Source: a virus
Taxonomy: Duplodnaviria > Caudoviricetes
Length of the DNA stretch: 58,244 nt
Virus record (IMG/VR): IMGVR_UViG_3300025896_000032
Coordinates: 1 to 58,244 of that record
Direction: 5' to 3' (one strand)
Within the stretch, counting starts at the first letter, position 1; the number at the start of each line of letters is the position of its first letter. Shown piece by piece: positions 1 to 58,244 of this stretch. The notes under the pieces were generated by a model. The model was not told the origin of the DNA, did no database searches, and saw only the letters and a list, made by a program, of their open reading frames with translations. The translations under genes and the position numbers were made by a program.

Positions 1-174
1 ACGACCTTGCAGCCACGGTACAGCCTCAGGGCGGTACCAATGGCGACTGCTGCGCTAAATGCCTCAACGGTGATGCGCCTGCCATCACTGAGGCCCATGC
101 GGTATTTTCCGTAGGTGGCCATGTTAGTAACTGTTTTTACGGTCCTCTTTGGCGTCGTTCAGGGCATCCTGCTC
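1..174. repeat. Terminal overlap, left copy (assembly circularisation)
   Basis: 1-174 matches 58071-58244; the first 126 nt are identical, with mismatches at 127, 144 and 145. Confidence 0.95.
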
Positions 175-453
175 GGCCTGCCATACTTCGTACTGATTGA
201 CCGTGTACACCCCGTACTCGGCCAGATCCTCTGCGGTCATCGCACTGACGCACCACCAAGTAAATCCTTCGGCTTTGCACTTGGCTTCAAGCGCCTCGTT
301 CTGGGCGGTTATGTAGCTGTTCAGTTCTTGGCTTTGTTTTTCGTTGTTCATCTTGTTGTGGATTTGAGTGAGGACTAGGTTGGGGGCGGATCGCATTGCC
401 GCGATGCTCCTGCCCCAGTCGGATCCAGTGATGGTGTGAAATACTTCAGGCAT
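124..453 (-). CDS. Hypothetical protein
   Basis: 109-aa ORF overlapping the mazG stop; tightly packed - strand operon. Confidence 0.75.
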   Translation of the reverse strand: MPEVFHTITGSDWGRSIAAMRSAPNLVLTQIHNKMNNEKQSQELNSYITAQNEALEAKCKAEGFTWWCVSAMTAEDLAEYGVYTVNQYEVWQAEQDALNDAKEDRKNSY

Positions 454-835
454 GTCCAGTATTTTTCTCTAAGATATTACGCTCGGTCAAAAGATCGCGC
501 TTCAGGGCTCGGCCGGCATCGAACTTCCCGGGGTAGCGCGCCCGGAGCTTTTCAATGTTGATCGTGGCAACAGCCGACAGATCAGTGTCGGTAGCTCGGC
601 AGAGCAGAGCGAGGTACCACATCACATCACCGATCTCTTCGCGAAGATTCACGATATCCAGAGGCTTCGCGTAAAAATAGTGCTTCTTCATGGCGTCGAG
701 AATCTCTCCCGACTCCGTGGCAACGCCGATTGCTCCATGGAGCAGATCCCCGTCCACATAGATCCGCATTTTTGGGATCGGGGCGGTACGGAGAGCGTGG
801 TGCTGATAATCGTCTAGCTTGGTGATTTCGTTCAT
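446..835 (-). CDS. mazG: MazG-like nucleotide pyrophosphohydrolase
   Basis: Motifs GVATESGEILDAMKK, EEIGDVMWY and NIEKLRARYP. Confidence 0.9.
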   Translation of the reverse strand: MNEITKLDDYQHHALRTAPIPKMRIYVDGDLLHGAIGVATESGEILDAMKKHYFYAKPLDIVNLREEIGDVMWYLALLCRATDTDLSAVATINIEKLRARYPGKFDAGRALKRDLLTERNILEKNTGHA

Positions 836-838
836 GGG

Positions 839-1000
839 TTAAACTTCGTGGGGGTGGCCGTGGCGGGCGGAATCGATGCGAGCAAGCTCGTCAATCTCGG
901 CATCCGTGAGGGGTTGCTCAAAAGCGAACAGCTCTTCAAGAGCCTGCTTGCGTTCTTCGTCGCTGATCGTGGTGTTGTTTTTCGTGTCGTAGTTGTGCAT
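839..1000 (-). CDS. Small acidic hypothetical protein
   Basis: ATG at 1000 (MHNYDTK...), stop 3 nt upstream of the mazG start. Confidence 0.6.
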   Translation of the reverse strand: MHNYDTKNNTTISDEERKQALEELFAFEQPLTDAEIDELARIDSARHGHPHEV

Positions 1001-1098
1001 GACCCGACCAGTGATGGAGGGAATATTTCCAGTCACAAGCTTTTTCTCAAAGAAAAGTCTGGACAATTGCTCTAAGCAATACAGATATCCACATCGCA

Positions 1099-1503
1099 AT
1101 GGACAAACTAGCTACTAAATTACGGGAGGCACAGCTTTACGCTCATGCCTGCCACAACACCGTGTCGGGCTCAAATTTCCTTGAGCTGCACGAATTCTTC
1201 GAGGAACTCTACGGAGCCTACGAATCAGCCTACGACTCGGTCGTTGAGCGCATCATCGGACTGGGGGATGAGAAGTTGGATCTTCCCACGGTAAACATCG
1301 AAGCCGCTAAAGCAGCGGCGGAATGGCCAACCAAGAACATCGACATGATTCCATCGCTTCAGGCGCTGGAGGAGGACATCAGGGGGGTCATCGAGGAGTA
1401 CTCCAACGAGAAGTCCAAGTCGGCAGGCACCAAGAATCTTGTCGCCCAGATCGCTGACGATAGCGAGGTCCGCTCCTACAAGCTCAAGCAACTGATCAAA
1501 TGA
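1099..1503 (+). CDS. dps: Dps/ferritin-like protein
   Basis: Dps signature H..VSGSNFLELHEFFEELY.....DSVVER. Confidence 0.85.
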   Translation: MDKLATKLREAQLYAHACHNTVSGSNFLELHEFFEELYGAYESAYDSVVERIIGLGDEKLDLPTVNIEAAKAAAEWPTKNIDMIPSLQALEEDIRGVIEEYSNEKSKSAGTKNLVAQIADDSEVRSYKLKQLIK

Positions 1504-1739
1504 AGTCACTCATCCAAAGCCTTAAGCTCATCGCGGACAGTCTGCTCCCCAAGAAAAAGACGGTCACTAAAATCGTTCTTACTTGCCAAGGAAACAGCCT
1601 GAAGGTTGAGCTTCAGTTCAAGCCCAAGTTCAACCCCAAGGACATCACGTTCGATCAAGCAGCTGCCGTAGAGGGCGTGAAGGCAATCCGGGAATTCCTC
1701 GATGAACACGCCAAAAGCCAAGACCCGAGTTCTAATTGA
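1500..1739 (+). CDS. Hypothetical protein
   Basis: ATGA coupling to dps; 79 aa. Confidence 0.7.
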   Translation: MKSLIQSLKLIADSLLPKKKTVTKIVLTCQGNSLKVELQFKPKFNPKDITFDQAAAVEGVKAIREFLDEHAKSQDPSSN

Positions 1740-2025
1740 ATGGGAGGCATTTTCCACGGTTACTCCGTACAATCCGGAGAAGAAAACATCGCTCGTTAAG
1801 TGTGGCGGTGAAACGTGGGTTTATGCCGACAATCCAGAAGAAGCACTGAGTAAATTCAGGCAAGCACATCCAAAGGTAACATTAAAATATATCAGACATG
1901 AGCAAGAAATTGAAAGTGGGTCGCCCAAGACTGGGTCGAAGCCTAAGGGTCGTGGTGAGCGGAAGCGTGGATCCAAAAACGGCAATGGTTCTGGAGAAGA
2001 TCCGCAAAAGCCTGCCACCGGATAA
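1702..2025 (+). CDS. Hypothetical protein
   Basis: In operon; its C-terminal part overlaps the next gene. Confidence 0.55.
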   Translation: MNTPKAKTRVLIEWEAFSTVTPYNPEKKTSLVKCGGETWVYADNPEEALSKFRQAHPKVTLKYIRHEQEIESGSPKTGSKPKGRGERKRGSKNGNGSGEDPQKPATG

Positions 2026-2083
2026 ACAGAGAATCGGCTTCGCGATGGACGCGATTGCCAATCACTACAACCAAACCGTTTAA
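1898..2083 (+). CDS. Small DNA-binding protein, ribbon-helix-helix-like
   Basis: KVGRPR followed by a beta-strand and two helices (VVVSGSVDPKTAMVLEKI...IGFAMDAIA). Confidence 0.55.
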   Translation: MSKKLKVGRPRLGRSLRVVVSGSVDPKTAMVLEKIRKSLPPDKQRIGFAMDAIANHYNQTV

Positions 2084-2095
2084 TAAATTCAGCAT

Positions 2096-2758
2096 ATGAG
2101 CCAAAATACAATTACCACTATCACTGAAATTCTCGGACAGGCGCCAGCCTCTTGGGTCAATGGATCCTTTAAGGCAGTCGTCACGAAGACCCGCGACGCG
2201 CAGGGCAAGACGCCCGGTAAAGCCACCCTTGTTGACCCAGACAATCCTGCGTCCCAGATCACGGGCTCGTTCTTTGGTGGGTACCCGACCAAGTGGGAAG
2301 GCATGATCTGCGTCTTCTCTGGTGGCGGAATGAGGCGCACGGAGTACAATAACTCCCCCCAGATCACCTTCAACGACAAGACTAGCGTTGACGTCTTCCA
2401 AGCTCGCTCTGGCGCCGGTACGGCTGGTGGTGAACCCGGCAAGCACATGCCAGTTGCCCCATCGCAGGCCGTCATCTCCGCCACCAAGGTTAACTTCGCT
2501 GATGAGATGGGGCGGATCGGCTTGATGTACATCCATGCGGTTGGTCAGGCCCGTAACGCCAGCGCGGTTATCAAGGCCCAGCATGGCATTGATATGACCG
2601 ATGCCATGTTCCAGTCCTGCGTTGCCTCGATCTTCATTGAGGCGAACAAGAATGGTCTGGCGCGGTACATCCCGCTCGATCCAATCAAGGCGCCACCGGC
2701 TACTGCTCCCGCCCCTAAGGTGGCGGATCCAGAAGCCGATGCCGGTTCACCGTTCTAA
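2096..2758 (+). CDS. Putative single-stranded DNA-binding protein
   Basis: Beta-rich OB-like N-terminus; acidic tail ending PF (DPEADAGSPF); lies before the nuclease and primase. Confidence 0.65.
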   Translation: MSQNTITTITEILGQAPASWVNGSFKAVVTKTRDAQGKTPGKATLVDPDNPASQITGSFFGGYPTKWEGMICVFSGGGMRRTEYNNSPQITFNDKTSVDVFQARSGAGTAGGEPGKHMPVAPSQAVISATKVNFADEMGRIGLMYIHAVGQARNASAVIKAQHGIDMTDAMFQSCVASIFIEANKNGLARYIPLDPIKAPPATAPAPKVADPEADAGSPF

Positions 2759-2766
2759 GGCTACCC

Positions 2767-3582
2767 GTGAGCTTCTTCTCTCAATCAGGACACTGGTACG
2801 TCAAAAGCTCCAGTGGCCAGATCGAAGCCGCGCACGACCTTGACTTGCGAAAAGCTCGCAAGGTCAGTGCTCGGCCTTCGGTAACAACAGTACTCAAGGA
2901 GCGGTCCAATCCCGCCCTTGAGACTTGGAAGCAGAACATGATCTTTGATGTCGTCATGAAAAACCCCATTCGCACGGGGGAGGACGTCGAAGCGTACAAG
3001 GGTCGCATCGCTAAATTGTCTGCCAAGCCGGCAACTGACGCCGCTGACTTTGGCACCCAACTGCACGATGCCCTAGACATGTACCCTGCGCCGTGCCAAG
3101 ACCTCAAACTTCAGCCCTACGTCAACGTGTTTGGCCCGTCCTACGAAAAGGTGGTCAAGCGCCGCGTGTGTTCCGAGATCATGCTCTGTGATGATGATAT
3201 CGGTATCGCCGGCAGGACCGACTTGATTGCTGACACCCATGAGTGGGGTCTGGCGATCATCGACTACAAGACGTCAAAGTTCAAGGGCAAGTCGGCCAAG
3301 TTCTGGGACTCCTACAAGCTTCAGTTGTCCTTCTACGCCAAAGCGTATCAGAAGGCCAATGGCTTGGCGGAAACGCCGGCAATCGTGAATTGCGGCATCA
3401 ATAGCGAGGAACCGACAGAGCCGGTATGGAAGGCATACACGAAAGTTGAACAGGAGAAGGCATATGCGGAATTTCTCGCCGTTGCCTTTCTTTGGTTCTG
3501 CACAAAGAACTACTGGCCTATGGGCGATAATCAACGTTGGATCATGCACGCACAAATCAACGGTAAGTTGATCTCTTCGTAA
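2767..3582 (+). CDS. PD-(D/E)XK (RecB/Cas4-like) exonuclease
   Basis: PSVTTVL, FGTQLH, AGRTDLI, IIDYKT and QLSFY motifs. Confidence 0.85.
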   Translation: MSFFSQSGHWYVKSSSGQIEAAHDLDLRKARKVSARPSVTTVLKERSNPALETWKQNMIFDVVMKNPIRTGEDVEAYKGRIAKLSAKPATDAADFGTQLHDALDMYPAPCQDLKLQPYVNVFGPSYEKVVKRRVCSEIMLCDDDIGIAGRTDLIADTHEWGLAIIDYKTSKFKGKSAKFWDSYKLQLSFYAKAYQKANGLAETPAIVNCGINSEEPTEPVWKAYTKVEQEKAYAEFLAVAFLWFCTKNYWPMGDNQRWIMHAQINGKLISS

Positions 3583-3590
3583 CACACAAA

Positions 3591-5426
3591 ATGGACACAG
3601 CTGAACTTAATAATGCGCTTAAGGGGCGCATGGAGGAACTTGTCTCCATGCTATTCCCTAATGCCAAGGTGCGCGGCCATACGGCTTTCCTTGGCGGTAT
3701 CGATGGAGCTGCGGGCGAAAGCCTCCAGATCCATATTTCGGGGTCTCGTATCGGTTGCTTTATCGACCATGCGAACCCCAGCGACAAGGGCGGGACTCCG
3801 CTCTTTCTTTGGTCCAAGGCCAAGAACATATCCTTCGCCGATGCGGTGAAGGAGGCCAAGGAGTGGCTCGGCGTTAAGGATGATCACGCATCAGTGCGAA
3901 AGTATCGCAACAAGACGTACGCCCAGCCCGACATCAGGGGTAAGAATATCAGGATCGTGGAGACCAATACCCCGGTCATGGAGTATCTCGTATCGGAACG
4001 TGGGATTGATCCCATTGTTTTGATTCGGAACAAGGTGGCCGACGCCTTTGAGGGTAAAACCATTGTCTTCCCGTACTTTGAGATGGGTAACGACAAGGCG
4101 GTCCATGTTAAGTACCTGAACGTCGAGCGCGATGCCGAGGGCAAGAAGAAGATGTGGTCGAGCGATGGCACCAAGCGGTGCCTCTTCGGAAAGATCGCGA
4201 TTGATGACAACGTTCGCGAGATCGTCATCACCGAAGGCGAGATCGACGCCCTGTCCTACCAGTCGGTTAGCATCCCTGCGGTCAGTTGTCCGAATGGGGT
4301 GTCCGATCAAGAGTGGATCGAGCTGGACTGGGAGTGGTTGGAGCGATTTGAGAAGGTCTATATCAGCACTGATATGGACGGCCCGGGTCGAGAAGCTGCC
4401 GAGAAGATCGCACGTCGCATTGGCCTGCATCGCACGTTCATCGTCTCCTTGCCCCACAAGGATGCCAATGACTGCCTGCGTGAGGGCTTAAGGCGCGAGG
4501 GCTTCCTTGAGTGCCTCGCCAAGGCCACTCAGATCGATCTGGAGGACATCAAGAGCGCATCGGCGTTCACCGATCAGGTCTGGGACCTGTACGACGCCAA
4601 GGCAGGCAATGCCGGCTACAGCACGCCATGGTCCGATCTGCCCTTCCGGATCCGTCCCGGTGAGTTCACCGTGGTATCGGGCTACAGTGGCCATGGCAAG
4701 ACCCAGATGCTCAATCATCTGATCGTCCACCTGACCAGTCTTGGCGCCAAGGTGTTCGACGCTTCGCTGGAGATCAAGCCAGCCAAGACCCTGCACATGA
4801 TGTCAAGGGCCGCGCTAGCCAAGCGGGCTCCCGACAACAAGCTGGAGTTGCAGGACTGCATCAACTGGATGTCTGAATCCATGTGGTTCTACGACCATGT
4901 TGGAGTAGCCAAGAAGGATCGCCTGCTGGAGGCCATGAACTATGCGCGTAAGCGTTTCGGTATTGATGTCTTCGTGATCGACTCGCTCTTCAAGTGCGGC
5001 GTCAGTGGCGAGGACTTCAATGGCCAGCGTGGGTTCATGGATGAACTTACGGCCTTCAGCAATGATACCGGCTCACACGTCATCCTCGTTGCCCATTCGC
5101 GTAAGAGCGAGAACGAGGACCGGGTGCCAACCAAGACCGACATCAGCGGGTCGCAAGACATCAACAATGCGGCTTTCAATGTGCTGATCGTGTGGCGCAA
5201 TAAGCTCAAGCAACGCCGCCGGGATGAGGCGCTCCAGAAGAACGATCCGCTCAAGGTGGCAGAGATCGATGGTTGGTACGACGGGAAGATCCGTCTCGAC
5301 AAGCAGCGGTTCGGAGAGGGCGAAGACAAGGACGTATCGACGTACTTCGACCACTTCTCGTGGCAGTTCCAATTAGCTCAACATACCAGACACGCTTACT
5401 ATGCCCAAGGCAGAGCGAGTACTTGA
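3591..5426 (+). CDS. TOPRIM primase / SF4 helicase (T7 gp4/Twinkle-like)
   Basis: ITEGEIDALS, DMDGPG and KDAND (TOPRIM); Walker A GYSGHGKT, VIDSL and LVAHSRK. Confidence 0.93.
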   Translation: MDTAELNNALKGRMEELVSMLFPNAKVRGHTAFLGGIDGAAGESLQIHISGSRIGCFIDHANPSDKGGTPLFLWSKAKNISFADAVKEAKEWLGVKDDHASVRKYRNKTYAQPDIRGKNIRIVETNTPVMEYLVSERGIDPIVLIRNKVADAFEGKTIVFPYFEMGNDKAVHVKYLNVERDAEGKKKMWSSDGTKRCLFGKIAIDDNVREIVITEGEIDALSYQSVSIPAVSCPNGVSDQEWIELDWEWLERFEKVYISTDMDGPGREAAEKIARRIGLHRTFIVSLPHKDANDCLREGLRREGFLECLAKATQIDLEDIKSASAFTDQVWDLYDAKAGNAGYSTPWSDLPFRIRPGEFTVVSGYSGHGKTQMLNHLIVHLTSLGAKVFDASLEIKPAKTLHMMSRAALAKRAPDNKLELQDCINWMSESMWFYDHVGVAKKDRLLEAMNYARKRFGIDVFVIDSLFKCGVSGEDFNGQRGFMDELTAFSNDTGSHVILVAHSRKSENEDRVPTKTDISGSQDINNAAFNVLIVWRNKLKQRRRDEALQKNDPLKVAEIDGWYDGKIRLDKQRFGEGEDKDVSTYFDHFSWQFQLAQHTRHAYYAQGRAST

Positions 5427-5700
5427 ACCTATGCGGGTGCAGGACTGGGGGCGTTACGTTTTTCGCGTAACCTCCCAGTCCCGTCCTGATCATACCTATC
5501 AGGTTGATCTACTGGCTAATGGCGGAATCGGGCATTGTTCGTGCGAAAACTTTTCCATCAAACGCCAGCCGCTCATCGATGCCGGGGGAGTGCTCGGTAA
5601 TGACAATTTGCTGTGCAAGCACATCAAGACATGCCGCAGCCACTTCCTCGATCAGCTCTTATCGCGTTTATCCCAAAACGAAAACCCCCCAACACAATGA
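5401..5700 (+). CDS. SWIM zinc-finger protein
   Basis: CSC...CKH motif. Confidence 0.75.
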   Translation: MPKAERVLEPMRVQDWGRYVFRVTSQSRPDHTYQVDLLANGGIGHCSCENFSIKRQPLIDAGGVLGNDNLLCKHIKTCRSHFLDQLLSRLSQNENPPTQ

Positions 5701-6134
5701 TCAAACGTACACTGATTAAGATGATAATCGCATTCCCCGTCATACTTCACGGGAACAATGCTCAGAACTGGCCGGCAAACACGCACATTGACGAGGGCGT
5801 CTTCCTTGAGTCCATCGCAGAGGTGGAGAATAGCGCCGGCAAGATCGGCAAGAAGGGCGAGATGACGCCATGGCAAATCATGCCCACTACATGGGCTGAG
5901 TACACCATCGAGCCCATCGAGACCGCGCCACCACAGGTACAGGCGAAGGTAGCCTTGCGTATCTTGCGCCACTTCTCGGCCATACTGACAAAGCGAGGCC
6001 TGATCCCGGCGCCGTATACCCTAGCGCTAGCTTGGAACGGTGGCCCCAACCGGAACGCATGGCCCACCTCTACCCATGCTTACGCCAAGCGTGTGCTCGC
6101 GGTGTATGACCGTCGCATGAAAGGCAATAAATGA
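5697..6134 (+). CDS. Lytic transglycosylase (SLT) with hydrophobic N-terminus, probable endolysin
   Basis: IAEVENS catalytic Glu, WQIMPTTW, LAWNGGP; ATG at 5697 coupled to the upstream stop. Confidence 0.75.
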   Translation: MIKRTLIKMIIAFPVILHGNNAQNWPANTHIDEGVFLESIAEVENSAGKIGKKGEMTPWQIMPTTWAEYTIEPIETAPPQVQAKVALRILRHFSAILTKRGLIPAPYTLALAWNGGPNRNAWPTSTHAYAKRVLAVYDRRMKGNK

Positions 6135-6610
6135 GCGCCACCATTGTCGGTATCGATAACGGTGCCACGGGTACCATTGGTATCCTTAAGCCGGACTGCG
6201 TCCTGTTTTTTGACACCCCCATCAAGGAAATGCTTCAGGGCAAAGCCGGCAGGAAGGTTAAGCGGGTGGACCATAAGGAGCTGACAAGGTTGCTGTTACC
6301 CCACGTTCCCTTCATGGCGTACATTGAGCGGCCATACACCGGCCAGTTTATGAGTGCCATGCTACCCGGCCAACGGTCATTTGAGGCGGTTCTTATCGTG
6401 CTAGAGCAGCTTGGGTGCGGATTTGAGGTAATCGACTCCAAGGTGTGGCAAGAGCCCGTATTGGGCAAAATTAAGGGGTCTGCGGCCCTCAAGCAGGCAA
6501 GTGCCATGCGCGGCGCCCAGATCTACCCCCAATACGCCAGCATGATCAAGAAGCACAAGGACGCGGATGGCTTACTGATAGCCCATCACTTCTACCATAA
6601 TCATGCTTGA
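6131..6610 (+). CDS. ruvC: RuvC-like Holliday junction resolvase
   Basis: IVGIDNG, YIERP, KVWQ and DADGLLIA motifs. Confidence 0.85.
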   Translation: MSATIVGIDNGATGTIGILKPDCVLFFDTPIKEMLQGKAGRKVKRVDHKELTRLLLPHVPFMAYIERPYTGQFMSAMLPGQRSFEAVLIVLEQLGCGFEVIDSKVWQEPVLGKIKGSAALKQASAMRGAQIYPQYASMIKKHKDADGLLIAHHFYHNHA

Positions 6611-6636
6611 CGCATAGCACCAGAAAGGGGCATAAT
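6607..6636 (+). promoter_or_regulatory. sigma70-like promoter
   Basis: TTGACG-18nt-CATAAT, with no gene following before a terminator. Confidence 0.6.
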
Positions 6637-6642
6637 GCAGCC

Positions 6643-6736
6643 CAGTTAAGGAAAACTGTACTATCGGTGCGGTAGTTATTCGCGAAAGACCTTACACTAG
6701 CCCCCCTCGTTCACCCGACGGGGGCTACTTCTTTTT
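6643..6736 (+). ncRNA. Candidate ~90-nt small RNA
   Basis: Lies between the promoter and an intrinsic terminator; hairpins CAGTT-AAGGAA-AACTG and ACTATCG-GTG-CGGTAGT. Confidence 0.4.
6698..6736 (+). terminator. Intrinsic terminator
   Basis: TAGCCCCC...GGGGGCTA stem followed by CTTCTTTTT. Confidence 0.75.
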
Positions 6737-7498
6737 GGCCTCTAGGTAGTCAGCGAACACCCTAGGCGATATCACATAATAAGAACCGCACTCAGCGCAT
6801 TGCATCTGGTGGTGCAGCTCCCCCTTGGCGGATATCTTGGTCTTGCTCTTACGCACCTTCTCACTGGCGCACTTGACGCAGCTCCACTTGTCACGACCAG
6901 CGGCAACGCCGGCATGGGTCTTCACGTTAACGTGCTCAGAGAGTCTGGTGTAGACCTTCTCAAGGATCTTCACGTCATGCTGGCAGTACTCGACCATGTA
7001 CTTGAGGGCCTTGCGGTCGTTCTTCAGCACCACCTTCTTCCACAGGTCCAATCCGGTCTTCATCTTACCCTCGCAACCAAGGAAGGTGGCGATGTAATCC
7101 ATCTTGTTGCTGTTAAAGTAGAAGTTACGTCTAGCCCATTGCAGCGTATCAATGGTCTTGTAGCTGAAGTTGGTTTGGATCCCGTGGAAGATGCAGCGGG
7201 TCTTGAACCAAGGAAGATCGAATCGGTCGCCATTGTGGGCCACCATCTCATCAGCGGTGGAAGCGATAACCGAAAACCTCTTGAGCATGAGCCTGTCGCT
7301 CTGCTGATGGTCCCAGTTCAGGTAATAGACCTCATCCTCGTCCTCCCACTTGTAGCAGATGCAGATAACGGCCCGCTCATGGATAATCGAGTCGGAGTTA
7401 ATGAACTGCTTTGGCCCTGCCCTCCAAAAGAATCCGATGTTAGGGGAGGTCTCAATATCCCAAAACAAACGCCGGACTTTCTTGAGGGGTTTTTTCAC
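6725..7498 (-). CDS. RNase H-fold (DEDD/YprB-like) exonuclease with C-terminal Zn ribbon
   Basis: WDIETS, AHNGDRFDLP and YCQHDV; CVKC...CAEC. Confidence 0.85.
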   Translation of the reverse strand: MKKPLKKVRRLFWDIETSPNIGFFWRAGPKQFINSDSIIHERAVICICYKWEDEDEVYYLNWDHQQSDRLMLKRFSVIASTADEMVAHNGDRFDLPWFKTRCIFHGIQTNFSYKTIDTLQWARRNFYFNSNKMDYIATFLGCEGKMKTGLDLWKKVVLKNDRKALKYMVEYCQHDVKILEKVYTRLSEHVNVKTHAGVAAGRDKWSCVKCASEKVRKSKTKISAKGELHHQMQCAECGSYYVISPRVFADYLEAKKK

Positions 7499-7523
7499 AC
7501 AGCTATTTTTGGATCTGAGCCAA

Positions 7524-8546
7524 CTATTGCTTCGCTAGGTAAGAAGAAATACCGCTTTCCGTGATAAGTACACCCATGATGTTGCGGCCATAGACGGTAT
7601 CAGATGTGCAGCCGGTAAGGGTTTGATCTGGATACTTGAGCGCCTGCCACTTTGCTTTACCAAACCCGCCGAATAAACTGCGGTTGACGGTAACCAAGGC
7701 GGCGCCGGATGGACGCTTGGCGCTAACGAATCCAGCGGCAAGATTGTAGCCACCGATGGCCCCATTGATGCCCTCGAAATGCGTCACCATAGTGCCGATC
7801 TTGTTTTCGCCCTGATAAGCCCGAAGGTTGGTGATTTCCTTGGTCTTGGAATCGTAGTCGGCGATGAACGCTTGGCTCATGGCATCCAGACTCTTGCTAG
7901 TGTAACCACCAGCCACGGTGTAGCTTGTGCCGCCATTATGCCAGATGCCATAGAGCGTCTGGGTGAGGGCGCCGGGGATGCTGGGGTAGTAATAGCTCTC
8001 GTTCTCAATGTCGTAGATGAAGGCGCAGCCATTGGTGAGCTTGGTATCGTAATTACCGACCGCCAGCCCGCCCATCGTGCTATGGACATAGACGTTCAGG
8101 GTGTCACCGCCATTGGGCGCGATGGTCGTCCACTCGCCAGAGCCATCCAGAGGCCCCCGATAAAGGCACCCAAGGGCAGATGAACCAGTGGAGGTGCGCT
8201 TATAGCTCCCAACGAACTCAATGCCGTCCTTGCCGTAATTATTAGGACCGTAGCACGAAGTATTGATGACGTCACTGAAGTCGGGGCTGGTATAGGTGAA
8301 CGTGTACCACTTGCCCAAGCTACCATTGTGGCTCAGTGGCCCCTTGTAGATCAGGCCAACCACATTGCTGGATCCGTTGGCAAGCGTACCAGAGATCCAT
8401 ACGTCGCTTGATTTACTAACGCCCCTGACGCCTTGGATCGTGGTTGATCCGGTCAGCGGGCAATTGAACGGCGAGTAGGTGACCGGCAAATCCTTATCGG
8501 AAATGAACATGCTGGCGATGATCCCGGCTAATTTCTTGAAGAACAT
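7524..8546 (-). CDS. Uncharacterised beta-rich protein, possibly exported or virion-associated
   Basis: 340 aa, rich in G/S/T/Y; N-terminus MFFKKLAGIIA. Confidence 0.7.
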   Translation of the reverse strand: MFFKKLAGIIASMFISDKDLPVTYSPFNCPLTGSTTIQGVRGVSKSSDVWISGTLANGSSNVVGLIYKGPLSHNGSLGKWYTFTYTSPDFSDVINTSCYGPNNYGKDGIEFVGSYKRTSTGSSALGCLYRGPLDGSGEWTTIAPNGGDTLNVYVHSTMGGLAVGNYDTKLTNGCAFIYDIENESYYYPSIPGALTQTLYGIWHNGGTSYTVAGGYTSKSLDAMSQAFIADYDSKTKEITNLRAYQGENKIGTMVTHFEGINGAIGGYNLAAGFVSAKRPSGAALVTVNRSLFGGFGKAKWQALKYPDQTLTGCTSDTVYGRNIMGVLITESGISSYLAKQ

Positions 8547-8562
8547 TTTGATTTGTTGGATG

Positions 8563-8778
8563 CTATTTATTCTTAAAATATTCCCAAAGACCGGGCGCCA
8601 AGAAAGCCAACGCGGTGGTAACCCCACGGACGTACCATTTCTCCTTTTCTAGCTCCGTTACCCTCCCATTGGTTTTTACGGTCTGCCTCTCGATTCTCTC
8701 AAGGGTGATATCTTGCTTGTCGAGGCGCTCCATGATCTTAGAAAACATCGAGTCAGTGCTATTGGGGTCGTAGCTCAT
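8563..8778 (-). CDS. Small coiled-coil plus TM protein (XhlA-like lysis accessory)
   Basis: TNGRVTELE followed by a hydrophobic helix; next to the holin. Confidence 0.6.
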   Translation of the reverse strand: MSYDPNSTDSMFSKIMERLDKQDITLERIERQTVKTNGRVTELEKEKWYVRGVTTALAFLAPGLWEYFKNK

Positions 8779-8798
8779 TGCGTCGGTGTTTTCGGTTG

Positions 8799-9215
8799 TC
8801 ACTTGGAGGAGCGCGAGTATCTGGCTCCGAAATACCAGAAGATCGCCGTAAAGGCTCCAAATTGAAATTCACTGGCTAGGGTGGATTTGGTAGCGGCATC
8901 ACTCCCGCTGAAGACGTAAAACAGAATCGCCACACCGGCCCAAGCCAATCCGGGTCGCGTGCCCTCCTTGAGGGCGAACACCAAAACATAGATCGACGCC
9001 ACCCAAGGCCATACACCCTGCGGTACCTGAAGCGGACCGCTATCCCCTTGACTGGCGGTAAACGCCTTCCACGCCTCCGTCTTTTCCGCAGCAGCCACCT
9101 GCGCGTTCATCATAGCGATCTTGTTCTTGGTATCGAGCCAGTCGGTGAAGCAATGCAGGCCCATGCCAAGGACGCCACCGCCAGCCGCGTTCGTAAGGAG
9201 ATCGATGAAGTTCAT
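8799..9215 (-). CDS. Putative holin (3-TM type)
   Basis: Several hydrophobic helices; TRP motif and C-terminal FWYFGAR. Confidence 0.6.
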   Translation of the reverse strand: MNFIDLLTNAAGGGVLGMGLHCFTDWLDTKNKIAMMNAQVAAAEKTEAWKAFTASQGDSGPLQVPQGVWPWVASIYVLVFALKEGTRPGLAWAGVAILFYVFSGSDAATKSTLASEFQFGAFTAIFWYFGARYSRSSK

Positions 9216-9757
9216 GGAAAGACCCTGATCCACACCCATCTTACGCAGAAGTAAGGGAACCACACAAGCTTAGGTATCCGTCGGACCTTTACGTTGGACA
9301 TAAATACCTCGGGTGCATCGGAATCCCAAACGTTAACCCGGATGGGGAGGCCGGCATTGGTGGTGCAGGTATCGATCATCACGTTGCGGGTGGGGGCTCG
9401 GTTCCAGTCCCAGTACTTGTCGAACTGGCCCAGCTCGATCTCGCACGAGCCCTTACTCCTGCCAATGTAGCAGTGGGCTATCTTGATGCCGTCAATCGCG
9501 CCCTTGAGGGTCATGGTGGCCACGCCAGCCCCATCCTGCATATCGACGTAGGCGAAGGTATACAGCGACCCGCGAACGGCATCGATGTTGTTTTCGCGAC
9601 CAGCCACGACGGTCATCTTGTAGGCCATGGCGTTGTTGCAATTACCAAACTTGAGGATGTCATCGTAATCCCCGGGGTTCGGCGGATTCGTGTACCCACT
9701 AAGATCGGGGTAATCCCCAACGTATGACATCCAATTCGTATCCTTAGTGCCGCTCAT
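9212..9757 (-). CDS. Hypothetical protein, possible short beta-helix
   Basis: ATG at 9757; periodic beta pattern (ENNIDAVRG, MTLKGAIDG). Confidence 0.6.
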   Translation of the reverse strand: MSGTKDTNWMSYVGDYPDLSGYTNPPNPGDYDDILKFGNCNNAMAYKMTVVAGRENNIDAVRGSLYTFAYVDMQDGAGVATMTLKGAIDGIKIAHCYIGRSKGSCEIELGQFDKYWDWNRAPTRNVMIDTCTTNAGLPIRVNVWDSDAPEVFMSNVKVRRIPKLVWFPYFCVRWVWIRVFP

Positions 9758-9759
9758 TT

Positions 9760-10554
9760 TCAAAGACCGTACTTGCTCGTCAGGTATGCTTCCACTGAGG
9801 CGTATTGCCCAGAGTTTAACGTAGTGTTGTAAACAATGACTTCCGCAATATCGCAATCAGCGGGTTCACCATATGGACCATTATTAACGCAAATTCGATC
9901 GTAACTAGGGCTACCTTCGTTACCGGTTCCGTATGTAACACCATTTTGCCTACCCAAACTATTTTGATCCGTTGAATACCTCCAGTTAGTTGTCGTTCCA
10001 GCAGCCGGATAAGCAACCCATCCGTTGTGGTAAAAAGAATTTATGCTATTATTCCAAAAACCTGAGAGCCAATTTTGCGAGGTTCCTTGAATAATTCTTC
10101 CTGATCCTCCTCCTGCGGCTCCGGTATATCTGCAAACATGGAACAGTGTGTATGTTGAAGGAACAATACCAACGGGCCATTGCATATATGGATAAGCTCC
10201 TGCGGTGCTAACCATTCTAACTGCATCAACCGTTTTGCTGGAACCATTTCCAGTAACTGCAACTAGTTGTATTCCTCCGCCGGGGGTATATCCTTGAGCA
10301 TGATTTCCATTTCCAGATTTGTCTGTCCAAATATAGGTGCTCGTGCTCCACGAGGTTGCGTCATACCACCCAATGTAACCAGAAACTGGAGGGCCAGAGC
10401 TTTTTCCCTGCAAATTTTGCATAGAAATAGCACCGCTTGCAACACCAGCTAGGGTGCGAACGGCGGCATCGTTAAGGCTGATCTGAGCAGTAGCTGAATA
10501 ACCTAGCTCAGTATTAACATTACCCATACTAATCTGTCCTGTTGGAAGTGCCAT
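9760..10554 (-). CDS. Fibre-tip adhesin (attachment domain plus lectin-like domain)
   Basis: N-terminus ISMGNVNTELG...ISLNDAAVRTLAG...GAISM typical of adhesins that follow S74 fibres; WYDA...WTDKSGNGNHA...EVIVYN..L. Confidence 0.7.
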   Translation of the reverse strand: MALPTGQISMGNVNTELGYSATAQISLNDAAVRTLAGVASGAISMQNLQGKSSGPPVSGYIGWYDATSWSTSTYIWTDKSGNGNHAQGYTPGGGIQLVAVTGNGSSKTVDAVRMVSTAGAYPYMQWPVGIVPSTYTLFHVCRYTGAAGGGSGRIIQGTSQNWLSGFWNNSINSFYHNGWVAYPAAGTTTNWRYSTDQNSLGRQNGVTYGTGNEGSPSYDRICVNNGPYGEPADCDIAEVIVYNTTLNSGQYASVEAYLTSKYGL

Positions 10555-10555
10555 A

Positions 10556-11104
10556 TCAGCAGTTGCCCTTTTTTAGAGCAGCAATTTCAGCACGCAGTTC
10601 TTTGATTGCTTCGACAAGCAACGGAACAACCCGCTCGTAGTGCATCGTCAAGTATTGTGGGTCGATAGGTGCTGGAGCAATGACTTCTGGTAGCACTTTC
10701 TGGACGCTCTGTGCAGACAAACCAACTTCACGCACTGGTTTGTAGCCAAGGGCTTGCGCCGTCTCGTTAGCCTCGTAGTAAAAACCATCGAGGGAACACA
10801 CTTTATCTAGAGCGTTTTCAATGTTACCAAGTTTAGTCTTGAGGCGATCGTCAGAGTAGTAGGCGGTGATGTTACCGGTGGCTGTAACGGTAGTGAACGC
10901 GCCGGTATTTGCCGTGGTCGCGCCCACCGTGCCGTTAATATTGATCGAAGCTGTGCCGGTCAGGTTGGTGACTACGCCCGATGCTGGTGTCCCCAATGCT
11001 GGAGTGGTCAGCGTTGGACTCGTGAGCGTCTTGTTGGTGAGCGTCTGCGTATTACTCGCCGTCGTGATGTTCGTCGGCGTGATGATGGAGGAGAGTGTTG
11101 CCAT
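10556..11104 (-). CDS. Short fibre with intramolecular chaperone (peptidase S74)
   Basis: YYSDDRLK, GLSAQ.V..VLPE and YERVVPLLVEAIKEL. Confidence 0.85.
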   Translation of the reverse strand: MATLSSIITPTNITTASNTQTLTNKTLTSPTLTTPALGTPASGVVTNLTGTASININGTVGATTANTGAFTTVTATGNITAYYSDDRLKTKLGNIENALDKVCSLDGFYYEANETAQALGYKPVREVGLSAQSVQKVLPEVIAPAPIDPQYLTMHYERVVPLLVEAIKELRAEIAALKKGNC

Positions 11105-11187
11105 GATTGGTTATGTTTTGAAATTATTCATGAGCGTAATCGCGCCGAGGGCGATGGGCCACATCTTCAGGGCTATGTCAAAGGCTG

Positions 11188-12012
11188 TCATTGGTATCGG
11201 TATTTTATAATGACAATGCCTTGGTAGCCAGAAGCACCGGCGGCACTATTTCCGCCGGACCCGCCGCCGCCCGCACCGTAGTAAGAACCTCCGCTCAACG
11301 AGCCTGCCCCGCCATGTCCACCGCCGCCTGATCCTCCTGATCCTCCATCACCATCTGTGCCGCCGCCGCCGCCTCCGCAGTAAGTTTGCGAGGAACCAGA
11401 AATAGAATATGCCACGCCATCTCCTCCGTATGGGTCTCCGTCCCCATCTGCACTTTTACCAACGGCGTTAAAGCCACCGCCGCCTCCACCCTCGGCATAC
11501 GCCGCCGCGCCACCATCCGACCCTTGCACAGCATTTCCAGCTCCCCCTCCCGACTGGGCAGTTGCGGACCCCTCACCACCACCTCCAGAACCGCCCGCAG
11601 AGCCTCCGGTTCGGACCTGAAACGAATCGCCGCCACCGCCGCCTAGGGCGGTCAGGCTGCTGAACACGCTGTTCCCGCCGTTTGCGCCTTTGGTCGTATA
11701 GTTTGGGCCTCCAGCTCCTCCGGAACCAACCGTAATTCCGTATGAAGTGAGCGCAACCGCAAGAGCCGCGTTGTACAGTAATCCACCAGCACCGCCACCG
11801 CCGCCGTATGTGCAACCGCCGCCGCCACCTCCCGCTATTACCAATGTTTCAACGGTTGCGCTTGCCGGATAGTTGGTAACTGTAAATGTGCCACTAGAGG
11901 TAAACGTGTGAATCTTGTAATTTCCACTTGTAGTTACCGTGCCGCCAGTAGCCGCGATGTATGGATTGCTTGCACCCATCGCCACCAGCATTTGCTGCAT
12001 TACTGCGCTCAT
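11188..12012 (-). CDS. Glycine-rich (polyglycine) adhesin
   Basis: ATGGTVTT...IHTFTSSGTF, many GGGGG runs, C-terminal GIVIIKY. Confidence 0.8.
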   Translation of the reverse strand: MSAVMQQMLVAMGASNPYIAATGGTVTTSGNYKIHTFTSSGTFTVTNYPASATVETLVIAGGGGGGCTYGGGGGAGGLLYNAALAVALTSYGITVGSGGAGGPNYTTKGANGGNSVFSSLTALGGGGGDSFQVRTGGSAGGSGGGGEGSATAQSGGGAGNAVQGSDGGAAAYAEGGGGGGFNAVGKSADGDGDPYGGDGVAYSISGSSQTYCGGGGGGTDGDGGSGGSGGGGHGGAGSLSGGSYYGAGGGGSGGNSAAGASGYQGIVIIKYRYQ

Positions 12013-12014
12013 GG

Positions 12015-14432
12015 TCAGGTAAGGCCGGTGCCGCTGATCAACCATTCCGTTGAGGTAACTTTGATTGCAGTCGCAATGCCGTTAGCAGCCAGAGTCCGCG
12101 ACCCAGTTGTTCCTGCACCAGCAAGACGCATCGTGTCTGTCGTAATCGCAATCGTGATAACGCCACCAGCGTTTTGATTCACAAATGTAATGGCTGTCCC
12201 AACGACGTAGGCTACTGAACTATTGGCCGGGATCGTGAACGTGCGAGCGGTTGTATCGGCGCTTGGGTGGAAAAGGTGCTTGCCACCATCAGAGAGAACA
12301 AGCGTGTATGCTGCCGACTGCGAGTTCTGCGGGATTTGCCGCATTGTTCCGATGGAATCGGAAACGGTAGTTCCAACAACAGTACTTGGCGTGGTTGCAC
12401 CCAGAGTTCCGTTGAACGCATTACCAGTGGTAAACGTTTTGTTAGTGGCGGTCTCCACACCGTTCAGCGTCATTGCCGTACCGCCGTTACCGCCGATCTG
12501 AGCGAACACATCCCAAGTTGTACCGGAGTACACGAACTGCACCGACACACCGCTAATATCTAGCGTGAGGTCCGCAGCCGTTCCGTTGATCGTGGAGCCA
12601 TTTCGCCCAACGGTAAGGTTGGTGGTACCAAAGTTGGTGGCGGCATCCGCAATGATGCACATGCTGCCAGCGGATGGCGTAATTGGCAGCGTAACCGTGA
12701 ATGTACCACCCGTGGTGTTTGCGAGCACGCCCTCAAGATTTGCAATCGTGTAGTTGGCGGTCTTGACGACGTAGGTGAGGCCGGGACCAGTTGGTCCGGT
12801 GACACCACTGCTGCCGCTAACGCCCGTGGGGCCGGTGACGCCAGTGGCTCCGGTGGGGCCTGTAACCCCAGCAACCCCAGTGGGGCCTGTAACGCCGGCT
12901 GCACCCGTGGCACCAGTCGAGCCCTGAATGCCAGTTGCTCCCGCAACACCCGTAGCGCCTTGTACGCCGGTTGCCCCAACGGGTCCTGTAACGCCAATTA
13001 CTCCGGTGGCGCCCGTAGGGCCTTGGACTCCCGTAGCGCCTGTGGGACCGGTTACCCCATCGACACCAGTGGGACCCGTGACACCAGCAACTCCGGTAGG
13101 GCCGGTTACCCCTGCTACTCCCGTGGCACCGGTAATTCCAGCCACACCGGTTGGACCAGTGACACCGGCCACACCGGTTGGCCCGGTAACTCCAGCGACA
13201 CCCGTGGCGCCAGTGGATCCCCCTACACCAGAGGCACCGCCAACACCGGTTGCACCGGTCACGCCAGCAACGCCAGTGGCTCCGCTGATGCCAGCCACAC
13301 CAGTGGCACCTGTTGCCCCTGCTGCACCTGTGGCGCCGGCGGGACCAGTCGGTCCTTGGACGCCCGATGTAATCGCCAAGAACAAATCATGGTTTGACGC
13401 AAAGTTGGTCGTTCCAGTGCCACCAGACGAATTAAGCGTACTTGGAATTACCCAATAACTGTTTGCCGCTCCGGGATTCGTGTTAGATGGCGTTGAGGAA
13501 ATCGTCCACTTTTGGAAATTAGCGCTATTGTTTTGGTCCTGAAGCGTAAAGGTTTGCCCGGTCTTCAGAAGATCCAAGAAAATATCTATGTCAGCGCCGT
13601 CGTGCGTCAGATGGCTGACGTTGATGGACGTGGCGCTAATTTGCGTAGCGTTGTTCCAAAGAACGTGCCCGTCAGTGGGATAACCCGTGGTTATACTGAC
13701 GTTAGCGCGGTACAGGAAATAGCTGGATGATGCACCCTGAGGCCCAGTCACTCCGGTGACACCCGTAGCTCCGGTGACGCCAGATACTCCGGTTGCCCCA
13801 GTGATACCAACAGCGCCGGTCGCTCCGGTCACACCAGTGACACCAGTGACTCCGGTAGGCCCGGCAACACCGGTCTGACCAAATGATCCAGTAGGCCCCG
13901 TAGCCCCAACAACGCCCGTGGCGCCAGTTGGACCGGTAACGCCGGTCGCTCCCGTAACCCCCGCAACACCGGTAGCTCCGGTAATTCCGATGGCTCCGGT
14001 TGGACCAGCAACGCCGGTGGGACCCGTAACGCCCGTGGCACCAGCAACGCCAGTCGCACCAGTAGCACCGATAACGCCAGTCGAGCCAGTCGATCCGGTG
14101 GCGCCCGTTTGTCCCGTAGCCCCAGTGGGGCCGGTAATGCCTTGTGGTCCAGTGGATCCCGTTGACCCATTTGGTCCGGTGGGACCGCTAGGACCTTGAA
14201 TGCCAGTTGGCCCAATGGGGCCAGTAGGGCCAGTCGTTCCCTGAGGCCCGGTTGCTCCCGTGGGGCCGCTAGGACCTTGGATTCCGGTTGGACCCGTCGT
14301 TGCCTGCGGACCCGTAGCCCCAGTCGCCCCGATAGGCCCAGTTGGGCCGGATGCACCCGTTGGTCCGATCAGATCAGGGAAAATGACGTCAAAATTGGGG
14401 GGAGTACACCAATTGGGCGGGTTGCAAGACAT
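12015..14432 (-). CDS. Long collagen-like fibre protein
   Basis: Two G-X-T tracts; T4 gp9/gp10-like docking domain (FTVTLP..PSAG...[13 protein letters not shown]); start chosen at ATG 14432. Confidence 0.85.
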
Positions 14433-14437
14433 GGCCC

Positions 14438-14466
14438 AGATTAACAAAAGGAACCGGGCATGGCAA
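14438..14466 (-). promoter_or_regulatory. sigma70-like promoter, leaderless geometry
   Basis: TTGCCA-17nt-(TG.)TAATCT-5nt-ATG. Confidence 0.65.
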
Positions 14467-14794
14467 CATGCTTGAGTCCACCAACATGCAGTCCGTCGCT
14501 CAATGATAGCAGGGGGCCCGGAGGCCTGCGGCGATTAGGGAAGTGTATCCCCATCATCTTTTTGGTGGCCTTGTTGAACTTGATCTTATTGGCGGGCGCG
14601 TTCTTGAACAGATCCACGTCAAAATCCATCCCGTAGAAATTAACGATATCCTTTAACCACTCTTCACTGCACCCATCTTCTACGGCGCGAAGAAGGATCG
14701 CCCAAGCCAGACCATGCTCTCCCGGGGTAACGTAATCGGTGGAAAATCGGCACCTTCTACCCTCATCAGTATAGTAGCCAGTCTTGGCATTCAT
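14441..14794 (-). CDS. Hypothetical protein
   Basis: 117-aa ORF divergent from the capsid gene. Confidence 0.6.
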
Positions 14795-14828
14795 TTCATA
14801 TCAAACCATCAATAGACCATACGAACTA

Positions 14829-14858
14829 TTGACAAGAAGAAACAATATTTGCTAAAGT
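14829..14858 (+). promoter_or_regulatory. Capsid gene promoter
   Basis: TTGACA-18nt-(TG.)TAAAGT. Confidence 0.7.
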
Positions 14859-15012
14859 CATGATTACAGGGGTCTAACCGCAAGGTCGGCTCGCCCAAAA
14901 GGCACACCCGCTGGAGCAAAACGGGTCTACCATATCCGGAAATACCCACCGGATGGCGGTCGTTGTGGGCGCTTCTCCACAGCACTAATCAACTTTTCTA
15001 CTCAGCATTATC

Positions 15013-16269
15013 ATGCCTATCACTCCCACTCCAGCGTATGTGGATCTTCCTACCGCGACTCAGATTTTCGCGGCCGATCCCACCCGCATTATTGCTCCTA
15101 TTGGCGCCGCTCTTGCGGCCAATGTTCCGTACCTTTCCGTTCTTCCCCAGAAGACCTTTGAGGCGCAGATCTCCCCTGTTCACGTCAGCGTCGTGCAAGG
15201 CCGTACGGTCCCCGGCACCTCGATGACGTTCCCCGACTTTCTGACGATGGGCAACGTTACGTCCATTGGCGCGAATGCCGGTAACAGCAAGTCTGGTACC
15301 TCCAGCTACCAGTACGTCGCCAAGATCTATCAGGATTTCTCTGATGTGATCGCGCTCAACGTTGCGTACAACGCCTTCAAGGAGTCCCTGTCGACGCAGC
15401 TTCAGGCTGTTCAGCAGTACTCCACGGAGCTTATCAACGCGGACACCCGCGCTGAAATCTTCACCCGTTCCGGTGTGAAGGCCGTCGTGCAGAGCAACGC
15501 TGCGTTCTACTCCACCATTAGTGGTGGTCAGCAGCAGATCGACACGCCGCTCCCGAATACCTATTCGGATGCGCGTCTCACGTTTGAGCTGTTGCACCAC
15601 TACGCCCGTTACCTCACGCAGGATCTTCTTGCGTGGAAGTTCGGTGAGGGCGAGGCGGCTCATCTGCGATTCATCGGTTCCGCCGATATCCTTGAGTACC
15701 TCCGTCAGGATCTTGGCGCCAGCGCTGGTCCCGGTGGCTATGTTCAGTTCCCGAATGGCCCTCTGGCTGTCGGTAGCATGAGCGGCGACAGTGAGTCGAA
15801 ACGCGGCAACCTGAGCTACATCTTCAAGGCTCTGTTCCGTGGTATCGACTTCGGCGAGGATCAACGCCCACTGCGTTACAACTGGTCGGGTTCCGCCTAC
15901 GTTGCCGTTGAGCCATACGTCTCTGCTGCTGGTTCTACCGGCAACATCGAAGTGGTGAATCCGGGCTGGCTCGTTGCCTCCCATGAAGTTGGCTTCCTGT
16001 TCGCTCGTAATTCGTTTGAGCGTCAGGTTCCTGCCAAGTGGGTTGGCGAAGGTCGGATGAAGTGGGCCCAGCAGATGTTTGGTGGCGAAGTTATCTTCGG
16101 CGCCTACCCAGACATGGTGCAGAACTTCTTCCGGAACTATGGTGTTCTGGCCTTCCAGATTGGTCGCGCTTATCGCCCGATCTACCCATGGTTCGTGCTG
16201 CCAATCCTGTACAAACGCTGCGTTGAGAACGACAACGTTTCTACCTGCTCTGGCGTGTCCGGTGTCTAA
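15013..16269 (+). CDS. Major capsid protein
   Basis: 418 aa with strong C/T-ending codon bias; own promoter and terminator; no other capsid candidate in the genome (inference). Confidence 0.75.
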   Translation: MPITPTPAYVDLPTATQIFAADPTRIIAPIGAALAANVPYLSVLPQKTFEAQISPVHVSVVQGRTVPGTSMTFPDFLTMGNVTSIGANAGNSKSGTSSYQYVAKIYQDFSDVIALNVAYNAFKESLSTQLQAVQQYSTELINADTRAEIFTRSGVKAVVQSNAAFYSTISGGQQQIDTPLPNTYSDARLTFELLHHYARYLTQDLLAWKFGEGEAAHLRFIGSADILEYLRQDLGASAGPGGYVQFPNGPLAVGSMSGDSESKRGNLSYIFKALFRGIDFGEDQRPLRYNWSGSAYVAVEPYVSAAGSTGNIEVVNPGWLVASHEVGFLFARNSFERQVPAKWVGEGRMKWAQQMFGGEVIFGAYPDMVQNFFRNYGVLAFQIGRAYRPIYPWFVLPILYKRCVENDNVSTCSGVSGV

Positions 16270-16293
16270 TCGATACCCCGCTTAAGCAATAAC

Positions 16294-16323
16294 AAGGGCA
16301 CCCTTAACTGGGTGCCCTTTTTT
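16294..16323 (+). terminator. Intrinsic terminator
   Basis: AAGGGCACCC-ttaact-GGGTGCCCTT followed by a T run. Confidence 0.9.
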
Positions 16324-16329
16324 ATGCCC

Positions 16330-17508
16330 TCATTGATGGACCATGTGCCCACGAATGTGGTACCATCCGGATCCTTCTGGATCGCTACCGCCACGCCGCA
16401 GATCGGAAATCTGCTGGAAGATGGCATCATAGCGTTTAGCGCACGTCTCCATGGAGTATAGTCTCTGGGCGCGTTCGCTGGTCACCTTGCGGCTTAATTT
16501 GCCTTGGTTCACCATCTTGATGGCGTCCAGCCAGTCGCCAAGGGTATGGCACCGATACCCCGTTACCCCGTGGTCAATGGTTTCCGAGAAGCATCCGTAG
16601 CTTGAGGCCAATAATGGGGCGCCACAGAGCTGCCCCTCAACCCCGGCACCGCCAAAGGGCTCAATGTACCGGGTGGGCATCAAGAGGGCCTTGGCTCTAC
16701 CCACAACGTCAGCACGGGCCTTTCCGGTTACCGGGCCACGATACTTGATCCTCTTGTGCTTCCATGGGGTTGCGTCACCTTGACCAACAAGGTGGATTTC
16801 CTCGTCAATGTAGTCCGCGATGACCTTTAGGGTATCCAGACCCTTCTCGGAGCAGATTCGCCCGTAATAGAGGAAGTATTCGCCCTTTTCGGCCCTGTAC
16901 GGCCAGTCCTCAAGGTCAAAGTAGTTGGGTACTACCCACATGTAGTCCTTCCCGCCCTCACCCACGATGGGTAGCTGATCGCTATTGTAGCAGACGCGGC
17001 CATTGCCGTCGAAATGGAGCTTCTTTCCAAGATGGTAGTGCATCCAAGCGTAGGACTCAAAGATCCGGAAGGCGCCAAAGTCCGAGTCGGGATAGCCAAT
17101 GCCGGTTTCAACGTGATGCTGGTCAGGGAATAGCTTGACGACATCAGCGTGGGATCGACCAAAGGGATGGCAGATGATATCGCCCGGGGCGACGTGCTTC
17201 CTGAGTTCTTCCTTAAGGCGATTGTCGAATTTGATCCAATGGGGGGTCCCGAGAACCGCAGAGTTACCGTGGAATTGGGCGCCCTCATGTTTGCCGGCCG
17301 ACAACTCCAGTTCTTCCTTGGTCAGGATCATCACCTTTACCTGAGCCTCAGACTCCGACTCCCCATTGGAGTACTCAACGACGCGATAGCCAAGAGGCTG
17401 CATCATCTTGGGGATCCGGAACGCCTTTTGCGTGAAGGCACAGTGATGGTAGTCACTGTTCATCAGCGTATGGAACGGCGCGATTACATGGAGGGTCGGT
17501 TTGGTCAT
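16330..17508 (-). CDS. GT-B (GT4-like) glycosyltransferase
   Basis: YYGRICSEKG and EPFGGAGVE (EX7E) motifs. Confidence 0.9.
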   Translation of the reverse strand: MTKPTLHVIAPFHTLMNSDYHHCAFTQKAFRIPKMMQPLGYRVVEYSNGESESEAQVKVMILTKEELELSAGKHEGAQFHGNSAVLGTPHWIKFDNRLKEELRKHVAPGDIICHPFGRSHADVVKLFPDQHHVETGIGYPDSDFGAFRIFESYAWMHYHLGKKLHFDGNGRVCYNSDQLPIVGEGGKDYMWVVPNYFDLEDWPYRAEKGEYFLYYGRICSEKGLDTLKVIADYIDEEIHLVGQGDATPWKHKRIKYRGPVTGKARADVVGRAKALLMPTRYIEPFGGAGVEGQLCGAPLLASSYGCFSETIDHGVTGYRCHTLGDWLDAIKMVNQGKLSRKVTSERAQRLYSMETCAKRYDAIFQQISDLRRGGSDPEGSGWYHIRGHMVHQ

Positions 17509-18068
17509 TGGCGTTGGAAGATCATCACGTTGTTAACGAGCCAGCCCATGTGGTAACCGGAGCGCATGTAATCAACAAAGTGGGAGGTAGCGGCTGGGTT
17601 GTACCCGAATCCATACCAATTCAGCCTGTTGCACCAGTACGATGGTGGCTGGCAGTTGATATGGCCGTCGCCACCCTGCCCGGGTTGGGCTGCGCTAAAG
17701 ATCACGGTGGTCGGCTCACAGTTGCGAATGTAGCGGATGTAGTCCCATGAGTGATCCTCCGGGATGTGCTCCCCTACTTCAAGGGATAGCACGGTGTGGG
17801 CGCAAAACGATGGGCAAAGGGACCTGTTGACGATGTCCTCGATATGGCAATTCGCTTCCTTTGCCGCACGGGGGTCAATGTCTACTCCATTGGCCTCAAT
17901 ATCCAGATGGCGCATCGCCTTGACGTAGATCCCGGGACCGCAACCAACGTCCAGCACGTTCCTGAATCCAGACTCTTTCAGGTACCGGGCGATCCGCTCC
18001 GCCTGAGGCGTTTCCTCACTGATAATCCCATCGTAGTTGCATGGGTGATCAATGGAGCTGGTGGTCAT
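17505..18068 (-). CDS. Class I SAM-dependent methyltransferase
   Basis: VLDVGCGPG, SLEVGEHI and GQGGDGHIN motifs; coupled to the GT gene. Confidence 0.9.
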   Translation of the reverse strand: MTTSSIDHPCNYDGIISEETPQAERIARYLKESGFRNVLDVGCGPGIYVKAMRHLDIEANGVDIDPRAAKEANCHIEDIVNRSLCPSFCAHTVLSLEVGEHIPEDHSWDYIRYIRNCEPTTVIFSAAQPGQGGDGHINCQPPSYWCNRLNWYGFGYNPAATSHFVDYMRSGYHMGWLVNNVMIFQRQ

Positions 18069-18115
18069 CTTCTTTTACGGTTGCTGTATGGGTATCTGTC
18101 ATGCCTACTTCAAGC

Positions 18116-18319
18116 ATGAAAGTCACCAGCAGCAATATCAGCGATATCGCCTACGACGAGAAATCGCAGACCATGAGCATCACGTTCCATGACGGAGCCA
18201 TGTACAACTACATGAGTGTGCCGATTGGGGTGTACGACCGATTACTGACCTCTGGAAGCAAGGGCAGCTACTTCTCGCAGTACATCAAGGGGCGATTCGC
18301 TAGCACCAAGGTAGCCTAG
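18116..18319 (+). CDS. KTSC domain protein
   Basis: SSNISDIAYD...F.DG.MY.Y..VP......L..S.SKGSYF. Confidence 0.9.
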   Translation: MKVTSSNISDIAYDEKSQTMSITFHDGAMYNYMSVPIGVYDRLLTSGSKGSYFSQYIKGRFASTKVA

Positions 18320-21300
18320 GGCTTGATGGACTTGGCGTAAATCACGCTGCCGTGGTCGGTGTTGTCGAATTGGCTCAACCCGCGAACATCGATACCCTCA
18401 TACCCAAGTGCCTTTACGACTCTGGTTGAGGCGGAATCGATGTATTGGCTGGTATGCCTAGCCTCATACTTCAAGAGGTCTTCCCGGGTTTCTTTTGCTG
18501 ATTTTGCGATGATTCCCTCGACATCTGCTTGGCTGAACTTGGATTGCATACCCATTTCAAGCCAAATGATAAAAGAGGCATTCGATGCAGGCAAACTTGG
18601 ATTATCTACCATTCCGTTGATGTATTTCAGCGAAGAGAAAGTATTGGCAGCAGATTCGTTATCGCTCGGCTTGTAGAGCTTGTACTTGGAAGCATCGAAC
18701 CTGTGAACCGGACGATCACTTCGACCGGTACTGCTTTTTCCTTTTGACGTATAGTAAACGCCGGTGCCGGCATGCCCCGTTCCTCTGCCACCCGACATTC
18801 TTCCAGCGGTAGTGTCTCTACCGTACCCCAAATCCCCAGAGCTATACCCCGCGTTCTCTTCAAGAATGGGTTCTCGCACTAGGATCATGTCGGATCCCTT
18901 TGCTTCCTGCACGAATCCCTTTTTCTTGTACCATTCAGCGAGTTGCTTAGTGGTCAAGGCGGTCTTGTCGCCCTTTTTGGCGAATTCGGTCATGCGTTGG
19001 GGCTCCAGTTTTAGGGTAATGCCCTTTTCGTCGGCGGACGCGATAAGGGCATCCATGGCTTTCGATGCCAAACCCTGACCGCGAGAACCGGCTTCAGTAA
19101 CAATCCCGGCTATCGTCAGTCGGTTCGGGCTGACATCCGATCTATCGGCATACGAAACGCCATATCGGGCGACATATATGTCGGTCGCATCCAATGCGAT
19201 CTTAACCTTACCGTCCTTGGACACCAGCGTAGGGTAGGTTGATCCACCAAGCGATAGCGCTTCCGGGTTCTTCTCTAGATTCACCGTCGAATTCTGCCTA
19301 TCGAATGCCTTTTTGGAGGCATTGCTTGATTCGATTCTATCAATCGGATGCGATGGCTCTTCAGCTACCTTTATTTCGTTTTTTTTTGAGCCTTCCGCTG
19401 GTTTGCTTTCAACCCCAAAGTTGGCGGCTTCCTCTGGGGTCATGGTATGCGAAGCCAATTCCTCCGGGGTAAGCTTGGGGACGGATCGAGCGCTGGGCTT
19501 GATGGGCTTGATTCCTTTGCCAAAGCTTTTTTCCACAATCTCCGCGAATGCCTCGATGTGGGACTTATCGTTGATTATCTTGAATTGGCCATCGCCGGGA
19601 ACCTCAACGGTTACCTTTGGTGCGAACTTGGACAGTTCACCGATTTGCTTTTTCGCATTGGTAACCCTGCGGGCGGCGTCTACACCGCCAATGTTCTCGT
19701 ACCGCTTGATGGTATCAAGGTGATCGGCGTATTCCTTGGCCGTCTCGGCCTTGGGGAAGGCTGGGATTTCAGGGGCGGATTCACCAAGCGTGCTCAGGGC
19801 ATTTCCCAAGTATTGCTTCTGGGCATCCAGTTGCTTCTTGGTGGCGAGCTGGGAAACCTGATTGTCGAGCTTGACGGTCGGGGCTGCGGTTTTTCCGTTA
19901 TCGGTCTTTACGATGACGGGCTCCTTTTCGGCGGCGCTGACTTTCACGGGCGCTTGCTTCGCCCGATAACCATTCGCCTCAAGCATGCCTTTTAGCTCAG
20001 GGCCAATGTCTTCTGGACCCATGTCCCTGTCCTTGGAAATGCGCTGCAATTCAGCCAAATCCTTCTCGCTGATCAGGCCGTTGGCTTTGCTCTTATTGGC
20101 AATAGCCATGATTGTGCTCTTCTTGACCTCTGGATCAAGAAGGGCTTCGTCAACCTTCTCCCATGCCTTATCGTGGGGCGAACTCTCTTCCACTGGCTCT
20201 TCCACGACCGCTTTCTTGGCCGGTTTGGCTGGTTCTACGGGCTTTGGGGCGGGTTCGGGGGCTGGCGGTGCCTCTTGGGCCGCGAGGGCCTTGGCGGGTG
20301 CCTTCTTGGGGGCCGCGAACTTGCCAGCGGCCGGGGCTGGCGTGGGTGGCGTGGGCTTCTTGACGGCGGGAGCGGCTGGGGGCTCTTCCGGGGGTGGGGT
20401 AGCTGAGGGGGGCTTGGCAGCTTCAGCCGCAAGCTTGACCCTGAGCGCTTCGGCATCAGCCGGTGAACGGCGTGCCCGCTCGTCAGCCTCAAGGGCGGTA
20501 ATAACGTCATCAGCCCTCTTTGCCGTAGCGGCTTTACTTTCCGCTTCCGAGATGGCTTCACCAGCAGTCTTTTGATCGGCTGCTTCCTTGTTACCCAAGA
20601 CGTCCGACACGGCCTGATCTTCGGCGAGTTTAGCCCTCAGGGCCTCGGCATCGGCTGGTGAGCTACGCGCCCGCTCATCGTCAGCAAAGGCCGACAATAG
20701 GTCTTGGGCTCGCTCAACATGGGCTTGTTCCTTTGCGCTAAGGTCAGCCCTATTTGCGGCTAGCCTCTCTTCGATATTGGCGAGCCAATCCTTGGCAACA
20801 CTGAGATCCGTTGGCTTTGACGCAATGCGGTCATCAAGGTACTTGGCGAACTCTTCGGGGGAATACCTTTCCCGAATTCTGGCCAGAGCTTGGCGAGAGA
20901 TCCCATGGTTCTCCATTACCTGATCCATCTTGCCCTGAATGGAAGACTCTTGAGCAGAGAGCTTGGATTGCTCCGTGCTCTTCTTGGACTCATCAAGCTG
21001 GGCGATAATGCTCAGGGCATTCTCGTTCTTCTTGGCCTCATCCTGAGCGGCCTTCTCATCGGCTACGCGCTTGGCCTCTTCGGCGGATTTCTTCGCTTCG
21101 GCCTTGGCGCCGGATTCTGCCTCAAGACGATCATTGATGTCCTTGAGTTCCTTGAGGAATTTCTCACGTTCCGCCCCAAGACTCTTCGTCAGGCTTTCCT
21201 GCATGATCCTAGGGGCGTTCGCCAATTCCGCGCTCGTTGGCGTTATGATCTGGGACTGGTTCTCTAGGTACTGCTGTGACTCTGACTTAACCGGTTCGGG

Positions 21301-23343
21301 CGTAGCGGCAGGAGCGGCAGGTTGCTCGGCTAGAGTGGAAAGGACTGGCCCGTTTTCCGCTGGTACCTGTGGTGGCGGGGCGCCAGCCAGTGGTCCCGTG
21401 GGGGCTGGAGCTGGTGCTGGCGGGGGAAGATCATTAGCCGCCTTAGTGAGTATCCGATCATGAAAATCAACGACCCGACTGGTTGGGTTGTTTTTCTTGA
21501 TACCATCAAGGAAGGTCTTGTACGGATTGGAGGAATTAACAATAGCCTGAGCCTGCTCCAAGGTTCCCTCGTATAGGTAGGTCTGGAAGTTATCGAGTGT
21601 CGGCTTCTTGACCTTGATGATGATAAATCCATCGCCATATCCGATGCTCTTGATTTCTTTGCCATTAGGCAACTCCACCATGTTGGAGTAAGGCGAGTTC
21701 CTGCCCATGATAGCGGCCTTGCCGGCTTCTTCGGTTGCAATGGACATCGACTTCAAGCCGCCCTCCGTTGTCGTAGCCAAGCTTGGGTTGTCGTGCCCGG
21801 GGATCCCAAGGGTCTTCAGTAATACTGGCGCATTCGGGTTAGCGGTATTCGGGTGCTCAACGAGAACAACAGGGGCGGGAGGCGGGGCAGCGCGACGGGC
21901 TACGGCAATGGCGGCGTCAGTGGCAACGGGTGCAACGGGCTCTTCGACTACTGTAGCCCCGGGAACGGCGGGGCGAGCTGGTGGTGCTGGCGGAACTACG
22001 GCACCAATAGGCTTCTTGGTTAATGAATAATTAACAAAATCAGAAACAGGCTTAGAAAGGAAATGGCCCCCAACGCCAAAAGCAGCTCCGCCGGCAACGC
22101 CGGGAGCCACGCTCTCACCCGGGGTGCCGACAAGCCCTTCGTATGCACCGCCGATAACGCCGCCTTTTATTGCGGCATTTGGGATTTTCCACCTATCCGC
22201 TTTGGCTTCTGCACCAAGTATGGCGCCATCAACTTTAGACCTAGCTTCATTGATGCCTTCCATCTTGGTGAGGGCATCATTTAGCTTACCTTGAGCCGCA
22301 AGCTCTGCCTTGCCATCTCCTGCCAACTTTGCTGCGTCCAAGTCTTGTGAATGGAGTTCGATGGCCCTCGTCTGCAATGCGGACTCTCTTTCAAGATGCC
22401 CAAGAGACCTAAAAGAAGTGCCCTTAAGTGGCTCGCTCTTCATCGCCTCTCCAATCTTCTTCCCGCCCCACCTTCCCACATGGGATCCAAGCCATCCACT
22501 AATCTTTCCGCCAATAATATCTCCCGCTGGTTCTGCTAAACCCGCAATGCGATTCATGCCGGTGGTACCAGTAAGAACCCTTCGGGCTATTTCCTCTTCT
22601 TGAATCGGGGCAACGGCTGGGGCCACGATCTTGGGAATAGGAGTCGCAAACATTCCCGCAATTTCTCCAACCCCGGCACCTGATTTTAGTGCTTCGCTAG
22701 CTTTATAATCTGAACTTGGCTTTAACGGAAGCCCCGTAACACTTAAGCCAGTAGGTTCAGCATTCTTAAAAGATTCTAGGGCTGAATTAATTTCAGCCAT
22801 TTGCGCCGCACGCTCGGTAGCGGTACTAGCGGCTCCTTCCGCGTCTCCAATTCCGGCCTGAATTTGTTGTTTTAATCCAGAAAGCGCCTCAGGCACCATA
22901 AGAAGGGCCTTGGCTCCTCCTGAAACTACACCTCGCGTTAAGCCAGTGACGGTATCGACTGGATGGGGAATTAATCCCTTAACTGTCCCCCAAACAGATG
23001 AACCAACGGATCCGATAGTGTCCTCAAGGGCATTGGCGATTTTCTCCGCAGTATTCGCATCAGGAATTAATTCATTTAATCTATCGCTCCAGCTCGTTCC
23101 GGAATAGTACTCCGTAAGAGCTTTCTGGTATGGCTCAATTGCGGATTTATCACCGGAATCAACCTTGGCCTTTAAGTCTGGAAGATTGTTCTTTGCGAGC
23201 TTTGCGGATGCTTGCCCCCATGCGGAATCAAAATTATCGGCATTCTTATTATCCGATTGCGCGACATGGTTATCCCAAGCGGAATCGAAATCATTCGACG
23301 GAGCCTGCGCTTCATCGGCATTTGTTCCTTTGGCGAGTGCCAT
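18316..23343 (-). CDS. Large ejection/internal virion protein, polyvalent type (KTSC-like, GNAT, ART-like)
   Basis: Last gene of the ejection cluster; SRGQGLASKAM...WYKKKGF (GNAT); GTGVYYT...LGYEGI (ART-PolyVal-like). Confidence 0.75.
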   Translation of the reverse strand: MALAKGTNADEAQAPSNDFDSAWDNHVAQSDNKNADNFDSAWGQASAKLAKNNLPDLKAKVDSGDKSAIEPYQKALTEYYSGTSWSDRLNELIPDANTAEKIANALEDTIGSVGSSVWGTVKGLIPHPVDTVTGLTRGVVSGGAKALLMVPEALSGLKQQIQAGIGDAEGAASTATERAAQMAEINSALESFKNAEPTGLSVTGLPLKPSSDYKASEALKSGAGVGEIAGMFATPIPKIVAPAVAPIQEEEIARRVLTGTTGMNRIAGLAEPAGDIIGGKISGWLGSHVGRWGGKKIGEAMKSEPLKGTSFRSLGHLERESALQTRAIELHSQDLDAAKLAGDGKAELAAQGKLNDALTKMEGINEARSKVDGAILGAEAKADRWKIPNAAIKGGVIGGAYEGLVGTPGESVAPGVAGGAAFGVGGHFLSKPVSDFVNYSLTKKPIGAVVPPAPPARPAVPGATVVEEPVAPVATDAAIAVARRAAPPPAPVVLVEHPNTANPNAPVLLKTLGIPGHDNPSLATTTEGGLKSMSIATEEAGKAAIMGRNSPYSNMVELPNGKEIKSIGYGDGFIIIKVKKPTLDNFQTYLYEGTLEQAQAIVNSSNPYKTFLDGIKKNNPTSRVVDFHDRILTKAANDLPPPAPAPAPTGPLAGAPPPQVPAENGPVLSTLAEQPAAPAATPEPVKSESQQYLENQSQIITPTSAELANAPRIMQESLTKSLGAEREKFLKELKDINDRLEAESGAKAEAKKSAEEAKRVADEKAAQDEAKKNENALSIIAQLDESKKSTEQSKLSAQESSIQGKMDQVMENHGISRQALARIRERYSPEEFAKYLDDRIASKPTDLSVAKDWLANIEERLAANRADLSAKEQAHVERAQDLLSAFADDERARSSPADAEALRAKLAEDQAVSDVLGNKEAADQKTAGEAISEAESKAATAKRADDVITALEADERARRSPADAEALRVKLAAEAAKPPSATPPPEEPPAAPAVKKPTPPTPAPAAGKFAAPKKAPAKALAAQEAPPAPEPAPKPVEPAKPAKKAVVEEPVEESSPHDKAWEKVDEALLDPEVKKSTIMAIANKSKANGLISEKDLAELQRISKDRDMGPEDIGPELKGMLEANGYRAKQAPVKVSAAEKEPVIVKTDNGKTAAPTVKLDNQVSQLATKKQLDAQKQYLGNALSTLGESAPEIPAFPKAETAKEYADHLDTIKRYENIGGVDAARRVTNAKKQIGELSKFAPKVTVEVPGDGQFKIINDKSHIEAFAEIVEKSFGKGIKPIKPSARSVPKLTPEELASHTMTPEEAANFGVESKPAEGSKKNEIKVAEEPSHPIDRIESSNASKKAFDRQNSTVNLEKNPEALSLGGSTYPTLVSKDGKVKIALDATDIYVARYGVSYADRSDVSPNRLTIAGIVTEAGSRGQGLASKAMDALIASADEKGITLKLEPQRMTEFAKKGDKTALTTKQLAEWYKKKGFVQEAKGSDMILVREPILEENAGYSSGDLGYGRDTTAGRMSGGRGTGHAGTGVYYTSKGKSSTGRSDRPVHRFDASKYKLYKPSDNESAANTFSSLKYINGMVDNPSLPASNASFIIWLEMGMQSKFSQADVEGIIAKSAKETREDLLKYEARHTSQYIDSASTRVVKALGYEGIDVRGLSQFDNTDHGSVIYAKSIKP

Positions 23344-23348
23344 AAGTT

Positions 23349-25010
23349 TTATTTGGAAGGCGGCTTCCCGGCGGATTGCAATGCTTCCCAAGCCTTTTGG
23401 GCTTCAGCCTTAGTTCCGTTGGGGTTATCATGTCTCCATAATGCTACAAAATCATTAACATTTGCTCCGGAAAAGCCCGGAGAATTCTGACTAACGTAAG
23501 CCGCATAGCTATCTTTGGGTCCCAATTTGTAATTCCTTGCCGCGATCAATTCGACGTCTTGCGCCAAGGCTCCCTGATCAAGGGCGTAACCCATGGCGCC
23601 ACTTTGCTCCAAGGTTTTATTCATCAAGCTAGCCATGTAATCCATCTTCATGGCAATTACCCTTGGAGTATCCGTCCTTCGTGGCTTGGCGGAAATAAGG
23701 AGATCCTTAATGCCTTGGTAGGCGCGAATGTTCTTTAGGCCACCCGTAGACTTTTCGACCAATGACGTCATTGCCGAGTCAAAGTCCTGCGCCCCATCAA
23801 GCCCAAGTACCGCCAGCAAGTTTGCGGGCAGGAATGCGTTCAATGGCCCCGGGGGTACGCTGCTACTTTTTAAGTTTTCAAATGCCCGAGCGGCGTTATT
23901 CAGGGCGGCGCTTTGACCGGAAAAGTTGTTGGTTACATCCAGAACATCGGAAGCCAGTTTCGCCCTGTCGGCCTGTTGAACTTTGTTTAGCGGTACTCCT
24001 CTGGTTTTTGCGGCTGCGGCGTTAATTTCTGACATAGCCACAGCATTATGGTCAGTCGCGTCGACCGGATTAGGAAGCCAAGACACCGCTACCTTGGGCT
24101 TTTCCGGTGGTGGCTGTGCTACCGGCGGAACGGCTACTACCTCAGTGGCAGGTGTTGCTGGAGCAACGGGAGTCGCAACCGGAGAAGCGGAATTAGCGCT
24201 TGGGATTGATGCGAGAATAGATGATGGGCCACCCGTGAATTTAGACGGTAGACCCACTCCGCCAAGGGAAGCCAATGGCTTTACCCCCGATGGGGGTGGC
24301 TCACCAAATTCAGAAGAATCGGGAGGGCCTTGGTCTACGCGCTTAACGATTTTTCCCGGCATTGGAACCGGACGTCCAAGGGGATCAACTCCCATTCTTG
24401 TCCACGTCTGCCAAGTTGAGGTTCCATCGCTAAAGGGTGCGCCTTCTGGAACATACGTTACGCCCCGTACGGTTCTTGTCGCAAGAGTAGAAGCCATTCC
24501 GGCGCCACCAATAGGAGTAACCTTGCGATCGTTATCAACGGATACGGGCACCCTAACTCCATTTCCCATATCAATATACTGAATGTTAAGCCCAGTTGGG
24601 CTTTCGGCCGCTGTTTTGGCGAGTGTAAGTGCCGATTGCTGATTGTAACCCGCCAATTCACCTGCTCCCGGGAGCTGCGCTCCACGTTGAGCGGACTCTA
24701 TCTGTGATTGAAGCATACCGGATTGGCTCGCGGCAATTGCTGCCCGTGCTTCCGCCTGAGCTGCCGGCGACACGAACGATGACAGTGCCTGCGCCCTTAC
24801 TGCGGCGTTCTGGGCCTCTAGGCGCTTCTTTTGGGCGTCGGCGATCAATGCCCTTGTCTCTGGCCCGATCAAGCTAGCCGCCTGCACGTTCTTCATCGCA
24901 TTGGCCTGAGCCAATTGTGACTGCGAGACATCGTATCTACCGACGTTGGTCGGGATCGACAGGGTCTCTGGTAGGGCGGAAAGCTGGAAGCCTGCGGTGG
25001 GGGAAGGCAT
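23349..25010 (-). CDS. Putative ejection protein
   Basis: A/Q-rich helical N-terminus; position between the small and large ejection genes. Confidence 0.6.
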   Translation of the reverse strand: MPSPTAGFQLSALPETLSIPTNVGRYDVSQSQLAQANAMKNVQAASLIGPETRALIADAQKKRLEAQNAAVRAQALSSFVSPAAQAEARAAIAASQSGMLQSQIESAQRGAQLPGAGELAGYNQQSALTLAKTAAESPTGLNIQYIDMGNGVRVPVSVDNDRKVTPIGGAGMASTLATRTVRGVTYVPEGAPFSDGTSTWQTWTRMGVDPLGRPVPMPGKIVKRVDQGPPDSSEFGEPPPSGVKPLASLGGVGLPSKFTGGPSSILASIPSANSASPVATPVAPATPATEVVAVPPVAQPPPEKPKVAVSWLPNPVDATDHNAVAMSEINAAAAKTRGVPLNKVQQADRAKLASDVLDVTNNFSGQSAALNNAARAFENLKSSSVPPGPLNAFLPANLLAVLGLDGAQDFDSAMTSLVEKSTGGLKNIRAYQGIKDLLISAKPRRTDTPRVIAMKMDYMASLMNKTLEQSGAMGYALDQGALAQDVELIAARNYKLGPKDSYAAYVSQNSPGFSGANVNDFVALWRHDNPNGTKAEAQKAWEALQSAGKPPSK

Positions 25011-25019
25011 GATCTATGG

Positions 25020-25835
25020 TTATTTTCTAGGCCAATTACCTGCCGTAAAAATAGTCGCAGGTCCAGATGTTGATCCAAAAGTGGGACCAGTATTACTCAA
25101 TGACGAGGGCGTACTTACCCTCGGAATCGTAGATCCTTGCATGCCGCCGTAAATTGAAGCCATTGATCCGATGGAACCGGCAAGGCTAGATGCCGCATCG
25201 GCCTTGCTCTGGTTGGCATTAGTGATCGCACCAACCTTGCTGAGCTGAAATTGGTTGGCTTGATTGTTTTGGGCGATAGCGGCGGAAGCCAGAGAGCCCG
25301 GGTCCAAGCCTGATACCGGCAATGGATTAGCGGCCAGCAAATCAGCAGCACGCTTTTGCGCGTTCTGGCGAACATCGTAAGCCGTAAGGCCAAGGTTAGC
25401 GGCAGTAAGTGGGCCCGCGCCAAAACCACCGCCACCAGCTTGGGCCATGCTTGCCTTGGTGACTTGATTGATTACATCAGGAGAAAGGTTCCCTCCACGC
25501 GCAAGATCGGCAGATACTTGGTTTTGGAGCCCGGTACGGGCGGAGGCAATACCGGGAAGGTATTGCTGTTCCAGAGCGAGTGACTTCTGAATGTTCTCTT
25601 CGGCAAATCCCTGAGCCTGCTTCTGTAACGCAGCTAGGTCGATGGGCTGGTATTGAAGGCCATTCGCTAGATCACTAGCTTTGTTGGCGGCGGACCGTTG
25701 GGCCATCGTACCGGCAACACCAGCGCCGAGGCTAGCGCCTATCAACCCTCCGCCAAGGGCAGTCATACCACCTACTGCGGCTCCAGCCCCCAGCGCTCCG
25801 ATACCTGCTCCGATTGCTGTTGCGATGAATGCCAT
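25020..25835 (-). CDS. Putative DNA-transfer/pilot protein (P22 gp7-like)
   Basis: Gly/Ala-rich hydrophobic N-terminus followed by a Q/A-rich body. Confidence 0.7.
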   Translation of the reverse strand: MAFIATAIGAGIGALGAGAAVGGMTALGGGLIGASLGAGVAGTMAQRSAANKASDLANGLQYQPIDLAALQKQAQGFAEENIQKSLALEQQYLPGIASARTGLQNQVSADLARGGNLSPDVINQVTKASMAQAGGGGFGAGPLTAANLGLTAYDVRQNAQKRAADLLAANPLPVSGLDPGSLASAAIAQNNQANQFQLSKVGAITNANQSKADAASSLAGSIGSMASIYGGMQGSTIPRVSTPSSLSNTGPTFGSTSGPATIFTAGNWPRK

Positions 25836-25839
25836 GATG

Positions 25840-26334
25840 TTAAGATTTTTGTACTAGCAGGTGAGCCTTCATGGCCTCAATCTCTTTGATGGCCTGATGC
25901 TCCAAGTAGGATTCGCTCTTCACGACAAGCATCTCTTCCAGCTTATCGATATTGGTTTCTTTGGTGGGATGAATTGTGATCCAGCGCATCTCCTCATGGA
26001 TGTAGAGAATCTTGCGAACGTTCTCGTTGGATTTGATGATGGCGGGGGCATTAATCTCGTAAACCACGCCATCCATCATGACGGTGGCGCGACCGGTGAG
26101 GATGATATTGAAATGCTCAGTCTTGTGTTGATGGCCAATCACGAACGAATCTGACGGCATAACAACCTCGCGGGCGTACACCCCGGGAGCGAACATGTGA
26201 GTTAACGGAACGTCGACCTGAGGGAACTGAAGCATCTGGCTCTCGACGCTTTCGATTTTCGACAAGCGGCTATCGTTGATGGGTTCTTCGCCCACCACCT
26301 CTACCGACGAAATCGATTCATTCAGGGCAACCAT
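25840..26334 (-). CDS. Cupin-fold protein
   Basis: HMFAPGVYARE...GHQHKTEH motif; typical neighbour of podophage tail genes. Confidence 0.7.
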   Translation of the reverse strand: MVALNESISSVEVVGEEPINDSRLSKIESVESQMLQFPQVDVPLTHMFAPGVYAREVVMPSDSFVIGHQHKTEHFNIILTGRATVMMDGVVYEINAPAIIKSNENVRKILYIHEEMRWITIHPTKETNIDKLEEMLVVKSESYLEHQAIKEIEAMKAHLLVQKS

Positions 26335-26337
26335 GGA

Positions 26338-27045
26338 TCAAGAAGGATAACCGCAAAAAACGAACCACTTGGAGCTGGTATTGGAGCCAACGTTGTTCAG
26401 GGAGGAAAGCATCGCCTCGGTCCTCGATTGGATCTGGGACGTGGCGTTTTGCAGGGTCGTGGTCGAGTTGGACAGAAGCTCGGTGTTGTTCCGAAGCGCC
26501 TGAACCTCTGGCTGAGAATACGATGAGCTGATAGTCAAGCCACCGATGACGCCCGGGGATGGCTGGATGGTGGGGTTGGAGATGCCGCTGATGGATCCGC
26601 TAACCGGGAGACCCTGAAGTCCAGAAAGGAAAGAAAACAGAGGCAGCGTGCCGGAAGGGAACAAGCTCGTCAGGTTGTTGATCTGTACCTGAGTGAGATT
26701 GACGATGGCGGCGATTTGGCGCCCGTCCAACAGGATCCAGCCATTGCCCGTATCATCCTGATTGCGAAGGGCGGCTTTCAGGTCACCCACTTGCAGCTCA
26801 CTAATCGGCACATATGCGCCGGATGCTGGGCTCCAGTCCTCAAATCGCAGCGTACTGGTGTTGTAAAACACCCCCTGATCACTGGTGGGAGGGGTATCGC
26901 CTTGGATGAAAAAGCTTACGTTGGCCGAAATCTGACCAGAAATGTACTCAGAAACGATGGTCAGGAGGTCATTGATGTTAACCGCCTGAATGCCTACGGG
27001 GACTGGGATCGGCGTCAGAGTGATCGGGATCGTGGTATAGGACAT
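26338..27045 (-). CDS. Tail needle/collar-domain protein
   Basis: VGDLK....GWILLDG collar motif and a C-terminal coiled coil. Confidence 0.55.
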   Translation of the reverse strand: MSYTTIPITLTPIPVPVGIQAVNINDLLTIVSEYISGQISANVSFFIQGDTPPTSDQGVFYNTSTLRFEDWSPASGAYVPISELQVGDLKAALRNQDDTGNGWILLDGRQIAAIVNLTQVQINNLTSLFPSGTLPLFSFLSGLQGLPVSGSISGISNPTIQPSPGVIGGLTISSSYSQPEVQALRNNTELLSNSTTTLQNATSQIQSRTEAMLSSLNNVGSNTSSKWFVFCGYPS

Positions 27046-27052
27046 GGCGGTA

Positions 27053-27081
27053 AGTGTACCAATGCGCCCCCGACGGGGCAA
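27053..27081 (-). promoter_or_regulatory. sigma70-like promoter, leaderless geometry
   Basis: TTGCCC-17nt-(TG.)TACACT-7nt-ATG. Confidence 0.65.
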
Positions 27082-27090
27082 TGCTTGTGC

Positions 27091-29124
27091 TTATGGACGA
27101 GGGAGTTGATATCCAGTTTCGATGTAACGGCTCTCTACGGGCATAAGAACATCCTTTGAATCACGTTTTACAAGGTTGTAGTCCGCCAATGGGCCGGAAA
27201 TGTACTTGGGGCACCCATTCTCTGGCAGGATGTGCTGGCCGGTCTCTGGGGGCGTTACTTGGCCCTCTGTGATGTCCGGATTGAAGTCAACGGCTAGTCG
27301 GTATGCCTTGACCGCTCCGATGCCCGTAAAACGGAAAAGAAGGCTAAAGGCGCGGTCAATGTCGTCCTGATCCCGAGACTCCACATCCACTGAAGTGCAT
27401 TCCTCGGTGGACCGGTTATCCTCAGACAGGATGTCCCGGGTCTGCTTGCTGAAGCTTTCCACGGGCTTATTCGTGGTCATCGGGAAGTAGGTTGAATTAT
27501 TCAACAAGACTGACCCGGGGGTGGCGGCGACCGACGTATCAAGTAGCTGGTGATACGGGCCGCGAAGGCCCTTCCAGTACCCCTTGATGGATAGATTGCC
27601 GTAGACCTCTGCCATCAGGAGTCGGAAATGGCGAAATATGGACTTGGAGAATGGGTTCTCGGTGACCGCATGGGCCTTTGTTTCGACGGCCCAGTCGATG
27701 GGCTGGTTATTGTCGGCGCGGTTACCGTTAAAAGCCTCCCAGATACGAAGCACTCCATCGTAGTCGAGCGACAGGCAGAACACCCGGTTCTTGCCGTTAA
27801 GGTGCGAAGAGGACCACTCAATGGGGCGTAAGCCGGTCCATACGCCCTGCCATGAGCTTTGGCCGAATCCAGTAACGGTACCCTGATAGAAAGTGGCTGG
27901 GGTCACCAAGCGGTCTAGCACCTGCGTGTGGCCATTGTAGACCTTGCCGTTGTATGTGGCGCTGTAGCCGCTTTCGCTGTTCTGAACCGCCACCGGTACA
28001 GACCACCACACATAGCTATCGAACTTGCCGGCGCAGATGCCGATACGGTCGTTACCCATCTGCTTCTTGGAGTAAGCCAGCTCGCTATCGATGGGCGGAA
28101 TGGCTTGCGTGCTGGTAACGGTACCAAGGCTATCAAAAGCCACGACGCCATTGGTGCTGTACCAGTACAGCAATCCCATGTGGCTGATCATTGACTTGTG
28201 GCTGGCGCACCCAACCCCAGCAAAGACCTTGCGCTGGAAATCAGCAGCAGTGGCCCACAACGTACGATCCAAAATACCGGACCACAGGGTGAAGATCCCT
28301 TCCTCGGTGCCAACGAACATCAGGTTCTGCTGAACACCGCTAGTGCCACGGTCAACCAACCCTGTAACCCGGGTCGGGAACGTGAACGAAGGTATCTTCG
28401 TTAGCACGGTTTCATCCGTAAAATGGAATGGGTCGTTCAGATCGGACGCGAACACCTGATTATCGCACGCCACCCAAAGACGATTGCCCGACCAAGCCAT
28501 CCACTGGCCAATGCGGGTCTGGTTAAACCCGTCAACGTATACGGCGTTGCCAAGTGCATCAACGTCCCATCGCTTCGTTGGGTTTAAGTGTCCGCCGGCA
28601 TTGCCATTCCAGTAGGCGGCTCGGCTTACTCCATCCTGAATGAAAAGAACTGATCTTGGCGGGATGACGTACACGACGCCATTGATCAGGTCTGCGGTCT
28701 GGATGGTCTGCACGGCGCAAACGTAGTCCACATCATTGGCTAGCTGGATCTGATTGATGCGCTTGGGGGTATCAATCGTGCCGTCGCTGTTGATGATGCA
28801 GTAGAACACGGCTCCGTTAACGCCAAAAACAAACTGGGGATCACTGTTGATCGGTTTGTAGACCGTGAAGAACTGCGGGCGCAGCTTGGGCATCCCGGCA
28901 TCGATATACCAAGTGTAGAAATCACCACTGGTGGAGTTAAATGCCAGTTCGACAATGCTATCGAACCCCGGTCGCGTCTGCCAAATGCCACCCTTGTTCA
29001 CCGCATTCTCGGCCCACCGCACTTCGGTTTCCTTGAGGAACTGTGGGTCCAGATAGCTATTAACGCCATCGGTAAGTCCGATGATGTCCTTGTAGGTGCG
29101 GGTGTTTGGGACGTTCTGGGCCAT
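27091..29124 (-). CDS. Tail nozzle / head-closure protein (P22 gp10 / T7 gp12-like)
   Basis: 677 aa, beta-rich; ENAVNKGGIWQTRPG and NRLWVA....ASD; synteny. Confidence 0.7.
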   Translation of the reverse strand: MAQNVPNTRTYKDIIGLTDGVNSYLDPQFLKETEVRWAENAVNKGGIWQTRPGFDSIVELAFNSTSGDFYTWYIDAGMPKLRPQFFTVYKPINSDPQFVFGVNGAVFYCIINSDGTIDTPKRINQIQLANDVDYVCAVQTIQTADLINGVVYVIPPRSVLFIQDGVSRAAYWNGNAGGHLNPTKRWDVDALGNAVYVDGFNQTRIGQWMAWSGNRLWVACDNQVFASDLNDPFHFTDETVLTKIPSFTFPTRVTGLVDRGTSGVQQNLMFVGTEEGIFTLWSGILDRTLWATAADFQRKVFAGVGCASHKSMISHMGLLYWYSTNGVVAFDSLGTVTSTQAIPPIDSELAYSKKQMGNDRIGICAGKFDSYVWWSVPVAVQNSESGYSATYNGKVYNGHTQVLDRLVTPATFYQGTVTGFGQSSWQGVWTGLRPIEWSSSHLNGKNRVFCLSLDYDGVLRIWEAFNGNRADNNQPIDWAVETKAHAVTENPFSKSIFRHFRLLMAEVYGNLSIKGYWKGLRGPYHQLLDTSVAATPGSVLLNNSTYFPMTTNKPVESFSKQTRDILSEDNRSTEECTSVDVESRDQDDIDRAFSLLFRFTGIGAVKAYRLAVDFNPDITEGQVTPPETGQHILPENGCPKYISGPLADYNLVKRDSKDVLMPVESRYIETGYQLPRP

Positions 29125-29127
29125 GAC

Positions 29128-30129
29128 TTAACGGTAGTCCGTACAGCCCATGCCGTAACCGGGCTCCACCTGAATCTTGAATGTGGCGGGACCATCCTCA
29201 ATCAACTGACGCTCAAGAAGCAATGCCACCGCTTTGTTTTCGTATGCTTGGGCGATATCGAGATTGTTCGTCTCAAACAAACGGATGGACTTAAGAAGAA
29301 ACAACATCGCCTGCTTGGACGGGAACGGGACAAGATCGGTGTCGTCAACGAGACGGATCTCGTTACGTCGGTACTTGATCCGCACCTGCTTGCAGGCGGC
29401 GTTAACGCGAATACGGCGATACTCAGGGGCGGTCTCTCCGGGCGAGTAATAGCCGATGGTGCGACCATTGGCCTGCTGCGTGCCCGGGAATGCGATGAGC
29501 TTAACGTATCCTTGGGTTACCGGCTTGATTACCCGGGTGATGTTCTTGAGCTGAGTGGCGGCGCTATCGGTGGCCGCATAATTGTTAAGCAAAGGAATGT
29601 CGATGGAGATGAACTTGGTGTTGTAATCGGCATCCATGGTATCGCCATGGACTTGGATCGACAGGTTACCCTGACCATCGGCCGGATTCTCCACGATAGC
29701 GGCGAGATAAGACCATTCCTTCAGGTCTTGAAAGACGGCGCTCTTGTTGCGGTCGTCCCAAGTATAACCGCTTGAGTTAAAGCCCATGCCAACGGCGCTA
29801 CTGCCGGCGCCTTGCTCGGTACCGGGGCCATTGATGTGGTACTCAAACCAAGAATTGCGGAATTGAGCAGGGAAGCCAGCGACGTTACAGGCGAGAATGA
29901 CGCCGACCTCAGACGGAAGCGTTACAACGCCGCAGTCGTCTGAGCAGATGTCCATGGTCCCAAGATAGGGATCCCAGTTGGTCTTCCATGTAGCCAATTC
30001 AATGGCCCTCTGGATGTAATCGATGATGGAGTCGCGATCACCGATACCAAGAATATCACGGCTCTTGCTGGCGGCGATGATCTCACCGAGCGTTGGAGGG
30101 CCGAGAATTGCCTGTCCGTGGGTGAACAT
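29128..30129 (-). CDS. Head-tail adaptor
   Basis: TLGEII N-terminal helix; directly upstream of the nozzle gene. Confidence 0.6.
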   Translation of the reverse strand: MFTHGQAILGPPTLGEIIAASKSRDILGIGDRDSIIDYIQRAIELATWKTNWDPYLGTMDICSDDCGVVTLPSEVGVILACNVAGFPAQFRNSWFEYHINGPGTEQGAGSSAVGMGFNSSGYTWDDRNKSAVFQDLKEWSYLAAIVENPADGQGNLSIQVHGDTMDADYNTKFISIDIPLLNNYAATDSAATQLKNITRVIKPVTQGYVKLIAFPGTQQANGRTIGYYSPGETAPEYRRIRVNAACKQVRIKYRRNEIRLVDDTDLVPFPSKQAMLFLLKSIRLFETNNLDIAQAYENKAVALLLERQLIEDGPATFKIQVEPGYGMGCTDYR

Positions 30130-30131
30130 GA

Positions 30132-30521
30132 TTAGTCGTTGTCGCTATCGTCTTCTTCGTCGCTGTCTTTCTTTCGGGCGGATTTGCTGGCGAGATCGTC
30201 AACGATATCGCTCAGGTCATCACTGCCGTCATAGTCATCCGGCATGCAGATAGTGCGGAGTTCCAGCTCGACGCTGCATGTGGTCTTATCGTCGCGCTGA
30301 TTAATCGTAAGACTGCGCCGCTTGTAATCAACGAGGATGCAGCCCTCCTCCGGGAGATTTTCAAGGCCGGCAATGTCAGAGATGTACACCGTGGGGTAGT
30401 ACTTCTTGTTTTTGCTCTTATTGGCCATGCCGTCGCTCATTTCGGGAATCGCACCCTCATTAGCCCTACGACCAAGTTCGACGTGGATTGGGAAGGCTTT
30501 TTCTCTCTGTTGTTCGGTCAT
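30132..30521 (-). CDS. Acidic hypothetical protein, possibly virion-associated
   Basis: 129 aa within the structural operon. Confidence 0.65.
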   Translation of the reverse strand: MTEQQREKAFPIHVELGRRANEGAIPEMSDGMANKSKNKKYYPTVYISDIAGLENLPEEGCILVDYKRRSLTINQRDDKTTCSVELELRTICMPDDYDGSDDLSDIVDDLASKSARKKDSDEEDDSDND

Positions 30522-30526
30522 GGTGA

Positions 30527-31255
30527 TCAGTTATTGCTACCGTTGATGAATCCCGGCGAAGTTACGCTGTAAGGAGGAACGATAAACGCAGAAAGCTGGG
30601 CGCCGAGCAAGAAAACGTCGCTACCCGTTCCGCAATAGATGTTTTCGCCCTGAACCACAGTTCCATAAAACCAGCAGCCATAGCTTTGGGCGGTGCCGTA
30701 ATTAGCGGTTCCAACATTTGTCGCAACTCGACCCCACCAGAGATTCTGAATCAACGCAGCCGTGTTGATATCCGTGCCTGTAGAAATATAAATTTGGCCA
30801 TTAAGATATGCCGCGTACCCGTTAAGATTACCGGCCCACCCAAGCTGCATTTCCAAGTGGAATAGGTAGGTTCCGCTAGCAAATCCAATCGCACCAAAGT
30901 TAATGGCTCTGGCGTCCGAAAGGTTCGTTAGCCTTTGAGCCGGCTGACTGCCGGGGTCCCAAATGGCACCAGTGAAGAAGGCGACCATCGATTGCACGCC
31001 CGTTGGGCCTTGAACGCCAGTTGATCCCTGAGGACCGGTAATGCCAATTGTGCCCTGAGGACCGGTAACGCCCTGCGGGCCAGTTGCGCCGCTAGCACCT
31101 CGAAAACCCTGCGCCCCCTGCGGGCCGGTCGCACCCGTGGGACCCTGTGGTCCAGCCACTATGGTGGTTACTGGTACTGGGGGTGAGCAAAATGGGTCTG
31201 GGCCACAACAAGATCCGGTGGGACCGGTAGCAGATTGGCATGGGGTGCAAGACAT
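30527..31255 (-). CDS. Collagen-like protein with Cys-rich N-terminus and beta-sandwich C-terminus
   Basis: MSCTPC...CC...CSPP followed by about 18 GXY triplets. Confidence 0.8.
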
Positions 31256-31261
31256 GGCGGA

Positions 31262-31290
31262 ATGGTATCAGTTAAGTCGTTTCAGGGCAA
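31262..31290 (-). promoter_or_regulatory. sigma70-like promoter, leaderless geometry
   Basis: TTGCCC-17nt-(TG.)TACCAT-6nt-ATG. Confidence 0.65.
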
Positions 31291-31291
31291 T

Positions 31292-31783
31292 TTATAGCGA
31301 TGACATGGCGTAGACATCGCCCACGGAATTGCCGGTGGCATAGGCATGAACAATCATGGATTGCCCGGAAGACAGGGATGACGGGAATGATCCGCCCGAC
31401 GGGATCCAAGCGGGCCACGTCACGTTGAGTGGGCCGGCGGTGGTGTTGCGGATAAGCGCGATCATCTCCCCGCCATCGAATGCCACTGCGACCGTGAATA
31501 CGGTATCGATGGTGATCGGGATTAGATTAAGTGTGCTTACATCAAAACGAAGTTGGATTGCTCCGCCGGCAGGGTAACCGGTTTCCGTAAAGAGGGTCCT
31601 GACATGCGCTCCCAGTATCTGAATGTTGCCAATGTACCCACCGGATATGGAGACGTTATTTGCATTCTGGGATGCCATCGTGCCAATTGATGGCATGGGT
31701 CCGGTGGGACCGGTGGCGCCCGTGGCACCAACTGGACCACTGACAAGTACCGGTACTGGTACGGGAGGTGTGCAAATGCTCAT
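31292..31783 (-). CDS. Short collagen-like fibre protein
   Basis: MSICTPP, 5 GXY triplets, GTMASQNANNVSISGG and a WP..W domain. Confidence 0.75.
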   Translation of the reverse strand: MSICTPPVPVPVLVSGPVGATGATGPTGPMPSIGTMASQNANNVSISGGYIGNIQILGAHVRTLFTETGYPAGGAIQLRFDVSTLNLIPITIDTVFTVAVAFDGGEMIALIRNTTAGPLNVTWPAWIPSGGSFPSSLSSGQSMIVHAYATGNSVGDVYAMSSL

Positions 31784-31790
31784 GGGTTAG

Positions 31791-33968
31791 TTACAAATTG
31801 TTGGCGAACAAATCGCCTGTTCCTAAATCGGTATATGCCGCCGTCGATCCTTGCCGCGTGTTGCCGACCGCCAGCGAATAGCTGCAACCGGCATCCATTC
31901 CAATAGCCGTGTCAGTCGAAGCCAAATTGTAGAACGTGTTGCCCGTGCAAGTTCCGCCATTCACGGAATTGAACAAAATTCCGTTCACTACAACCGCTCC
32001 ACCCTGACCGCCCAAAAAACACCCAGTAACGCTCACGCCAGTAGCGTTCTTGACGTTTATAACGTAACCCGCCGCCCCACCGTTCGCACTCGCATTGATC
32101 GCACTCACCGTCGTGCTATACACCCCGTCCGTGTAAACCGCCGAATACTTTGCGCCGTAATCGCCACCAATCACGTTACAGACACTTCCTGCGCTGCTAT
32201 TCACGAAATACACCCCGTAATCCACCACGATCATCGTGCAGTCGATCACCTCAAGCCCTTCCAGCCGGTTAGACAAGCTCCCGGTCCCGTCAGCCTGAAT
32301 CCCATACGTCCCACCCTGCATCCAGCAATTCGTCACCTTAAAGCCGCTCGTCGCACCGTTCGCGCCCCTAATGCGGATACTAGCCGACGAACAGTTGAAC
32401 TGGCAATTGTCCACATAGACGTTGATCCAGTTGTATAGGTCCAAACCGATGGCAAAATATGTGCTGCCATTTGTGGACTGAAAAAACGCCACCCGACTGA
32501 TCCGCGTCCCCTGCAACTGCGCATCCGTCCCAGAACTCGTCAGAGTCAGCCCGTTGTAGCCAGCCACCGAATTAGCCACCAACGAGAAGTCCGTAAAGGT
32601 GCATGGCGCGTCACTTGTATATGTCCCGCCACCAGCCGCCCGCGTCACCGACATTCCCCCATTCGTCGAAGCGTCGGAAAAGTAAAGTTGGCTCACCCCA
32701 ATGCCATCCCCACGCATACTGAACGCCTGCCCGTTGTTGTTGAGCGCCACCGGCAACGCCGCACTCGACTTGTAAATGCCCATCGGAAGATACAGGCAAA
32801 ACGGTTTCGTCGTCGCTATCCCAGCCGCAATCGCCGCCGCAATCGCCGCGTAGTCGTCCGTGCTCCCGTTCCCCACCGCACCCCAATCCTTCACGTTGAA
32901 TACGTCAGGACCGTACCATCCCACATCTGCGGAAGTGGTACTGTTTTTGGCGAGTCTGGCATACTTTACCCCGCCGCTCGGTACGCCGGATCCTGCCGGA
33001 CCGGTCGGGCCGGTGGGGCCGGTGGACCCCGATGCGCCAGTAGGGCCGGTGGGGCCGACGGAACCGCCGGAGGCGCCGTAGAATGCCGCAATGATGCTGG
33101 CCTCGGTCGTTCCGCCGCAAGTTAGCTCAACACGGATGGACTCGCCGATGGCAAGACTGGTTGGGAGAGCCCCGGACGCAAGCTGCCAAGCCGCCGGCCA
33201 CGAAAGGCTGATGATGGACCCGGCCGTATTCGTCAGATCTAGCGTCTGCATGCGCCCTCGGACCATTCCGTAGGAGCTGGTGACGGACATATTTACGCCC
33301 ACGTCAATTTGGGCGTAAGAGCCGAGATCGAAACGAAGTTGAATTACGCCGCCACCGGTATACGCCACCGCGTAGCGCGTGATGCTCGTGACGTTGGAGA
33401 GAAGGTTTACCGTGGGATTCGGATAGTTACCCGTGAGATCTCCGCCGGCAGCGCCAGAAATGCTACCAGCAGGACCAGTAGCCCCAGTGACGCCGACACC
33501 CGTTGGACCTGTTACCCCGGTTACACCAGTGGAACCCGTGGCTCCGGTCGGTCCAGCAATTCCGGTTGCGCCCGTAGGGCCAGTAGAACCTACGGCTCCG
33601 GATGGACCCGTAGCACCCGATACACCAACGCCAGTGGGACCGGTCACTCCAGTTACGCCAGTGGAACCCGTGGCTCCTTGGACGCTAGCTGGGCCGGGGG
33701 CTCCGGTAGGGCCGGCTGGACCCGTGGACCCAGTAACGCCATAGGGTCCAGTAGCGCCCGTCACGCCCGCTCCGGTGGCCCCAGTGGCTCCCGGACCACC
33801 CGCTGGACCTGTTGGTCCCGTTTCCCCGCCACCCCCACCCCCACCGCTACCCGCTGGTCCGGCTGGACCTTGGAGACCCTGAGGACCAGTGGCGCCAGTA
33901 GCCCCTAGCGTTCCGTCCGGGGTAACCGTAATGGGTTGTACGACGTAATTAAGGGGATTATCGGCCAT
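31791..33968 (-). CDS. Collagen-like fibre with pectate-lyase-like beta-helix (depolymerase-type receptor-binding protein)
   Basis: GXT tracts; [24 protein letters not shown]...LYLPMGIY. Confidence 0.85.
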
Positions 33969-33976
33969 GGTAGGGT

Positions 33977-34339
33977 CTAGCTAGTAAAGGTAATGGTTAC
34001 GTCTACATTGGGGCTGTAACCTATTGCGCCAATGGAGTCAGTAACTTTGAAGCAAAATGTTGCATTATATTCGGATGGCGCGGCCACAGCCGTAGCCTCA
34101 AATGAGGCGCTATCGGTAAACAAATTAGCGGTAATGTCCATGTCTCCTGAGACGTAGTTTATTTCGTATGAATACGGGGATAGACCACCGTGAGCATAAG
34201 CAGTCACCGGAGATGTCGTAAGAGTCGGAAACAAAACGAAATTACCGGATACGGTGATGGGATTTGGGCCTGCGGTTACAGTTACGGGAGAACCCGATGA
34301 CGAAAGACTGGCAATTAACGCAACGGTGAACGCTTTCAT
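33977..34339 (-). CDS. Small Ig-like protein, putative fibre-tip adhesin
   Basis: [10 protein letters not shown]...FKVTDS; starts 1 nt after the fibre gene stop. Confidence 0.6.
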
Positions 34340-34340
34340 G

Positions 34341-35207
34341 CTACGCAATCCATGCCGCGACGATACCGCTGTCGACGCCAGTCCATGCCATGATGGCTAG
34401 TTGGGCTGTCTTACCTGCACCGAGAGTGGTGGGGGCGCCGACCGCCGATGGAAGCCAAGTCCACCCAGCCGGGAATGATACGTTTCGGGTGGATGCACCG
34501 GCAGTGACGCAGACCAGAATCGATTGGCCCTGCTGAATGTTGCTGGTGGCGAAAACAGTATCACCCAGCATGGTGAGTAATTGGGCGTCTCCCTGAGTAA
34601 AATCGATAGTGGATGTACCGCCATACGATACTGTTCCAACAATTGCCGGGAATCGCCTGACAGTAACGCTACTTGGTCCCGAAATATCGTTGGCGAGACT
34701 AAACTGGTACGTTCCAGCAACAGAAGTAATCCCGATTTGACCCGATACACCGGTCATCAATGGGGCGGGACCGGTTTGTCCGGTTGGACCCTGAGCACCC
34801 GTAGCCCCAGCGGGACCACCAGATGGGCCGGTGGCACCAGCCGGACCCGATGAACCAGTGGCACCAAAATCTCCAGTATTTCCCTGTGGACCCAATGGAC
34901 CGGTAGCTCCCTGAATCCCGGTAGGGCCAACAGAGCCAGTGGCTCCGATCACGCCGATATCGCCTTGGGGGCCAGAGATGCCTTGGGCTCCCTGAGGTCC
35001 AGTAGGGCCCATTACGCCAGTAGCACCCGTTGCTCCTTGGGCTCCGGTAGCTCCCGTGGCTCCAGTGGCTCCCGTTGGACCAGAGGGGCCGCTAGGGCCA
35101 TTAGCGGGGCCGGTAGGGCCAAGCGGACCAGTTGCACCAGTAGGGCCTACAACGCCCTTGAATAGGTACGCCACTGTCGGGGGAATCATGCAACTGGAGT
35201 CGGCCAT
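34341..35207 (-). CDS. Collagen-like fibre protein
   Basis: About 42 GXY triplets; C-terminal IDFTQG...FPAGWTW domain. Confidence 0.85.
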
Positions 35208-35213
35208 GGGATT

Positions 35214-35242
35214 ATGATAGGGTTTCAAATAGGCTGGCGCAA
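35214..35242 (-). promoter_or_regulatory. sigma70-like promoter, leaderless geometry
   Basis: TTGCGC-17nt-TATCAT-6nt-ATG. Confidence 0.65.
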
Positions 35243-35275
35243 CCTCATTAGAACGTACACATTTACGCAACCAAG

Positions 35276-36157
35276 ATGAAAGTTGAAATTTTGCTGGTAA
35301 CTTATCGTAAGGATCTGGAATTCACTTCTTACGCCCTACAATCAATTGCGAAATTTGGTTCTGGGTTTTCCGGCATAACGCTAGTTGTTCCGCATCAAGA
35401 TAAAGAGGCCTTTAAGCCACTTGCCGACAGGTACGGGTGCTCCCTAAGGAATTGCATCGAAGTCCCTAACAAGGGGTTCTTGGGCCACATGGCTTCAAAG
35501 TGTCAGGGCGATATCTGGTGCCCCAAGGGTACCGACATTGTGTGCCATATCGATTCCGACTGTATTTTCGGGGAACCGTTCACGCCGGCAACATTCATGG
35601 ACGGTGAAAAGCCCCTTTTGGTGCGCGAGCATTACGATGACTTCATCCAGTACCAAAGCCGTTACGGGTGGAAGAAGAATTCCCTTCATGCCCTTGGGTT
35701 TGATTGCGAATGGGAGACCATGGTTCGGCATCCTTCGCTTTACCATGTAGACATGTACCGGCGCCTCAGGAACCACATCGAGGATCTTCACGGATACCCG
35801 TTCGATCAATACGTACTGCTTCAGCGTAACGAATTCCCGCAAACGTTTTCGGAATTCCCGACCATGGGGGCATTTTTGCTGCAACACGACTCCAGCAAAT
35901 ATCGCATCGTTACCTGCGTCCACACACCCGGGAAATACTGGGCTGACGAAAAATGGTTAAAGCTCGGGATTGAACCGGTCGCAAGAGACCCAAGCACTGG
36001 AATCCCTACCACAAAAGATCATCCCATGAGGTTCCTGTGGCACCTCGATGATGGCTCGGTTGAGCAACGCCCACTCATCAACCCTGTTCGCTATTTCTGG
36101 TCGAAGAAGGGCGTTACCCCTGAATACCGAAAGCAGATCGAGGCCATCCTCACTTGA
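35276..36157 (+). CDS. Putative GT-A glycosyltransferase
   Basis: ILLVTYRKD, the DxD motif HIDSD, and FSEF. Confidence 0.65.
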
Positions 36158-37541
36158 GGAACTGCTGAATGATGGTGTTCTTGTTAAAGGAAGCACCTGC
36201 GGACTTGCAGTCCTTGGCAGAGAAGTGGATTAACTTTGCTTGAGCCCAAAGGTTGGAGTTCCAGCCCTTAACCACATCGTGCTGCTTGAGCCAGAATGTG
36301 TCGGTACACTTCTTCAAGATATCTTGGTCACTGGTAATGTTCTGGTATGCCGAAAAGTCGTACTTAACGATCTCTTTGATGAAAATCTTGAGCGCCCTAT
36401 TGTCGGATGAAACGGCGGATAGACGGTTGGTCTGAAGCGCGTTGAACCCATCGGCCTTCGGAATGTCCTCATGTGCCATGCTTCTGTTCGGGAACACGTC
36501 ATACTCCACGAATAAGCCACCACCAACGGCGGAAAACGCCAGCCACCGATAAAGGTTGGCCTTAGCAACGCGGCTAGGGGCGACGGATGGCATTGAGGCT
36601 ATCTTTTCCTTCAGCTCTGCATACCCATCGCACTTGCTGGCATCCCACTCTTCAAGCACCACTGGATTGTAACCAGCGTTGATCCAAGCTGCCTTCCACA
36701 TCGCAATAGTTGCTTTTTGGCAGGCTGGATCAGTCTTTAGGCATTGGTCGTAATAGGTGCATACCGTGCGAATGTTCACGACGTTACCATCATTGCCGAC
36801 ATTCCCGAGGTACCGGTTCCTGACGGCCATAATCGCGCTGACGTCTTTTACGCCGTGAAGGTAAACGGGGAATTCACCATTCTTGCGAAGGCTGAACAAA
36901 TCTTCTTCGGTAATCGTCTTACGATTAAAATCCAAAAGCATGAAGTTCGTGTCCTTGGACAGCGGCATCACGCGATTTCGATGATAAATATCGTAGGCGA
37001 TGTTGGTGGGGCCACCAATGATATTCATGGCACCAGCTTTATGCCAAAAGTCGGTGGCATAGATGGATGCGCCGTTCAAATGGTTAAAATTGGCCTGATT
37101 GTGAATATGGCCGGTAGCGGACTTACCCTCGTTGTACGCCTCATCGTAAGCCTGAAGGATTCCCTTCAGCCAATCACGCGATAACGGACAGCAATCCGGC
37201 TCCATGTTAAGGAACGCAAAGTACTTCGTCTGCCAGTCTCGATTCCCCATCGTCTCCAGCAAATCGTAAAACATCTCATTGGGGCCATACGGGTACCCAA
37301 TGGCGTTGCGGCGCCGGCAGACATGGTTATGCACGTCGCCAAACTTGATCTTGAGCTTATCGATCAAAAAGGTCGGAACGACATTTGCATCCCACCGGCG
37401 GTAAAACATGATGTCCACCTTGTCGTTGAACTTTGGCTCAAGGTCGCAAATCAAGTTCGCGAGGTTGATGGCCATTTCCCTGTCACCGTTCCAGTAGTTG
37501 ATAACTACGAGAAATTTGCGTGGCTTTTTTTCGTTATTCAT
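36150..37541 (-). CDS. Putative two-domain glycosyltransferase
   Basis: Domain 1 FLNMEPDCCPL...HLNG; domain 2 W..AGYNP...RWLAF...GGLFVEYDV...SDQ (GT32-like). Confidence 0.65.
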   Translation of the reverse strand: MNNEKKPRKFLVVINYWNGDREMAINLANLICDLEPKFNDKVDIMFYRRWDANVVPTFLIDKLKIKFGDVHNHVCRRRNAIGYPYGPNEMFYDLLETMGNRDWQTKYFAFLNMEPDCCPLSRDWLKGILQAYDEAYNEGKSATGHIHNQANFNHLNGASIYATDFWHKAGAMNIIGGPTNIAYDIYHRNRVMPLSKDTNFMLLDFNRKTITEEDLFSLRKNGEFPVYLHGVKDVSAIMAVRNRYLGNVGNDGNVVNIRTVCTYYDQCLKTDPACQKATIAMWKAAWINAGYNPVVLEEWDASKCDGYAELKEKIASMPSVAPSRVAKANLYRWLAFSAVGGGLFVEYDVFPNRSMAHEDIPKADGFNALQTNRLSAVSSDNRALKIFIKEIVKYDFSAYQNITSDQDILKKCTDTFWLKQHDVVKGWNSNLWAQAKLIHFSAKDCKSAGASFNKNTIIQQFLK

Positions 37542-38497
37542 CGGGCGGCGGGACGGCGAGTTGTATTGTGGTAGGAGTAACCAATGGTGCCCATGTGAAG
37601 GGGCATAACTGACATATCAACGTAGGCTTGATGGCCAGCGTTTCTGGCCCTTGTGCAGAATGAAACGTCTTCCGACAAATCGCCTATGTAATTGAAGAAG
37701 CCATAGCTGTAACCAAAACGGTTCGTGAACGCTGGATCCTTGATGGTGACATCCGGCTGCTTTGAGATGATGTCATTAAAGACGCTGCGATGGACCAACG
37801 CGCACCCAAATCCGACCCAGCCCGTTGAGTTGACAACGTTTCGTGGACCGGAATGGGCAGAGTCGTTGGTGATCGTTGACTGGTAGGCTTCTTGGAACTG
37901 AGCGGTGCCACCGGGCTGACGTCCAAAATAGCATCCACCGATCAAGGTCCTTCCCGTCTGCATCAACTTGGCAATCGGGTTGATGTTGATGAATTGCGGG
38001 GGGAACGAGGGATTGTCAGACAGGGCTCGAAAGTACGGTACGTCGCCATGGGGCAACACGGTGTCGTCATCGATCCAGAAGCTGTATTCCGCACCACCGT
38101 CAAGGAACGCCTGAGCGCATCGATTCCTAGCCCTGACATACGAGTTGTCGGACACAGTGGTAAACTGCATCTTGTCGCGCTCGTAGAGGGCCGTAATGGA
38201 CTTCAGGACGCCAATGTGGATCGGCCTGACGGAAGGCATCAGAATATGGACCTTCTTGCCTGCGGGAAACTCGTAAGGGGCAATTGTCACCGACTGTTCC
38301 TGCGCGGGTTCGGGTGTCGGTGCTGACGGAAAAAACAACTGCGGGTCGGAGTTGATGATCTTCTGTAGCGTATCCAAGGTCGGGCTTTTGCCCCTGCCCC
38401 AAGAGTTAACGGCTTCAGCAGTCTTTCCCGTCACTTCCATGGCCTTTTCGACTCCGTGTTTTTCAACGAAATCTAAGACCGTTTTTGAGATATCCAT
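37538..38497 (-). CDS. HTH-fused GT2-like glycosyltransferase
   Basis: Cro-like N-terminus; RARN, WIDDD, GFGCALV and SEDVSFC motifs. Confidence 0.8.
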   Translation of the reverse strand: MDISKTVLDFVEKHGVEKAMEVTGKTAEAVNSWGRGKSPTLDTLQKIINSDPQLFFPSAPTPEPAQEQSVTIAPYEFPAGKKVHILMPSVRPIHIGVLKSITALYERDKMQFTTVSDNSYVRARNRCAQAFLDGGAEYSFWIDDDTVLPHGDVPYFRALSDNPSFPPQFININPIAKLMQTGRTLIGGCYFGRQPGGTAQFQEAYQSTITNDSAHSGPRNVVNSTGWVGFGCALVHRSVFNDIISKQPDVTIKDPAFTNRFGYSYGFFNYIGDLSEDVSFCTRARNAGHQAYVDMSVMPLHMGTIGYSYHNTTRRPAAR

Positions 38498-38502
38498 ACT
38501 CG

Positions 38503-39921
38503 TTAGGTCTGGCGCTGCTCCATGGCCTGAGAGGCAACGGAATCGATGATGTCGTCAAAGCCTTCGTTGTTGGAATACTCCCGCTTCTGGGCGGTAGCAG
38601 AAGGCTTGCCGGTACCAATGGTCTTGGATGCCGACCCTGCCTTACGCATGTTGGAGATTTGGCCCCTGAGGGTCTCGATCTCTTTTTGGGCGGCGCCGAG
38701 CTGGTTCTTGAGCTGCGGAGCAACAAGGTCGCGATACAGGATGCCAACGCGAGCTGCGATCTGAGCGTTCAGCGGATCCGAGGTCTCTTTCTTGATGGCA
38801 TCGGCAAACGCAAGGGACTGTTCATTGAAGCCCTTGATTGCGGACTCCTTTTCCTTGCGGATCGCGGGGGCATCGGTTTCGAGGATATCGGCGGGCTTTT
38901 TAAGGAAATCCCACTTACTGAGATGGCCAGTAAACTCAGTGTTCAAGCGATTGGTGGCTTCCTCGACATTTCGCTTTTGCGTCTCTTCGTTTTGCTTGGT
39001 GCGTTGGTCGTAGTTGGTCCGCCAATCAGTGATCTCGCGATCCTTGTCCTTAGACAGGCGCATGTTCTCGCGCAGGGACTCGCGGATCTTCTCTGCGGTG
39101 TCGGGGTCGGAATCGTACTGCTTGCCGTCCGCACCCTTGCCGGTTTCGAGGGTATCGAGGTATTGCTTTAAGCTCGAAAGCGACACACCGCTTTTCTTGA
39201 GCTTCTCGGCATGCTCCGGGGGCAGACCGGCATCCGTCAGGGTCTTGATGATGCTTTCGTTGTTGGACTCGATGCGCTTGTCGTATTTGGCAACAATGGC
39301 GGGATCGGAATTTGCATCAAACTGGCGAACCTTGTCGCGAAGTTGACTGATCTCTTCCTCCACTTCCTTGGGAAGCTTGCCGGATTCAGCCTGTTTCTGC
39401 TCGGACTGCTTTTTCAGCTCCGACAATTCCTTGGCGAGCTTCTCGCGCTCAATACGCTCAGATGCCGCGACCTTCTTTACCTGATTGAACAGCTCCTTGG
39501 TCTTAGGGGAGGTATGCTGGTTCATCTGCTTCTCGATCTTGGAAATCTCTTCGATTTCTGGATCTGCAACAGGGGCCTCTTCCTTCTTTTCCGCTTCCTT
39601 GGCAGGCTCGACCTTGCTTTCCTCGGTGTCCTCCAAGAGGGTTTTGGCCTCGACCTTCTCTTCTGCCGTATCTTCGGCTACCTCTTCTTCGGCGGGCTCG
39701 ACCTCTTGCTTCTTCTTGCCATCGTCCAGAGGGTTGGGACCACCGGCAAGACCGGCAGAAGCCTTATCGATAATGCTATCGAAATCGATGGGGCTAAATG
39801 GCTCGTTGGACTGGCGCAGGCCAACACCAAGCTCATCTGGTGTTGCTGGTTCGTTATTTTCGATGGGAGCTGGCTGCTCCGAGGCTTCCGTTGTTTGGTC
39901 GATTTCTTCAGGATTCAACAT
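38503..39921 (-). CDS. Putative scaffold protein
   Basis: Very E/K-rich coiled coil downstream of the portal. Confidence 0.6.
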   Translation of the reverse strand: MLNPEEIDQTTEASEQPAPIENNEPATPDELGVGLRQSNEPFSPIDFDSIIDKASAGLAGGPNPLDDGKKKQEVEPAEEEVAEDTAEEKVEAKTLLEDTEESKVEPAKEAEKKEEAPVADPEIEEISKIEKQMNQHTSPKTKELFNQVKKVAASERIEREKLAKELSELKKQSEQKQAESGKLPKEVEEEISQLRDKVRQFDANSDPAIVAKYDKRIESNNESIIKTLTDAGLPPEHAEKLKKSGVSLSSLKQYLDTLETGKGADGKQYDSDPDTAEKIRESLRENMRLSKDKDREITDWRTNYDQRTKQNEETQKRNVEEATNRLNTEFTGHLSKWDFLKKPADILETDAPAIRKEKESAIKGFNEQSLAFADAIKKETSDPLNAQIAARVGILYRDLVAPQLKNQLGAAQKEIETLRGQISNMRKAGSASKTIGTGKPSATAQKREYSNNEGFDDIIDSVASQAMEQRQT

Positions 39922-39976
39922 GGGCGTAATAGCGGTACGCCAAGAGTTTCCCCGATACACCAAACGTCAAGCACAA

Positions 39977-40243
39977 TTAGTCCCTAGGATCCAGAAGGAT
40001 ATGCTCTGGATTATCGGCCTTAACCTCGGGCTCTTCACGAGGAATATTAAGCAGGCTAGTGATGGCCAACTCATACCCTTCCCGCATCTTGGCCTGAGCC
40101 GCAATCGTATGCATGTCTGCGGTGCTACTGGCGTATTCCGGGGTGCGAGCCCTCATGACCTCAATGATGGCCTTCATGGTGGATCCATCCAAGATCTTCA
40201 GGGCATCGGCCTTAAAGCCGTCATCAAGCGAGTCTTTGCTCAT
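39977..40243 (-). CDS. Small hypothetical protein after the portal
   Basis: 88 aa; position typical of podophages. Confidence 0.7.
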   Translation of the reverse strand: MSKDSLDDGFKADALKILDGSTMKAIIEVMRARTPEYASSTADMHTIAAQAKMREGYELAITSLLNIPREEPEVKADNPEHILLDPRD

Positions 40244-40246
40244 AAA

Positions 40247-42673
40247 TTACTCAACCCCGGGCGGGCGGTAGTAGGCGCGTTTCTGTCGGTCCTCGATCTG
40301 GTCGGGTGACATCTGACCGGCTTCACGGGCCAGTGCGGTCTGAACGGCCTCAACATCTGGCCCTTCCGGGCTTACTCCGGACTCTGGGGACTGCGCTGGC
40401 GCCTGAACTCCCGCTCCAATGCCTCCCGGGATCGGAGGGGTACCTTGGGCCGCAGCAGCAAGTGTTTCAGGGGACGCACCAAGGGAAACGAGTTCGTTTT
40501 GGATTTTCGCCTGCTGTGCGACTTGAACGGCTTGGGCGTATTGAACTTTGAACCGCTTGTAGAACTCATTCATTTCCTTGAATTGCTGGTTCTGGCTCGG
40601 ATTACCTTGAGCGAGATAGCCAGCAAGATGCTCGGCAAAGTGGTTAATCAACAGCTCGGTAGGCTTTGCCGCCTGATCAAACGTTTCTAGACTGCTAAGG
40701 GATTGACCCGCCTTTTGCAGCATCTGCATGCAGACCTGACCGTGGATAAGGTGGTTGTCACGAGGAGAAACCGGTACAGGGATCTGTAGCGATTTCATGC
40801 TGGTGACTTCGGAGATCTGCATGCGTACCGCTTCAGCAGTGATGGTCTGGTCAGCGCCGGGGATAACAAGGGCCTTGGCGGCATCAGGACCGGCAAGGGC
40901 CTCTACGCCACGTTGCGTCAGGACCACCTGATCAACGTTGGGGTTATTGGCGTACATCTTTGCCACGGCTAGGATGCCTTGGGCTACGATGGCGTCATCC
41001 GTATGGGCGTAACCGGTGGATGGGGCGGAACGAAGAATTTTGATCTCCTGCTCCGTCATTCCATCGATCATCATGTTGACCAAGGTTCTAATCGGAACCT
41101 TGGACTCATCGTTGCTATCCCCAATGAGCTTATTGATCGTGTTAGACAGCTTATCGGCTCCGTCTTCTTGCCTGACCATCTGCTGGGTCAATTCCTTGAA
41201 GAACTTGGTGGCCTCATCGATGTTTTCGTCGGTAAAAGCTCGTTCCTGCATGATCTGAACCATTTCCATGAACTGGTTGAACCAGCGGGCTTCGGTGATG
41301 TCAGAACTCTCCTGTTCGCGCTTGGCGTCTTGGGATGCCTCAGTGGCGGTTACCGGCTGACCCTGAGCATTGGGGTTAGCGGTGATGTACGCACCGGCGG
41401 CTTGCTCCATGTAGTTGAGCAGGCGTTGATCAAGGGCGGCGTACATGTCGCCATCCGCAGCGAAACGCTGTTGGTCGACATCGATGCTCTTATCGATCAC
41501 GACAAACGGAGCGTGTACCACTGGTTGCAGCTTGTTCCTCGCGGCTGAGTCAGCCTTGAGGATAACGAGCGAGGACATGTTGATGTTATCAACCATCCGG
41601 TTTCGGATGCGCTCCGCAATGCGTACGTTGCCGATGATCATTCGGCCGATGCCCTTAGAGGAATGGAGATGCCCATTACCGGGCTGAAGGGAAAAGAGCG
41701 TTACGACATCGTCAAAGTTATCGTAGATCTTTTCCGCAAAGCGCAGCAACTTGCCGTTATCGCGCAGCATGATCCAGAACGACACCTTGCCATCGTATTC
41801 ACGATTCCAGAGCAAGTAAGTCTTAACGACGCGAGGGCCGGAAACCGAATAGGTGAGGCCAAGTACGCCATCGGAAATGAACTCCGCAAACTTGCGGAAT
41901 TCGGTCACCGCCATGTCCTCTCGCGGGTTCTTGATCTCAGACTTGTTGGCGGCTTCGATGCAATTAGGGATGTTGAAGCCCATCTCTTCCGCAGCCTTTT
42001 CATCGCGAAACAAGTCGATGAATTCATTCAGCAGGTAGTCCTGCTTGATGACGAAAAACTGAAGCTCATCAGAGTACTGCGATGCTTCATCAGGAACGTA
42101 GGCAACGTCCTGCTTGAACATGCGTGGCGTCCAAGTGTACGGGTCTAGAAATACGGCATACGCATAGCCATGGAGCACGTCTTCCTTGGCGAGGGCGGAA
42201 ACAAAGCTCGGGTACTTCTTCCACCCCTGAATCATGCGCGTGGTGTGGATATCGAACAGGTCGCTCTTTTGCTTCCAATTGGGCCAAGTAGTCGGAAGGG
42301 ACGAACGGGTCAGGTAGACCTGAGATTGGATGGCGTTGATGAACCGCAACGTCTTGCGGTCGGTGATGCCGGCAAGGATGCCTGTGTTGGTGTTCGACTG
42401 CCAGCTATTGGCTTTCTCGATCTGATCGGATTGCGAGAACGGGGCCTGACCCGTGTACTCCAGCTCCATCATCGTGGCTCGCTGGGAACGGGTTTTGTTG
42501 GCTGATTCCGTGGATTTGCAGAGATTCCAAGCTTGGTCAGTAGTGCGTACTGAACGCGCCTCCAGATCGAGCTTATCCCCCTTCATGGGCGGCGCCTCAA
42601 TCGTGACCACCCCGGAGGTCATCGGGTACTTATTTGCCGGCAGGGTGGTGTCTTGTGGGGCGGTGGATGCCAT
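40247..42673 (-). CDS. Portal protein
   Basis: 808 aa downstream of TerL; HSSKGIG, TATEA, PRDNH..H and a Q/A-rich tail. Confidence 0.8.
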   Translation of the reverse strand: MASTAPQDTTLPANKYPMTSGVVTIEAPPMKGDKLDLEARSVRTTDQAWNLCKSTESANKTRSQRATMMELEYTGQAPFSQSDQIEKANSWQSNTNTGILAGITDRKTLRFINAIQSQVYLTRSSLPTTWPNWKQKSDLFDIHTTRMIQGWKKYPSFVSALAKEDVLHGYAYAVFLDPYTWTPRMFKQDVAYVPDEASQYSDELQFFVIKQDYLLNEFIDLFRDEKAAEEMGFNIPNCIEAANKSEIKNPREDMAVTEFRKFAEFISDGVLGLTYSVSGPRVVKTYLLWNREYDGKVSFWIMLRDNGKLLRFAEKIYDNFDDVVTLFSLQPGNGHLHSSKGIGRMIIGNVRIAERIRNRMVDNINMSSLVILKADSAARNKLQPVVHAPFVVIDKSIDVDQQRFAADGDMYAALDQRLLNYMEQAAGAYITANPNAQGQPVTATEASQDAKREQESSDITEARWFNQFMEMVQIMQERAFTDENIDEATKFFKELTQQMVRQEDGADKLSNTINKLIGDSNDESKVPIRTLVNMMIDGMTEQEIKILRSAPSTGYAHTDDAIVAQGILAVAKMYANNPNVDQVVLTQRGVEALAGPDAAKALVIPGADQTITAEAVRMQISEVTSMKSLQIPVPVSPRDNHLIHGQVCMQMLQKAGQSLSSLETFDQAAKPTELLINHFAEHLAGYLAQGNPSQNQQFKEMNEFYKRFKVQYAQAVQVAQQAKIQNELVSLGASPETLAAAAQGTPPIPGGIGAGVQAPAQSPESGVSPEGPDVEAVQTALAREAGQMSPDQIEDRQKRAYYRPPGVE

Positions 42674-42680
42674 ATGAGCT

Positions 42681-42710
42681 AATATACCAAAGAGTTATCG
42701 TCTAGGCCAA
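42681..42710 (-). promoter_or_regulatory. sigma70-like promoter, leaderless geometry
   Basis: TTGGCC-18nt-(TG.)TATATT-7nt-ATG. Confidence 0.6.
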
Positions 42711-42937
42711 CGGTTGATCGGGCATTCTTCCGTAACTAGCAATGCCTTACTTGCTATGTAACAAGTGCAAAGCCTGCACTGGCTATTGTCTTCTAGGTAC
42801 ATGCAAGACCGGCATGCCGACATCCTTGCGTCTACTTCAAGGTCGGAAACGAAGATCTCACCCTGAGTCCACCACATCTTAATCGAGCGGTAAATAGCCT
42901 TAGCAAATCGGAATGGTGATCTCCAACTAATCTTCAT
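42695..42937 (-). CDS. Cys-rich small protein (DUF6171-like)
   Basis: R...CRSC...CRLCTC...K......CP..RW. Confidence 0.7.
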   Translation of the reverse strand: MKISWRSPFRFAKAIYRSIKMWWTQGEIFVSDLEVDARMSACRSCMYLEDNSQCRLCTCYIASKALLVTEECPINRWPRR

Positions 42938-43281
42938 GCAACGATCTCGAAATCAACCAAATATGTCAGGCCTTTTTGGCTGCAAACCGCAAAATCACCA
43001 TACGATACAACCAAGCCCTTTTTGACCAAAGTATCGAAATCGTCCTTGGAGACGGCGTTGGTCTTGCAAACGACCACAAACTTTGAGAGCACGACAAAGA
43101 GCTGGGCCATTGGGTTGGCGGTGTTGGATTGCTTGGGCTCATCTGGCGCACCCTTCCAAGGAATGGCTTTTATGGGTTCAGCGTCTTTCATAGCGGATTC
43201 TCCCACCGGGATAGGGGGGAGTGCTGGCTGGACGAGTTGCTCAAGACCAGATGTCGCCCCGCCGGCTCGTCTTGGGATCAT
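42934..43281 (-). CDS. Hypothetical protein
   Basis: ATGA-coupled on both sides. Confidence 0.6.
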   Translation of the reverse strand: MIPRRAGGATSGLEQLVQPALPPIPVGESAMKDAEPIKAIPWKGAPDEPKQSNTANPMAQLFVVLSKFVVVCKTNAVSKDDFDTLVKKGLVVSYGDFAVCSQKGLTYLVDFEIVA

Positions 43282-43574
43282 AGCTTGAAGTCCCCGACCT
43301 TGAAGACGTGCTTGTTGCCTAGCTGAACGATTGGTACGTTGACCGCCCATTCGCCCTTAACCTGCGGCTCGGTGCCGTCCTCGTTGGAAACGAAATGCGA
43401 AAACACTACCTTGCCGCTTCGGCTTTCGATGCCTTCCTTGTCTAGCACGCCAATAGTCACGAAGTAGTTTTTCTTACCCTCGACGTATTCGTGGGGGATT
43501 CTAGAGGCTAAGGCGCTTGCATCCGATTGGGTGACAACCAGCACTGGAGTCAAAATAACATCCGGTCGTTTCAT
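43278..43574 (-). CDS. Hypothetical protein
   Basis: ATGA-coupled. Confidence 0.65.
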   Translation of the reverse strand: MKRPDVILTPVLVVTQSDASALASRIPHEYVEGKKNYFVTIGVLDKEGIESRSGKVVFSHFVSNEDGTEPQVKGEWAVNVPIVQLGNKHVFKVGDFKL

Positions 43575-43843
43575 ATTGTTTCTTTTCTGACCTTAATGCC
43601 GCCAGTTTCTTGGTTGAATTTATCCAATGCCATTTGCGCCGCTTTGCCGTGGGTCGCTGGATTGGGAAGCTCGTATCGCTTGCCGTTTTTCCACACAATC
43701 TTCAAGTGACCCCTAATGGGCTTACGGTCCCTGAAGATGTCGTCGTAGTTATCGAGAAATAACTGGCTATTCTTGTTCTTGGAACCTTCACGGCTCCAAG
43801 AATCATGAGTAAGACCGAGTCGCTTAGGACTGGGAATTTTCAT
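43571..43843 (-). CDS. Hypothetical protein
   Basis: In operon; FLDNYDDIF motif. Confidence 0.65.
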   Translation of the reverse strand: MKIPSPKRLGLTHDSWSREGSKNKNSQLFLDNYDDIFRDRKPIRGHLKIVWKNGKRYELPNPATHGKAAQMALDKFNQETGGIKVRKETI

Positions 43844-44039
43844 CGTAGCTGGACAAGGGTTTCATGGACGAGCGCTTGGGCTTGAAGGCCTTGGTGACTG
43901 GCTTGTTCTTCTGGGAACCCTTGGGGCTAACTCGATCCGGAAGCTTCTTTGCGCTAGGCGTCATGGAAGACATCTCCTGACCAACTTTGGGGGCCTGAGA
44001 GAACAGATAACGGGCTTGGGCTTTTGATTTCAGTGGCAT
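43824..44039 (-). CDS. Small basic phage protein
   Basis: MPLKSKAQARYLF...KKLPDRV. Confidence 0.7.
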   Translation of the reverse strand: MPLKSKAQARYLFSQAPKVGQEMSSMTPSAKKLPDRVSPKGSQKNKPVTKAFKPKRSSMKPLSSYDENSQS

Positions 44040-44044
44040 GTGAT

Positions 44045-44635
44045 TTATTCGGTTGAGTTCTGTATCCAGCAGTTTTGTGGCAGTCTAGAAAGCTGGTCAT
44101 CCGTCAGGCGAAGATCCGCCACCAGCATATGAACTGCCGTCTTATTATCGAAGCCATTGATCGAGCAGCCTACCAGACCATCGTCAAGCGCAATTTTCCT
44201 CAACTGACGGATCCGGGCTGAAATTGCGTCGGTGGATTTCATGCAAGCGCCACAGTCGCTTCTCCATGGTTTGTTGAACGGACAGCTGATGCATGTCACG
44301 CAGCGCGATTCAGACGTTTTCTGGTCGACTAGGTCATACCCGCCAAAAGGTTGATCTCGCAACGTCCGGGCCGTCCATCCATTGACCAGCTTGAGCATGC
44401 TGCTTCTGCCATCACCGGACCTCTCGTGGGTTTCAGGAACGCAAAAGTGAGGCCACGTCTTGCAGAAGTAACGGTCCACGTCCTTTTCCGGTGACCCTAT
44501 CGGCTCCCCGTTCTGGGTGCGCCAGTCCATGATGTCCTTTATCAGGGCGGTATATGTGGGCGATTTTAGTATGACCCCATTGGCAACTTGAAAGTGAAAA
44601 CCTCCCGGCGGAATCATTCCTTGGTTCAGTTTCAT
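44045..44635 (-). CDS. Cys-rich hypothetical protein
   Basis: PPGGFHF; RCVTCISCPFN, CGAC and a terminal CW. Confidence 0.75.
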   Translation of the reverse strand: MKLNQGMIPPGGFHFQVANGVILKSPTYTALIKDIMDWRTQNGEPIGSPEKDVDRYFCKTWPHFCVPETHERSGDGRSSMLKLVNGWTARTLRDQPFGGYDLVDQKTSESRCVTCISCPFNKPWRSDCGACMKSTDAISARIRQLRKIALDDGLVGCSINGFDNKTAVHMLVADLRLTDDQLSRLPQNCWIQNSTE

Positions 44636-44637
44636 GG

Positions 44638-46623
44638 CTAATCCTTATTCGGGTTTAATCCCTCGGGCAATTTGTTATTGAACCCCATATCGAGGTCTTT
44701 GCCCATCTTCATGGCGAAAACACCGGGGTTCTGGTAGATGCTGGGCTCTTCCTGTAATTCGTCGGTATCCGGGCTCTTGGGGCGGATTGCCATCGCAATA
44801 CGGGCGCACTGAATGAGCATCGTAAACGCATCAGCACGGTCAGGGGACTTGTTCCCGCGAGACTTGTAGAGGTCTTTGCTCTCCACCTGAAGGAGCTTTC
44901 CCTTGCCGCTGGGAGAACCGCCCTTGCGCTCCACTAGCTCTTGGATGGTTTCGGTATCAACGCCGGCACCGATCTTGATGTATCCGTACTCAAAGAATCT
45001 ACCGGTGGCGTACCAGATCTCGGATCGTATGCCGTCGTACAGCTCGACAGGGGTCTTGGTGTCCTCTTCGCACACCGCCACATCCGTAGCTTTCTCGGAA
45101 TAGTGGATGCCCATGATGGCTACCGCTTCTGCGGCCCGGGAACCCGTTACCCCTACGACCTTTGCTCCCCATTGGCGCCTGATGTTGTCGTGTACGCCCT
45201 GACCGTTACCGGTGCGGTCAATGGCGAAGTGGTGGGGAACTACATCGAGAACCTTAAGGCGCGACATGACCTCATCCGCCAAGTCTTGGGTGTCCCCTCT
45301 TGGCAGAATGCCCACAGTATCGATTTGTAGCCTGATTCCCGGCTGTTCAAGCTCATGGCGCTCACCATCACTACCCTTCCAAGCCACAGCGTGCCCTGCG
45401 CGTCCCGTTGCCATGGATGGCATGTCCCCGGTGAAGGCTGGATCGACCGCAGCGACCGTGAATACACCACCGTCAAAGATCCATTCGCCGTATGAGTTGT
45501 CCACCCAGTGCTTTTGGACGATGCAGGCCTTATTCCCACGGGGCGGAAACATGCCGTAAACCTCACTCCACATCATGGGGTGCTCGGGATCCCCTGAATA
45601 CTGCTTCAGCTTCATCTTGTACCCGTTCCAAGTGAAGAACCGCTTGAAGACATCCTTCCGGTGGATGACGTTTTCCGACTTCATGGCGTTCAGGCGCACG
45701 CAATGCCAACCCGTGGTGGATTCCCAGACGTCGGTATTGGACATCATGGTCTGAATATCCTCAAGGCCTTGCTCCGGAATGCAGTTCTTGCCGTATTCCG
45801 AGAATATGTCCTTCGGATTAGCGGCCATCACGATCTTCGTGTGCTCGGTATCCCCTTCCTCCATGGACGAATAGAGGTTAGGGATTTCGTCAAAGGCGTT
45901 GGGCGGCACTTCTTGGGCCTCATCGATCAACAATCGGGATCTGGAGGACGTTCCGAATAGGGGGTGTGGCGGGCGCGGTTTGATCTTAGCACCCTTGATG
46001 GCGCCACGGGCCTCATGGCCACGGGCAATTGTCAGGATGAAGATCCCCATGCCGCCCCGTTTGCCGTTTTCCGTAGCGATTGACTCGCTGTCGGCCTTAC
46101 CCGGGAGGGGTATTACCGAGTTTTGGTACAGGCGCTGCATGTCGCCGAAGAGATTCTTCTTAACGTGCTCCTCCTTCGTAGACATGACACGCACAAGCGT
46201 CCAGTCGGGGTCCATCACCCAGTCCAAGAGCATCCAAGCGGACGCCGAGTAGGTCTTACCCATTGATGCGGCACCCAGAATGTTCACCAAGTGATGATTC
46301 TTGATGCCCTCCCACACCATTCGCACTGAACGGGGCTCATGCGTGAAGGTTTCTTCTCCCCAGAGCAAGGTTGCGGCGGATTCGTAGTCCCGGCGCATCA
46401 AAAACATCTTCAGATACGTCTGAGCGATGCTGTAGAGGTCGTTTTCGGTCTGGAGCTGGATCGGGCGCTCACTTTTTGACAATATCTTGACGAATTCCGA
46501 GTCTTGAAGAACCAAGTATACAGCGTCCGTCAAATCTTTGAATCTTTCTGGGTTGTGCGTGTCTTTTGCTCTCTCCAGAAGGGCATTTATCGCCGAAAGG
46601 GACGCTTTTAGGTCCGGGGTCAT
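44638..46623 (-). CDS. terL: Terminase large subunit
   Basis: GAASMGKT, LLIDEA, ANP, AVDPA, IDRTGNG and SPDRADA motifs. Confidence 0.92.
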   Translation of the reverse strand: MTPDLKASLSAINALLERAKDTHNPERFKDLTDAVYLVLQDSEFVKILSKSERPIQLQTENDLYSIAQTYLKMFLMRRDYESAATLLWGEETFTHEPRSVRMVWEGIKNHHLVNILGAASMGKTYSASAWMLLDWVMDPDWTLVRVMSTKEEHVKKNLFGDMQRLYQNSVIPLPGKADSESIATENGKRGGMGIFILTIARGHEARGAIKGAKIKPRPPHPLFGTSSRSRLLIDEAQEVPPNAFDEIPNLYSSMEEGDTEHTKIVMAANPKDIFSEYGKNCIPEQGLEDIQTMMSNTDVWESTTGWHCVRLNAMKSENVIHRKDVFKRFFTWNGYKMKLKQYSGDPEHPMMWSEVYGMFPPRGNKACIVQKHWVDNSYGEWIFDGGVFTVAAVDPAFTGDMPSMATGRAGHAVAWKGSDGERHELEQPGIRLQIDTVGILPRGDTQDLADEVMSRLKVLDVVPHHFAIDRTGNGQGVHDNIRRQWGAKVVGVTGSRAAEAVAIMGIHYSEKATDVAVCEEDTKTPVELYDGIRSEIWYATGRFFEYGYIKIGAGVDTETIQELVERKGGSPSGKGKLLQVESKDLYKSRGNKSPDRADAFTMLIQCARIAMAIRPKSPDTDELQEEPSIYQNPGVFAMKMGKDLDMGFNNKLPEGLNPNKD

Positions 46624-46865
46624 TACTGATCGTCCCGGTTGCTTGGCTTGCGACCCCTTCCGCCCTCTTTCCATGCACGGAATCCAGTTTTTTCGCGAGC
46701 CCTCTTAGTTTCAGACTTCTGACACTTGTCGCAACGTTGAGAATAGTGGTTCCGGGGCGACCCACAGCGAACGCACAGTCCCGCAGCCAGTCGAGCAATC
46801 TGCCAGCGGCGTTGGCGAGAGAGTTCAGGAGGCGCTTCCGGTACCTTTTCATCGGTCTTACTCAT
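46623..46865 (-). CDS. Zn-finger protein
   Basis: CVRCG...CDKC; TAATG-coupled to terL. Confidence 0.7.
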   Translation of the reverse strand: MSKTDEKVPEAPPELSRQRRWQIARLAAGLCVRCGSPRNHYSQRCDKCQKSETKRAREKTGFRAWKEGGRGRKPSNRDDQ

Positions 46866-47556
46866 TCGCGTTCATAGGTTTCAACTCTTCGACGCGCTTC
46901 AGGGAATCGTCTCCCTTACCTTGCTGTATGTTTAACAGTAGCACGTTCAGTTTGCTCAATTTCGACAGGTCTTCTGCGGCTCCAGTGATGCCGTTGCCTT
47001 TCTGGCTCAACACCAGACCTATGCCTTGAGCCCCAGCCGACATTTTCATGAAACCATCCATGGCTTGGTTGAGCAGGAAGGTCTTGTCCTCAATCAACTT
47101 GGATCTTTTGGGGCGGTTTTTGACGTTGCCGTGGTCATCCTTGGTCAGTTCGTCGTCAGGGACCATCATTGGATCAAGAGGCATCTCGGCAATCTTCTCT
47201 ATTACCTCCAAATATACCTTGGAAGCGCGTGTGACGGCTTCATCTGCGGCCAAGACGATGCGCTCGTCTACCTGCTTGGCGATATTGATGCGCCGTTCGT
47301 TTTGACTGACGGCCTGAACGCTTACGCTATTGGCCCGAAGGCCTTCCCATCCCTTTTCCTGAGCGTGCCGGGTGAGCAATACCGGGGAGATTCTCAGATC
47401 GCGAGCAACCTGTACCAGCGTTGGTCGCCGGGGGTCGTTCATGTACACGTCAAACGCATCTCCAAACACTTCGGAATTAGGTTTCCGGATCCGGGCTCTT
47501 GGATTTATTGAATCTGACGGACTTTCGATCTGGTTTATTTCGGTCATATCGGTCAT
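46858..47556 (-). CDS. terS: Terminase small subunit (putative)
   Basis: HTH TLVQVARDLRIS....GW followed by helices; upstream of terL. Confidence 0.6.
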   Translation of the reverse strand: MTDMTEINQIESPSDSINPRARIRKPNSEVFGDAFDVYMNDPRRPTLVQVARDLRISPVLLTRHAQEKGWEGLRANSVSVQAVSQNERRINIAKQVDERIVLAADEAVTRASKVYLEVIEKIAEMPLDPMMVPDDELTKDDHGNVKNRPKRSKLIEDKTFLLNQAMDGFMKMSAGAQGIGLVLSQKGNGITGAAEDLSKLSKLNVLLLNIQQGKGDDSLKRVEELKPMNANE

Positions 47557-48334
47557 CTAGCTTATCAGCGGCAGCAGATAGAGTGTCTCGCATCCAGTCA
47601 AGCACACTAATGCCTGATTGTTTCGCAACATATTCGTACTGTTTGAGTCGCGGAGCCGGTATCCTAAGCTTGAATCTGCACCGCCTGCCGTAATCTAGGT
47701 AGGCATAGTAAAGTCTCTGGAGCCTGAAGAACTGGTTGCCGCAACTATTGACACGCATCTTGTGCAGCTCTGCTGCATCCGCCATGTTCATGCCTCCCCG
47801 GACGGATTCGTACACCGGCAGGTACCTCTTCCCCATCTTGTCGCGCCATCGCTTTAGCCCGATGTACCGGTTCAGGTCATTGCTCAAGTGCGCTGCACGC
47901 TTGTTGTATTCCGTGATCGAGTATCGCGGGGCCTTCGGGGGCTTTGGGAATCTTTCCTTCTTGGGGCGCATATCCGCTCCCATTCGCTTTAGCACCTTGA
48001 CGATGGTGAGGGGCGATGAACGCACGGCCTTGGAAATGGCATACACGGACATCTTATCGCCCTCATACATCTGGTAAATGTCGTAGGGGGTGACGTGATG
48101 CATGCCCACGACGGACAGCAGGGGGTCCTCATCGGCCTTGGTGATACCGATACGTTGGGCGATTTTTTCTACCGCAGCCTTGCTGATGGGTAGTCCCTCA
48201 TGAGCCACCCGCATTGGGATGCCGGAACGCAACCGCGCCATGACCTCATCCCGGCATTCACTGACCCTCTTGATATCCCGGTAATGGATGACGAACTGGT
48301 AGTTCCGGCAGACCGGCCCCGGCGGCTGATTCAT
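47477..48334 (-). CDS. Multi-HTH plus C-terminal RHH DNA-binding protein
   Basis: Three HTH-like segments and FKLRIP...AKQSGISVLDWMR. Confidence 0.65.
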   Translation of the reverse strand: MNQPPGPVCRNYQFVIHYRDIKRVSECRDEVMARLRSGIPMRVAHEGLPISKAAVEKIAQRIGITKADEDPLLSVVGMHHVTPYDIYQMYEGDKMSVYAISKAVRSSPLTIVKVLKRMGADMRPKKERFPKPPKAPRYSITEYNKRAAHLSNDLNRYIGLKRWRDKMGKRYLPVYESVRGGMNMADAAELHKMRVNSCGNQFFRLQRLYYAYLDYGRRCRFKLRIPAPRLKQYEYVAKQSGISVLDWMRDTLSAAADKLDDRYDRNKPDRKSVRFNKSKSPDPET

Positions 48335-48406
48335 GGGGTAAAACGTGCCTTCCGGCGTCGGGCGCTGTCAAACACAATAATCATTGGCTAGGCGCCGTAA
48401 AATTGG

Positions 48407-48435
48407 TTGCATGTCATGCCTAATACCCATACCAC
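48407..48435 (+). promoter_or_regulatory. Possible leaderless-type promoter
   Basis: TTGCAT-17nt-TACCAC-6nt-ATG. Confidence 0.45.
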
Positions 48436-48441
48436 CAGCCC

Positions 48442-49053
48442 ATGGTTTACGTTAGCCACCTGTTCCGCTGGCAATTCCTTAACCCAAAGAATGTCAGCGC
48501 CGTGCATGGCTTTGAGCATGACTACATCTGGTCGCGTTGCTGGTCGGATGTGAGCTGGCAGGAGGTCTCTGACGTGATGTACAAGATCCGTGGCGTGCAG
48601 ACCCAATGGCGTCAGGATGGCAACAGCCTGCCCTACTACCTGATCAGCCCCAAGAATCGCCGTGAGGCCTTCCGTCTGGGGGCGCAGCTCAAGGACTGGG
48701 ACAATCCGCAGCTCCTCCCCGATACCAAACCCATCTATGTCGAAAATGTCCGCAACCCCACGAAAACCCAAAAAGCCAAACGCCAAAGGTGCGAGGCCGA
48801 GAATCTCGCCTACCAGCACGAAACGAGCGGCGGCACTTTCTCGGTACTCCTACCTGAGGAAGCTCTACTTGCAGCAACACCCCCAATGCGAAGCCCCCGC
48901 AAAGCTGCCAACCCACCACCTGTGCTCCCGGCGGGCGACCCAGATCCATCACAAGAAGCGGCGCGGACCGAACCTGTGCAATGTGGAGAGCTTCATGGCG
49001 GTGTGCCACCAGTGCCACCATTGGATCGAGACCCACGCGAATGTATGCCGTGA
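48442..49053 (+). CDS. Hypothetical protein; C-terminal half overlaps the HNH gene
   Basis: First ~100 aa look globular and show typical codon use. Confidence 0.6.
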   Translation: MVYVSHLFRWQFLNPKNVSAVHGFEHDYIWSRCWSDVSWQEVSDVMYKIRGVQTQWRQDGNSLPYYLISPKNRREAFRLGAQLKDWDNPQLLPDTKPIYVENVRNPTKTQKAKRQRCEAENLAYQHETSGGTFSVLLPEEALLAATPPMRSPRKAANPPPVLPAGDPDPSQEAARTEPVQCGELHGGVPPVPPLDRDPRECMP

Positions 49054-49120
49054 AGTGGGGGTGATCGATACCCAGCGTGAGGCGCGGATCGGGACGGCAT
49101 GGCTCTTGAGCCAGCAATAG
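48746..49120 (+). CDS. HNH endonuclease
   Basis: HPQCE...C..RATQIHH...N.....AVCHQCH; start at 48737 or 48746. Confidence 0.85.
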   Translation: MSATPRKPKKPNAKGARPRISPTSTKRAAALSRYSYLRKLYLQQHPQCEAPAKLPTHHLCSRRATQIHHKKRRGPNLCNVESFMAVCHQCHHWIETHANVCREVGVIDTQREARIGTAWLLSQQ

Positions 49121-49169
49121 CCAAAACAATATTGGTACCAGATAATAACGAGTGGGGGGCAGTTGGTAT

Positions 49170-49218
49170 TGCCCATCACTGTCTTGCCCATCACTGTAGT
49201 GCCCGTCACTGTCGTGCC
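49170..49218. repeat. 15-bp tandem repeat, about 3.3 copies
   Basis: TGCCCATCACTGTCT / TGCCCATCACTGTAG / TGCCCGTCACTGTCG / TGCC. Confidence 0.85.
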
Positions 49219-49256
49219 TATTATGTTTGGTGAACGGGGTGTGGCTGTGTGGTTGA

Positions 49257-49313
49257 GGGGGGCCGGGGGGCGGGGGGAGGGGACCCGGGGGTAGGGGGGT
49301 GCCGGGGGGTGGG
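49257..49313 (+). other. G-run tract (G-quadruplex-capable), possible genome end or pac region
   Basis: Eight runs of 3-6 G within 57 nt of non-coding DNA. Confidence 0.7.
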
Positions 49314-49460
49314 TGCCTCGCTCTTCCGTAGCAGGGCAAGCAATAGCAGTGCAGGGTAGGAAGCAGGAAGGCCCGGCAAGGCCCTTCCTTTGCCCGTGGT
49401 GGGCTTTCGATTTCGAGTTCGGGTATTGGGTGCGGTTGAATTGGTTCGGCCCGTGTGGAC

Positions 49461-49495
49461 AAAAGAAAGCCCCGGCCCGGTTAAGGGTCGGGGCT
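49461..49495 (-). terminator. Intrinsic terminator
   Basis: AGCCCCG...CGGGGCT stem followed by TTCTTTT on the - strand. Confidence 0.75.
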
Positions 49496-49512
49496 GAGGA
49501 TCCTGCCGGCTC

Positions 49513-49593
49513 TTAGCGGGCTAGGAGTAGGTCGACGAGGACGAGGACCGCGAAGGCCGCGCCGAGCAGGGCGCAGAGGGCGCGGTCGCTCAC
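49513..49593 (-). CDS. 26-aa hydrophobic micropeptide
   Basis: GTGA-coupled; MSDRALCALLGAAFAVLVLVDLLLAR. Confidence 0.5.
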   Translation of the reverse strand: MSDRALCALLGAAFAVLVLVDLLLAR

Positions 49594-49895
49594 AGGCTGA
49601 AGGTCACGCTGGCGTTCCTGAGCGCGTCGCGGACCTTGTCCGTGATGTCGAACCCGTCGAGGGCTTCGCTCACCTTGCTGTCGATGTCGGCGTCGTCGAT
49701 GGCCGAGGAGACCTGCCGGTCGATGTTGGCGTCATCGATGGCGTCCTCGACCTTGCCTTCGATGTCGAGGCCGGAGAAGCGGTTGTCCACCTCTGCGGCT
49801 ACCATTGCGATGGTCTTGACCAACTGTTTGTTCACCTCATCGCTGACGATCTGCTGAATGAGGGCGGCGAGGTTCTGAATCTGTTCTTGTGTCAT
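49590..49895 (-). CDS. Acidic 13-aa-repeat protein
   Basis: Four DI..KV..A(I/L)D-type repeats; CA-rich leader and upstream TTGACA. Confidence 0.75.
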   Translation of the reverse strand: MTQEQIQNLAALIQQIVSDEVNKQLVKTIAMVAAEVDNRFSGLDIEGKVEDAIDDANIDRQVSSAIDDADIDSKVSEALDGFDITDKVRDALRNASVTFSL

Positions 49896-50084
49896 GTTTT
49901 TTTGTGTCTCTGTCGTTATGCTCCGGAGGGAATCCCCGGGGCTGGAATGAGTGGGCAGAGTTATCCCGGATGTGTCAACACTCTTTCTTGGAATAAATCG
50001 GGTTGACTCATGAGCCACTGCCGGACTGACTCATGAAAGCCAAGGCATTCCGCCGAGGCAGAACACAGAAAACAGATACAGCAT

Positions 50085-51038
50085 ATGTCACACGAAATCC
50101 TAGAAAACGACACGGTAGTACTCGGCAGCAACACGCCGGCATGGCACGGGCTCGGTCAGCTCTTCGCTGGCCTGCTCTCTCCTCTTCGATGCTACGTCGA
50201 AGGGGTCGGGGCTCGCGAGATGATCGAGACCCCGGTCTGCGCCAACGGCATGCCGGTCGAAGGTTACAAGGCCATTCTCGGCCGGTACACCAACGGCCAA
50301 CTCCTTCCCCTCTCAGTGGTCGGCGAGGGCTACGGGCTCCTGAAGGATTCGCGCTTCTTCGAGATTCTGGAGCGGGTTTATGGCGGTCGGGCTTGCGTCG
50401 AGACGGCGGGCACTCTGCGGGGCGGGCGCCGCATTTGGGCCCTCGTGAAGCGGGACGGTTGGTGCGTGGCCCGGGATCAAATCAACACGTTCGACCTGTG
50501 GGTCAACCGTCACGACGGATCCGGGTGCTTCGAACTCCACCGCACCAACGTCCGAGTGGTTTGTTCCAATACATGGAACGCCGCCATTGGAAGCGGGCGG
50601 AACCGGGTGTTCGGGATCCGCCACACGGTTAACGTCGAGTCGAACGTCGCGGCCGGGATCAAGCTGGTCGAGACGGTCGACGCAGCCCAGTTGATCGAGC
50701 AGGCCAAGGCCAAGCGCCTCGCCGAGGTGGCCATGGTCCCGGAGGAAGCCTCCGCGTTCTTCCGGACCCTGATCGGCGCCAAGCCCGACGACAGTGGCGA
50801 AGTCACTGGTAAGGCCGGGGCTCAGCTCGACACGTTGTCGGGCCTGTTCAACCGGGGCACCGGGAACGTGGGCGCGACCCGTTGGGACGCGTTCAACGCC
50901 GTCACGGAGTTTACGGACCACAGCCGGACCGTTCGCGCCACGGGCGGTCGGTCGAAGGCCGAGGCCCGGTTTGAATCCGTGTTGCTTGGCACGGGTGACG
51001 ACCTGAAGGCCCGGGCGTTTGACCTGCTATCGGTCTAA
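50085..51038 (+). CDS. DUF932-family protein
   Basis: PAWHGLG, ETAGTLRGGRRIW, NRHDGS, TNVRVVCSNT and TRWDAFNAVTEF.DH. Confidence 0.9.
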   Translation: MSHEILENDTVVLGSNTPAWHGLGQLFAGLLSPLRCYVEGVGAREMIETPVCANGMPVEGYKAILGRYTNGQLLPLSVVGEGYGLLKDSRFFEILERVYGGRACVETAGTLRGGRRIWALVKRDGWCVARDQINTFDLWVNRHDGSGCFELHRTNVRVVCSNTWNAAIGSGRNRVFGIRHTVNVESNVAAGIKLVETVDAAQLIEQAKAKRLAEVAMVPEEASAFFRTLIGAKPDDSGEVTGKAGAQLDTLSGLFNRGTGNVGATRWDAFNAVTEFTDHSRTVRATGGRSKAEARFESVLLGTGDDLKARAFDLLSV

Positions 51039-51057
51039 AGCCCCACACGCTAGCACG

Positions 51058-51086
51058 AGCCCCGGCCCGCAAGGTCGGGGCTTTTT
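51058..51086 (+). terminator. Intrinsic terminator
   Basis: AGCCCCGGCC...GGTCGGGGCT followed by TTTT. Confidence 0.85.
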
Positions 51087-51155
51087 CATGCCCTGATTCA
51101 GGGCCACGGACAGCACCTGGGTTTGCTATAGGAAAGGAACGGGGCATGCCCGGGC

Positions 51156-51192
51156 AAAGGAAAGCCCCGACACGCGCTAGGCATGCCGGGGT
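51156..51192 (-). terminator. Intrinsic terminator (convergent)
   Basis: CCCCGGCATGC...GCGTGTCGGGG followed by CTTTCCTTT on the - strand. Confidence 0.6.
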
Positions 51193-51212
51193 CAACGTTA
51201 ACGAGGTGCCGG

Positions 51213-51392
51213 TCAGGTCAGGACGGGAACACAGGTCCGGAAGTAGGGCAGGGTCAGGCGGTCCGTCGCTGCGATGCAGCAAGTCAGGTGAAAGTCCGTC
51301 CGGCGCATGAAGTAGACGCTTTCCTGATTACCGTTGCTCCTTATCTCGCGTGTGATTGCGCGGCTCTCCGCCACGAGAAGAGGCCGGATCAT
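51213..51392 (-). CDS. Possible 59-aa protein (or sRNA) with its own promoter
   Basis: TTGGAC-17nt-TAACGT at 51482-51454 and a downstream terminator. Confidence 0.35.
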   Translation of the reverse strand: MIRPLLVAESRAITREIRSNGNQESVYFMRRTDFHLTCCIAATDRLTLPYFRTCVPVLT

Positions 51393-51486
51393 GGCGAGGG
51401 TCTGAAGGCTGAGGGATGAAAGGTCGAGGAAGCGGTCGAGTCTGTTAAAGTCAACGTTAGGAGCTGAGGTCAAAACGTCCAAGTGA

Positions 51487-51607
51487 GGATTGCGCTTCGG
51501 ATTGCGCTTGGCGTTCGGATTGCGCTTCGGATTGGCCTTTGGATTGCGGATTGCGATTGGCATTTGGATTGTGGATTGGGATTGGATTTCGGATTGGGAT
51601 TGGATTC
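51487..51607 (+). repeat. GATT(GG) array 1
   Basis: About 14 GATT cores, irregular spacing, all on one strand. Confidence 0.9.
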
Positions 51608-51655
51608 GTGAATGGCCAATTCGCATTTAGCAAATCAATTTCCTAAAATAAAAGC

Positions 51656-51684
51656 TTGAGCCGATCAATTCGCTTCGCCAATAT
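51656..51684 (+). promoter_or_regulatory. Early promoter
   Basis: AT-rich UP-like tract followed by TTGAGC-17nt-CAATAT. Confidence 0.55.
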
Positions 51685-51737
51685 TTCCGCAGAACTGACG
51701 CAACGTTGGTTCACTCAACACAACACGCACAAAACAT

Positions 51738-52457
51738 ATGCACTACTTAACGACACAAAACGCCAAGACGACTAAGGGGGAATCACTGGGATATTTAACA
51801 GGGATACTTTATCTCGCACCGCACACCATTGCAGGCCGAAAGACTGTTTGCGCCTTTGCTTCCGTGGAGTGCATGCTTGCGTGCCTTTACACCGCCGGCA
51901 TGGGTGCCTTTTCCAACGTGCAGCAAGCGCGAATCAATAAGACGCGTGCTTTCTGGCAAGATCCAAAGGCCTTTGTCGAAATGCTGGCGGATGATATCAC
52001 GTCATTAATCCGCATGGCCAAAGCGCAGAGGCTAAAACCGTGCGTCAGACTCAACGGAACGTCAGACCTTCCTTGGGAAAACCTAGGCGGCACCGTTGGC
52101 GCTTCTCTCATGAAGCGTTTCCCCAAGGTGCAGTTCTATGATTACACCAAAAACCCGAGCAAGGCGCTTTCCTTCGCGAACGGCAACTTGCCCGCAAATT
52201 ATCAAATCACCTTCTCGCTCAGCGAGACCAACAAAGAGAAGGCCTTTGAACTCTTGAGCGTTGGCGTGAACGTGGCGGCGGTCTTTGCCACGAAGAAGAA
52301 CGAAGAACTTCCTTTATGGCACAAGGGCCACGGCGTCACCAACGGCGACAAGCACGACCTGCGCTTCCTCGATCCTAGGGGCTGCATTGTCGGTCTTCGC
52401 GCCAAGGGGAAAGCCAAGGGCGTCGCGGGTGGCTTTGTCTTGGACCCTCAGGAATAA
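51738..52457 (+). CDS. GP88-like phage protein
   Basis: C.....C...CL, VRLNGTSDLPWE, QFYDYTK, NGDKHDLRFLD and GLRAKG. Confidence 0.75.
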   Translation: MHYLTTQNAKTTKGESLGYLTGILYLAPHTIAGRKTVCAFASVECMLACLYTAGMGAFSNVQQARINKTRAFWQDPKAFVEMLADDITSLIRMAKAQRLKPCVRLNGTSDLPWENLGGTVGASLMKRFPKVQFYDYTKNPSKALSFANGNLPANYQITFSLSETNKEKAFELLSVGVNVAAVFATKKNEELPLWHKGHGVTNGDKHDLRFLDPRGCIVGLRAKGKAKGVAGGFVLDPQE

Positions 52458-52476
52458 AGCCTCAAGCGCTAGCACG

Positions 52477-52503
52477 AGCCCGGGCTAACCCCCCGGGCTT
52501 TTT
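52477..52503 (+). terminator. Intrinsic terminator
   Basis: AGCCCGGG...CCCGGGCT followed by a T run. Confidence 0.85.
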
Positions 52504-52584
52504 CGTGCCCAGTTGCCAATGCCTATTTGATCACCAGGGTTTCCTTTAGCAAATGCCAAGGGTCCGGGCTCCTTCGCGTGCGCC

Positions 52585-52622
52585 AAAAGAAAACCCCGAC
52601 GCCGAGTAAACGACGCCGGGGC
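52585..52622 (-). terminator. Intrinsic terminator (convergent)
   Basis: CCCCGGCGTCG...CGGCGTCGGGG followed by TTTTCTTTT on the - strand. Confidence 0.75.
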
Positions 52623-52814
52623 CACACAAACAAACGACAGACAATGCGGGACACAACTACCGCATGGGATCACGGATGAGACCCCTCGCGCAGGTGAGCA
52701 AGCGGAAAGTGGAAGGAAGGCCGATGAATCCGGATGGAGTGACTAATGATCCCCGTGGTTGGGATTGAGCTATCGGGATTAACCATCGCCATTGCCCGAT
52801 CGGATAGTGCTAGC

Positions 52815-52886
52815 GATTGGGATTGAGATTGGGATTGGCGGATTGGATTGGGATTGGGATTGGCCAATTGGTGATTGGGATTGGCG
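52815..52886 (+). repeat. GATTGG array 2
   Basis: About 10 GATTG(G) units. Confidence 0.9.
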
Positions 52887-52991
52887 AAAACTATTTCGTG
52901 ATTTCGCTATTTTGGGTGTTGCTATTATCCTCTAGGATATTGATGCTCCGGTTACGGCCAATTCCGGTCGCAACACAAACCAGACACACAC

Positions 52992-53171
52992 ATGAAACTC
53001 CCACCCACCCCACCAACCGAAATCCGCCTCACATCCACGGGACCAATCGCATGCTACGACGGCATCTGGTACTCCGTTAACGGCACCCAGTATGAGGTCG
53101 CGGAAATCCGCTTTGCGATCCCCGCTTGGGACTTGGAGAAGTTCGGCGTGAAGAACGACGCCAAGGGCTGA
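52992..53171 (+). CDS. 59-aa early protein (absent from the ORF track)
   Basis: MKLPPTPPTEIRL...NDAKG; shares an exact 24-nt leader/start with the gene at 53234. Confidence 0.7.
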   Translation: MKLPPTPPTEIRLTSTGPIACYDGIWYSVNGTQYEVAEIRFAIPAWDLEKFGVKNDAKG

Positions 53172-53214
53172 CTCAACACCCAGCTGCCTCCGGGCGGCTG
53201 ACCTGTTCAGTTAA
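53169..53214 (+). repeat. Inter-gene hairpin element, copy 1
   Basis: TGACTCAACACCCAGC...GGCTGACCTGTTCAGTTAA. Confidence 0.85.
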
Positions 53215-53233
53215 CCACAAACCAGACACACAC

Positions 53234-53476
53234 ATGAAAAACGCCCGCCAGACCAACATTAAATTCATCACCCACATCATGAACCACTCCGCGCACGGCG
53301 CGTTGATGCAGGCCTTCATCTTGGAGGCTTGCGGCAAGTACAGCGCAAACGTTGTCGCCAACGAGCAGGCTCTCCGCGAGAGCATGAAGGATAGCTTTAT
53401 CACCCCGGACGCATGGGTGGGGTGCGCCAAGGAGCTCGCTGGCCTTCTGGATAAGAGGTTCACGCAAAGCAGCTGA
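53234..53476 (+). CDS. Early hypothetical protein
   Basis: ATG at 53234 after a CA-rich leader; 80 aa. Confidence 0.75.
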   Translation: MKNARQTNIKFITHIMNHSAHGALMQAFILEACGKYSANVVANEQALRESMKDSFITPDAWVGCAKELAGLLDKRFTQSS

Positions 53477-53523
53477 CTCAACACCCAGCCCCTCCTCACG
53501 GGGTGGCTGGCCTGTTCAGTTAA
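53474..53523 (+). repeat. Inter-gene hairpin element, copy 2
   Basis: TGACTCAACACCCAGC...GGCTGGCCTGTTCAGTTAA. Confidence 0.85.
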
Positions 53524-53549
53524 CCCCAACCCCCAACCAAATCCACCAA

Positions 53550-53792
53550 ATGAAACCTGAATCAAAATCCGACCTTGGCCCGTTCCATGTTGAGTTCTCC
53601 AAGGGCGAAGAAATTCGCACCCATCAGACATTTTCGGACATTCCCAGCCAAGCGGCTTTCCCTTACGCGAAGGATCGCGCAATCCGCGCCGCCCATCGCT
53701 GGCTCCGCGAAACTCCCGGCGGCATGGTTCACATCACGCACCCTTCCGGCAACGTGAACACCATTGAACAGAATCCGCTGCGCGTTTCTTAA
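53550..53792 (+). CDS. Early hypothetical protein
   Basis: 80 aa between hairpin elements. Confidence 0.7.
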   Translation: MKPESKSDLGPFHVEFSKGEEIRTHQTFSDIPSQAAFPYAKDRAIRAAHRWLRETPGGMVHITHPSGNVNTIEQNPLRVS

Positions 53793-53840
53793 TTCAACAC
53801 CCAGCTACTCCTTTAAGGGGTGGCTGGCTTGTTCAGTTAA
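53790..53840 (+). repeat. Inter-gene hairpin element, copy 3
   Basis: TAATTCAACACCCAGC...GGCTGGCTTGTTCAGTTAA. Confidence 0.85.
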
Positions 53841-53862
53841 ACCCAAACGATAAATCAGACAC

Positions 53863-54279
53863 ATGATTACTAACCTAGACACGCTCACTGGCCCCGCCCC
53901 CCTGCTGCTCCAGTATTCCGGCCAATCCAACCCGCAAAATGCCTACGTCAAACTGACCGCCGACGGTCGCATCTGGTATTACACCAACGCCGAAATCGGG
54001 AATGGCGTGTCCTGTGACATTTTTCACCGGACCGCGCTGCGCTGGTCCATCCCCAATGACCTCACCCCTCGCGGGTACGAGCAGCTCCACGGCGACATCG
54101 AAGAGATGCTCCAAGAGGTTTACGCCGGCATGTCGGAGCGGTGGGACGGCAACAACTATGTGGGCCGGCTGACGGAGGAGGCTGCTAACGCTGGCCACGA
54201 GCTTGAGTTCTTTCTGCACGACGTCTGGTCCAATGACTATCAGCGCGACGAGGAGCACCTGATGGAGATCAGCCAATAG
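53863..54279 (+). CDS. Acidic early hypothetical protein
   Basis: 138 aa with a CA-rich leader. Confidence 0.8.
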   Translation: MITNLDTLTGPAPLLLQYSGQSNPQNAYVKLTADGRIWYYTNAEIGNGVSCDIFHRTALRWSIPNDLTPRGYEQLHGDIEEMLQEVYAGMSERWDGNNYVGRLTEEAANAGHELEFFLHDVWSNDYQRDEEHLMEISQ

Positions 54280-54294
54280 CCTTACGCGCTCCCG

Positions 54295-54333
54295 AGCCCC
54301 AGCTGGTCCGAATGGACTGGTTGGGGCTTTTTT
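54295..54333 (+). terminator. Intrinsic terminator
   Basis: AGCCCCAGCTGGTCC-gaat-GGACTGGTTGGGGCT followed by a T run. Confidence 0.9.
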
Positions 54334-54699
54334 GTGTCCACCCATCAAAGACAACTGAGCACCAGTGTTAAGCTGATCCAATAACAGTTACCGGAGAGTT
54401 GATCGATCCGGCTCGTGGACACATTGCGAGCACAGCTCACCCCCAACAGGGGATGTAGCTGCGCTCGATTGAGTGGAGAGACTGATCGCTCCGGACTGTG
54501 GTATCGCTCGCATCTGAGGGTCGTGCTCGGGTAGGCCAATGTACACACGATGTTCCCTCGCTCACGGCCCCGCTAGGGGGCCTCCTTTTACGCTGGTGGG
54601 ATTTTAGGCGTTGCACGCTCCAGCTACCGATACTGCGCCGTCCGAGCCTTCAGGGGGCTGTGAGCGGGATCTCTTTCTCCGTAAGGGGGCTAACGGGTT

Positions 54700-54870
54700 A
54701 AAAGAAAAAACCCGGCTGGATGAGGACACATCCAATCGGGTTTCTCTTTCTGGTGAAAGTGAGACTGGCTACGGCGTGTCCTCGCCCAACGAAGGGCACT
54801 ATGGAGCACAGACCATCACCCAGTCAAGCTAGAAAAACCCAACTGGATGATGACACATCCAATCGGGTTC
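54700..54870 (-). terminator. Two related hairpins (54700-54750, 54831-54870), tandem - strand terminators
   Basis: AAAAACCC..CTGGATGA.GACACATCCAATCGGGTT occurs twice. Confidence 0.65.
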
Positions 54871-54898
54871 CCCTAGCTTCTCTCAACGAAGATGGGTC

Positions 54899-55032
54899 CA
54901 TTGGATTGACCATTCGGATTGCCGTCAAGCATTGATATTGGGATTCGCATTGGATTGGGGATTGGGGATTGGCATTGGGGATTCGCCATTGGATTGGATT
55001 GGCATTGGTATTGGCGGATTGGCGGATTGGCG
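54899..55032 (+). repeat. (G/C)ATTGG array 3
   Basis: Roughly 20 degenerate units in the same orientation as arrays 1 and 2. Confidence 0.9.
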
Positions 55033-55034
55033 TT

Positions 55035-55379
55035 TCAGCTAAATTGCTCCCCCTCCAATTCGTGAACACGGGCTTCGGCCTTACCCAATCGGTAGCGGAG
55101 CATGGCGACGGCTTCATCAGTGGATCCGCTTATCAGCCCCTCCACCCGGTGCTGTAGCTCTACCTTCTCCGCCTCTAATCGCCCTACATCCTCTAGGAGG
55201 GCCATGACATCGTTGGCTAGGGCCTTGGGAGTATTCATGGGCGCCGCCCCACCCAAGAGGGCCTCCAGTGCCGGGATCACACTGGGCTCCACCCATCGCT
55301 TCCACTGGACCTTGGTACTGGTCTTGGGGCGTCCACGGGGCTTCTGGGCTGTGGAATGGCGTAAGGGCTTAGCGGACAT
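55035..55379 (-). CDS. Putative DNA-binding protein (AT-hook-like plus coiled coil)
   Basis: KPRGRPK motif and heptad repeats. Confidence 0.7.
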   Translation of the reverse strand: MSAKPLRHSTAQKPRGRPKTSTKVQWKRWVEPSVIPALEALLGGAAPMNTPKALANDVMALLEDVGRLEAEKVELQHRVEGLISGSTDEAVAMLRYRLGKAEARVHELEGEQFS

Positions 55380-55427
55380 GGTAATAGCTGATCAATGTAT
55401 TGTTGGTACCAGTAATGGGGCTGTTTA

Positions 55428-55634
55428 TCAGTCTTCCGGTGGGTCTTGGGGCTTCCGGAACACGGCCATGCTCTCCAAACCCCAGCCAACAAACAGATCG
55501 TTCAGTTGCTGGAGTAACATATTGTTAACTGCCAGCACCAATTCCAGCAACAACATCACCAACATTACGCAAATGCCTACCAGCAAAGGCGCTATGATGG
55601 CTACGATACGCAAAATCCTTAGTAAAATGCTCAT
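55428..55634 (-). CDS. Small membrane protein
   Basis: Long hydrophobic stretch; ATGA-coupled. Confidence 0.5.
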   Translation of the reverse strand: MSILLRILRIVAIIAPLLVGICVMLVMLLLELVLAVNNMLLQQLNDLFVGWGLESMAVFRKPQDPPED

Positions 55635-55984
55635 AAAATCCTCATCAATTGTGCAAAACGCACGAAAAAACCGTGCAAAATGCACGACCATTTCCGTTTG
55701 TCTGCTTTTGTTTTTGTAATTATGTTAACTCTTGTGCCTCCACGCATGTGCGTAATCGTCTCCGGTAACTCCTTAAGTGGCCCACTGCTATAGCTTAAGC
55801 ACTTTCCACTGCCTTCGGCTTGCTTTTGTTGCTCTAGCTCGTGGATCCGGTGCTCCAACGCCACTAGCCTCATGGCTAATGCGCTAGCCCACTGCTCCAC
55901 CCTCTCCCCCTCCTCTTCCTTCTCCTTACTTATAGCAACGGTTCTTTGTGGGCGATCCTGATGCCCTGTACGGTTCTTTTTCAT
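55631..55984 (-). CDS. Hypothetical protein
   Basis: ATG at 55984; coiled-coil segment. Confidence 0.45.
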   Translation of the reverse strand: MKKNRTGHQDRPQRTVAISKEKEEEGERVEQWASALAMRLVALEHRIHELEQQKQAEGSGKCLSYSSGPLKELPETITHMRGGTRVNIITKTKADKRKWSCILHGFFVRFAQLMRIL

Positions 55985-56034
55985 GTGATGGCTATGGTTG
56001 GACCCGTTATGCCGTTCTTGGCCTTCTGGGTGGT

Positions 56035-56166
56035 CTAGAGCCGCCAATAGCCGTAGGCACCAAAGAGGATACCCATGCCGAGGAACGTGCTCAGGACGAT
56101 AATGGCGAAGCCAATAAGTACCCCAAGGTCGGTGTCGCCGAATGGCGGTTTATCGTTGGGGGTCAT
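56035..56166 (-). CDS. 43-aa membrane peptide (absent from the ORF track)
   Basis: ATGA-coupled; MTPNDKPPFGDTDLGVLIGFAIIVLSTFLGMGILFGAYGYWRL. Confidence 0.6.
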   Translation of the reverse strand: MTPNDKPPFGDTDLGVLIGFAIIVLSTFLGMGILFGAYGYWRL

Positions 56167-56639
56167 GGGGTGGTGGGGTCCGGGGTGTTCGGGGCGGTGC
56201 TGCGACCGTAGGCGATGGCATCAAGAACATCGTTTTTTCCCACCGGTTCGCAGTCCCGAAACAGTTGCCCAACCCACTCCGCATCCAACTCCTCCTGCGT
56301 CTGCTCCACCGGCAACGGCAGTCCTGCAAGGATGTCCCGTGGCCGCGCCCAATGTGTTGATCCCGAAGCGCAAATATCCGAGTTCCATTGGCCGGAAAAC
56401 GGCTCGATTCCGCAGTAAAGCCAAATAACCCTACCTTGATTTGACGCGTCCTCCCTCGTCGGCCTCTGGCTCACCGGCCTCCAAATCGACGCCTGCGGCG
56501 TCTTCGCGGGTGACTGCGCGGGGGCGTGGCGGGCGATGATGGCCCCCCTGTCGGTCATGCAATCAGATAGCTCTATTTCTCTTACGGCTTCCCGCATCCA
56601 CTGTTCAACTTTCGGTTCGGTGTTGTCGTGTGTGTTCAT
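56163..56639 (-). CDS. Hypothetical protein
   Basis: Start likely ATG 56639; IWRPVSQRP...THWA mosaic phage module. Confidence 0.7.
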   Translation of the reverse strand: MNTHDNTEPKVEQWMREAVREIELSDCMTDRGAIIARHAPAQSPAKTPQASIWRPVSQRPTREDASNQGRVIWLYCGIEPFSGQWNSDICASGSTHWARPRDILAGLPLPVEQTQEELDAEWVGQLFRDCEPVGKNDVLDAIAYGRSTAPNTPDPTTP

Positions 56640-56809
56640 GGTGATGATGGGCGCCTGATGGCGGGGTGGGTCAAGAACTCGTAACGGAACTTGGCCAGCT
56701 CCGAGTTGAGGTAGAATAACCGTTCGTTCATCAGTTCTATCTGTGCTCTCAGGTCGGCAATTGTTATCGCCTGAACCTCGGTCGGCGTAAGATCGTAACG
56801 CCTGCTCAC
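56636..56809 (-). CDS. 57-aa coiled-coil protein (absent from the ORF track)
   Basis: GTGA and ATGA coupling; MSRRYDLTPTEVQAITIADLRAQIELM... Confidence 0.6.
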   Translation of the reverse strand: MSRRYDLTPTEVQAITIADLRAQIELMNERLFYLNSELAKFRYEFLTHPAIRRPSSP

Positions 56810-57087
56810 TTGGCACCCCCTTCACAAGCGGCGTGGTGGTCATACCATGCCTTGGTCTCATACTGGGCCTCACGGCGGGCGGCGCGGTTGCCGCTGCCAT
56901 TGCGATGCACCTCGTTATTGGCGAGGATGCCCAGCCGAGCGATTGACCTCTTGCTGCCGTAGATGGGGTCGAGCCACCCAAAGGCGGCGGCGATGCTGAC
57001 GAGGTGAACACGACCTTGGGCGTCGTACCTGAATGACTCGGGGACATTGCGGGTAGCTACCGCGAACTGAAAAGATAGGGGGATCAT
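56806..57087 (-). CDS. Hypothetical protein
   Basis: ATGA-coupled; 93 aa. Confidence 0.6.
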   Translation of the reverse strand: MIPLSFQFAVATRNVPESFRYDAQGRVHLVSIAAAFGWLDPIYGSKRSIARLGILANNEVHRNGSGNRAARREAQYETKAWYDHHAACEGGAK

Positions 57088-57338
57088 TGTGGGCGGGCTT
57101 TGGTGAGAACTTTTCTTACGCTCGTATGGGATCTGCCAATTGCCATGCCGATTTTGCAGTGGCTAAGGTTTTGATCACGCAGCTCCCAGATCTTGAGCTT
57201 TTCCTCGTTGGTGAGGAATGTTCCGGCGATCATGTCCTTGGCGTTTTTCGGCATCGGTTGATTTTTGCTAGCAGCCATGTGCGAATATTTATAGAGCATG
57301 TTTTCACATGCCGCCATTGTGTCCGATATCTCACTCAT
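57084..57338 (-). CDS. HTH protein
   Basis: LTNEEKLKIWELRDQNLSHCKIGMAIGRSHTSVRKVL. Confidence 0.7.
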   Translation of the reverse strand: MSEISDTMAACENMLYKYSHMAASKNQPMPKNAKDMIAGTFLTNEEKLKIWELRDQNLSHCKIGMAIGRSHTSVRKVLTKARPQ

Positions 57339-57507
57339 TGTGGGACCTCCGCTTGGCGGCGTCCAAGGCCAGCTTGAGCGATTGAATCTCCAAGCGCATC
57401 TCACGCATGCGTTCATTTTGATTGAGGTGGATTCTGAGCGTACTCTGGTACATCTCTTTCCAGTTTTGGGCGGGGTCGATGTCGACCATGGTAGGTTGTG
57501 TGCTCAT
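57331..57507 (-). CDS. Small coiled-coil protein
   Basis: ATG at 57507 coupled to the upstream stop. Confidence 0.6.
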   Translation of the reverse strand: MSTQPTMVDIDPAQNWKEMYQSTLRIHLNQNERMREMRLEIQSLKLALDAAKRRSHNE

Positions 57508-57839
57508 GTGGGAGGTAGTTTGTTGGAGGTTAATGCGTCGTTGCAAGTTTTTTCTTCGCCCTTAGGAACGGGACGGTTACCCGTCACGGCCCACTCGTAG
57601 CAGAGCAGGTAACCATGGGCATCAATGATGTTGTCGGACTTAGCCATGTGCATCTCCCGACTAAGCTTGATCAAGAGCATCATCAGCATGGCTTGAGGCG
57701 GCGTAATGTCCTTTTTCAGGATCGGGTGAAGGAGACCGGACCACATCTTGGCTACCTTGGCGTAGTCATCGGCAGGGTTGCCGTAGGTCTCGTTGCGGTC
57801 GTTCAGTACTAGCTTGGTCGCTTCGTCGGCGTAAGTCAT
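57504..57839 (-). CDS. DUF6378-like protein
   Basis: DRNETYGNP...AKMWS...MLLIKLSR...DNIIDAHGY. Confidence 0.8.
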   Translation of the reverse strand: MTYADEATKLVLNDRNETYGNPADDYAKVAKMWSGLLHPILKKDITPPQAMLMMLLIKLSREMHMAKSDNIIDAHGYLLCYEWAVTGNRPVPKGEEKTCNDALTSNKLPPT

Positions 57840-58192
57840 ACAGTGTCAAACTGGCTCTTGGATTTTTTGGATGCCTCCACAATTTTGGAGTCGTTAAATA
57901 AGCTGGGCAAAATAGGCGCCTTGGCGTCAGGAGAATAGATCGGCCCACTCATGCCCTCCACGCCCTCTGGCATGGCTTCGTGCTTTGGGATGTCGTATGG
58001 CACATACCCAGCCAGCACCTTTTGGCCGCCGTACTTGGCCTCCGACTCGGTGTAACCACTGTGGCACTCCACGACCTTGCAGCCACGGTACAGCCTCAGG
58101 GCGGTACCAATGGCGACTGCTGCGCTAAATGCCTCAACGGTGATGCGCCTGCCATCACTGAGGCCCATGCGGTATTTTCCGTAGGTGGCCAT
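57836..58192 (-). CDS. Hypothetical protein (5' part duplicated at 1-122)
   Basis: 118 aa; follows the 124-453 gene across the circular junction. Confidence 0.7.
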   Translation of the reverse strand: MATYGKYRMGLSDGRRITVEAFSAAVAIGTALRLYRGCKVVECHSGYTESEAKYGGQKVLAGYVPYDIPKHEAMPEGVEGMSGPIYSPDAKAPILPSLFNDSKIVEASKKSKSQFDTV

Positions 58193-58244
58193 GTTAATAA
58201 CTGTTTTTACGGTTTTCTTTGGCGTCGTTCAGGGCATCCTGCTC
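58071..58244. repeat. Terminal overlap, right copy
   Basis: Matches 1-174. Confidence 0.95.

Follow-up and report, generated by a model that had tools for sequence, protein, structure and literature searches.

The window, that is, the whole 58-kb stretch of DNA that was analyzed (58,244 nucleotides), is the entire record of an uncultured tailed phage and is a complete or nearly complete genome. Its structural genes appear to follow a podovirus-like, T7-style order, a terminase large subunit (phrog_2, 7.5e-14) is encoded upstream of the putative portal, and the open reading frames listed in an initial annotation of this DNA are all present at their positions, with upstream TTG starts at 14447 and 35270 for two collagen-like genes whose earlier ATG starts are internal (Table 1). 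The genes named there as capsid and scaffold fit those roles by position, size, and conservation, whereas no family search confirms either. On these grounds we infer that p418 is the major capsid protein; it is the most conserved protein (83 to 91% identity in close relatives), and no Pfam, PHROG, or PDB-sequence match to a capsid was obtained for it or for its distant members. The putative scaffold (54 to 60% identity in close relatives and about 21 to 40% in the wider clade) had no Pfam or PHROG family match, and the putative portal had no Pfam, PHROG, or PDB-sequence match.

Table 1. Coordinates (window positions), strands, and assignments of the genes discussed in the text
Feature	Position	Strand	Basis and remarks
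MazG-like pyrophosphatase	446-835		
Collagen-like fiber, 810 aa	12015..14447	-	Two long G-X-Y tracts with a globular domain between, C-terminal domain; PF01391 1.1e-57, 8 stretches
p418, putative major capsid protein	15013..16269	+	Single inverted gene; ends in Cys403-x8-Cys412 and a Ser/Gly-rich tail
GT4-family (GT-B) glycosyltransferase	16330..17508	-	Pfam Glycos_transf_1, 38.8 bits vs cutoff 26.4 (9.1e-10); phrog_3408 4.2e-50
Small class I SAM-dependent methyltransferase	17505..18068	-	Methyltransf_11, 22.3 bits vs cutoff 21.2; overlaps GT4 start by 4 nt
Collagen-like protein, 242 aa	30527..31255	-	PF01391 2.3e-9; 18 triplets, Y = Thr in 7, Gln in 8
163-aa protein, 5-triplet G-X-Y stretch plus globular domain	31292..31783	-	No Pfam match
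Collagen-like fiber/spike, 725 aa, pectate-lyase-like C-terminal domain	31791..33968	-	PF01391 2.1e-11; Pect-lyase_RHGA_epim 1.8e-12
Collagen-like protein, 309 aa	34341..35270	-	Divergent from p293; PF01391 1e-15; 43 triplets, 19 Thr at Y
p293, DUF6492/Stealth-like sugar-1-phosphate transferase, GT-A type fold	35276..36157	+	Single inverted gene; AF2 model pLDDT 95.5
p463, two tandem GT-A domains (about 5-250, about 255-461)	36150..37541	-	AF2 model pLDDT 87.9
p319, N-terminal HTH-like domain (about 75 aa) plus GT-A domain (residues about 78-319)	37538..38497	-	
Putative scaffolding protein, 486 aa, charged, helical	38503..39963	-	Between portal-like and GT genes
Putative portal, 808 aa	40247..42673	-	Downstream of terminase large subunit; 74-76% identity in close relatives

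Five collagen-like genes had been counted, and four of them pass the PF01391 cutoff; the fifth, encoding the 163-aa protein, falls short of that description, but its globular domain is common to two of the collagen proteins, its C-terminal part matching the middle of the 725-aa protein (E 1.4e-11) and the C terminus of the 309-aa protein (2e-4). The reported dominance of GPT, GAT, and GVT triplets holds, these three being the commonest. Over the five genes, Thr occupies position Y in 144 of 254 triplets (86 of 135 in the 810-aa protein, to which PHROG tail-fiber families match, and 29 of 53 in the 725-aa protein) and Ser in 17, and Lys occurs at X or Y in none of the 254. No lysyl hydroxylase was found in the window.

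The count of four glycosyltransferase (GT) genes with about five domains was likewise upheld, as folds and Pfam place five transferase domains in four genes. The three genes at 35276 to 38497 are nucleotide-sugar transferases by fold, in agreement with their first assignment, and had no Pfam or NCBIfam match above cutoff; p319, p463, p293, and the portal gave zero tblastn matches in 50,697 phage records. The three genes are syntenic in 8 close-relative contigs (the p319 position lies beyond the end of one), with p293 inverted in all 8. The p319 start follows the scaffold stop after a 5-nt gap, and the p319 stop overlaps the p463 start by 4 nt. Across 27 homologs of p319 (phrog_1574, 1.7e-10), D143, D145, E276-D277, and H301 are invariant and D144 is conserved in at least 90%; an Mnn9 (GT62) HMM matches weakly over the DXD region (E 0.19), and the neighbors of the Atlas model are GT2/Anp1 clusters (TM 0.55 to 0.58 by query and 0.83 to 0.85 by target). 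The best Foldseek matches of p463 are two-domain GT-A enzymes, namely, COLGALT1 (4.6e-10), chondroitin synthase, LARGE1, and Mimivirus R699; in VIA-align its N domain aligned with WbbM, LgtC, GlyE, and B3GalT5 at Z 13.8 to 14.2, and its C domain aligned with a capsid-glycosylating GT of PBCV-1 (2p72; Z 12.8, rmsd 3.2, 169 aligned). Residues E114, D116, and D348 are invariant in p463, and its two domains are split into separate genes in wider relatives. For p293, in which H91, D93, and D95 are invariant, VIA-align returned eight Stealth entries (GlcNAc-1-phosphotransferases and CpsY) at Z 15.7 to 16.4, the next family reaching 12.6, and the Atlas neighbors are DUF6492 clusters. One relative matches DUF6492 (1.3e-9) and, below cutoff, Stealth_CR2 (4.5e-6), and the DUF6492 match of the window's own p293 is also below cutoff.

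The GT4 gene is found in 7 of 8 close relatives (70 to 80% identity) and has tblastn matches in 52 phage records (51 from Synechococcus phages), with S-CBWM1 gp122 scoring best; its nearest solved relatives include small-molecule (tetrahydrobiopterin) glucosyltransferases. The methyltransferase adjoins it in 6 of 7 relatives (54 to 63% identity) and was correctly recognized, although it passes the Methyltransf_11 cutoff only, all other methyltransferase families being under theirs; the proposed "methyl-capped" glycan is conjecture. None of the five enzymes (the products of the four transferase genes and the methyltransferase) has a hydrophobic 19-residue window above 1.2, and all five look soluble from their sequences.

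Relatives of p319 are encoded in at least 434 IMG/VR stretches. Of 78 loci, 74 have the portal upstream, 63 have the capsid gene downstream, and 59 show both; 63 of the 78 carry a p463-like gene. A wide uncultured clade holds p319- and p463-like genes between its scaffold and putative major capsid genes, with the capsid homolog following the scaffold and GT genes, and this slot is kept even though portal identity drops to about 23 to 28%. A Pfam search of 124 ORFs chosen to represent the 181 that separate p319 from the capsid gene recovered 17 NAD-dependent epimerases/dehydratases, five of which are GDP-mannose 4,6-dehydratases (1e-124 to 1e-138), together with two polysaccharide pyruvyl transferases, five SAM methyltransferases, three more GT/Stealth-like proteins, two FGE-sulfatase-like proteins, and seven homing endonucleases, the remainder having no Pfam match. 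Given the homing endonucleases, the slot may simply tolerate the insertion of accessory genes. In the window itself, 20 kb separate the p418 gene from the GT-A genes, and the latter adjoin collagen genes.

Near the C terminus of the putative capsid protein, C403 and C412 are invariant in 24 aligned p418 members, and the Cys pair occurs in 78 of 89 full-length capsid representatives. In the tails of p418 homologs, Ser and Thr make up 34.6% of residues, compared with 12.5% in the body, and each of the 33 distinct tails is richer in Ser and Thr than its own body; the window's own tail has only six residues (SGVSGV). The Cys pair could serve capsid stabilization, unconnected to glycans. When loci were picked by capsid similarity alone, yielding 31 distinct capsid sequences, 22 had the Cys pair together with a GT, 2 had the Cys pair without a GT in the locus, 2 had a long Ser/Thr tail and a GT without the Cys pair, and 5 had neither tail nor GT. 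In the two Cys-pair exceptions, both GT genes are found at other places in the record, and a 100%-complete tail-less genome carries neither. Fisher's test of this co-variation gave p 0.0023, which overstates the evidence because the cases lacking both tail and GT come from about two independent lineages; in these, the only two sampled lineages without a tail, the transferase domains are absent too. No collagen match was found in either lineage, and they therefore do not separate the capsid from the collagens as a target.

Our best explanation, to which we give an even chance, is that the phage encodes a system for glycosylating its virion proteins, mainly at the C-terminal tail of the capsid and possibly, in second place, on the collagen fibers. 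The part of the initial annotation that saw a toolkit directed at the virion rather than at DNA is supported by context, because the transferases are soluble, belong to the late module, and are translationally coupled to the scaffold gene, because in relatives the same slot gains enzymes for making sugar nucleotides and decorating sugars, and because no hydroxymethylase was found in the window or in 4 relatives. The part that made the collagen fibers the specific acceptor is not supported by comparison, because Thr at Y is a prokaryotic default, GT-A genes adjoin the putative capsid gene in the clade, and 4 of 24 near-complete relatives retain the transferases and show no collagen match. The comparison appears to favor the likely coat protein over the collagen-like fibers as the partner of the transferases. 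Late in infection, soluble enzymes expressed within the late structural operon would draw, in the cytoplasm, on host nucleotide sugars (or, in relatives, on phage-made ones) and assemble on virion proteins a glycan in which a phosphodiester-linked sugar and methyl groups may be present. Its main acceptor would be the Cys-x8-Cys loop and the variable Ser/Thr-rich stretch that follows it, a choice suggested by the co-variation of the tail with transferase presence, and the Thr-rich fibers may also be modified, perhaps by the GT4/methyltransferase pair. If this is true, the particle might gain a variable surface coat for shielding or for modulating adsorption, grazing, or stability, which is speculative.

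It is rather unlikely that these are instead auxiliary or host-takeover genes that leave the virion untouched and change a glycan on the host surface (LPS, S-layer glycan, or exopolysaccharide), for instance so as to prevent superinfection or to modify the cell as it lyses. Such is the usual reading of cyanophage clusters of glycosyltransferase and sugar-epimerase genes (PMC12801897), and the PHROG class of the GT4 family is "moron, auxiliary metabolic gene and host takeover"; moreover, GDP-mannose dehydratase/epimerase pairs, pyruvyl transferases, and Stealth-type phosphotransferases typify polysaccharide pathways, and the island differs among relatives as host-interaction islands do. However, the genes are part of the late head operon, in translational coupling with the scaffold gene, and hold that position across the clade down to the lowest portal identities; no flippase, polymerase, ligase, or other membrane protein accompanies the five soluble-looking enzymes, and transferase presence tracks a feature of the putative capsid protein.

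We regard as distinctly improbable the proposal that the transferases chiefly O-glycosylate Thr in the G-X-T tracts of the fibers, as in BclA, with the methyltransferase capping the chain. In the window and 8 close relatives, collagen genes are the immediate neighbors of the three GT-A-type genes, and the abundance of Thr at Y, the tail-fiber gene adjoining the S-CBWM1 GT4 homolog, the lack of collagen in the two GT-less lineages, and the established glycosylation of BclA (PMC8968730) are all in its favor. Yet the commonest GT arrangement is beside the capsid gene and not the fibers, and Thr at Y is normal in prokaryotic collagens (31.6% across bacteria as a whole and 48.3% among Gram-positives), which are described as mostly unglycosylated (PMC8968730). 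Of 24 near-complete GT-bearing relatives, 20 have collagen matches, but the other 4 keep the GT-A genes without a PF01391 match, an observation that had been named beforehand as counting against the fibers. Genomes with GT4 do have more collagen matches (mean of 7.5 versus 2.6; raw p 0.011, kinship ignored), but by kinship the link reduces to four independent pairs, with the collagens shifting the same way in about one. Similarly, the match of p463 to COLGALT1 reflects a two-domain GT-A architecture (TM about 0.3), and the hydroxylysine that COLGALT1 uses as its acceptor is impossible here because Lys is absent from all 254 triplets.

As for DNA, the known DNA systems, to our knowledge, usually need fewer than five transferase domains plus sugar-decorating enzymes. 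That the transferases glycosylate phage DNA (hypermodified bases) against restriction is most improbable: glucosylation of DNA is the classical role of phage glycosyltransferases (PMC10202952, PMC12619734) and a MazG-like pyrophosphatase is encoded, but neither a ThyA-type hydroxymethylase nor ThyX is present in the window or in 4 relatives, which include a 100%-complete genome, no other base-modifying enzyme was detected by Pfam or PHROGs among 72 ORFs scanned, as had been claimed at the outset, and the genes are in the structural and not the replication module.

Several known systems resemble parts of this one. Bacillus BclA also forms G-X-T-rich collagen-like filaments on a particle surface and is glycosylated (PMC8968730); in contrast, the noncollagen domains here match phage tail-fiber or depolymerase families and not the BclA head, the window has no sugar-biosynthesis operon, and the transferases persist in relatives without collagen. 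Human COLGALT1 (GT25), the best Foldseek match of p463, is a collagen-modifying enzyme with two tandem GT-A domains, but identity is 9%, and in VIA-align chondroitin synthase, LARGE1, and single-domain GT8/GT31 enzymes rank equally high. The Stealth proteins (GNPTAB, CpsY, and capsule polymerases) align with p293 over its full length, other GT-A families reaching at most Z 12.6, although the likeness is by fold and p293 is small, single-domain, and viral, with DUF6492 as its only Pfam label.

Two viral systems also bear comparison. PBCV-1 encodes soluble multidomain GT-A enzymes, including A064R, which comprises two capsid-glycan rhamnosyltransferases and a sugar 2-O-methyltransferase that acts on the terminal sugar (PMC7826918). 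The p463 C domain has its closest structural counterpart in the GT domain of A064R (12% identity), a likeness at the fold level only that ties with other GT-A families; PBCV-1 differs in being a eukaryotic giant virus with N-linked glycans and a double-jelly-roll capsid, and there the methyltransferase and the GTs form one fused protein, whereas here the methyltransferase has its own gene adjoining GT4. Che8-type mycobacteriophages are likewise tailed phages with their own glycosyltransferases, although no sequence relation of the system proposed here to theirs was found, given the tblastn result for p319, p463, p293, and the portal. The GTs of Maravista, which is closely related to Che8, are near the 3' end of the genome (PMC11256854), and here they are inside the head module, where relatives, unlike the Che8-type phages, add sugar-nucleotide synthesis, pyruvyl, methyl, and phospho-sugar enzymes. 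The mycobacteriophage glycans are reported at the C termini of capsid and tail-tube subunits (Freeman et al. 2023, as cited in PMC12619734 and PMC11256854), and here the putative capsid protein has a C-terminal tail, rich in Ser and Thr, that co-varies with transferase presence.

Four glycosyltransferase genes with about five transferase domains are encoded in the window, as the initial annotation had counted, and the three that are invisible to Pfam (p319, p463, and p293) were resolved by Foldseek and structure comparison. At E ≤ 10, p319 and p463 matched no Pfam or NCBIfam family apart from irrelevant weak matches; a profile search of PDB sequences returned only Mnn9 for p319 (E = 0.19) and nothing for p463 and left p293 unrecognized, and profile-profile comparison revealed no relation among the three families. 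Alignments were built from metagenomic homologs; p463 and p293 were folded, and the fold of p319 was taken from an Atlas model. The p463 model (pLDDT 87.9) has two tandem GT-A domains and 307 PDB matches in Foldseek at E ≤ 1e-3; its N domain aligns with LgtC, WbbM, GlyE, and B3GalT5 (Z of about 14; 13.8 to 14.2) and its C domain with a capsid-glycosylating transferase of PBCV-1 (2p72; Z = 12.8). Residues ~78 to 319 of the p319 model have GT2/Anp1 neighbors (TM scores of 0.55 to 0.58 by query and 0.83 to 0.85 by target). On these models, p319 and both p463 domains are predicted to have the GT-A alpha/beta/alpha fold. Residues E114, D116, and D348 of p463 and D143, D145, E276-D277, and H301 of p319 are invariant, with D144 of p319 nearly so (≥90%), and the conserved acidic residues form a putative DXD-type metal/nucleotide-binding motif, assigned by position.

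The p293 model (pLDDT 95.5) aligned best with eight entries of Stealth sugar-1-phosphate transferases, comprising GlcNAc-1-phosphotransferases and CpsY (Z = 15.7 to 16.4, rmsd 3.1 to 3.3, 215 to 227 residues aligned; next family, 12.6). In Pfam it matched only DUF6492, below the cutoff (E = 0.0027); a relative (L095) scored above the cutoff for DUF6492 (38 bits) and below it for Stealth_CR2 (27.3 bits; cutoff, 39.4). In p319, an HTH-like domain distinct from the transferase domain occupies the first 50 to 75 residues; it weakly matches lambda CII (E = 0.59) and could serve in docking to the procapsid or in regulation.

Features of the window and of related loci (strand given where recorded)
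Feature	Position	Length	Description
Terminal repeat	1-174; 58071-58244	174 nt	direct repeat
Collagen-like gene	12015-14447	810 aa	
p418	15013-16269 (+)		putative major capsid protein
GT4	16330-17508 (-)		glycosyltransferase
MTase	17505-18068 (-)	187 aa	predicted class I SAM-dependent methyltransferase
Long protein	18316-23391	1,691 aa	low-complexity stretches
Tail fiber protein	25840-26334	164 aa	PHROG match
Mosaic fiber proteins	30527-35270		shared globular domain
Collagen-like gene	30527-31255	242 aa	
Collagen-like gene	31292-31783	163 aa	
Collagen-like gene	31791-33968	725 aa	
Collagen-like gene	34341-35270	309 aa	
Region scanned for promoters and terminators	34000-40400		
p293	35276-36157 (+)		Stealth-like model
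p463	36150-37541 (-)		two predicted GT-A domains
p319	37538-38497 (-)		one predicted GT-A domain
HTH-like domain of p319	38275-38497		residues 1-75
Scaffold	38503-39963 (-)		putative
Portal	40247-42673 (-)		putative
Repeated element	54706-54747; 54833-54874	42 nt	two copies
HTH-only protein	L127 7972-8658	228 aa	tail-less relative
Formylglycine-generating enzyme-like genes and one sub-threshold sulfotransferase	L093 11389-12411; L097 11494-12477; L061 11483-12061		FGE-sulfatase 5e-23, 3e-21

The fourth transferase, GT4, is recognized by Pfam (Glycos_transf_1, 38.8 bits; cutoff, 26.4) and by PHROGs, and its C-terminal half matches solved GT-B enzymes at E values down to 2.8e-12. The adjacent methyltransferase narrowly passes for Methyltransf_11 (22.3 bits; cutoff, 21.2), with other methyltransferase families below their cutoffs, and its translation contains the Gly-rich SAM motif VLDVGCGPG. 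Alone among the transferases queried, GT4 has relatives in cultured phages (52 records, all but one from Synechococcus phages), the best being S-CBWM1 at 46% identity; this hints at a cyanobacterial host or gene source for GT4 and is not a host assignment. Cyanobacterial tetrahydrobiopterin glucosyltransferases are among the solved proteins closest to GT4, which may point to a small-molecule role for this enzyme, and the match covers the donor-binding half only.

A direct repeat with 98% identity is common to both record ends, and the window genome is therefore probably complete, carrying a terminal repeat or a circular assembly overlap, despite its class "linear" and CheckV value of 86%. The open reading frames of the initial annotation were present where it had placed them. 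Pfam and PHROGs recognized the terminase large subunit, primase/helicase, exonucleases, a MazG-like pyrophosphatase, and tail fiber modules; they gave no match for the portal-, scaffold-, and capsid-like proteins, whose names we gave on the basis of gene order, size, and degree of conservation. Neither the portal nor the capsid profile matched a PDB sequence, and the portal, terminase, p319, p463, and p293 had no tblastn match in 50,697 sequenced phage records; the window represents an uncultured lineage. No tRNAs were found, and neither promoter-like sites (2 versus 4.7 expected from shuffled sequence) nor terminator-like sites (9 versus 6.4) exceeded expectation in the region scanned. The repeated 42-nt element, whose copies are mutually 88% identical, has an internal inverted repeat, lies in an intergenic-looking region, and may act in regulation or termination. 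Low-complexity stretches, both Pro/Ala-rich and charged, mark the 1,691-aa protein, which also has a weak GNAT acetyltransferase match (approximately residues 1418 to 1494) below the cutoff; its position would fit a protein that is internal to the virion or ejected from it. The 164-aa protein matches the PHROG "short tail fiber / tail fiber adhesin" families (5e-35) and has weak cupin and mannose-6-phosphate isomerase C-terminal matches below the cutoff.

Eight IMG/VR contigs share the order terminase, portal, scaffold, p319, p463, inverted p293, and collagen genes, which is complete in seven of them. GT4 is present in seven of the eight (70 to 80% identity), the MTase lies beside it in six of these seven, and p418 is adjacent (83 to 91% identity). 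Because order and presence are kept in these close relatives, the transferase, methyltransferase, and p418 genes are conserved core genes of the lineage; as all of these relatives carry both transferases and collagens, they are uninformative on any coupling between the two. The p319 alignment identified 434 or more encoding stretches in IMG/VR. We kept 80 of them; two were close relatives, and the other 78 were analyzed. The p319-like gene had a portal gene upstream in 74 loci and a p418-like gene downstream in 63 (both in 59), and a p463-like gene, usually with a single domain of the N or C type, was present in 63 of the 78. The commonest order is scaffold, transferases, capsid gene. In this wider clade the capsid gene is co-directional with the transferases and directly follows them, whereas in the window it lies ~20 kb away and is inverted; it was therefore relocated and inverted in the window's lineage. 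The p418 and p293 genes are single plus-strand genes inside an otherwise minus-strand structural module.

Depending on the locus, 0.25 to 6.5 kb separate p319 from the capsid gene. For the 181 open reading frames in this gap, 124 representatives were scanned with Pfam, which recognized NAD-dependent epimerases/dehydratases (17, five of them GDP-mannose 4,6-dehydratases at 1e-124 to 1e-138), SAM methyltransferases (5), further glycosyltransferase or Stealth/DUF6492 proteins (3), polysaccharide pyruvyl transferases (2), and FGE-sulfatase-like proteins (2), together with sub-threshold matches to one sulfotransferase and one DUF7893 protein; the other 86 had no Pfam match, the p463-like domains among them. 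Judged by this gene content, the scaffold-capsid slot is a predicted glycan-synthesis island inside the head module. Seven representatives from the same slot were homing endonucleases (Endonuclease VII, HNH, GIY-YIG, and T5orf172; loci L037, L039, L041, L045, L056, L065, and L104). The formylglycine-generating enzyme-like genes hint at sulfated or otherwise unusual modifications in some relatives. Virus-encoded virion glycosylation is already known; for the clade itself, or for a glycosylation island between scaffold and capsid genes, we found no description in the open-access papers searched. Searches of those papers on DUF6492, on collagen-like phage proteins with glycosyltransferases, and on GDP-mannose with phage capsid glycosylation likewise gave no matching description.

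The capsid-like protein p418 carries a candidate acceptor. No match to an HK97-type or other capsid family was found in Pfam, PHROGs, or PDB sequences for p418, its 24-member alignment, or 26 distant members. A search of 1.84 billion proteins gave 384 representatives of its family (E ≤ 1e-3). The family has two Cys residues, separated by eight residues, that are invariant in the 24 aligned members and lie near the end in 78 of 89 full-length proteins, followed by a variable tail. Tails contain 34.6% Ser plus Thr, versus 12.5% in the body, across the 48 proteins that could be parsed (11 of 59 escaped the pattern though visibly bearing the same feature), and all 33 distinct tails were richer than their own bodies. 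The window's own tail is only SGVSGV.

For co-variation, loci were picked by capsid similarity alone, blind to transferases, and scanned with local profiles of the four transferase domains; this gave 31 distinct capsid sequences, each with 5 kb or more of upstream sequence. A transferase was present in 22 of the loci with a Cys pair and absent from 2, present in both loci with a long Ser/Thr-rich tail and no Cys pair, and absent from all 5 without an elaborated tail. The two Cys-pair loci lacking a transferase had both transferase genes elsewhere in the same records, and a 100%-complete, 72-kb tail-less genome had neither transferase gene. The association (Fisher's P = 0.0023) is overstated, because the five tail-less cases represent about two independent lineages. 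These two lineages also lacked collagen matches, and single-protein queries for further tail-less capsid lineages found none or returned a standard tail-bearing locus. In the second tail-less lineage, a 228-aa protein after the scaffold corresponds to the HTH-like domain of p319 only, with the transferase domain missing (hhalign probability, 94.7%). On these comparisons, we give roughly an even chance to phage-encoded glycosylation of the virion with the putative capsid tail as the main acceptor.

Remodeling of the host envelope or surface is how cyanophage genes of this sort are usually interpreted (excerpted text of PMC12801897), and the enzyme types fit polysaccharide pathways. Yet translation of the transferase genes is coupled to that of the scaffold gene, their place in the head module is retained throughout a deep clade, there is no membrane protein among the enzymes, and the transferases track a capsid feature, all of which make this role unlikely.

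The initial annotation had instead proposed a methyl-capped O-glycan on Thr-rich collagen fibers, like that of BclA. Four of its five collagen-like genes pass PF01391, and the fifth, encoding the 163-aa protein, has five G-X-Y triplets and no Pfam match. Its Thr-dominated triplets are borne out, with Thr at Y in 144 of 254 triplets across the five genes, Ser in 17, and Lys in none. In the excerpted text of PMC8968730, however, Thr occupies Y in 31.6% of triplets across bacterial collagen-like proteins and in 48.3% in Gram-positive ones, and most bacterial collagen-like proteins are described as lacking glycosylation; Thr at Y is thus ordinary and not a special glycosylation signal. The top Foldseek match of p463 was human COLGALT1 (TM of ~0.3, 9% identity), and on VIA-align, chondroitin synthase, LARGE1, and single-domain enzymes ranked equal with it. 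COLGALT1/GT25 enzymes use hydroxylysine at the collagen Y position, an impossible acceptor here, as none of the 254 triplets has Lys at X or Y, and no lysyl hydroxylase was found. We rejected the match as evidence of collagen glycosylation, given the low TM score, the tied rivals, and the missing Lys; it reflects a common two-domain GT-A architecture. The fiber proteins are mosaic: one globular domain recurs in the 163-aa protein, at the C terminus of the 309-aa protein, and midway along the 725-aa protein (E = 1.4e-11 to 2e-4). Three of the fiber proteins begin with a short Cys/Pro-rich N terminus (e.g., CTPPVPV), which suggests a common attachment site.

Across genomes, a collagen-model search of 45 of the 78 wider-clade records, favoring long contigs, gave matches in 35. 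Among the 24 transferase-bearing records that were at least 90% complete, 20 had a collagen match and 4 had none, 3 of the 4 forming one small clade; relatives of this kind, with transferases and no collagens, are what the initial annotation had named as a refutation of its proposal. It is this asymmetry that tells the candidate acceptors apart: the transferases persist without collagen in these four and were never found without the tail in our sample. GT4 is accessory, occurring in 10 of the 24; GT4-bearing genomes averaged 7.5 collagen matches versus 2.6 in the others (raw Mann-Whitney P = 0.011, kinship ignored), and on a portal tree only four independent pairs differ in GT4; collagen shifts along with GT4 in about one of these pairs and against it in none, an underpowered comparison. 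Thus, while the observations of the initial annotation stand, its collagen-centered mechanism is downgraded: fibers as the main acceptor are improbable, and a secondary acceptor role is possible. Glycosylation of DNA is very improbable, as the window and four relatives had no ThyA-type hydroxymethylase or ThyX and, as initially noted, no base-modifying enzyme accompanies the transferases (72 open reading frames scanned).

Returning to the capsid tail as the main acceptor, we tentatively propose, as a scheme that is somewhat more likely to fail than to hold in full, that a large and wholly uncultured clade (at least 434 p319-type loci and 384 capsid-family representatives) coats its capsid with a virus-encoded glycan on a dedicated C-terminal Cys-loop and Ser/Thr tail. 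The slot would be a fast-evolving "serotype" island that swaps GDP-6-deoxyhexose synthesis and phospho-sugar, pyruvyl, methyl, and possibly sulfo decorations, and in the window's lineage, where the capsid gene has been relocated, the system may have been extended to the Thr-rich fibers through GT4 and the MTase. Starting from the enzyme folds, motifs, gene order, and co-variation shown here, we infer the remaining steps as follows. Late in infection, soluble transferases would assemble the glycan on the capsid subunit at its C-terminal tail, presumed to be exposed, with p319 or a p463 domain as the initiating enzyme and the other domains lengthening the chain; p293 would add a phosphodiester-linked sugar, and GT4 and the MTase would either finish the chain or have a different acceptor, for instance the fibers. 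The C terminus of the T7 capsid protein is routinely used to display peptides, in line with a tail that would be exposed at the surface.

For a long time phage virions were taken to lack glycans, and only a few cases, all recent, are known from mycobacteriophages. If the scheme is true, a widespread clade of environmental phages would have self-glycosylation as a core trait of its head module, together with a variable sugar chemistry of its own and a recognizable acceptor tail on the capsid protein. Transferases between scaffold and capsid genes, together with a Cys-loop and Ser/Thr tail, would then be a metagenome signature for glycosylated phages, and the annotation of aquatic-phage glycosyltransferases, usually read as DNA or host modifying, would change. 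The system offers compact, soluble candidate protein-glycosylation enzymes and a short acceptor tag; should our reading be wrong, the island would still be unusual as an accessory locus embedded in an operon of head genes.

Several known systems bear comparison. BclA-like collagens have dedicated sugar-biosynthesis genes beside the collagen gene, whereas in the window no sugar-nucleotide enzyme was found by Pfam or PHROGs, and it is only in relatives further removed that they are present, adjoining the capsid gene. In PBCV-1, A064R combines two capsid-glycan rhamnosyltransferase domains with a sugar O-methyltransferase domain (excerpted text of PMC7826918). In mycobacteriophages, glycans sit at the C termini of capsid and tail tube subunits (Freeman et al. 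2023, as relayed in excerpts of PMC12619734 and PMC11256854); in Che8-type systems the glycan is covalently bound to capsid or tail subunits, and the candidate acceptor here is a Ser/Thr-rich C-terminal tail on the putative capsid protein.
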